Below, piece by piece: positions 1-40,068 of a stretch of 40,068 nt of DNA. The DNA lies in contig PDIP01000091.1 in assembly GCA_002811645.1 (NCBI GenBank), positions 1 to 40,068 of the forward strand, read 5' to 3'. The position numbers and the translations under genes were made by a program. Each line of letters begins with the position of its first letter. Positions within the stretch are counted from its first letter, which is position 1. This stretch comes from Corallochytrium limacisporum Hawaii. Lineage: Eukaryota; Protista; Pluriformea. The notes under the pieces were generated by a model that had not been told where the DNA came from, made no database searches, and saw nothing but the letters and a program-made list of their open reading frames with translations.

Positions 1-87
1 AATAGAAAATAGAAAATAGAAAAAAGAGAATCACTGCAAGTTCAACTGCAAGTTCACACACACTATCTCCTACACACCCACAAAATT
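1..87. repeat. Left terminal inverted repeat (partial)
   Basis: Exact reverse complement of 39730-39816. Contains (AATAGAA)n and a tandem ACTGCAAGTTCA x2 at 33-56. Confidence 0.92.
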
Positions 88-155
88 TAATTGATTTAAT
101 TTAGTTAAATAAATTAAAGTTTTTTTTATAGTTTAATCTATTTAAATCAATTAAA
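86..155 (-). terminator. AT-rich stem-loop after cob, at the inner TIR boundary
   Basis: TTTAATTGATTTAA (86-99) is a perfect inverted repeat of TTAAATCAATTAAA (142-155) and overlaps the cob stop codon. Function is inferred. Confidence 0.4.
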
Positions 156-1293
156 GTTTTAATAATTTGTTTTCTAGAACTCCTGAAACTGGTATTACTA
201 CTAAGAAATACGCGAAGTATGTTACTGTAGCAATTTGTCCAATTTCAACAAAAGGAGATTCTGGATGAAGTCCTCCAATTCATGTAAGAATTGCAAAGTT
301 AGCGACGAATAATCAGAATAATTTTCGTGAAATAGGTCGGAACGCATTAGATCGAATTTTACTTGTGTGAACGTAAGGTAAAATAAGTAAAATAAGAATT
401 GATCCAACCATAGCTAATACTCCAAGTCCTTTGTTAGGAATTGATCGAAGAATAGCATAAGCGAATAAGAAGTATCATTCCGGAACAATTCTAGCTGGAG
501 TTACAAGTGGTTGTGCAACAACGTAGTTATCAGGGTGTCCTAGTAAGTTAGGTGCGAAGAATACGAATGTTGAGAAGAATAAGAAGAATAGAACCATTCC
601 CATAATATCTTTAGAAGAGTAGTATGGTGTGAATGGAATCTTATCAATATTAGATTCTAATCCTGTTGGGTTATTACTTCCATATTGGTGAAGTGTTAAA
701 ATATGAAGAATAGTGAATAACGCAATAACAAAAGGAAGTAAGAAATGAATAGCAAAGAATCGGTTTAGAGTAGGTTGGTCAACACTGAACCCTCCTCAAA
801 TTCATTGAACAATTTCAGTACCAACAACAGGGATAGCCGATAACATATTAGTAATAACAGTAGCACCTCAGAATGACATTTGTCCTCAAGGTAAAACGTA
901 ACCAATGAAAGATGTTCCCATTAAAAGTAAAAATAGAACAACTCCAATAGCTCATACTAATTCTCGAGGTGATGTATATGATCCATAATACATACCTCGT
1001 GCAGTGTGAATATAAATTAGGATAAAGAACATAGAAGCTCCATTAGCGTGAATATATCGAATAAGTCAACCGAAGCTAACATCTCGCATAATGTGTTCTA
1101 CAGAGTAGAATGCAAGATCAACATGTGCGATATAGTGCATAGCTAGGAAGAAACCGGAAGCGATTTGAACAACTAAGATAATACCTAATAAAGATCCAAA
1201 GTTTCATAATGTACTAATATTAGCAGGTGTAGCATAGTCTACAAGTAAATCATTACCAATTCTAAGAATAGCTTGATTTTTTCGAATCATCAT
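151..1293 (-). CDS. cob: Apocytochrome b (380 aa)
   Basis: With TGA=W: [39 protein letters not shown] and [19 protein letters not shown] at 151-153. Confidence 0.98.
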
Positions 1294-1348
1294 AAATAAA
1301 TTATAAATGATAAATTGTAAAAATATCTCAAATAAGATTGAGAATATT

Positions 1349-1423
1349 TCAGGACAGGAGGAGTCGAACCTCCGAACTAAGGTCCCAAACCCTAGGCCGC
1401 AACCGCACAACGACAATATCCTG
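1349..1423 (-). tRNA. trnP: tRNA-Pro(UGG)
   Basis: Acceptor CAGGATA/TGTCCTG, anticodon loop TTTGGGA, T-loop TTCGACT. D-loop is atypical. Confidence 0.85.
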
Positions 1424-1441
1424 GATTAGTGTGACCAAAAG

Positions 1442-2020
1442 TTATTTTTGTCGTGACAATGCTTTTTTAGGATCAGTATGTGTTTGTTTTCATAATTCCT
1501 GAAAATTTTGGAATTGTGGTTGTGCTGTAGTAGTAAGCACAAGAGCTGCAACCATAGCAATTAATAATAAAATAGATGCAAGGATAACAGCAAAAGGGAA
1601 TTGATTGTAAAGTGCAATTCCAATATAATGTACTGGTTTAAGTGTAGAGATTAATGATGATCATTGTAATGAAACAGGTAAGAACATAGAATCTGATGAT
1701 AATGGAATAACAGCAGATCTAGTTAAAGTAAAGAAAAGGATCCCAAGTAAGAATCCAACAGGCAAGTATCGTGTAAGATTTTCATTAATTTCAATAGTTT
1801 TAATGTGTAGCATCATAACTACAAATAAGAATAAAATAGCAACAGCACCAACAGAAATAATTACAATTAGAGCAGCGATAAAATCGATACCTAAAAATAA
1901 GAATAAAGCAGTGGATGCTACAAAAGTAAGAATAAGTCATAGAACAGAATGAACTGGAATTTTTGAATTAATAACCATCAATGCAGAGAATAGTGCAATT
2001 GAGAAAAAGAATGCTAGCAT
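1442..2020 (-). CDS. nad6: NADH dehydrogenase subunit 6 (192 aa)
   Basis: KIPVHSVLWLILTF and VGAVAILFLFVVMML motifs. The ATG directly abuts trnR. Confidence 0.95.
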
Positions 2021-2093
2021 TAGGCAACTGAAGGATTTGAACCCCCATTTCATGGTTCGAAGCCATGCGTTCTACCATTAAACTAAGCAGCCT
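2021..2093 (-). tRNA. trnR: tRNA-Arg(UCG), the only Arg tRNA found
   Basis: Anticodon arm CATGG-CTTCGAA-CCATG. Confidence 0.93.
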
Positions 2094-2106
2094 GTACTAG
2101 TGTATT

Positions 2107-2188
2107 TCGGAGCGAAGGGACTTGAACCCCCATGAAAGAATTCAATGGTTCCTAAAACCACCGCGTCTACCAATTTCGCCACGCTCCG
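2107..2188 (-). tRNA. trnL: tRNA-Leu(UAG)
   Basis: Anticodon arm GTGGT-TTTAGGA-ACCAT with a long variable arm. Confidence 0.95.
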
Positions 2189-2209
2189 AACACAATAATA
2201 TGATAAGAT

Positions 2210-2282
2210 TGGAGAGAGGAGGACTTGAACCTCCAACCTTCACGATGCAAACATGCTGCACTACCAATTGTGCTATCTCCCC
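2210..2282 (-). tRNA. trnA: tRNA-Ala(UGC)
   Basis: Acceptor GGGGAGA/TCTCTCC with G3-U70; anticodon loop TTTGCAT. Confidence 0.93.
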
Positions 2283-2305
2283 TATTTAAAGTTAAAATAA
2301 TTAAG

Positions 2306-2376
2306 TTAGGGATAGATGATTCGAACATCTATCAACTCATCCAAAGTGAGCTGCCTTACCATTAGGCCAATCCCTA
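2306..2376 (-). tRNA. trnQ: tRNA-Gln(UUG)
   Basis: Anticodon arm GCTCA-CTTTGGA-TGAGT. Confidence 0.93.
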
Positions 2377-2396
2377 TTGGAGTATTGTAATATGAA

Positions 2397-2469
2397 TAAT
2401 CTCTGAGGGGATCGAACCCTCGACCTACGGTATGTAAGACCGCCGCTCTACCTCTGAGCTAAGAGATTA
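2397..2469 (-). tRNA. trnV: tRNA-Val(UAC)
   Basis: Anticodon arm GCGGT-CTTACAT-ACCGT. Confidence 0.95.
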
Positions 2470-2470
2470 T

Positions 2471-2530
2471 TAAAAATAAAAAAATAAAAATAATAAAAAC
2501 AATAAAAACAATAAGAATAATAAAAATAAA
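2471..2530. repeat. Low-complexity A-rich tract, (AATAAAAAY)-like
   Basis: Seen directly. It would be U-rich on the transcript downstream of rns. Confidence 0.6.
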
Positions 2531-3943
2531 TTCTGACATCAACACGTTCCCGTATCGGTACCCTGTTACGCCTTAAATCATGTACTCAATAACTTAAGGT
2601 ATAATAGATTAAGTAAAAGAATATCGATTATACACATAAGTCAAGATTCTTCGACCTTGGCGGGCAGTTAGTAGCCCCGAATTGTGGAATTCACCGTGAC
2701 GTGGTAATAAGCGATTACTTTCGATTCCAACTTTACTATTTCGAGTTTCAGCTATCGATCCGAAACTGCAATTTTTATGCTGTGATTGTTATAAGTAGCA
2801 CCTCTGTAGCCCTCTCTATCAAGGGCAAATTGATCTGTCTTAGTTCTCTAGGAATTCTGGTTAACTTATGTAGAGAAGAGTTAACCTACACCCTAATTTG
2901 GCCGAGAGTGGCGTCCGTTAAAGGATCTAACCTAACAACTTAGATCACGGACAGACGACGACCTTGCACCACCTGCGATTTATCATCCTAGATTATAATT
3001 GAGGTAAGATTTCTGGCGTGATTACCAATTAAACGAGATGCTCCACCGAGCATAATTCAGGCTCTCTATTCCTTTGGTTTTTCATCTTGCGATGGTAGTG
3101 GCCGAGCGAGGTAATAATGCGTAAACAACTCCTATTGATTTATTAAGTTCAATGTAGAAGTTTCCCAGAGTTGACAGCATGGACTATAAGGGTCACTAAT
3201 CCTCTTTGATCCCCATGCCTTGGTTGTAGTACGTAGGTATTGTGATGGAAGAAAACGTTAGTTTTTTGGCTGTCCCTCAGTTAAGATATTAATATGGCAA
3301 TAGAAAATCTATGGATTGTTAATCCCTATTTCCATCAAAATTGTGTGAAGTGAAAATAGCCATAAATATATCAAAGTTCTCGACATAGTTTCCAATGCAT
3401 TTAACTGCTAAACTTAAAGTAAATATCAACCGTTCAAATACCCATAAAATATATCCTATTTTTTCTTTGATTGCAATAAAATATTTGTTTAGGTTTCTGT
3501 AAAGTATTTCCAACCCGGAACGCTCGTATAATTCTAATAGGCATGAACCAGCCGTTTAACCGCGTCTGCTGGCACGGCAATTAGACGGTTCTAATAAGAG
3601 TGACTTTCATTTTAAGTAGTACTCTGTCAGTTATTCGTACGTTAAGCAGGATCAAGCTTTCGCTCATTGTCCAAAGTCCTTCACTGCTGCAAGATAAACA
3701 GGCCAGCTCTTTAAGCTGATGTGGGTGCTGAATCACCTAATCATTTAAGTCTATATTACAACTAACGGTCCCTTGTTTTGAGAAAAAAAGTATTAAATAT
3801 ATAATAGATTATCCCTTTTCTATTATCTCTATTAACAAGGTATTACTCACCCTTAAGCTGAATCTATATTTTAGATTCAAACAAGCATGTGTATTCTTTA
3901 ACGTAAGCCTTATTAGAGAGCCAGGATCAAGCTCAGTAGTATT
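2528..3943 (-). rRNA. rns: Small subunit mitochondrial rRNA (ends approximate)
   Basis: Minus strand carries GAGCTTGATCCTGGCTC, GTGCCAGCAGACGCGG, ATTAGTGACCC, ACTAACTGCCCGCCA and CGTAACAGGGTA. No anti-Shine-Dalgarno tail. Confidence 0.96.
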
Positions 3944-3963
3944 CAAAGATTATTATGTTTTAT

Positions 3964-4045
3964 TAGGATGGGCAGGACTTGAACCTACAACGTGAAACCA
4001 CAATGGTTTTACAGACCATCGCCAAACCAATTAGGCGTCCATCCT
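3964..4045 (-). tRNA. trnY: tRNA-Tyr(GUA)
   Basis: Anticodon arm ATGGT-CTGTAAA-ACCAT with a long variable arm. Confidence 0.93.
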
Positions 4046-4078
4046 TGCTTTTTATAGCTATTATAGCTGTTATAGTAG

Positions 4079-4537
4079 TTATGCCAAATTTGCAGGTAAT
4101 GCTTTTTCTTCAAAATGTTTTTGTGAAGGATAACTACCAATTACAACTTTAGAATTAAAGGAAGCTTTAATTTTTTTGGCAGTATATAATGTGGATTTAT
4201 TGTAATGTGGTGAAACAAAAACTCTTGCACCTCCTTTGTTAATTGAAGTTCAGTGGTCCGGTTTCCCCTTACCTTTTCCCATCATAGCTCCTAATGGTTT
4301 TTTAGTTAGTAATAAATTAGGAAAAGGCTGAATGAAAAATGAATATTGTTTCTTTCCACGTTTTTTTAAGGTTGATTTAGCAACCTTAAACATTAGTCAA
4401 ATAATTGAGTGAGGGATTTCTCTCCTTTTTGTTAGATACAGAAAAAAGTTAGCAATAGGAAATGAGGTGTTTGGTAAAGCAGTTTTTCGTTGTCGTTGGA
4501 ATAGTATTCGTTTTTTATTTTTAGGAGTATATGGCAA
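4079..4537 (-). CDS. rpl16: Ribosomal protein uL16 (about 152 aa, TTG start)
   Basis: FPNLLLTKKPLGAMMGKGKGKPDHW matches the uL16 motif FP....T.KP...RMGKGKG...W. Confidence 0.9.
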
Positions 4538-4680
4538 CTATAGTTGATAAATTATATATTATTAAATATTGGTGATAATTGAAATACTCCACCCTACCAC
4601 CCCTTACCAATAATTAATATGAAATTATAAAGTAATATAGTATTTCAATCATGTCAATTTTTAGTTTTTTCTTTTTATAA

Positions 4681-6666
4681 TTAAGATTTTTTAATAAAAT
4701 AATTAGAAATCTCTTGGGATGGTTTGCCGAGTTTTTTATGAGGCATAAGATGTTTCATTATAGCAGGTGTTCAGTCTAAAAAATCATCACCATTGTCATT
4801 AATATATTTTGGTGCATTTTTTATGTTATTTCCCACAATGTTTAAGCTATTCTCTTTATTATATTTGCCTTTAAGATCATCTATAAACTTAAAAAACTCA
4901 GATGATCAATCATTAGTTTTTTTATCAAATTGATAAAAAAATTTTATAACTTGTCATAGGTTAGTATTATATGTATCATCACTTGGTCTATAAACAGTAT
5001 GTTCTTTAGTTGGTTTGAGATAATTAGGGTTAATTGAAAATAATTGTGAAGATAATAATGCTAAATCAAAGTCAAATAAAGTTAATGGAAATGGTGAAAA
5101 AACGTAAAGATATTGTAACATAGCTTGATTATTAGGATTTTCAAAGATATGTTGTGTTCTATAATCTATTTTTTGTGTATTAATAGTTTCTCTTCAGTGG
5201 GTTCCTCCATATTCAGCAGCTAGATGTGCATGAGTTTTTATCATCTCTGTATCAAAAAATACAGGTGAAGGAGGTGTAAGACAATGCTTAAAAGATTTAT
5301 CTTCACCTCATGGGTCAACAGAGTAAGTATTTTGAAGAACATCACCAAAATACGGATATAGTGGATTAGTTCTAACAGGTAGTACTGTATGATCTTTATC
5401 ATTTAGAACAATATTATGTAATCGCATGTGAAGCATATAGGTTGGAATTCCTTCGTTGGTTACCATTTTACTTAACAATTGTAATGCTGGTTTAGTATCT
5501 GGTGTTTTTGTAAGTAGTGTAGATTTGGAAACAATAGAAGGAGGGAAATATTGGAAATTAAGGTTGACTGGCATAGTCTCTTTTAGATTGGGCTGCATAT
5601 ATTCATCTTGTCATCAAAATCCAGCCATACTATCTCAAAAAGCTCGAGAGATTCCTAATTGGTTATTAAAGTATTGTTTTAAATGGTTTGGTATTCCAGG
5701 TCTACCATCTGCTTTTTTATCTACAATATATTGTTGATCATTAATAGTAGGGTTTCCATTTTTTAACAAGATTTCTTTAATGCTTTCTTTATTAGGTCCG
5801 ACTTTATTATATTTCTTAGATTTGAAGCCGTCTTCAAGTCCGGGAATAGATTGTAAAGTGGGATAATAAAAATAACAATTAGACAGAAATTTTACAGGAA
5901 TCCACATAAAGTGTACTCCACTTTTAGAGAGTTGCATTAAGTGCTTGTACATAGCTGCAATTATCTGTGGGTTTTGTCCGCTTTTTTTCAAACATTGAAT
6001 TTCGTAATCAAACGGCTCCCTAAATGATTTCGGCTGAATTAAACAGGGCACTCATGTTCAATGTGGTGAGTAAAATGAGGATCCAATGATTGGTTCATCA
6101 TATCCTTTTTGAATTGGAAATGCCTTATAAAAGCGAGCCTTTAAAGGACCACCTCTAACAATAGGCAAAGTTTTAATATTAGAAAATATGTTATTTTGAA
6201 ATAAGTTATTATAATTATCAATTTTATAACTTATTTGGTAGTTATAACTAGCTTTTTTTCCTGTGTTACCCAACTGTTCATAAATACTATTCTGTTTTAT
6301 TCCTAAATAATTAGTTAAAACAGGAATAGGAGAATATAGCTCATCATTAGAAGTTGGATAAGCATTATATTTAACAGTAGCGTATTTATAATTAGAATTT
6401 TTTTCATTAAGTTGAAGAACCAAAAATAGTTTACCTTTTACTTCACTTAGTTTTATTGATGAATCAAAGGCAATAGATTTAGAAGTGTCTTCAGTAAATT
6501 TAGGTCAGAGAACATTATTAGCTTTTTGTAACTCTGAAGCAATTTTTCTATTCTTATCAGCAGTAACAATAGCTGCTTTTAAAGGAATAGGTACATAAGT
6601 ATCGGAACCGGCAACAAAATTAAATACAATAAGGAATGGCAATTTATCAGATGTATTATTTATCAT
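4681..6666 (-). CDS. Unidentified ORF661
   Basis: One uninterrupted frame with TGA=W, from ATG 6666 to TAA 4681. It joins the track ORFs 6058-6423, 5635-6051 and 5308-5598. No motif recognised. Confidence 0.85.
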
Positions 6667-6686
6667 CAAGAATTAATAGTAAAAAA

Positions 6687-6769
6687 CGAGAGGAGGGAGA
6701 TTCGAACTCCCGATGGTGTTACCCAACCCTTAGAAGGGGTTCGCAATAAGCCAACTATGCGATCCTCTC
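6687..6769 (-). tRNA. trnS: tRNA-Ser(UCU): serine-type body with an AGA/AGG-reading anticodon
   Basis: Anticodon arm AACCC-CTTCTAA-GGGTT, long variable arm and G73 discriminator. Closely similar to trnS(GCU) at 19091-19173. Confidence 0.92.
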
Positions 6770-6847
6770 ATTCTGTGTCTCTCCATAATAGTATTATTTT
6801 ATTTTAAATGATAATTGTATAGATATAAAATAAATAGATATTAAAAT

Positions 6848-7636
6848 TTATAAACCTGCTCAGAAGTAAACTGATAAATAAACTCCAATTCATGCAACAT
6901 CAAGGAAGTGTCAGTATAAGATAGCTGCTTCTGCTCCTTGGTGGTGATCAACAGTATAATGGTGTCATACTGCTCGCAGTAGTGCAACAAAGATAAATGT
7001 TGTACCAACAATCATATGGCATCCGTGGAATCCTGTTAAAGTGAAGAAAGTAGAACCATAAACACTATCTCTAATTGAGAATGGTGCTTCAAAATATTCG
7101 AATGCCTGAAGTAAAACAAAGATAGCACCTAGAGTGGCAGTAGCTGTTAGACCAGCAATAGTATCTGCTCGGTTACCAGCTAGTAATCCGTGGTGTGCTC
7201 ATGTAACAGTAGCTCCAGATGACAGTAGAATAATTGTATTCAGTAATGGAACTGAAAATGGATCGAAAATTTCTACTCCAGCGGGTGGTCATTGTGCTCC
7301 AATTTCAACAGTTGGAGAAAGAGATGAATGAAAGAAAGCTCAAAAGAATGAGAAGAATACTAAAGCTTCAGAAAGAACAAATAAAATGAAACCTAATTTA
7401 AGTCCTTTTTGAGTAACAAGAGTATGGTCCCCAAGGAATGTAGCTTCTCGTGTAATATCTCGTACTCATACGATAAATGTAAGAGTTAATAAAATAAATG
7501 CTAAAAAAGCTAGTAGTCCACCTTCTAAAAATCGGTGGAATCACATAACTAATCCTGTTGTGAACCCTAAAGCTGCGAATGATGCAACCATTGGTCATGG
7601 TGATGGTGTAACAAGATGATAAGGTTGATGTAAAAT
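6848..7636 (-). CDS. cox3: Cytochrome c oxidase subunit 3 (non-ATG start: ATT 7636 or ACG 7639)
   Basis: [35 protein letters not shown] and YWHFLDVAW. In-frame TAA at 7652-7654 just upstream. Confidence 0.97.
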
Positions 7637-7735
7637 CGTATATTTTTTATATTATCAATATTGAAAGTGATATAAATATTGATATAGATGTTACTAATAG
7701 AAAAAAAATAAAAATATTTATATAAGTATTTTTAT

Positions 7736-8479
7736 TTATTCTTCGAATTGTGCAGTTACTCAAGCAATATAGTCATTAACTTTAGCTGCTTCAATAACAA
7801 TAGGCATACCAGAGTGTTCAACTCCACATAATTCATAACATGCTCCAGCTAGTAGAGTAGGTCGTTTAACTAAGAATGATGATTGGTTAAGTCGTCCTGG
7901 AATGGCATCAATTTTAACTCCTAAAGAAGGAACAGATCATGCATGTAATACATCAGCAGATCCAACAATCATTCGGATATGTGTATTAACAGGAACTACA
8001 ACTCGGTTATCAACTTCGATCATTCGTAGATCAGAGTCTTCTAAGTCATCTTCTGCTACCATATATGAATCGAATTCAAGTCCTTCTCCGTCTTCATTAA
8101 AATAATCAGAGTATTCGTATGATCAGTATCATTGGTGTCCTACAGCTTTAATAGTGATAATAGGTGTAATACATTCATCCATAAGATATAAAAGTTTGAA
8201 TCTTGGGAATGCAATAGCAACTAGAACTAAAGCTGGAGAAATTGTTCAAATAACCTCGATAAGTGATCCGTGTGTCATATGTTTTTCTGAATAAACTTTA
8301 TTAGTATTATTATACTTGATAATAATTCGCATCATTACTCAGAATACTAATGTAACAATACCAACAAGGTAAAACATAATTTGGTCGTGTAAAGATAAGA
8401 TTTCTTCCGCAATAGGTCTGGCTGGATTTTGGAATCCTAGCGCTCATGGTGTTGGGATATCAAATAAAAAATTAAGCAT
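7736..8479 (-). CDS. cox2: Cytochrome c oxidase subunit 2 (247 aa)
   Basis: [36 protein letters not shown] and CuA motif [12 protein letters not shown]. Confidence 0.98.
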
Positions 8480-8576
8480 CTCAAAAAATTAACCATTGTA
8501 AATAATTTGAAGAAAAAGAAATATTAAATTTTCTAATTCTTGTTAAAAATAAACTTAAAATAAATAAGCAATTAAG

Positions 8577-8606
8577 ATATAATAGATAAGATATTATCTA
8601 TTATAT
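8577..8606 (-). terminator. Perfect 13-bp hairpin downstream of cox1
   Basis: ATATAATAGATAA-GATA-TTATCTATTATAT, about 15 nt past the cox1 stop. A processing or stability role is inferred. Confidence 0.5.
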
Positions 8607-8621
8607 GTATATATGTATATA

Positions 8622-10283
<1,662 letters not shown>

Positions 10284-10340
10284 TTATTAAGCTGGAGTCA
10301 TGTTAATTTTTATTAAGTTAATTTTAATGGGTTATGTTAA

Positions 10341-10414
10341 GGCGAACTAGAGGATTTGAACCTCTGTCTATAAAGCCACAATCTATTGTTCTAACCAACT
10401 AAACTAAGCCCGCC
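10341..10414 (-). tRNA. trnH: tRNA-His(GUG)
   Basis: Anticodon loop TTGTGGC; encoded G-1 opposite C73. Confidence 0.92.
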
Positions 10415-10475
10415 CAGATGTTTTTATTTTTTATTTTGTTTTTTTATTTATTATATTTTAACAACTATGTGTTAA

Positions 10476-10718
<243 letters not shown>

Positions 10719-10750
10719 TTATAAAATTCTATAAATTAAAATTAGTTTAT

Positions 10751-12817
10751 TTAGGTTTTATTCCTGTTTTTTAGTAAAATTCATAACTTGGTTTCCCAAA
10801 GTAATTCAGTTTTTAGTTTTATTAAAAGAGAGTTTTCTGTATTTTTCCTAGTTTTTTCTAATCTTTTAATATACTCTCCTTTTTTAATAATAAAATTCTT
10901 TAGCTGATTTAATTTTGTATCATTTACTATAATTTTATTTCTTATAGCTAAAGGTAAATTATAGTTATAAATATTTGATTTTGTTACTTTATTATCTATA
11001 ATTGGGTTAAATTGATAATCTTCAACAAGTTTTAATTTGATGTAAATTTGTGAGTTTTTGATATAATAAATTCGAACTATGTTTCATGCAGTAAAATTAT
11101 TACTATAGTTAAGTTTTATAGTATGTAACAATTCTTTATAAAAAGTTGAATTTAATCTATCAGCATAATTAAAAGGAATATCATATTTTTTTAATTTTAG
11201 ATTTTTCAAGTTCTGGAAATCTAGCCTAATAATAGCTGTAACAGGGTAATTAGTATCTACTCTGTATACGTTTATTGTCAGCCCATTAAAGTTAATTTTT
11301 AAGGGCGTATTAAAATAATGTTTTTGTTTTTCAATAAAAGGTTTATCTAAATTATCATTAGAATAAACAGATTCTAATAAATTAATAAATAAATTTGATT
11401 TACCAATTTCTGTTGTAAAAGGATGTACTTTATCTATATATAGTTGGTAAAAATCAGTTGGTAAACTAAATTGGTTTAAATAATTTTCTTTATTCATACC
11501 AAATTTTTTAAGCATTAGATTTTTTTTAATTAGTAATCTATCTGCTTTTTCATTTAGGGCTATATTGATGATTTGATTAATTTTATCAGTATTTAATTTT
11601 ATTTTTTTTAAAGCCTTATTTAGGCGTTTATATTTATAATTGATTAATTTTCTATCATAGCTATATAAGGTATGATAAATATTGAATTTTTCAGAAGCAT
11701 TTTTTTTCAAATAGTGACCTTGGCTGAGTTCCCAAAAATCTGTTTTTACCTTTAAATCATATTCTGCCCCAGATCATTTAAAATCAATTAATTCTTGGTT
11801 TAATGGCCTAAAATGGACATCATGAATTCTTTTAGGTACAAAAACTCGATGAAATTTATGATTTTTTTTATAGCGGTGCAATTTAACTGGACGTAATGGG
11901 TAATCCCTTGAAGTGGAATCATAAATAGACTGAAGTAAACTCGATTTAGAATTAATTCTAGCAGGAGAATAATATCTGTCAAATCATTTTATAAAAGGAT
12001 TATATTTATAAGAGTCAGTATTTGAATCAGTTTTTGCCTTGTGATCAATAAAGAAATTTCTTTTTCGAAATCTATCATAGATAGGGAGCATACCAGAATG
12101 TAAATATCTTATTTTTTCTAATTTATGAATATTAAATGAAGAAGTTTTAAAAAATGGAAGTTGTTTATATAAAATATTTTTAAATAGTAGATTATAATTA
12201 TTTTTAGAGTATTTAGAATTTTTATACAGTTTATTGTTAATTTCATCTAAAACGGCTATTAATTGATTTTTATACTGAAGTTTAAAATATTTATAAATAG
12301 ATCATTTGTTATCAAATACCTGATTTTTATTATTAATATTAAAAAGAGTAATATTGAAAATAGGTCTATTAATAAGTTTAGTTCCTCGATTACGTTTATT
12401 TAAAAATTTACGCTTTCTATATTGTTTAGAATATTCAAGTTTATAATTTGGATTATCTTTTTCATCAAGATGTAATAGATCTAAATTTTGTGGTTTAGCA
12501 AAGCTTGCTTTAACACTTTTTTTAAATCTTCAAAAAGTAGCTAAATTATGTCCAGGTGTAATTGAAAAGAAAATAGTACCTTTATTACGTTCTAATAGCT
12601 GGAATGGTTTTTTAGTATATAAAATATTTTTATTTAAAACAGTAAGTACCATTTCCGGTGATTTTTGTAAAAAGACGGAATTTATTTGTCTTAAAAGAAT
12701 AAAAGGGTTTTCAACATATGTAAGAGTATCAACATCATTTGAATAACCTGTAATTCTATTAATAATAGATTGTAACGATTTAGCGTTTTTATCTTTAGAA
12801 TATTGTTGTGAAAGCAT
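10751..12817 (-). CDS. Basic ORF688; possibly a highly expanded ribosomal protein (weakly uS2-like N-terminus)
   Basis: Single open frame with TGA=W, ATG 12817 to TAA 10751, rich in K and N. VLNKNILYTKKPFQLLESNKGTIFF is only loosely like uS2. Confidence 0.75.
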
Positions 12818-12820
12818 ATA

Positions 12821-12891
12821 GTGCAAGAGCTGGAGTCGAACCAACATACAAGCGTGATGAGCGCTCTGGTTTACCATTAACCTATCCTGCA
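12821..12891 (-). tRNA. trnM: tRNA-Met(CAU), possibly the initiator
   Basis: Anticodon arm GAGCG-CTCATCA-CGCTT; acceptor TGCAGGA/TCTTGCA. Confidence 0.85.
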
Positions 12892-12905
12892 AAAAAGTCA
12901 ATAAT

Positions 12906-12978
12906 AGACTCTGGAAGGACTTGAACCTTCAACCTAACGGTTAACAGCCGTGCGCTCTACCGATTGAGCTACAAAGTC
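12906..12978 (-). tRNA. trnN: tRNA-Asn(GUU)
   Basis: Anticodon arm ACGG-CTGTTAA-CCGT. Confidence 0.94.
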
Positions 12979-12997
12979 TAAATATGGTTATAATGGT

Positions 12998-13068
12998 CGA
13001 GGACAACGGGAATCGAACCCGTATCAGCCGAGAGACAGTCGGCGATTCTACCATTAAACTATATCCCC
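12998..13068 (-). tRNA. trnD: tRNA-Asp(GUC)
   Basis: Anticodon arm GCCGA-CTGTCTC-TCGGC. Confidence 0.94.
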
Positions 13069-13109
13069 AGTTAAAAGAAATAAAATTAAGTCAGCAATAT
13101 GTGAAATTT

Positions 13110-14084
13110 CTATGAAAAATATAAAGATAAAGCTGAAATAAAAGCAAGGTAAGATAATGAAAGAGGCAAGAAAGCCTGTCAACAAAGCTTCATTAATTGG
13201 TCATACCGATATCGTGGCAATGTTCCTCGCATTAATACAAATCAGAATCCAACTAGAACAACTTTAAGACCCATCCAAAATTGTGGTGGAATAAAGGTGA
13301 ATGGAATTAATGGGATAGGTGGTAATCATCCTCCCAGAAATAGAACAGTAATAATAGTAGACATTAAAATAATGTGTCTATATTCACATAAGAAAAACAT
13401 TGTGAACATTGCAGCTCTATATTCAGTATTATAACCTCTAACTAATTCAGATTCTGATTCAGTTAGATCAAATGGGACCCGAGCAGTTTCTGCAAGCGCT
13501 CTAACTGAAAACATGAATAAAGAAGGTCATAGTGGAATAGCAAAAATAATATAATTTTGTGCTAAGACAATTTCTGTTAAATTTAACGATCCAACAATAA
13601 TTAAAACTGTCATTAAAATAAGTCCAATAGAAACTTCATAGCTAATCATTTGTGCAGTGGATCGTAATGATCCTAAGAATGCATATTTTCTATTAGATGC
13701 TCATCCTGCAATAAGAACAGAATAAACGCTTAATGAACTAACAGCAAAAATATACATTAGACCAATATTAATATCTGAAACAATACTACCTGGAGAAAAT
13801 GGAATAACTGCTCATCCAATAAGTCCAAATAATAATGAAATTAAAGATCCAATGACAAACAAAATAACATTAGAGTGTCTAGGAATAATAGATTCTTTGG
13901 CAAGAAGTTTTAGAGCATCAGCAAATGGTTGTAAAAGGCCATAGGGACCAACCGCTTCAGGACCTTCACGTAACATAACAGCAGCTAAAATCTTCCGTTC
14001 AAATAAAGTAAAAAATGCAACTGCAATCAACACAGGTAAAATTATAATTAGTACTTCACTAAATTGTAAAAGAATATATAACAT
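13110..14084 (-). CDS. nad1: NADH dehydrogenase subunit 1 (324 aa)
   Basis: [29 protein letters not shown] and [12 protein letters not shown] stop. Confidence 0.98.
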
Positions 14085-14107
14085 TTTTTATAATAAAAAA
14101 TTAAAAA

Positions 14108-14548
14108 TTAAAAATTTCGTAGGGCAATACGTGGAACACCATATTTAGATCGTTGTGTTTTTCGAACTAGTGTTTTAAAATCTCATTTACCACGAATAGC
14201 TTTTAAACGAATTCCCCGTAAGTCATTAACTCGTCCACCTCGTACAAGTACAAAAGTATTTTCTGTAACGACTGGTTTTTCTCCGGGTAAGGCAACAGTA
14301 GCAATAGTACGAGTACTTAGTCGAACTCGAGCTACTTTTCGTCGGGCTCTATTTGGTTTAACGGGTGCTTTAATCATCATATTGATAATTTTAGCTCGTT
14401 TCTGAGGAGCTCCTTTTAGTAGTTTTACGTATCGTAATTTTATAATTTTTGGTTTTGTTCGATAGTGAGGAATAGTATGAGAACTTCCTCCTGTGAAGTA
14501 TTCTTTATTTATAAAACGATTATTTATCAATCTAAAGCGCCTTTTCAT
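14108..14548 (-). CDS. rps12: Ribosomal protein uS12 (start uncertain; the first ATG overlaps the nad3 3' end)
   Basis: LKGAPQKRA, PVKPNSARRKVARVRLS, VLVRGGRVNDL and QRSKYGV. Confidence 0.95.
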
Positions 14549-14871
14549 CACTCATATAGTAAGCCTAAAGCTAAAATTGATAAAAATGCAATCATACTCC
14601 AGTATCCTCCTCTTTGTAATCATTCCATTCTAACTCTTCATGGGAATAGAAAAGAAATTTCTAAATCAAAGACGATAAATAATAAAGCAACTAGAAAAAA
14701 TCGAACATGAAATGTTTGTCGTGTATCACCAAAAGGATCAAATCCACATTCATAAACTGAACTTTTTTCTAAATCTCTATTTTGGAGTGCTAAAACATAA
14801 GAAAATCCTACAATGACTAATGCCAAGACTAAAACGAGACTAATTGTTATAAATAATGATAAGTATTCCAT
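14524..14871 (-). CDS. nad3: NADH dehydrogenase subunit 3 (115 aa)
   Basis: [23 protein letters not shown] and YEWWKGALDW. Confidence 0.98.
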
Positions 14872-14872
14872 T

Positions 14873-15301
14873 TTAAATTCATTTTTTTAATTTATAACCT
14901 TTATCAAATTTTAATGGGCGATAATTAATTAATCGCTTTAAAACATTTTCATTTAATTTTCAACTTTTAGCATTGAAGATATATTCTACTGATTTATTGC
15001 CTTTTTCTTTGATAATCCGCATATTTGGCATGAATGCTAAATTAACATTATGGCTTAAACCTAATTTGTAAAAATAATATCTTATATCATCTTTATTAAG
15101 ATAATGATGCTTGTATCCAATACCACTTAGTCTAATATAGTTATATCTAGATTTACCTTGTGGTCTTTTTTTAGTTAAATCTGTTTTAAAAGATGAATCT
15201 GTTTTATGAATAAACGCAGATTTATCTCCATTAGAAATTAAGATATTGTTAGGGCGTTTTAACCGTAATCTAGATCCTTTTAATAATTGATCTTTCATCA
15301 T
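14873..15301 (-). CDS. rpl6: Ribosomal protein uL6 (about 142 aa)
   Basis: LSGIGYK...KLGLSH...[10 protein letters not shown] resembles uL6 GVGYR...LGYSH...RPPEPYKGKG. The ATG overlaps the nad2 stop (TAATG). Confidence 0.75.
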
Positions 15302-16806
15302 TAAATATTTATAATATAAACACCAGATTCTTGGGCTAAAGTTAGTCAGAATCTTGGAACTAAAAATACAAATGTTGTTAAATATACGATTGATGCTATT
15401 ACTCAATCTTTATTATTATATAATAATCCGTTTGATCTTAAGATATTTTCTCACGCAAAGTAAGGTAAAACTGTTTTATCTTCAAAATGAATTAATCGAA
15501 TTAATCGCAAATAATAACTCATTGAAATAGCTGATAATAATAGGACAACAGTAGCTAATAAGTAATAATGTCTTTCAATAATTTGATATACAACTACAGC
15601 TTTAGAAGCGAATCCAATTAGTGGTGGTACTCCACCAAGAGAGAATAAAATAATTGTAAATGAATACGCTAATGATGGGTTTCTTCGTGTAAGTTGTGTT
15701 AATTCTGAAATTAATACTGTTTTTTGTCCTGTTAATTTTCGTTGTTGAGATAAAATAAAAGCAAAGCTTCCCACTGTAGTTAACATATAGAAAGTCATAT
15801 ATAGTACTCAACCTGATAGATCTGTTCCAGATAATAGTGGAAGTAAAAGGAATCCTACGTGGCTAATTCTTCTATAAGCCATTAATCGTTTAAGTTTTGA
15901 TTGCCGGAATGCACCTAATGATCCTAATGCAATAGATGATACACTAACACCAATTAACAATGGTTGTCAGATAAAATTAGTATCATAAAAAGGTAAAGAT
16001 AAGAATTGGTTTAAAACAAATAAATAAGCAATTTTTGGAACTACTGAAAGATATGCAGTAACAATAGTTAATGCTCCATCATAAATATCTACAATTGCTC
16101 AATGAAATGGTGCAGCTCCCATTTTAATAAAAAATGAAATAGAAAATGCAATAATTGCAATTCTTGAGCTTGTAGAATCTACGTAGAATAATCTTCTATT
16201 TGGGTTAGTTGGCATAAATGTACTCAATTCACCTAAATCTAAACCACCTGTCATTCCATATCATAACGACATAGCAAATAATAAGAAGGCAGATGAAATT
16301 GCCCCTACTAAAAAATATTTAAGTCCAGATTCAGTTTGTGCTGTCATCTGATCATTATCTAGTTTTCGAGGTCCTGCTGCCATAATATAAGCTGCCAATG
16401 AAAACCATTCTACAGTTAAATATACTGCCATTAAATGGTAACTCATTAAAAGGAATAATAATCCTAATCTTCCTAATAAAAATAATCATGGGTATTCATA
16501 GTTAACTACTTCGTCATTAACTCAATCTGAAATAGCAAAAACTAAAATTGTTCCTACAACAATTAAAACTTTATTAATCATAATTGAATCATTAACTCAA
16601 AGTAAACTGTTTAAATAAATACCTTCTGTAAATCTATCATTAGATAAATAAAATCAAAATAGTAAAGTCATAATTGAAAGCTTTACCATTCTGTCAATTA
16701 ATCTAAATCTTTTAAATTGTTCTTTTCAGATACCTAGACATAAGAGAAAAAAAATCGCCTCTAGTACAAAAGTTTCAGAAGTAAATACAACTCATAATAT
16801 CTGTAT
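15301..16806 (-). CDS. nad2: NADH dehydrogenase subunit 2 (non-ATG start, approximate)
   Basis: ESGLKYFLVGA, KMGAAPFHW, KRLMAYSSISHVG and FSLGGVPPLIGF. Confidence 0.95.
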
Positions 16807-16817
16807 ATCATATTTAA

Positions 16818-16903
16818 TGTTCCAGATAGGACTTGAACCTATACGTTAAAAATTTAACATTAACTTTTAAGGCTAACGTGTCTACCAATTCCACCACTGA
16901 AAC
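16818..16903 (-). tRNA. trnL: tRNA-Leu(UAA)
   Basis: Anticodon arm TTAGC-CTTAAAA-GTTAA with a long variable arm. Confidence 0.93.
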
Positions 16904-17610
16904 TATATTTCTTTGTAGATTCAGTATAAAATTTTATGCTGAATAATAAATAATTGATAAATCAAAATTACAAATCTTGTAATTATAAATGTAAATAATA
17001 AATCTGGAGGTGTAATTGTTGAAACAATTAAGTAAATCCTTAAATAAAGCAAAAATTGATTTTTATTAAATGAATTAAAATTACTATCGCTTATTAGGAA
17101 ATGCAATAATTGTAAAATCATTACTGTAAAAATAATTAATCAATTTGTACCAATTAAAACAGGTAAATATTGGTCTAAAGTTGGTAAAAATAAGAAATTA
17201 TTAATTGAATTAAAAGAAATTAGAAAATTCAAAATTTGATGAAAATATAAATAATTTACAGTATTTATAAAAAAATAATATGTAAGAAAAAATAGAAAAG
17301 CTATTTTTCATTTTTTTCTAGTATTATTTTCAGCTCCAACTCCGAAATATGATGCGATACTATAATTAAAAGAAAGTAATTGTAAAAGAATTGAATAAAC
17401 CAAAAGCAGCTTAAGAAAGTAATTAAGAAATTTTAAAGGTTCATTAATTAATCTAGAAACCAATTGAGCTGGAAAGTATTGTTTAACAATAATATAAGAA
17501 AGAGTATCAGTAGAATTGAATAAAAGAAGAAATGATAAAAAAATAGCGATTAAATTAAAAACAAATAGTAATAAAATTTGTTTATTGTGATAAAAGATGT
17601 AAGTTTGCAC
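16903..17610 (-). CDS. tatC: Twin-arginine translocase subunit TatC/MttB (about 235 aa, GTG start)
   Basis: Multi-pass hydrophobic ORF with C-terminal STITPPDL (TatC I/LTPPD motif). Size fits. Confidence 0.78.
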
Positions 17611-17633
17611 TAAAAAAAGTTAAATAATAAATA

Positions 17634-17706
17634 AGGTGCGGATGGGATTTGAACCCATATCTAAAGCTTTGCAAGCAACCGCATTAGCCAATTATGCTAC
17701 AGCACC
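17634..17706 (-). tRNA. trnC: tRNA-Cys(GCA)
   Basis: Anticodon loop TTGCAAA and U73. The anticodon stem is weak. Confidence 0.88.
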
Positions 17707-17762
17707 AAAATAGAAAAGTAAGATAAAAAGGTATTTTCATCAGGAAAATTCTTACAGCTAAT

Positions 17763-18518
17763 TTAATGTAAGTGTAGCGAGTCACCAATATAAATAGAAG
17801 TAAGAAGTGTGAAAACATAAGCCTGAATTAAGCAGACAGCAATTTCAAGTCCAGTTAAAGCAAAAATAACTAAAATTGGTCCAAGAGCTGCAATAGCTAA
17901 CAGTGCTCCTCTTTGAATCATTGTAAATGCAAATGATCTAAGAATGGCAAATAGAAGGTGTCCAGATGTCATATTAGCAGCTAATCGAACACTTAATCTT
18001 ACTGCTCGAATACAGTAACTAATTAATTCAATTAATACTAGTAAAGGAGCTAATCCAATAGGACTTCCAGCAGGCATAAACATAGAAAAGAAATCTAATT
18101 GGTGTCGTAATAATCCAATTAATGTAACACCAATTAAAATTGATAGAGCTAATCCAAATGTAACTGCAATGTGTGCTGTTACTGTAAATACATAAGGAAT
18201 CATACCCATAAGATTTAATAGTAAAATAAAGTTAAATAAGCTGAATAAAAATGGAAAGTATTGTGTAACATGATTAGTTCGTGTTAAATCTAAAATTCCT
18301 AAGTAAATACTTTCTAATAGAGATTGTCATGGTGAAGGAACTAATAATCCATTTCCGGATGCTACTGTACCATTGTATACAGAGTAAAATAGTGCAAATA
18401 GAATAATCATCATTAACGCACTATTTGTAATAGAGATATCTCCAATAATTGGTAGATTTAAACTTAAAATTGGTAAAACTAAAAATTGGTCCATAATTGC
18501 GTATGCAGTAATATTCAT
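17763..18518 (-). CDS. atp6: ATP synthase subunit a (251 aa)
   Basis: NLMGMIPYVFTVTAH, RLAANMTSGH and LEIAVCLIQAYVF. Confidence 0.98.
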
Positions 18519-18523
18519 CTTAA

Positions 18524-18907
18524 TTATTTAGTATCAATTTTAATAAATGGAGTCATATAAACTCGAGACTTGGCTAGAAATTTTTCCACATAAAGGTGTG
18601 TGAAGTAATGTGAAAGTGGTGTTTTGTGAAGATAAATCATAGAAGGCTGGTCAACAGCTTTATCTTGGCCTGGTAATTGAGCTGAAGGCTCGATTGATAC
18701 TCTTTTAATTTCTTCAAATGGTGAGAAAACAGCTTGGTCTTTTCTTGAAGAAAGAGTTTTTTCTAATTCTGCTACCTTTTGTCGGACTCACAGAATTTCT
18801 CCAATTTGTGGTAATAAAACAGTTGAATTAAATACGTAGAAGCTAAAAAAAATAATTACTAATCAGTAAAATTGAGGCATAAAAGTCACAAAATCTAATT
18901 GTGGCAT
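18524..18907 (-). CDS. atp8: ATP synthase subunit 8 (127 aa)
   Basis: Begins MPQLDFVTFMPQFYW, has one TM segment and lies directly upstream of atp6. Confidence 0.93.
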
Positions 18908-19002
18908 CTAATTAGATCTATTAAATCATTTAGCAACTTGCCTGTGGAAAAAAGTATACTTTTAGTATCCTTGTCTATTTTTAGGAGATTTTAGGAGATT
19001 TT
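18908..19002. promoter_or_regulatory. Strand-switch spacer; candidate bidirectional promoter
   Basis: Genes diverge from this point. Contains the palindrome AAAAGTATACTTTT (18950-18963) and (TTTAGGAGAT)x~3 running into trnW. Confidence 0.6.
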
Positions 19003-19075
19003 AGGAGAATAGCTCAATCGGTAGAGCAATGGTCTTCAAAACCAGAGGTTATGGGTTCAAGTCCCGTTTCTCCTG
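19003..19075 (+). tRNA. trnW: tRNA-Trp(UCA)
   Basis: Anticodon arm TGGT-CTTCAAA-ACCA. Supports TGA=Trp. Confidence 0.95.
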
Positions 19076-19090
19076 AACTTTGGGACTTAG

Positions 19091-19173
19091 GAGGGGATCA
19101 CATAGTTGGTTATTGTGTACCCCTGCTAAGGGTAGGGCGAAAGCCTTCGAGAGTTCGAATCTCTCTCCCCTCG
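19091..19173 (+). tRNA. trnS: tRNA-Ser(GCU)
   Basis: Anticodon arm TACCC-CTGCTAA-GGGTA, long variable arm and G73. Confidence 0.95.
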
Positions 19174-19184
19174 TATAACTTTTA

Positions 19185-20174
19185 TTGATTCAACCTAAAT
19201 TAATTAATGGTAAACTTATTTGACATTATTTACCCAATAAAAGATTAAATAGTAATTTAATTAATGATCAATATAATTTAATTAAACGTAAATATTGTGA
19301 AAATAATTCTATTATAGAGATAAACACATCCAAAGATTTTGTAAAAAGTCGAAGAATAAAATTGAAAAAATATTATGATATTGTTAAAGATATAGATATT
19401 AACTTACCTCCTGTTTTTATAAAGGATACTATTATTGGTAAATATACTTTTACTCGTTATGAGCCAATTTGGAATATTTCACATTTAAAATCTATTAATA
19501 GATGAAATGATATTTCCAATTATGAATTCCTTTTAACAGTTACTTCTTTTCTACGACCATCTAAAACTCGATTTAAAAAAAGTAAGCGTGGATATCGACA
19601 TACTCCTCGCCAGATTAATAAAATTTCTAGTTTTATTGAAAGATTATCTTTACCAAAATATAAATATTTACGTATAAAAAAAAAGAACACATGGGGACGA
19701 AGACGATCTACAGGATATTTTATTCCTATAAGTTCAATTAATAAAAATATGTCCCAAAACAGATATATTACTTTACAATCAAATTCTCCCTATTTAGCAT
19801 TTGATAAATTTGGTAGTTACCGAAATAAAAGTAATTCAACTCTTCTCCATAGAATAGAACATAATTTATTTAGTATAATTTTATCTTTCAAAAGTAAAAA
19901 TTGAGAATTACCATTTTCTTTTTTAGATAAAAAAGAAAATAGAATGATAAGAGATACATATCTAATTTTAAATTATTTGCATTTTATTCAATTTGGACCT
20001 TTTTATAATTTAAAAAGAATTATAAAAGGCAAACATTCCAGCTTATTATTAAAGCACATAATAACTCGTCATTTATTTGAGAAATCTCTGTCACATTGTA
20101 ATAAAGAAATGTATTATAATTGAAAAAAATATTTTTTTAGTAAAAGTGCATTTCTAAGACAAGCTAAAAAATAA
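19185..20174 (+). CDS. Basic ORF329; candidate expanded uL14
   Basis: Open frame from TTG 19185 to TAA 20174. (M)IQ start, [10 protein letters not shown] and QFGPF occur in the order of uL14 MIQ / I.FD.NA.VL / IFGPV. Confidence 0.65.
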
Positions 20175-20178
20175 TTCG

Positions 20179-20478
20179 ATTATTGAATCATATTTATCAG
20201 TTGCAACATTACTATTTTCATTGGGGCTAGTTGGTATTATTATTAATCGTAAAAATCTTATTCTTTTAATTATGTCGATTGAATTAATTTTGTTAGCTAT
20301 TAATATAAATTTTCTAACATATTCTGTCTTATTAGATGATTTAATGGGACAACTATTTACTCTTTTCGTTCTTACAGTTGCTGCCGCAGAATCCGCAGTA
20401 GGATTGGCAATTTTAGTAGCTTATTATCGATTACGAGGAACTATTGCAGTTATTTATATTCATTTACTTAAAGGTTAA
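20179..20478 (+). CDS. nad4L: NADH dehydrogenase subunit 4L (probable ATT start)
   Basis: [14 protein letters not shown] and [16 protein letters not shown]. Confidence 0.96.
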
Positions 20479-22433
20479 TGATGTATTTATTATTACTATT
20501 CTTTCCTCTTTGAAGTGCTACAGTTTCAGGTTTAGGAGGACGATGAATTGGTAGTAAAGGAGCTGCTATTTTCACAACTCTAAATTTATTTTTTACATGA
20601 TTAGTTTCTCTCCTTATTTTTTACGAGGTGGGATTCGCACAAGCTTCTACTGTTGTTGACGTTAGACGATGAATGGAAAACCAATATTTAGAAATTAATT
20701 GATCATTTTTATTTGATCCATTATCAAGTGTAATGCTATTAGTTGTTTCTTCAATTTCTATGCTAGTTCATTTATATTCTACTGAATATATGGACGGTGA
20801 TCCTCATTTTCCTCGATTTATGTCATATCTATCATTTTTCACTTTCTTCATGCTAATTTTAGTTACAGCTTCAAATTTTGTTCAATTATTTATTGGTTGA
20901 GAAGGTGTAGGAGTTGCATCTTATCTTCTTATTAGGTTCTGATTTACTCGTGTGCAGGCAACAAAATCTGCATTAAAAGCGATTTTAATGAACCGAGTGG
21001 GAGATTTGGCTATTACTTTAGCATTTATTGTAGTAGCTACAACTTTTAACTCTTTAGATTTTGCAACAGTATTTTCAACATCTCATTTAGTTGATCCATT
21101 TTATTTGGATATTATTTCCATCTTATTTTTAATTGCTGCAATGGGTAAATCAGCACAAATTGGATTACACACTTGATTACCAGATGCCATGGAAGGTCCT
21201 ACTCCAGTTTCTTCATTACTGCATAGAGCCACAATGGTTACTGCTGGTGTGTATTTACTAGTCCGAATTTCTCCTCTATTAGAGTGATCTCCAACTGGAT
21301 GAAAAGCTATTGCTATTGTTGGTGGATCTACTGCATTTTTTGCTGCTACTATTGGAGTTGCCCAATCTGACTTAAAGAAAACTATTGCTTGAAGAACTGT
21401 ATCTCAAATTGGTTATATGGTGTTAGTTACAGCATCATCTAATTATCCTGCAGCTATTTATCACTTGGCAAACCATGCTTCTTTTAAATGTTTACTATTT
21501 TTAGCTGCTGGTTCTGTTATTCATGGTATGGCTGATGAACAAGATATGCGGCGATTTGGGGGATTAATCAGATTCTTCCCAGTAACATATTCTGCAGCTT
21601 TAGCTGCTTCATTATCATTAATGGGATTCCCTTTCTTAACTGGTTTCTATTCTAAAGATTTAATCCTGGAATTAATGTATGCTGATTACAGATTGCCATC
21701 TGCATTTGCACATGTTTTAGCTATCTTAGCTGCTTTCTGAACTGCATTCTATTCATTCCGAAGATTATTCTTTACTTTTATTGTTTCTCCTAATAGTTCT
21801 CGATCTATTATTCAACATGCACACGAACCAGGATGACAAATGATGACTCCTATTGTTATTTTAGCTTTAGCATCTATTTATTTTGGTTACTTTACTAAAG
21901 ATTTATTTGTAGGATTCGGATCTCCTTTTTGAAATAATTCAGTGTTTTCTTACCATCTATCATTAGATTTCGAATTTTTACCTACTGGGATTAAATTATT
22001 ACCAGTTATTTTAACTCTTTTAGGTGCTAGATTGGCCGCTTTTGGTCTAACATTATTTTCAAAAGAATGAGTTTCTTTCCAATTATCTAATTATAAATTA
22101 TTTTTCTTTTTAGGATCTAAATGATTCTTTGATCATGTTTATAATTTCTTTATTGTTAAACCTACTCTATATTTTGGTTATACTATTACAAACCATTTAA
22201 TTGATCGTGGAGCATTAGAGTCATTTGGACCAACAGGTATCCAGAAAACTATTCATAAACTAGCTAAAAATAATGGATCTTTCCATACTGGACTGTTATT
22301 TCATTATGCATTTTTGATTTTTTCAATTGCAGTATTAATTTTATTTTTCTTTATTTATTATTCTGCAATCTCACCTGTTGAAATTCCTTTACCTTTTTTT
22401 ATCTTTTTCATTATTATTCTATTGCTTATTTAA
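20478..22433 (+). CDS. nad5: NADH dehydrogenase subunit 5 (651 aa)
   Basis: [28 protein letters not shown] and [15 protein letters not shown] overlap with nad4L. Confidence 0.98.
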
Positions 22434-22479
22434 ATGATTATTCTAATCATAAAGATTATTAATAATTCTGAAAAAACTG

Positions 22480-22550
22480 CGGGATGTAGTTCAATGGTAG
22501 AATGTTTCGCTTCCAACGAAATGATATGGGTTCGATTCCCATTGTCTCGA
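22480..22550 (+). tRNA. trnG: tRNA-Gly(UCC)
   Basis: Anticodon arm TTTCG-CTTCCAA-CGAAA. Confidence 0.92.
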
Positions 22551-22567
22551 TATAAACTATTTATTAA

Positions 22568-24154
22568 TTGATTACTAAAGACCGTCCTAGTCGTTCCTCA
22601 ATTTCAGTTTATAGTAATGCAGATTTTATAATTTATAACAACCATTATTTTTATTTAATAACACGTCATTTAATTTCTAAAGTTGCTCGTTCTTTAAATA
22701 TGTTACCCGGTAAAAGATATATTTCTTCTAAAAACAATAAACATATTTTAAATGTTGAAATTGCTCTAAAGCCAGTTGCATATGATGCATATAATTATTT
22801 CTATTTTAATCGATGAACTATTTTATTTTGACAAAATTATAACAAAATTAATCGGAAAAAAACTATTTTTAAGAAAGTAATTGGATTTCGACAAAATAAA
22901 ATAATCAAGAAAATTGATGATAAAATAGCAAAATTTAATAATCTATTTTCGTTTATCTCTTTCCCGCGAAAACGAAAACGACGAAAAATTAAAAATACAG
23001 TTTTTCAAAATGGAAAACGAAAAATTGGAAAAGTATTCCGAGAAAAATATTTTAAATTTGAAAAAATCAACCACACTTTTAAAGCTAAAAAAAAGAATAA
23101 AATTAATCTTATTAAATTAAGAAGATTAGCTAAAAATCATTATATCAAAGATAATTTTACTATTCTACGAAGAATTTGAAGAACGTCAAAATCTTCAAGC
23201 CGATTAAGTTTTAATTTAATGCAAAATGGATCTAATAGGTATAAATTGCCTAAACCATATTATAAATTCTTAATTCAAGATCGAAAAAAACCATTGAAAA
23301 TAACTAATTATAATTGAAGAAAACAAAGACGATCAATAAAAATGCAATTTGCTCATTTTTGAAAAGATTATCAATTAAGAAAACAACATGATTTTAGTAA
23401 ACGTCGAACTGAACAAATGATTGGTTTAAATCAACGACCTGTTTTACAAATCTTATTATTTTATTATTATATTAATCTTATTTTTTCTCTATATAATTTA
23501 GATTTAGTACGAATTTATTGAATTAATACAGCTTCTACATCTGCTCCAATGTTTTCTCAGTTTATAACTAGAAAATTAACAAAACGAATGTCCCGAAGTG
23601 CTATTCGTATTCGGAAAGATGTTAAAGGATTAAACTCAAAAAATATGTTAATTAGTAATACTGATTTACCTCTTTGAGTATCTGATAATTCATTAATCTA
23701 CAATAATATTATGCTTTCTTTAGTTAATCATTCTACAAGGAAACAAAAATTAAAATTAAAAAATGATCATAATAATTTAAATAATTCCAATAATTTAAAT
23801 GGTAATATTGTAAAGAAAAATAGAAGTTTATTCAAAAATTTAAGAGACTTTACACGTTCACCATATTTAATAAATATTAATTATTTAGACAATGATAAAA
23901 ATACTACTGTTTCTGAACAATTAAAATCGTTTGATAAACTAAGTTTAAATCTTTCTCAAAAAGTTATTCCATTCACAAATAGATATTATGATGTTTATTT
24001 GAAGGGTAAATTAAGAAAAAGACTTCGAAAACGATCGTTATTTATGATTCATGGTTCTAACAGTCGAAACATGAAAACCAAATATTTAGAAACTATCATT
24101 TTACCGATTCGAGGGAAATATGGAACTCGATCATTAAAAATTGCAATTTCATAA
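22568..24154 (+). CDS. rps3: Ribosomal protein uS3, expanded (about 528 aa, TTG start)
   Basis: Single frame with TGA=W. SAPMFSQFITSKLTKR and C-terminal LKGKL...GKYGTRSLKIAIS match the uS3 C-domain. Confidence 0.78.
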
Positions 24155-24166
24155 TAATGATTATAA

Positions 24167-24238
24167 TAGTGCCAGTAGGACTTGAACCTACATTCTTGCG
24201 TTATGAGCACAATGTTCTAACCATTAAACTATGGCACT
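24167..24238 (-). tRNA. tRNA with CAU anticodon: elongator Met or lysidine-type Ile
   Basis: Anticodon arm TTGTG-CTCATAA-CGCAA. D-arm is nearly identical to that of trnI(GAU). Confidence 0.88.
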
Positions 24239-24241
24239 CTT

Positions 24242-24316
24242 ACTTAGGAAGCTTCTGTTGGTTGAAGTGCCCGACTGAAAATCGGGAGTCTCGAGGTTCA
24301 ATTCCTCGCCTAAGTG
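24242..24316 (+). tRNA. trnF: tRNA-Phe(GAA)
   Basis: Anticodon arm CCCGA-CTGAAAA-TCGGG; acceptor ACTTAGG/CCTAAGT. Confidence 0.9.
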
Positions 24317-24376
24317 AAAAAATATTAAAAAATATTTTTATAAATTAAATATTAAAATATTTTATCCATCAAATCT

Positions 24377-25786
24377 ATGGTTTTATTAGCAACCTGAATT
24401 TTTCCTATTTTAGGCGCTGTCTCACTCTATTTTGTTAATAACGAGAAAACTCAAAAAAATTTATCGTTATTAAGATCAGTTTTAACGTTTAGAAGTTCTA
24501 TCCTATTATGATCACAATGAGAAAGTGGATCTACTGCTTTTTCAAGTTCATTTCATTATGGATCTTATTGATTTGGAATTGATGGACTAAGTATCTATTT
24601 TATTTTATTAACAGGATTACTATTACCTATTTGTATCCTTAGAGCTTGAGATAGAATCAAAGTTAACATTCGAGACTATTTAGCATTATTTTTATTGTTA
24701 GAAAGATTATTAATAATTTTATTTTCAACATTAGATTTATTATTATTTTATGTATTTTTTGAAGCTACTCTTATTCCAATGTTTTTAATTATTGGAAGAT
24801 GAGGATCTGCACGACCAGAGAAAATTCGAGCTGCATATTATTTCTTTCTTTATACACTTATTGGTAGTCTTCTAATGCTTGTTTCTATTTTGGCTATTTA
24901 TAGAACAGTTGGAACAACAGACTATTTAGCTGTTGTAAACTTTAACTACGGAGAACTAGAAAAAGTTTATTTCCTAGCATTCTTTGCTTCATTCGCCGTT
25001 AAGGTACCTATGTTTCCTTTTCACCTATGATTAAAAGAAGCCCATGTTGAAGCACCCGCAGAAGGATCTGTTATTCTAGCTGGTATTTTACTTAAATTAG
25101 GGACATATGGGTTCTTACGATTCTCTTTACCTATGTTCCCTAATGGTAGACAATATTTCTTACCTCTTGTTGTAACATTAAGAGTTATTGCTGTTGTCTA
25201 CGGAAGACTTACTACTCTTCGGCAAATTGATATAAAACGACTAGTTGCATATTCTTCTGTTGCACACCAGGGAGTTGTTACTCTTGGTATTTTTTCACTT
25301 AATACTATTGGATCCACAGGAGCTATGCTGTTTTCCATTAGCCATGGTTTTGTTTCATCAGCATTATTCCTTCTAATTGGAGTTGTCTACAATCGATATC
25401 ACAGTCGAATTATTAAGTATTATCGAGGTATTGCACAAACAATGCCACTATTTGCTACTTTCTTTTTAGCATTTAGACTCGCAAATACAGGAGTCCCTTT
25501 GAGTTGTAATTTTATTAGAGAATATTATTGCCTTCTATCTATTTATCAAGTTAGTGTAATTGCTACTATTTTAGGTAGTCTTAGTGTTGTTCTTAGTGCT
25601 GCTTATAGCATTTATATGTATAACCGTATTGCAATGGGAAGATGATCAATTTATTTGAAACGTACCTCAGACTTAACACGGAAAGAATTTCACGCATTAA
25701 GTCCTCTTCTTATTTTTACATTCCTATTTGGTATCCTGCCGGGATCTATTCTTGACGGAATGGAAATGGCATTATTACTATTATAA
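24377..25786 (+). CDS. nad4: NADH dehydrogenase subunit 4 (469 aa)
   Basis: FFEATLIPM, KVPMFPFHLWLKEAHVEAP, LLKLGTYG and AYSSVAH. Confidence 0.98.
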
Positions 25787-25809
25787 TTATATTCTTTTAC
25801 ACACTATTG

Positions 25810-25893
25810 GTTAGGTTACCCAAGTGGTTACGGGGCTTGTTTTGAAAGCAGGTATGGTTTTTCCATGCGGAGGTTCGAATCCTTCACCTAACG
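25810..25893 (+). tRNA. trnS: tRNA-Ser(UGA)
   Basis: Anticodon arm CTTGT-TTTGAAA-GCAGG with a long variable arm. Confidence 0.93.
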
Positions 25894-25916
25894 ATTTATA
25901 TTACCCTGTTTTATTT

Positions 25917-25989
25917 GGATCTATCGTCTAGTTGGTTAAGACAGCTCGCTTTTAACGAGTCAACCTGGGTTCAAGTCCCAGTGGATCCC
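25917..25989 (+). tRNA. trnK: tRNA-Lys(UUU)
   Basis: Anticodon arm GCTCG-CTTTTAA-CGAGT. Confidence 0.92.
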
Positions 25990-26147
25990 TTTTATTCTAA
26001 TTTATTTTTTAAATTTTTATATCACCTATAAGCTATTTGCTTTGGTAATATTTATTATTTACTAGTTGCATCCATTTTTATTAAAGTTAATACATTTGTG
26101 ACTTATTTCTGTTTATTCAGGAATAAGGGTTGAAATATTGTTTTTAG

Positions 26148-29100
26148 ATGGAATCATTATTCTTTCTTATTCAATATATCAACATTGGAGTTTTATATTT
26201 AGTATTTGCACTATTTAGAAACAATTTTGTTTCTAAATATCGAAGCGAGGACCACTCTCTTCAAACAATTAACGAAAACGATTTAAGCCCGTTTCATTCA
26301 TATAATCTTTGTCATAGAGGTAGATATCCCTCACTTAAAGCAGATAAGTCATTTATTTTTCTGGATTCTAATCAAGGATCGAGATATGCTTTGAAAAATA
26401 ATAGAAATTCATTTACTATTTTTTCACAATCTAAAAGATATTCTACTCAATCTTCTAGTAAAAAATTTAATAAATCTAATCTTAAACGATCACGAACCGG
26501 ATTAAAAACAATTAAAGAGCATTTTATTTTTGAACAGAAAATAAAAATAGATAAACAGTTAAATAAAATTCATGCTAATAAAAAATATTATTTAGAAGAT
26601 AATATAATTGGTAAAAAATTAATGTTACAAAAACAATGAAATGATACAATTTTAGAACGTAGTAAAGATCATCATTTTTTACTGGAATCATTTTTAAAAA
26701 CTCGATATCGAAAAGATATTGAAGATATCAATATCAAGTTAATTTATATGCTTATGGAAGAAATTATTAAGGGCCCTGGAGCTATTCTTTCTTCTAAAGA
26801 ATTTAAACTTAATTATTGAGTAAAAAGATCAGTTTTTCCTTATTCATATTTTGGCTATGATCCAATTATTGGACGTGCTGAAGACGAAGGTGATGTTAGT
26901 ATTCCGGCTGATCGAACACATAATGCATTTATTGGACAAAACCTTGACTTCCCTCATCGGCATAAATTGGTTTCTTACCATACCTGAACTAATTATTACT
27001 TTGGTAAATTTCTAGGTATTGACGAAGCTAGCACTGTTGATTTAATAGTAACGATGTATAGTACCAACCGTAAACAACTTACATTCATTTTTGAATTTTT
27101 AGATACAATTTTATTCAATTTAACAAGTTTGCCTAATTATCCTACAGTTGCTATTCCTGTGGAAGATTTAGAAACAGTATTAAAAAAAACATTGGAAAAT
27201 CAAAAAAGGATGGATCCAAGAGATAAAGATTTTTACAAACCTGATATGATTAAATCTATTCTAAATACTTTCCGATTACTTCATAATCAAACTCCAGTAT
27301 ATAAAGATGAATTTGATGATGATAAAAACCCAGTAACTATCTTATATCCTGTTGTCAATATGTTGCAGACATTAATTCTTTTCTTAGATGCATCTGGTAA
27401 AATTAAATTAAATGATATTTACTTACCTTATTCACCCGATTTTCCCCAAAGAAATAAAGGCAATTATTCAATTAAAGATGGAGATAAAAATTATTTACAG
27501 TTTTCTTTTTTATTGATTTTAGGTTATTTAATGTTTTCTAATTGGGGTCCTATTTGAATTCATGCACAATATTTTAAATTATTTACAGATAATTTTTTAG
27601 CTTTAAATATGGATTCAAACAGATTTCATCGTCATAATCATAAGCCGCTATATATTCAAAGAAATAGTGCAGACGTAGTTAAAAACTTACAAAGAAATAA
27701 AAATAATTCTATGCCTCGGGTTGGAATTGTAACCCAGCGAAACTTTTATAATTCCGTGCTTAAACTATCTAATTTAAACTCCGGCAATTTTCATTATTTT
27801 ATTCTTGAAATGCTCTGTCAACAATTTAATGATGATTTTTTATACTTCCAACATTTTGATAAAAACCAAGAACTAGCAATAACTAGTTTTATTATCATAA
27901 GATCTGGTATTTATCGAATTAATATTTTAATTAAGGCGTATCGATCATCATACTACGACTCTTTAGACAAGGTAGGTTATTCAGGTGATTATTCTGGATC
28001 AAAATTAATTGAAGTTACCTTTACAATTAAAGGACCAGCATCAAGATCAGAATCACAGTCAGCAAAATTTGTAACTCAACTTTGAAATGAAGATGAATTT
28101 TTTTATATAATGGGAAACCTTGAAACTTCATTTATTAGCGGAGGATTATTAAAATATTTATTATATTTTAATCATTTTGTAAGTTACAAAGAAAGATTAA
28201 ATGATATTGGAACTGTTGCTTTCCAGGCAAAGCCAGAAAAGCTATGTAAACCTTATTTAACTTTAACTGGAGAAGTAAAAGATTATGTTAATGAACAATA
28301 TAATATTGAACCGGCATCTCGTGATAAAGATATGTATGATTTTTTAAAAAGTTATTTCCCTGAATTTACAAATAAATCTTTTAAAATTGTTTCATTTTCA
28401 ACACACATAAATTATCATAATGTTAAAGTTCATCCTGCTCAATGAAAAGACCGAGAAATTATTAGTCATGCATTATTTAACTCACCTATAACTGAAATTT
28501 ATTCTCTTATGGAAGCTGCAGGACTTGCTAACAATTTTCCTACTCCAGATGAGAAAAAATTAATTTCTATTGATAAAACCTTTCCACTTCACCCTATTAA
28601 TTTCATTCACTTATTACCTGAAAATAATATCTTTATAGAGGAAGATTTAAAGATAGGAAATAGTTTATATGACCCAGAAAGCCTATTATATAATCACTCT
28701 AATTTGCGTGATTCTCATTCTGAATTTTTCAATTTTCAGTTTGGACCCAATAGCAATCCTGAGTTTTCACCGTTATTTAACCCTAATCTTCATACTAATG
28801 ATATTAACATTGGAAGTTTTTTTCTTAATTCTAATACTAATCCTAAAGAATTTTTTATTTTTAAAGATAAATTAGACCGAGACTTTACTGAATTGATTAT
28901 TGAAATTAATAATAAAACTGGTAATATTTATTTACCTACAAAAGGTGAATCTACCCAAAAATTCAATATTAATATTCAGTATCACTCTATCTACCCAATT
29001 CTTTATTCTATTCATTTTCCACATCGATTTAACTGATTTTTTAGTAAAGATAGAATTAAAGGATTATTAAAAAATTATAATATTTCAAGGAAATTAATTG

Positions 29101-30254
29101 ATGATAATCCTATTATAATTGATATTTTTTTATCTATTTATTTAATAGGATTAAAAGGCAATCTAAGTTTTATAATGCATCTTTGATTAGATAACATAAA
29201 ATATCTTAGACCTGGTGTCTTATCTGAATTAGACTTATCTAAAAAATATGGTAATGATTTACCAGTTCTGCGACTTCATGTACGTGATATTGTAAAAAAC
29301 AAAAAAATTATTAAAGATTTTAATAGATCTGACATTAATGATGTTAAAAAAGCAATTAAAATGCTTTCTAAACCAAATTATTCTTATAAAGCAAAAAATA
29401 ATCATGAATTAGCAAGTATAAACAATATTTTTACAAATGTTACAACTACTAATAAGACCGCACCTGAATTGGTTCTTCCAATTTTACCTGTTAATTTAGC
29501 TTTTCCTATTATTAAGGAATATCGAGATTTATCTACTACTTATAAATCAAAACAACCTGAAATTTTTAATCCATTAGGTATTACCTCTGTTAAAAAAGAT
29601 GAGAAAAAACTACCCTGAAACATTGAAGAGAAAAGACTTTTACCTGTTTCATTAATTTCTTCTCTTGCTAAAACTTTTGATGATAAACCAATGCGAAATA
29701 AGTTTGTAGGATCAGGATTATTTTTTTCCTTGACTACTTACCACACTTGATTAAATAATAATCTTAAACCAGCCCAAAAAGCTAAATCTATTTTAGAATC
29801 TCAATTAGAAGATATCCATAAAGGTAAAAAAATTATAATTAATGATTACCTGGAAAATAAATGATTATTTTATGCTGATCAAGTTACACCTACTAAATTT
29901 CGATCTGATATTTTTAAGAATCATTCTAAAACATGTTATGATTCACAAAATATTTTATTCTCTTACGCCAATGTTATTGAATATTTTCGAAAAGATTGAA
30001 TTAATTATCAATTAATTACTAATTCAGTTAATAAGAAAATGAAAAATAAAAAAGTATATTTTAATATAAATTTGACTGAACTTGAAGACTATTTATCTAA
30101 ACAACTAAGCAGAAAGAACCTTGATTCTGAAAAAACTGCTAAAGATAAACAAGTAAATAAAATAGGTGGGCTAAAAAATACTTATGCTGAAACTTCAATT
30201 AGACATTCAAATTATAAAAAAAATAAACAAAAGAATGATAAATTTATAGTTTAA
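26148..30254 (+). CDS. Unidentified ORF1368
   Basis: Seven track ORFs share one frame and are separated only by TGA. No in-frame TAA or TAG over 4107 nt. Flanked by trnK and trnI. Confidence 0.88.
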
Positions 30255-30268
30255 CCTTAAAATAACAA

Positions 30269-30302
30269 AATCGTTCATAACCCATAAGAATTTTGAACGA
30301 TT
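30269..30302 (+). terminator. Stem-loop after ORF1368
   Basis: AATCGTTCA ... TGAACGATT, a 9-bp inverted repeat. Confidence 0.4.
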
Positions 30303-30305
30303 CTA

Positions 30306-30377
30306 AAGCCCATAGTTTAACGGTTAGAACGATCTGTTGATAACGGATTAATGGTGGTTCAATTCCTCCTGGGCTTA
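30306..30377 (+). tRNA. trnI: tRNA-Ile(GAU)
   Basis: Anticodon arm ATCTG-TTGATAA-CGGAT. Confidence 0.94.
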
Positions 30378-30455
30378 ATTTATAACCTATTTTTATATTC
30401 ACTAATAAGCTAAAATAACTCTTTTGCTAAACTAAATAAAATAATTACTACGACG

Positions 30456-33400
30456 ATGAAATTTATTCTTGAATTTTATACAAAAATGCTTGACTCCTTT
30501 AAGGAAGGTAATCTTTTTTCTCTTATGTCTAGGTATCTGAAAAGAAAATATAATTTCAAAAAATTCGAATCTCACACTTCGGCATTTTTTGAAAAGGCTA
30601 CTGATGACTCTCAAAATTGAGTATCATTAAAAGAAGTTTATAGAGAATGAGTACCTTTTACACATTCTACTTCTAGAGTTGTAGATTTCTTTTATCCTAA
30701 GCCATCTACTTATTGAAATATAGCCAATTTATCAAAATATCTAGAGAGTAAAACAAATAAAAAGTTATGAATTTATTATGTGACAAAAGTTGTTATTTCA
30801 GGTGGTACACATAAAGGAAGAATTATTTTCTACTTTCATAATTTCGATAGACGGAAAAATTGAAGCTTAACACCCTTTATTATTAAAAGACAAGATCTTT
30901 CAGGGACACCAGAATTAAAATTCGGGTATTTTAAGTCACCAACAAAGAAAATAAATAACACAGAAAAAAAGTTTCTTAGACAAATTCACTTATTTCAATC
31001 TTTAGATAATATTAAAAATTTAAATTCGTTTTTTAATCTTTTTGATAACAAACTTCAACTTATTAACATTGTTGCTTACAGTAATACAATAAATGACCTA
31101 TATCCAATCTTTTCAACTTATTTACCAGTGTTCTTAAATCAAATAAATAAATTTACTAAATTTTTTTTATTTGATTACATTTTAGAAAAAAAAGGAGATG
31201 TAAGTTTTCTGTTCAGTAATTTAGACTTTACTGAAACAGCTACTCCAAATCCTTTACTAAATTTCAATTCTGATAAAGATACAATTTATATCTTAGATTC
31301 CGTTTCTCCTAGATACAAAGGACTTTCAATCGATGTATTTCATTTTATTTTTGACCACCAATCTTATTTAAGAATTAAAAATGAATGAGATAAAATTGTT
31401 AAACGAAGCCACATTGTATCATTTCTATTAAGGGGTAAATACGTAAAATACAAACTTTTATTCAAAAACCCACCTATGTTAACTAAATATATTTTATTAT
31501 CACCCAACTCTAATAATTTTTCTTTCCCTATTACATTTTTATTTTTTTCAATTTTTATTTTGCCAAAGTATAAAGAATTTAAATCGAAATATGAACTAGA
31601 TAAAAATTTATATAGTATTCATTCTAAACGATTTAATAATACCACAATCCAGCTTCAAAATAATCAAACATTTCTGCGAGACTTTGAAACTATTATTGCC
31701 TCACTAAAAAGTAGCAAAATAGAAGAAATTATTAATAAATCAATGCCATTTTCAACTATCCATGTCAGAAAATTACATGAAACTTTATTTAATAATACAA
31801 CTAATAAAAAATACCCAGATCCTAACGACCTTTATATTTTTTATTCATTCTGAACATCTTTAAGCGTAGGACAAATAAAAATAGCACCCAACACTTATTT
31901 TGAAATTGGATCATACCCAACGGCAAAAAATGATAAAATTTATAAATATGATATTAATTCTTTTTATCCATTCTTATTAGTTTTTTTTAAATACCCCTTT
32001 GTATCTAAATTTCAATATTCTGCCACTAATTATGAAAGGAGGACTTTTATTCAATTTTTATCGACTCTTAAAGATTCTAAATTAAATAACATGTTCGGCT
32101 ATTACTTAGTAACTAACCTTAAAAAACCAAATAATTTTGAAACAAAAGTAGATTCACAATTTGATTTCCCAGGTAAAAATACTCCAAGTACAGAATCTTT
32201 TTGAATTCCATTCTCAGACTTGGTCTATATTACTAAATTAGGTTACCAATGAGAATCTAACTATCAATATTTATTTGATTACCAACCTTTTCAAAATTAC
32301 CAACTAATTTTCCAATTATATAATATGCGACAAAATAATTTTGAAAATATTTTGAATGTAAAAGCGTTACTAAATCAATTCTCCGGTCTTCTAGTTCGCT
32401 CTAGAAGTACATTAGTACCCGGAACTTCAATTAAACCTTTAACACGAATCTCTTTACCATGAGAATGAAGACGCTTATTTGATATCTCAATTGTAAAAAA
32501 CCCAAGATATTTTAATACTATTTCATTTTATTTTTGACAATACTTTATTATTGAGACACTAATAAATATTTTAAAAAATGATAAAAATGAACAAGATACT
32601 CTAAGTATTTTGAATCATGCTAAATCCACAATTGAAGACCTACTAGAACAAAATAGACGATTTGACAAAGATAATATAAATGATGACATGTTAGATTACC
32701 TATATTCAATTCTAGAAAAATGTGAAAATGAACGAATTTTAAGGAAAGATAAAGAATATTTAAACTTTAATCCAGATTTCTTTAAATACTATTACATTTC
32801 TACTCATTTACAAACTGTTATTCAATTATTATTTAGAAGAAAAAAATACTCATATCTTATTACTGATAATAATAGTCCGTTATACAATTTAAAAAAGAGA
32901 CAATCTTTTTCAGGAGTTAATCAACATTCGGATTTAAATAAATTTATTTTAAAACAATCCCCTATCTTTTTATTCCTGACAATTATTTATACAAATTGAA
33001 ATAATGTAGATCCAATAAACGCATCTGGATTCCAAATGTATTCTTATGCTCGTATCTTTTTACATCAAATTAAACGAGCCTATAGACAGCATGTTATTTA
33101 TTCAGATGTAGACTCAATTGTTTTGAATAAACCTTTAAATCCTTTATTTAAATTTGAAGAACCTTTAACTTGAATAATAAATAATAGTAAAAGCTTACAA
33201 AAACTAACTAAGTATGACACTGAAAAAGAAAATTTTTATGATAACTGAAACCAATTTAAAACTAAAGAGGTTCAAATTTTAACATGCCCTAATATGCAAC
33301 AATTAAATAGTAAACAATATATTAATATTGAATCTGATAATAAAAGATTTTCTGCTAAATTAGGAACATTTAAAAATGAAAAACTCAGAAAAAGTTGAAT

Positions 33401-33851
33401 AACTGATTATCAATATAACAATTCAAACTATAGTATTAACAAAGATTCTTTATTTTATTTTAATAGAATGCTAACTTATGGACATAAACAGTATTCTCTT
33501 TCATGAGCTTTTAAAGATAAAACACAGGTGCATACAAAATTCTCAGGCGCTAATATTGAAAACGCTGGAATTATTGACACATTCCCAGATGAATTTCAAA
33601 AATGAACAACATTCTGAAAATATGTATCTTCCAATGTAAAAAAATTAAAAATTGCTAATGGAAAGTGACAAAAGGATAAAGTAGATAAATTATTAAAAGG
33701 AATCGAAGAAAATTTCGAAAAACAAGACTTTGACCCAGAATTTGAATTAACAAATAATGGAAAATACGTCCTATCATTTAACACATATTATATAATGAAA
33801 AACTATATAATTACTATCAATTTTACACCTAATAAACTAAAAACAGATTAA
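30456..33851 (+). CDS. dpoB: Protein-primed family B DNA polymerase, divergent (1131 aa)
   Basis: One frame with motifs in the expected order: FYFHNFD (ExoII-like), YDINSFYP (motif A, 31947-31970), KALLNQFSG (motif B, 32361-32387), SYAR, YSDVDS (motif C, 33099-33116), LGTFKNE and KQY. Confidence 0.9.
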
Positions 33852-33893
33852 GAATAACACTCTCTTATTAATAAGAACAGGTGTTATTCTTAA
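33848..33893 (+). terminator. Hairpin overlapping the polB stop codon
   Basis: TTAAGAATAACAC / GTGTTATTCTTAA, a perfect 13-bp stem with the inner palindrome TCTTATTAATAAGA. Confidence 0.55.
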
Positions 33894-33897
33894 ACCA

Positions 33898-33942
33898 GTC
33901 GGAAAGAGTAATGCAATTGGGTTCAAGTCCCATCTCCGACCA
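33898..33942 (+). ncRNA. tRNA-like minihelix (acceptor stem and T-arm only)
   Basis: GTCGGA/TCCGAC stem and TGGG-TTCAAGT-CCCA T-arm at tRNA spacing. Only about 12 nt replace the D, anticodon and variable arms. Confidence 0.55.
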
Positions 33943-33984
33943 TGAGGCGCTTACCCTAAATAATAGGTGGGTGCCTCATATCCA

Positions 33985-36215
33985 CATAATCACTTTAGTA
34001 TTTCAGTACGTTTTAATTTGAATGATGTAACACTTAATTATTATTATTAGAACTACAAAAGTAGCCAATATATTCAACAGGGAAAGGAAACTTCCATAAC
34101 TCTTAATAGAAAATAAAAATTATAACTCAAGTATAGGCGATAGAAAGAGTTACCGCTTACCATTTAAATAATATAGTTATTATTTAAAAGTAATCCAAAT
34201 TTTAGCTAAAATGAATCATCATATCAATAGTGAAAAGTACTGTGAAGGAAAAATTAAACAAAACTGAATTAAAGTCAGATAATAATATCTTACCTTTTGC
34301 ATCATGAGTCAACAAATTCAAATTAGAAGCAAAATAATTATTGCAATTAATTTATTATAAGTTTTTTATTTGATACCCGAAGACATGTGAGCTATAGTTT
34401 TCCTGTTTTAAACTCTTCTAACTTAGAAGAAATTAAGAGAACGAACCAGTGACTTCTGCAATAGTCTTGGATGAGGAAACTATAGAGGTGAAATTCCAAT
34501 ACGAACATGTTGATAGCTGGCTCCCAAAGAAAATAATATTAGTTATAGAAACTATTTGACTTAATTTTTCTTTAAACCTAACTACTGCGGATGCGGGCCC
34601 TAACCGGTTACAATTTCGTGGTAACGTAATAAGGTTTATTTTATCATTGTTTACTTGGATATCGGGCGACCAGGTCCCTTATCAAATTGGAAACAGCCAT
34701 TTATACCAGTATAAGTCTTCTATATTTCGCAACTTTTAAGGAAAAAAGTTCAATGTTTTACAATAGATAGGCCCGCAGTCAGCCACTCTTTTGAGAAAGC
34801 GTTATAGCTCGATCTAAATGAATACTTTTTCTTAAAATATTTGAGAATTTCGAAATTACTCTTACTGTATACTTCTATTTGGGCATTTAATGTTTATTAT
34901 ACTAATATCTTAGTAACACTAATTTGACCTAATTGTTAATTTATTGCAATTTGAGCAAATTATATTACATATAATTTATTTACATTAAAGTGATGATGTT
35001 GATATAAGTTTTTTTCATTTATTATGAGTCGAAATTTTAGAAGTTTAGACACGTTTCTAAAAGAAGAATTCCCAAATAGAATTCTTCTTATTTGCTCTTA
35101 GGTACCAGTATTTTTTCTAAAGAATTACTATTTACAACGTTTCACCTAACTCTAGAAAATTATGACTTCAGGTTTAATCACCCATAAGGAACTCGGCAAA
35201 TTTTTATTGGGATAAATTTTTTTTCCAGATTTTATATAATTAATTTTTTACTAATTTTTTATTGAACAAATAATTAATTGTAAATACCTTTATCTCATTT
35301 TTATATGTATTTATTGTGCGACTGTTTACCTAAAACATAGGTAGGAGATAACGTTCAAATTTACTAATTCCTATCGTATCCTTCCAAATGGTTCATTTAT
35401 AATTTGATTTTTAATTTTGAAAGTCAAAATAAGGATAACCCAATGGAGGGCCTAACTCTGAGGCTCCTAAGGTAGCGAAATTCCTCGGCTGTTAATTGCA
35501 GTCCCGCATGAAGGAGGCACGACACATAAACTGTCTCAGGGGTGAGTCCAAGCTAAATTGAACTTTAGGTGCAAATTCCTGTTTTAACTAAAAGTCGAAA
35601 AGACCCTACGAAGCTTTACCGTTACCTGTCATCTTAATCTGTTTCATGTTCTTATAGAATAGGATGTGAATCTCTTTCTCCTTGAAATACATCCATCTTT
35701 ACACTTATGATACTTTTGATTGGTAGACAGTTTGCCTGGGGCTGGCTGCTATTATAATTCAAAATAGCTGAACTATGGTTGTTCTATTAATGATATTACA
35801 GCCTGACTGCTTGAATCTGTATTCATGCAGGAACGTAAGTTGGTCATATTGATCCGGATTCATTGTTGGATTCTGTTTCCGCTCAACCGCGAGAAGCTAC
35901 TCTAGGGATAACAGGCTACTCTCGGGGGAGAGACCTTATTGATCTCGAGGTTGGGTTCCTCGATGTCGGCTGACCTCATCCTAGGGGTGGAGAAGCTCCT
36001 AAGGGTAGGACTGTTCGTCCTTTAAAGAGGTACCTGGCTGGGTTCATTACGTCGCAAGACAGTAAGGCTTCTTCCTTTAGTTTATTCTTATTTAATCAAT
36101 TGAACTTTTGTACGAAAGGACCTGGTCATCTATTAGCAGTTTTATACATTTCAAGCTATAATTTCTAATTGATTCACCTGAAGAAATTTTGATTCAATAT
36201 AAATCTTTTTTGGAA
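33985..36215 (+). rRNA. rnl: Large subunit mitochondrial rRNA (ends approximate)
   Basis: GTACTGTGAAGGAAA, GACTGTTTACCTAAAACA, CCTAAGGTAGCGAAATTCC, GGGATAACAGGCT, CCTCGATGTCGGCT and the sarcin-ricin loop GTACGAAAGGACC. No introns seen. Confidence 0.96.
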
Positions 36216-36257
36216 TACGTTCTTCTTTTCTTTTTCTATCTTTCTTTATTTTTTTTA

Positions 36258-36330
36258 GACCCGGTCGAATAATTGGTCAATTCACATCTCTTTCACGGAT
36301 GAAATCTAAGTTCAATTCTTAGCTGGGTTA
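36258..36330 (+). tRNA. trnE: tRNA-Glu(UUC)
   Basis: Anticodon arm CATCT-CTTTCAC-GGATG. Confidence 0.93.
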
Positions 36331-36361
36331 TATTTAATCTATTTAGTCTATTTAGTCTACA

Positions 36362-39300
36362 ATGATGAAATTTAAATATATTTTACATAATAGTTATCGT
36401 AATATTATTATAAAAAACTATTTTTATTACCTTACCTACAATTTACATATATCTAAACTAGCTCGTTCTTTAAAAAATCCTATAGGCTATTTTAAATATC
36501 ACAACCTTTTATCTATTTCTAAATTTTTCACTTTTCGGCCTGTATCTGTTAAAACACAGATATCACCATTACTTCGAAAAGTTTCTAAATACGGTATTAA
36601 GAAAAATAAACGATATTTAAATTACAATAATAAATCAATATCTCATGGACGGAAAAAAATTGTTAATTTTCAATTTAAAAGATTACTCTATTGAAATATG
36701 TTTCAAACAGCTCCGCTTTCTGTTGATTCAATAATTGCAAATTTCTATATTTCTCTTAATGATATAAAAAGTTATAAATATAAACAATTAGTCAATGATT
36801 TACAAAATGATAAATATACATTAAATCAGAATAATGCAATACTTTATTCAATACTATGAAATAAATACCAGTATTCTGATTTATTTCTACAAATTCATAA
36901 TTGATATGCTAAGTCTTTACAATCTAATAAATGACATGCATTTGAAAAGCTACAACATAATATTATCTCACCTCATAATTTTTATCTATTTAGAAAGATT
37001 TTTGTTTTTGTTTTAAATGCAATACCTTATGATTTAGAAACAAAACATTCTATTGTGGTGGCTAATAACTATGCTACAATTGTACTAATGAAAAAACCTA
37101 AATTTTCTGATTATTATTACAAAAATAATCAGAATGCTCTTTTAATTTTCATTTTATCATATTTTATTCATATGCATGTTTATTTAACATTAATCTTATT
37201 CTGTAAAAAAAATGAATACAAAAAAAATAAAGTTCCATTTTATAATATGCTTGAACTATTTTCTCCTGTATTCTCTAAAACAGAATTTGACTTAAAAATG
37301 TCTATCGAAGGAAAATTAATGTATAATCGCGTAAAAGACTATATTGAAAAAAATAACTATTCTTATTCTTTAACCAGATATGATCAATACTGCAATTCTA
37401 TCCAATATTGAACTATAGATAAAAGCAATGCTGATAAACAAATCACAAATAAATATTTTTCATACTTAACAATTAAAGATATGTATCAAATTTGGCCTAA
37501 AGCTTCATTTGTACCTCTTATGTTTTTCCTAGCAGTAAATGATTTTGGTCATCTAGTATCTAACATCCAAAGTGGAAACAGAACACCGGATTACATTTCA
37601 CCAGATACCAAATTACATAATATAATGATTTACCAGAGACAAATTTATGATAAAAAACCAAAACTGTCAACTGTCATTAATTTGCCAAAATTTAATCATA
37701 TCTACGATACTTTACAGCATGGCTCTAATACACTTAGAAATAATACATATATTTCTTCAATTAGAGATTACAACATACGGGAAAAATATACATTATCTAC
37801 AAATATTTATCAGTTTTCTCATTCACGATATACGTCAACACCACCCTGATTTCTGTATGGTCCCTATATAAGCCATTTATTCTCATCATCTGAAAACATA
37901 GGAGGAGAACGAGATGCAGCAAGTGAATCATATACAGCTATTAAATACCATTTATATAGTGAGCCTCAGTTTGAAGTAAATAATTGAAAGTTTCAACCAT
38001 TATTTTTCCATCTAAATACTATTATTCCCCTATTAAGATTAGAAGATACTAAACATATCTTTAATCTATTTCTAAATTCAATTCAATTATCTAAAGTTAC
38101 AATAGGGAAAGACACTAAGGGTGCAGCTTCTATCTATTTAAATTTTGATCTTAACAGACCAAGATTTAAAGAAGCCTTAGACCTACTTGTCAAATACCAA
38201 CTTCTATCAGTTGATGAAATTCAAATAATTTGACTCTCATTCTTGAAACTTTCAATGTATTGAGTAGAATATGAATTTAATTCAATACTAAAGGAACGTA
38301 ACCATTATGCAGAAGATTATGAAATTCATTATAGATATGCATCTGGGAGAAGCAATAATGATATTGAAGTTAACTCTAATTTATTTCCGGTTATTAAATA
38401 CAAACGAAGATTTGGTACAGAAACAGAAAGGTTCATAAATACAATTAATTACGATTACTCAGAGTATGAAAAAGCTTCAGTAATAGACCGACAATTAGGT
38501 ATGTGAAGAAACACTCCTTATTCACCTCTTATTCTGAATAAAATTATTAAGCACACATTTTATTCAGAATGAAACAATGATAAATATGATATTTATAAAG
38601 CTAGTTCTATTCAACCGGACATGCTTTCTAAATCCAATATAAATTATTTCATCCCATTTTTGCCAACATTACCTATCTTACCACAAAAACTAACTGGAAA
38701 TACTATTCTCTTACGAGAGAATACAAAAGCTATTCAATTACAATTCTATCTTGTAAATAAAAAATCAAATTATTTTCCTTATTTTTTGAATACTGCTTCA
38801 CAATCTCCTTTGGCTACTACTGCTTTCTTTTATTACAACCAATCTATTAATAATAAAGAAGTTTATCATCACAATATGACAGAAGATTGACACGATTTAA
38901 TTAAACGCTTTAATCGAGGAGAACTTAATTTAGCACAGTTATCTACCTTGGATTATGCATCCTGAATAACTGAGCGGGCGAAAAGAATTCCCTCACGACT
39001 TGGTATGAATCAGCTATATATTAGAACAGTAGATGGCTCAAGAGAAAACCTTAATACCTATCCAAGTAAAGCTGATGATATCTCTTCTGAAGATCTAGGC
39101 TTCGTCAAGACTTTCCGCCCTTACCTTACCACTCAAGGATGAAGATCAAGAAAAGATAATATTGATACTCTTCAAGGACTAATCAAAATCGATAATCGTT
39201 TAACAAACTACGATTTGTGAAATGACCGGTGAAGAGTAAAAGGATTTATCAAACCTGGTTATGAATTATATTACTTACATAATTATTTGATTAAACATGG

Positions 39301-39574
39301 CAAACCTATAAAAAGGAATAATGATTTAAACTATAATAGAATAAACCATTATGATAACGGACGATACATTAATAGTAGTGAATCTGAAATTAAATCATTA
39401 TTTTACAACTTTTCTTTACCTGGTAAAAAGAATCCAGATTTTACTCATAGATTAAGAAATATATTAATTAGTAAAACATGGGCCAAGCATTTTAACTTAA
39501 AATCCTTTGCCAAGTTAAAGAAAAACAAAACAACTAAAAAGCCAACAATTGATAAAACAAAACCAACACAATAA
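36362..39574 (+). CDS. Unidentified ORF1070
   Basis: Five track ORFs share one frame and are linked through TGA. No in-frame TAA or TAG over 3213 nt. Basic N- and C-termini. Confidence 0.88.
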
Positions 39575-39590
39575 CTTAAAACAATTTTAC

Positions 39591-39734
39591 AAATTCCCCC
39601 CTCCTGTGAGGCAGCATTGCTGTGAATTATTATAGTTAGATTTAGCGCTTGGGCGACTGATCCTAGATTATGACTAAAATAATTCGGTGGGCCTTTTCCC
39701 CAAGGATGGGCCCCCCTCCAGGAGGGGGGAATTT
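39591..39734. other. GC-rich multi-stem structured element at the inner edge of the right TIR
   Basis: Perfect 16-bp closing repeat AAATTCCCCCCTCCTG (39591-39606) / CAGGAGGGGGGAATTT (39719-39734) enclosing further stems. Confidence 0.7.
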
Positions 39735-40068
39735 TGTGGGTGTGTAGGAGATAGTGTGTGTGAACTTGCAGTTGAACTTGCAGTGATTCTCTTTTTTCTA
39801 TTTTCTATTTTCTATTTTTCTCACTCTTTTTTACTTTTTTTACTTTTTTTATATCTTTTTTCATTTTTACACTCTTTTTTATTACCTTTTTATTACTTTT
39901 TTATTACTTTTTTATTATTTATACTGTTTGAGGTTCATTATTTATCATTAATTATACCATATTTATCCTCTCGAACCACCTTTATCTCCCCAAATACTAC
40001 CGACCGTACACCGGTACATAATACGGTCTAACGTATTTCTCTCTTCTAACAGCTCTCTCCATACTCAC
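39730..40068. repeat. Right terminal inverted repeat / telomeric region
   Basis: 39730-39816 mirrors 1-87. The remainder is pyrimidine-rich non-coding sequence, presumed to be the part missing from the left end. Confidence 0.85.

Follow-up and report, generated by a model that had tools for sequence, protein, structure and literature searches.

The mitochondrial genome of the unicellular holozoan Corallochytrium limacisporum raises the question of how a linear organellar chromosome maintains its ends, and what the very large open reading frames without recognisable relatives (ORFans) that it carries might contribute. To our knowledge, the primer protein is unknown for most linear mitochondrial DNAs (mtDNAs). 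In the literature searched, no paper was found that describes a mitogenome of Corallochytrium or of pluriformeans in general. The window analysed here comprises the whole of the assembled mitochondrial contig, 40,068 nt. An initial annotation had described it as a linear chromosome with terminal inverted repeats (TIRs), its own plasmid-type family-B DNA polymerase (PolB) and three ORFans of 661, 1368 and 1070 codons, which were proposed to be partners of PolB in a domesticated and possibly undescribed system of mtDNA maintenance.

Self-comparison of the contig revealed inverted repeat arms at positions 1-87 and 39730-39816 with 100% complementarity. The 87-bp repeat originally reported is thus exact, but it does not reach both ends of the contig, since 252 further bases lie beyond its right arm. 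In the source sequencing run, a lone 337-nt contig spans 39730-40042 at a depth of 303, about twice arm depth (94.6 for the right arm, 157 for the left-arm contig). The left-arm contig enters this repeat contig at 39730, carrying the reverse complement of window positions 88-117; both arms therefore branch into one repeat contig of at least 313 bp and approximately two-copy depth. Given this depth and these joins, the true TIR is at least 313 bp long, or 339 bp if measured up to where the contig ends. On the left the assembly holds a shortened copy, the 87 bp being the portion that the assembler retained. The contigs of the source run contain no sequence beyond the TIR contig, the end sequence is absent from the other contigs of the assembly, and no free plasmid contig was found. 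The TIR contig terminates at a Nextera adapter, and the left contig end lies within a low-complexity tract. Judging from the contig graph and the depth of the short-read contigs, the Corallochytrium mtDNA seems to be linear, its two ends matching each other, and the description of a TIR-bearing linear chromosome with a plasmid-type polymerase is supported.

The outward-facing arrangement of the gene arms was also confirmed: all genes at 151-18907 are on the minus strand and all genes at 19002-39574 on the plus strand, with the sole exception of a tRNA(CAU) at 24167-24238 (Table 1). The probable tatC is named from a motif only. The basic ORFs ORF688, ORF331 and ORF528 have no match in Pfam or NCBIfam, and no clear nuclear gene for a mitochondrial-type S3 or S4 protein was found. 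The stem-loop that precedes the right TIR may mark the site at which the right-arm transcript ends or is processed.

Table 1. Features of the Corallochytrium limacisporum mitochondrial contig, in order of position.
Feature	Coordinates	Strand	Evidence or remark
Left TIR, inner part (outer ~250 bp missing from the assembly)	1..87	.	Self-comparison, contig depth
Resident genes cob, nad6, rns, rpl16, cox3, cox2, cox1, atp9, ORF688	within 151..18907	-	
Resident genes nad1, rps12, nad3, probable rpl6, nad2, probable tatC, atp6, atp8, tRNAs	within 151..18907	-	
ORF661, soluble	4681..6666	-	Starts 20 bp after tRNA-Ser(UCU)
tRNA(UCU), long variable arm	6686..6769	-	82% identical to tRNA-Ser(GCU), E 3e-15
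Divergence of the gene arms; candidate bidirectional promoter region	18908..19001	.	Gene orientation only
Resident genes ORF331, nad4L, nad5, ORF528 (rps3- or rps2-like), nad4, rnl, tRNAs	19002..36330	+	ORF1368 and polB interleaved
tRNA-Ser(GCU), from which the paralogous UCU tRNA probably arose	19091..19173	+	
ORF1368	26148..30254	+	5' end carries a 35-bp in-frame cox1 copy, 34/35 identical
PolB (1131 aa), a divergent DNA polymerase of family B, organellar/viral type	30456..33851	+	PF03175 and motif order
43-bp copy of nad2 (16712-16755) near the PolB 5' end, other frame	30511..30553	+	93% identical, E 2e-10
tRNA-like minihelix consisting of just an acceptor stem and a T arm, flanked by two hairpins, between polB and rnl	33898..33945	+	
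ORF1070	36362..39574	+	N-terminus weakly like that of ORF528
Long stem-loop, ORF1070 stop to TIR	39595..39729	+	-72.3 kcal/mol (39595-39740; native sequence only folded)
Right TIR, at least 313-339 bp, two-copy depth, assembled terminus	39730..40068	.	Contig 39730-40042, depth

Translation of these genes depends on the genetic code, for which TGA=Trp had been proposed. This reading holds, as do the placement of the large frames on the sense strand of their arms and their starts downstream of tRNAs, but table 4 alone does not describe the code. At 21 conserved alignment columns occupied by AGA, the expected residue is Ser in 11 and Arg in none, and AGR is absent from the columns in which Arg is conserved, AGG being rare. 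The reading of AGA as Ser is well supported by this comparison, AGG is probably read as Ser as well, and AUA probably remains Ile. The tRNA(UCU) is the likely decoder of AGR as Ser, probably copied from tRNA-Ser(GCU).

Together, PolB and the three ORFans occupy 12,702 bp, or 31.7% of the contig, and are open under TGA=Trp, in agreement with the initial total of ~12.7 kb. The longest frame in base-shuffled copies does not exceed 171 codons, as compared with 661-1368 codons for the real frames. Each of the four starts shortly after a tRNA, at 20 bp (ORF661), 159 bp (ORF1368), 79 bp (PolB) and 32 bp (ORF1070). Their relative synonymous codon usage correlates with that of the resident genes in frame (rho 0.82-0.88 vs 0.32-0.75 out of frame), the TGA:TGG ratios in the four frames are 11:1, 12:1, 20:0 and 16:2, and the AGR share of Ser codons is 0.15-0.23 in PolB and the ORFans vs 0.17 in the core genes. 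The three ORFans are thus real, open and host-adapted, and this host-like codon use points to long residence. In charge composition, the ORFans resemble PolB (K+R 0.10-0.12, D+E 0.08-0.11), whereas the ribosomal-type ORFs have K+R of 0.15-0.22. The 5' copies of cox1 in ORF1368 and of nad2 in polB record recombination with resident genes. The ORFans are scattered along the chromosome and not clustered at its ends, ORF661 being located 24 kb from PolB on the other arm.

A predicted family-B polymerase of the organellar/viral type is encoded in this mtDNA, as judged from its motifs. The piece containing motif A matches PF03175 with an E-value of 8.4e-6 and 25.4 bits, 0.4 bit short of the cut-off of 25.8, and the protein scores 23.1 bits in a genome-wide PF03175 search; a word search with the same piece gave no scored match, and none was found among phages or PDB sequences. 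An ExoII-like FHNFD is present at residue 127, motif A (YDINSFYP) at 498, motif B (KALLNQFSG) at 636, YARI at 864 and motif C (YSDVDS) at 882. Motifs A, B, YAR and C are in order and both catalytic aspartates are present, but motif B has Ser in place of Tyr (canonical KxxxNxxYG) and motif C has Val in place of Thr (canonical YxDTDS), so that the polymerase, called intact at first, is so in its open 1131-codon frame and catalytic residues and deviates in two motifs. The protein contains long insertions; the A-B spacing of 138 aa is similar to that in the dpoB of comparison locus L024 (~123 aa), and together with the B-C spacing of 246 aa appears to leave space enough for TPR1 and TPR2. In both L024 and L061, the dpoB ORFs show this same order of motifs, the pairwise score being not significant. 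Protein priming by this enzyme would fit its type. Fungal plasmid polymerases carry an N-terminal terminal-protein domain; here, the ExoII-like motif so close to the N-terminus leaves little room for a fused terminal protein, and therefore a primer protein would be separately encoded.

Homology and fold searches with the ORFans used stop-free pieces, full-length translations being employed only in local analyses. Scans of these pieces from all ORFans against Pfam, PHROGs and NCBIfam gave no significant match, known terminal proteins included. The ORFans likewise have no counterpart in the viral and metagenome contigs or the phage and plasmid entries that were scanned with pieces of them, nor among the ORFs of 80 other mitochondrial loci; exact look-ups of sequence pieces and of atp9 retrieved no record. 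A phmmer search with a 189-aa piece of ORF1368 against 1.84 billion representatives produced one weak match (E 3e-5, six stretches). Single-sequence AlphaFold models of two ORFan pieces had pLDDT of 36 and 49, and fold searches with the latter returned no E below 0.01 and TM of at most 0.52. In the ESM Atlas, ORF1070 had no usable match; an Omp85-type assignment of an ORF661 piece (0.87-0.88) was rejected, the scores being below the reliable range. Patterns of multisubunit RNA polymerases (D-x-D-G-D), Walker A, LAGLIDADG and GIY-YIG are absent from the ORFans. Several RNA polymerase candidates were considered and rejected: loose T7-type motif look-alikes in ORF1070 by a profile test and, for absence of the catalytic motif, both a resemblance to poxvirus Rpo147 seen in weak fold matches (rmsd above 16) and a two-subunit enzyme composed of ORF1368 and ORF1070, suggested by a match in size. 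PF00940 detected the nuclear T7-like enzyme only, and with a profile built from RNA polymerases of nuclear (30) and phage (4) origin, plasmid-type enzymes not included, the ORFans scored no better than shuffled sequences. Their proposed partnership with PolB in a maintenance module has so far found no support in homology or fold.

The question of whether the ORFans are transcribed and constrained can be addressed for ORF1070. Contigs in a probable RNA run cover the 3' two thirds of this frame. Between two strains it shows no detectable amino-acid constraint: the 22 SNPs comprise 16 non-synonymous and 6 synonymous changes, with dN/dS (omega) of ~1.1 (CI 0.4-3.4). The SNP density of ORF1070 is 4-fold that of rnl (p 0.003), and in the second strain a frameshift is found within the last 13 codons.

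The nuclear genome encodes an intact Pol gamma and an intact mitochondrial RNA polymerase, and therefore no new system of bulk replication is needed, which speaks against an undescribed maintenance system as initially conceived. On balance, though by little, we consider it probable that an old linear-plasmid integration placed plasmid ends and PolB on a linear mtDNA, with PolB maintaining the ends. A linear plasmid of the invertron type, or a virus-like element, would have recombined into the mtDNA long ago, donating both the ends and polB. The layout suggests two long transcripts that run from the centre outward and are cut at tRNAs, which would free the foreign ORFs too. Bulk replication and transcription would be performed by the nuclear enzymes, whose genes were found, while PolB most likely solves the end problem only, via protein priming. 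ORF661 or ORF1368 may, speculatively, encode the separate primer protein, and the other ORFans would be element-derived passengers, their frames kept open under weak amino-acid constraint.

The deviant motifs B and C of PolB, the omega and SNP density of ORF1070 and the intact nuclear Pol gamma also suit a possible but rather unlikely history in which hairpins or recombination, using Pol gamma, preserve the TIR-bearing ends, while PolB and the ORFans play no part in maintenance and survive as decaying or selfish remnants. Linear mtDNAs with t-hairpins exist in yeasts (PMC3105423), and hydroidolinan hydrozoans dropped polB yet retain TIRs (PMC5633667). However, this AT-rich genome has kept four frames of 661-1368 codons open, their codon use is fully like that of the host, PolB keeps both catalytic aspartates, and the 22 SNPs are compatible with an omega of 0.4. 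At the opposite extreme, the organelle could depend on PolB and the ORFans as a complete domesticated virus-derived machine for transcription, packaging or replication, to which one third of a compact genome would be devoted; the frames are co-oriented within arms, follow tRNAs and are host-adapted, ORF1070 is represented in the probable RNA run, and the ORF1368 piece is nearly without homologs. We regard this as improbable, since RNA polymerase signal, Walker A and endonuclease patterns are lacking, ORF1070 is under no visible constraint and nuclear enzymes exist. A more restricted version, somewhat less doubtful and still unlikely, holds that a virus-like element of unknown kind left the ORFans and the divergent PolB behind as working parts, which jointly replicate or protect the ends, one ORFan representing a new class of separate terminal protein and the others new folds.

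Two further explanations would dissociate the ORFans, or linearity itself, from plasmid capture. It is very improbable that some ORFans are native mitochondrial genes, e.g. of ribosomal proteins, inflated past recognition and unrelated to the ends: the failure of the basic ORFs to match Pfam or NCBIfam, the missing nuclear S3/S4 and the resemblance between the N-termini of ORF1070 and ORF528 would fit, but the PolB-like charge of the ORFans and the lack of matches among mitochondrial loci do not, and ORF688, ORF331 and ORF528 are better candidates for such genes. Scarcely more probable is a molecule that maps as a circle and contains, besides an inverted repeat, a small single-copy spacer missed by the assembly; linearity would then be an assembly effect. 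The low-complexity tract and the adapter at the contig ends would allow it; against it are the lack of onward sequence in the source run and of the end sequence in any other contig, the suitability of polB and outward arms to linear forms, and the linear mtDNAs of other unicellular holozoans (PMC7194472).

The layout of a linear mtDNA with TIRs, dpoB and extra ORFs has precedents, while the three Corallochytrium ORFans are without known relatives. The unit linear mtDNA of Candida subhashii has inverted terminal repeats, dpoB in two ORFs (dpoBa and dpoBb), an extra ORF (orf756) and a demonstrated 5' terminal protein (PMC3105423); Corallochytrium differs in its single divergent 1131-aa PolB frame and three large ORFans. 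In medusozoans, TIRs and polB likewise occur in a holozoan mitochondrion and are explained by linear-plasmid integration, but the TIRs usually contain cox1 pieces and there is one extra ORF (PMC5633667), whereas Corallochytrium has a non-coding TIR and 12.7 kb of foreign sequence distributed over both arms. The mF-mtDNA of Physarum polycephalum is linearised, capped by plasmid TIRs, and carries nine plasmid ORFs; it has a family-B polymerase and several ORFs without assignment, and recombination gives rise to hybrid ORFs (PMC10048350). It encodes a recognisable single-subunit RNA polymerase, and the plasmid exists in free form and is integrated in some strains only (PMC10048350); in Corallochytrium neither such a polymerase nor a free plasmid was detected, and the genes are interleaved and host-adapted. 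Ministeria, Capsaspora and Amoebidium share linear holozoan mtDNA with an OXPHOS core and some ribosomal protein genes; the published gene tables, by which they were compared, list no dpoB, and they list 52 unassigned ORFs for Capsaspora and at least 24 for Amoebidium (PMC7194472, PMC7027106).

AGR = Ser codes are known from the mitochondria of bilaterians, glass sponges and calcaronean sponges, which, like Corallochytrium, read AGA as Ser and TGA as Trp (PMC5633667). Unlike these animals, Corallochytrium is a unicellular holozoan in which AUA is probably Ile and the tRNA(UCU) is full-length; still recognisable as a copy of tRNA-Ser(GCU), it offers a parallel to the animal codes with the likely mechanism visible. 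The chromosome itself represents an apparently independent case, beside animals, of plasmid-driven linearisation of mtDNA, with an unusually large foreign share (32%). As Corallochytrium can be grown axenically (PMC5560861), the terminal-protein question is directly testable, and the answer could name the primer protein. If the ORFans are passengers, the finding is a new example of a known architecture together with a code change; if they and PolB jointly serve the ends, it would be a distinct mode of mtDNA end maintenance in a genetically tractable relative of animals.

The window constitutes the whole of contig C286 of a 24.1-Mb assembly of 286 contigs from Corallochytrium limacisporum; a nuclear gene for mitochondrial RNA polymerase in this assembly matches EukProt entry Clim_evm4s2 with 100% identity across the scored region. 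The contig is the mitochondrial genome, because it carries rns, rnl, 23 tRNA genes and an OXPHOS set typical of holozoans. No description of this mitogenome was found in the literature searched, which leaves subscription journals mostly outside its coverage. The outward-facing gene arms recognised in the initial annotation are borne out: the minus strand carries every gene of the left 18.9 kb and the plus strand every gene of the right side, with the sole exception of a tRNA(CAU), probably an AUA-reading tRNA-Ile. Import of tRNA-Thr is likely, since no gene for it was found on the chromosome, though ACN codons occur frequently and specify Thr. Two unassigned basic ORFs, ORF688 and ORF331, are absent from the initial count and are possibly inflated ribosomal proteins. 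For a third resident ORF, ORF528, rps3 and rps2 are both candidate identities; its C-terminal end carries an rps3-like motif. In the nucleus, second genes for S7 and S11, probably the mitochondrial versions, are present, and no clear mitochondrial-type S3 or S4 gene was seen.

Features of the mitochondrial chromosome and their coordinates
Feature	Position	Strand	Remark
ORF661	4681-6666	-	ORFan
tRNA(UCU)	6686-6769		called Arg(UCU) by ARAGORN
ORF688	10751-12817	-	about 688 codons
tRNA-Ser(GCU)	19091-19173		
ORF331	19179-20174	+	about 331 codons
ORF528	22568-24154	+	internal stretch weakly similar to rps2-like ORFs from other mitochondria, E 0.056
tRNA(CAU)	24167-24238	-	76% identical to tRNA-Ile(GAU)
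ORF1368	26148-30254	+	ORFan
cox1 copy, 35 bp	26182-26216		in 5' end of ORF1368; highest identity of the three copies
polB	30456-33851	+	1131 codons
nad2 copy, 43 bp	30511-30553		in 5' end of polB; intermediate identity
Direct repeat, exact, 20 bp	31336-31355, 32519-32538		within polB
tRNA-like minihelix	33898-33945	+	acceptor stem and T arm; between two hairpins, 3' of the polB stop
ORF1070	36362-39574	+	ORFan
ORF528 likeness, weak	36408-36474		near start of ORF1070; lowest identity of the three copies

An exact 87-bp inverted repeat had been described at both ends. The match itself holds (1-87 versus 39730-39816), but the ends are not flush, as 252 more bases follow the right copy. This asymmetry is explained by the placement of public contigs on 34100-40068. 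In run X1, which is probably the source sample, a single 337-nt contig spans 39730-40042 at depth 303, and both the right arm (depth 94.6) and a 4.9-kb contig (depth 157), whose unplaced end letters are the reverse complement of 88-117, terminate in it; therefore, the two arms run into a single repeat that is at least 313 bp long. The depth of the repeat is close to the sum of the arm depths, in agreement with the predicted doubling. The repeat contig ends at a Nextera adapter, no sequence leading onward from it was found in run X1, and no other assembly contig with this DNA was found. Short-read contigs cannot fix the physical end, and a hairpin end, or a short unassembled spacer in place of an end, may be present. 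Together, the shared repeat, the summed depth and the lack of onward sequence support a linear chromosome whose TIRs measure about 340 bp or more. In a second strain (run X3), a 2-bp and a 12-bp tandem expansion occur within the TIR at 39753-39772.

As initially reported, polB and the three ORFans are large open frames, totalling 12,702 bp (31.7% of the contig); the longest frame in shuffled copies never exceeded 171 codons. Each starts 20-159 bp downstream of a tRNA, an adjacency that is partly expected because the 23 tRNAs are scattered between genes. Their codon use tracks that of the resident genes: Trp is almost always TGA, and AGR makes up a comparable fraction of the Ser codons. This suggests long residence in this mtDNA, although an origin in some other mitochondrion with TGA=Trp would account for some of the likeness. 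The cox1 and nad2 copies and the weak ORF528 likeness at their 5' ends reflect recombination between these foreign frames and resident genes.

The code itself was examined by comparison with 80 other mitochondrial loci, AGR being masked in the query. AGA falls in 11 Ser, 4 Ala and 3 Thr columns and never in an Arg column, no conserved Arg column holds AGR, and nad4 by itself gives the same result. The variable arm of the tRNA(UCU) is long, and this tRNA shares 82% identity with tRNA-Ser(GCU), from which it was apparently duplicated. Because of these columns and this tRNA, AGA means Ser, AGG being too rare for the test. AGR is reported as Ser in bilaterians and some sponges (PMC5633667) and as Ala in the green-algal cases consulted (PMC6821328, PMC12574857); in the literature searched, no report of AGA = Ser in a unicellular holozoan was found.

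The polymerase had been called intact. Its motifs are in the expected order (ExoII-like, A, B, YAR, C) and both catalytic aspartates are kept, but the canonical residues of motif B (Tyr to Ser) and motif C (Thr to Val) are not. The motif-A piece, the sole PF03175 match in the genome, scores E 8.4e-6, slightly below the curated cut-off. The motifs align with the dpoB frames of two metagenomic mitochondrial loci (L024 and L061), with pairwise scores that are not significant; the A-to-B spacing (138 aa) is similar to theirs and the B-to-C spacing is about 140 aa longer. On these grounds, the protein is a divergent organellar-type PolB, with activity and protein priming predicted. Since the ExoII-like motif lies at residue 127, a fused terminal-protein domain would have little space. 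In L024 and L061 a canonical plasmid-type dpoB, partly split, lies beside cox1.

The usual partner of a plasmid PolB is a T7-like RNA polymerase, and none was found among the ORFans by PF00940 or a local profile on full-length frames. No credible homolog of any ORFan piece was found in any library searched, at a sensitivity limited by the use of 43-196-residue pieces between TGA codons with AGA translated as Arg, and with the large representative set searched with one piece only. Structure predictions for two pieces had low confidence and gave no structural match. None of the three ORFans has more than one hydrophobic stretch, and in charge composition they are like PolB and unlike the basic ribosomal-type ORFs.

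The initial annotation tied a role for the ORFans to their transcription and non-neutral evolution, on both of which ORF1070 is informative. Contigs of run X4 (guessed to be RNA) cover most of its stretch 37503-39657 and also rnl, and run X6 (guessed RNA, identical to the window) covers 39435-39588, which fits transcription of this ORFan; read-through from rnl or DNA carry-over could produce the same coverage. Runs X3 and X4 have variants in common and represent the second strain, in which 2651 covered bases of ORF1070 hold 16 non-synonymous and 6 synonymous changes (neutral expectation, 6.3 synonymous); the frame stays free of stop codons, and a single inserted base changes its last 13 codons. 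SNPs are about four to five times as dense there as in rnl (p 0.003). With omega about 1.1 (CI 0.4-3.4), the evidence, from one ORF at low power, leans against strong constraint. Runs X3 (low depth), X5 and X7, whose labels name other organisms, also contain this mtDNA or a relative, as do three marine metagenomes (X8-X10).

At the sequence level, the architecture qualifies as that of an invertron-type linear mtDNA with a putative 5' terminal protein. TIRs, dpoB and unassigned ORFs have precedents (PMC3105423, PMC10048350, PMC5633667), from which the present chromosome differs in its larger foreign share spread over both arms, its divergent PolB and in having no recognisable RNA polymerase. 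The nucleus encodes a T7-like mtRNA polymerase and, on contig C285, a Pol gamma of 2065 aa with intact exonuclease and polymerase motifs; the latter (L096:741-6938) is unusually long, with a C-terminal extension of ~550 residues past the polymerase domain. Because of these two enzymes, an mtDNA-encoded one would be unnecessary for bulk replication and transcription, and any role of PolB would most plausibly be restricted to the chromosome ends.

Follow-up and report, generated by a model that had tools for sequence, protein, structure and literature searches.

Serine as the probable meaning of AGA and AGG in the mitochondrial genome of Corallochytrium limacisporum, with a UCU tRNA likely copied from trnS(GCU)

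The mitochondrial genome of Corallochytrium limacisporum is predicted to read AGA, and very probably AGG, as serine, together with UGA as tryptophan, AUA as isoleucine and CGN as arginine, and its UCU decoder appears to be a copy of the genome's own trnS(GCU); code and decoder together are given a probability of about 0.88. Serine for AGA and the derivation of trnS(ucu) as a copy are each well supported by the sequence comparisons, and serine for AGG is likely in view of the UCU anticodon and one informative column. The reassignment itself is of a known kind, the novelty lying in the lineage and in the intact parent and daughter tRNAs. Other reassignments are known to have come about through a duplication in which both copies persist.

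As donor and daughter are both intact here, the duplication of a tRNA served by an anticodon-blind synthetase is directly testable, and Corallochytrium is culturable and stably transfectable. If translated with table 4, this mtDNA would yield about 195 wrong arginines, which would distort holozoan mitochondrial trees. According to a review from 2016, UGA is the sole deviation in the close unicellular relatives of animals, and the reading proposed here would break this rule of a minimally modified mitochondrial code (PMC5633667). A literature search, with most subscription journals outside its reach, found no report of AGR=Ser in unicellular relatives of animals and no published description of Corallochytrium or Syssomonas mtDNA.

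The mitochondrial contig

The window, which is the whole 40,068-nt contig, is the mitochondrial genome of C. limacisporum and forms one contig of a 24.1-Mb, 286-contig assembly, four nuclear proteins of which match EukProt entries with Clim_evm names, in keeping with this species. Two sequencing runs from 2015, guessed to be RNA, contain about 80% of the sampled words. It carries rns, rnl, 23 tRNAs, cob, cox1-3, atp6/8/9, nad1-6, nad4L, rps12 and rpl16, as well as the following features:

1-87, no strand: terminal inverted repeat, left copy, truncated by the contig end
4681-6666, minus: ORF of about 661 aa, on the same strand as the adjoining trnS(ucu)
10751-12802, 19749-20174, 26148-30254 and 36362-39574: further ORFs of about 683, 141, 1368 and 1070 aa
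14873-15301, minus: rpl6 (E 1e-5, profile built from fetched loci)
16906-17619, minus: tatC (E 4e-4, profile built from fetched loci)
22700-24154, plus: rps3-like ORF of 484 aa, with a C-terminal rps3-like motif only, which the profile did not confirm
30456-33851, plus: DNA polymerase of the B family, divergent, with one piece matching PF03175 at E 8e-6 and with recognisable motifs A and C
39730-39816, no strand: terminal inverted repeat, right copy, 87 bp with 100% identity to the left copy

The ORFs of about 661, 683, 141, 1368 and 1070 aa matched nothing in the fetched loci, nor in Pfam for the pieces tested. The first-pass annotation had spoken of a gene-rich protist mtDNA, which holds in comparison with animals only, as the content is moderately rich (rps12, rpl16, rpl6 and tatC, with rps3 as a motif only), and Corallochytrium, as a holozoan, stands near the animals and is no distant protist.

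The 87-bp terminal inverted repeat points to a linear molecule, and together with the B-family polymerase it makes a linear, protein-primed mtDNA probable. Genes lie on the minus strand to the left of 18907-19002 and on the plus strand to its right, one CAU tRNA excepted, and this interval is a likely central divergent transcription start. Short near-exact inverted repeats (10173-10207 with 26182-26216, and 16712-16755 with 30511-30553) pair the cox1 or nad2-upstream region with the starts of two large ORFs.

Assignment of AGA and AGG

Codon meaning was measured against 152 reference loci out of metagenomes, public assemblies and genome contigs, comprising mitochondrial and bacterial homologues. 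Sixteen window proteins were aligned with the query AGR masked, references were translated with AGR=Arg, near-duplicates were dropped, and the analysis kept 3,869 columns, in 14 genes, that had six references or more. A home-made profile-likelihood test was applied to query-anchored pairwise alignments with 5000 bootstraps, and a column was termed conserved where at least 70% of references share the residue. Positions 8592-8636 were left out of the codon analyses, cox1 being cut at 8637, and codon totals rest on approximate gene bounds.

As a control, all other codons with at least five columns returned the table-4 residue (among them UGA=Trp, AUA=Ile and, at log-likelihood 204, AAA=Lys); AUA was Ile in 4534 of 5000 bootstraps and never Met, on 10 columns only. 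Identical scoring gives AGA=Arg in the reference loci, a few site-poor loci giving Lys, and among those with at least four sites none returned AGA=Ser. In contigs that carry the Capsaspora atp9, AGA falls on conserved Arg in all 3 cases.

For AGA in the window (52 columns) the log-likelihoods were +39.9 for Ser, -4.4 for Ala, -36.1 for Thr and -95.8 for Arg, with Ser winning in 4989 of 5000 bootstraps. The expectation of the first-pass annotation that AGR codons should map to Ser is thus borne out for AGA, while AGG has one informative column. That annotation had also placed AGA at conserved Ser or small-residue sites, and all the sites it named are present; they are listed below with further sites that carry the assignment.

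8201-8203, minus: cox2 AGA, Ser in 37 of 37 references
9477-9479, minus: cox1 AGA in II-AGA-H, Ser in 65 of 66
9795-9797, minus: cox1 AGA in F-AGA-LHL, Ser in 57 of 71
10527-10529, minus: atp9 AGA, the one site most in favour of Ala (118 of 120 homologues)
13689-13691, minus: nad1 AGA, Ser in 41 of 41
14348-14350, minus: rps12 AGA in KPN-AGA-A (KPNS), Ser in 16 of 16
17997-17999, minus: atp6 AGA in AV-AGA-L, Ser in 20 of 21
21393-21395, plus: nad5 AGA, Ser in 59 of 59
20934-20936, plus: nad5 AGG in YLLI-AGG-FW, N29, S24, G3 and H1, with no Arg or Lys in 57 references
nad1 AGA in ELV-AGA-G: S18 and G11 among 41
cox2 AGA in PA-AGA-P: T19, S16
nad4 AGA in YG-AGA-LTT: S18, A11

At conserved columns AGA coincides with Ser nine times, Ala four times, His, Thr and Gly once each and Arg never, and some of these are invariant Ser columns where every reference has TCN. 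The companion claim that conserved arginines use CGN agrees with 52 of 55 conserved Arg columns, AGR occurring at none. On average, AGR columns hold S 0.34, A 0.18 and T 0.10, which matches TCN columns (S 0.40, A 0.14, T 0.08), and the mean Arg frequency is 0.018 in AGR columns versus 0.664 in CGN columns. In aligned columns the references average 102 arginines; CGN alone gives 91 in the window, and CGN plus AGR would give 144. AGA is the commonest AGN codon (AGA 176, AGT 112, AGC 34, AGG 19), and CGA accounts for 142 of the 206 CGN codons. A test of AGA sites as descendants of AGY gave p=0.09.

The UCU tRNA and its parent

The tRNAs that bear on the assignment are as follows:

2022-2092, minus: trnR(ucg), CGN reader, the sole tRNA with an Arg-type body
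6687-6769, minus: trnS(ucu), candidate AGA/AGG decoder, with a UCU anticodon on a tRNA-Ser body
19003-19075, plus: trnW(uca), UGA=Trp
19091-19173, plus: trnS(gcu), predicted parent copy, AGY reader
25810-25893, plus: trnS(uga), UCN reader, 56% identical to the UCU tRNA

The gene trnS(ucu) lies between cox3 and the ORF of about 661 aa, all on the same strand, and its CCA is not encoded. It is the single UCU tRNA among the 23 of the window (ARAGORN), as had been noted, and an assembly-wide search with it found no further copy, the only matches being to trnS(GCU). The long variable arm and G73 described earlier are confirmed: the variable region has 13 nt with a 3-bp stem (14 nt in trnS(GCU)), and G73 is accompanied by G1-C72, A4-U69 (R4-Y69) and C11-G24 from the tRNA-Ser identity elements listed in PMC9976931. 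The bacterial elements G2-C71 and G30-C40 are absent, with A2-U71 and C30-G40 instead, but these are not required locally, as trnS(GCU) of the same genome lacks them too. Alanine identity is missing as well (G3-C70 and G73 rather than G3.U70 and A73), and position 20 of the D loop is C20, the A20 of tRNA-Arg being absent from trnR(UCG) too. The fold is intact (z -3.6), and Rfam RF00005 reported trnS(GCU) at 51 bits but not trnS(ucu).

The proposal that the UCU tRNA aligns throughout with trnS(GCU) is matched by 69 identical positions of 84 (82%), the next best tRNA reaching 56% and all window tRNA pairs averaging 54% (sd 6). Four canonical stem pairs differ between the copies (4-69, 10-25, 27-43 and 50-64) and all four changes are compensatory, which argues for selection on structure in both copies. 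In tRNA trees built with FastTree and IQ-TREE with the anticodon masked, trnS(ucu) was sister to trnS(GCU) and not to trnR, as predicted (UFBoot 99, SH-aLRT 91.5, FastTree 0.96), at a distance of 0.23 versus 1.6 to the next tRNA and with a long common stem, the deeper nodes being without resolution. Reference trnR(UCU) genes (71-76 nt) are 42-52% identical to trnS(ucu) and did not group with it.

Parent and daughter are thus both retained, as first suggested, and in the anticodon the daughter has U34 in place of G34. The GCU copy is taken as the parent, since GCU is the general state and trnS(GCU) keeps a GAAA-capped arm like trnS(GCU) in two reference mitochondria (L017 and L099). With 12.3 kb between the copies and opposite orientations, either the duplication was not tandem or a rearrangement followed it.

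Decoding and history

[quoted passage not shown] A putative enzyme for this step is the nuclear SerRS L164, which is closest to mammalian mitochondrial SerRS and weakly matches the N-terminal arm domain. A second nuclear SerRS-like locus (L154; G000:C185:248994-252329) has the N-terminal arm domain, no match to the catalytic domain and an N-terminus resembling cytosolic SerRS. U34 of tRNA(UCU) is probably modified, so that it would read AGA and AGG while its GCU parent reads AGY, and the genome encodes a nuclear homologue of GidA/MTO1, which acts in U34 modification. AGN is the only four-codon family with two tRNAs, the other encoded family boxes having one U34 tRNA each, and the keeping of both suggests that the UCU tRNA still reads purine-ending codons only.

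The history considered the better supported, at somewhat below two chances in three, begins with loss of trnR(UCU), after which CGN would have taken over the needed arginines and the duplicate would have captured the vacated AGR codons. An AGR-free stage is a real state, as several reference mtDNA loci have zero AGA in 500-2600 aligned codons. The same code may have had another history, possible yet clearly the less probable, in which the Ser-UCU copy came first and competed with trnR(UCU) through an ambiguous intermediate, or in which the likeness of the two tRNAs today stems from a later re-duplication or gene conversion. AGA is the common Arg codon in AT-rich references, so mutation pressure alone would not remove it, and AGA at invariant Ser positions where references have TCN needs time, yet the two tRNAs are only 0.23 apart. 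Against a gain-first order stand the AGA-free mitochondrial loci among the references, the cost of serine at conserved Arg sites, and the fact that loss first is the route argued for Sphaeropleales (PMC6551751).

The reassignment would have arisen within the Corallochytrium lineage, separately from that of bilaterians and of glass sponges. The independence from animals claimed at first reading agrees with AGA=Arg in Capsaspora, the ordinary trnR(UCU) of Sphaerothecum (PMC7027106) and the lineage-specific body of both tRNAs. AGR=Ser is weakened as a phylogenetic marker by such an independent origin next to animals. Neither the viral contigs nor the reference loci with sufficient sites yielded a relative that shares this code or tRNA.

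Alternative assignments

AGA might be serine and AGG differ, being Arg through an imported tRNA, Lys (its meaning in some arthropods and pterobranchs) or hardly decoded at all, but this is unlikely. The window has 19 AGG per about 10,100 codons; nad5 20934-20936 is the sole AGG in an informative column, the other 18 lying in poorly alignable ORFs, and there Asn (2.7) scores above Ser (1.8). However, this column contains neither of the rival residues Arg and Lys, the trnK anticodon is UUU rather than CUU, and other G-ending codons are similarly rare (TGG 9, AAG 79). A U34 tRNA normally reads AGA and AGG, which also counts against a different meaning for AGG.

It is improbable that AGR is ambiguous, with Ser and some Arg, either because ArgRS still sees C35 and U36 or because cytosolic tRNA-Arg(UCU) is imported. 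The nuclear ArgRS L157, probably the mitochondrial enzyme, is a separate, yeast-type protein that retains the YxQYxHxR segment, and tRNA import seems likely, as trnT is not encoded. Insect ArgRS rejects U36 and C32:A38 (PMC4615739), but the C32:A38 antideterminant cannot act here, as trnR(UCG) carries it too. Yet Arg is found in half of the references at no AGR column, R plus K reach at least 30% in only 2 of 53, and many AGA codons lie in hydrophobic stretches or at invariant Ser. L157 (G000:C272, protein P0125) has long insertions, and its anticodon domain shows nothing diagnostic except a C-terminal Leu where six homologues have Met.

Alanine, the only rival residue with some support, is the meaning of AGR in Marsupiomonadales and in some Sphaeropleales, but for the window it is very improbable, whether alone or mixed with Ser. 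It could explain AGA at the Ala columns of atp9 (10527-10529), nad5 (21225, 57 of 57) and cox1 (9761 and 8945), and Ala is the residue at 4 of the 16 conserved AGA columns, as compared with 8 Ala and 65 Ser columns for the remaining Ser codons (Fisher p=0.08). This excess is not significant, ordinary TCN codons also occur at Ala columns, Ser is ahead by 44 log units with the bootstrap support given above, and the tRNA combines G3-C70, G73 and a long arm without the G3.U70 and A73 of tRNA-Ala. Editing of AGA to a Ser codon in mRNA, with the UCU tRNA as a by-product or pseudogene, is scarcely credible: mRNA editing is known from the mitochondria of calcaronean sponges (PMC5633667 mentions it for non-bilaterians), but about 195 edits would be required, the matching decoder tRNA makes them unnecessary, and the compensatory changes and intact fold indicate selection on that tRNA.

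Comparison with known codes

With AGR=Ser, UGA=Trp, AUA=Ile and AAA=Lys, the code proposed for Corallochytrium equals that of glass sponges (Hexactinellida, e.g. Aphrocallistes vastus; PMC2267718), the AGG part resting on one column. Both have trnI(gau), trnR(ucg) as the sole Arg tRNA and a trnS(ucu), and A. vastus also lacks trnT (PMC2267718). However, glass sponges have only trnS(ucu), with an aberrant D arm, and trnS(uga), without a GCU copy (PMC2267718), whereas Corallochytrium has GCU and UCU tRNAs with full cloverleaves and long variable arms, a linear mtDNA and ribosomal protein genes. NCBI table 5 (invertebrate mitochondrial) shares AGR=Ser and UGA=Trp but is ruled out, as AUA is Ile and not Met, and table 9 (echinoderm/flatworm) is ruled out, as AAA is Lys and not Asn.

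Animals have a single trnS1, usually D-armless, with GCU or, in about 37% of protostomes, UCU (PMC4783518). As only this one degenerate tRNA survives, the route to AGR=Ser is hidden in animals. The anticodon loop CTTCTAA is common to trnS(ucu) and 77 eumetazoan tRNA-Ser(UCU) (PMC4615739), though it is frequent in ordinary trnR(UCU) too. There is an even chance, in our estimate, that Corallochytrium provides the first case of sense-codon reassignment among the unicellular relatives of animals and also preserves a two-tRNA stage, one that animals and glass sponges may themselves have gone through before the entire AGN box fell to a single tRNA. If true, and taken with the lone trnR(UCG), the missing trnT and the apparent lack of TilS, animal-like changes of mitochondrial translation would have arisen in parallel outside animals.

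Capsaspora, Sphaerothecum, Amoebidium, Monosiga and Ministeria share UGA=Trp, some ribosomal protein genes and, in some, tatC. Work attributed to Zihala and colleagues (2020) is said to describe AGR=Ser in the mtDNA of the stramenopile MAST8b, with ribosomal protein genes and AUA=Met; this unrelated lineage may share the two-tRNA state. The extra tRNA-Gly(UCU) of ascidians (PMC7047913; Kondow et al. 1999) reads AGR with the usual isoacceptor kept, as here, but the amino acid is Gly and the donor tRNA came from another codon box. In Sphaeropleales a tRNA(CCU) from duplicated trnA or trnM accompanies reassignment after loss of trnR(UCU) (PMC6551751, PMC6821328), a likeness in that duplication and anticodon change were partly responsible, though the outcome is Ala or Met and not Ser; predictions of Ser in that group were rejected for want of a long arm in the tRNA (PMC6551751, PMC6821328). 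The decoder of pedinophyte AGR=Ala is a remodelled trnR (PMC12574857), unlike the trnS copy proposed here.

Other features of translation and the reference loci

No trnT was found among the 23 tRNAs with ARAGORN or Rfam, the contig ends being possibly incomplete, although there are about 540 ACN codons; a second nuclear ThrRS (L161) has a presequence-like N-terminus, and import of cytosolic tRNA-Thr is likely. Two CAU tRNAs are encoded:

12821-12891, minus: second CAU tRNA
24167-24238, minus: CAU tRNA, 74% identical to trnI(gau)

AUA, with 111 codons, decodes as Ile. TilS is reported in all sampled unicellular relatives of animals (PMC4558845), and the sole PP-loop match in the present assembly is a Ctu1-type protein.

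Several reference loci have codon features of their own. L103 encodes a CCU tRNA although AGR is absent from its 2,644 aligned codons, and L003 and L102 have apparent AUA=Met. In L105 AGG is apparently Met (18 sites), as has been described for Chromochloris. Many of the loci L097-L120 carry the names of bacterial genomes but, judged by their genes and tRNAs, look mitochondrial, several with UGA=Trp, and are probable contamination of genome bins.
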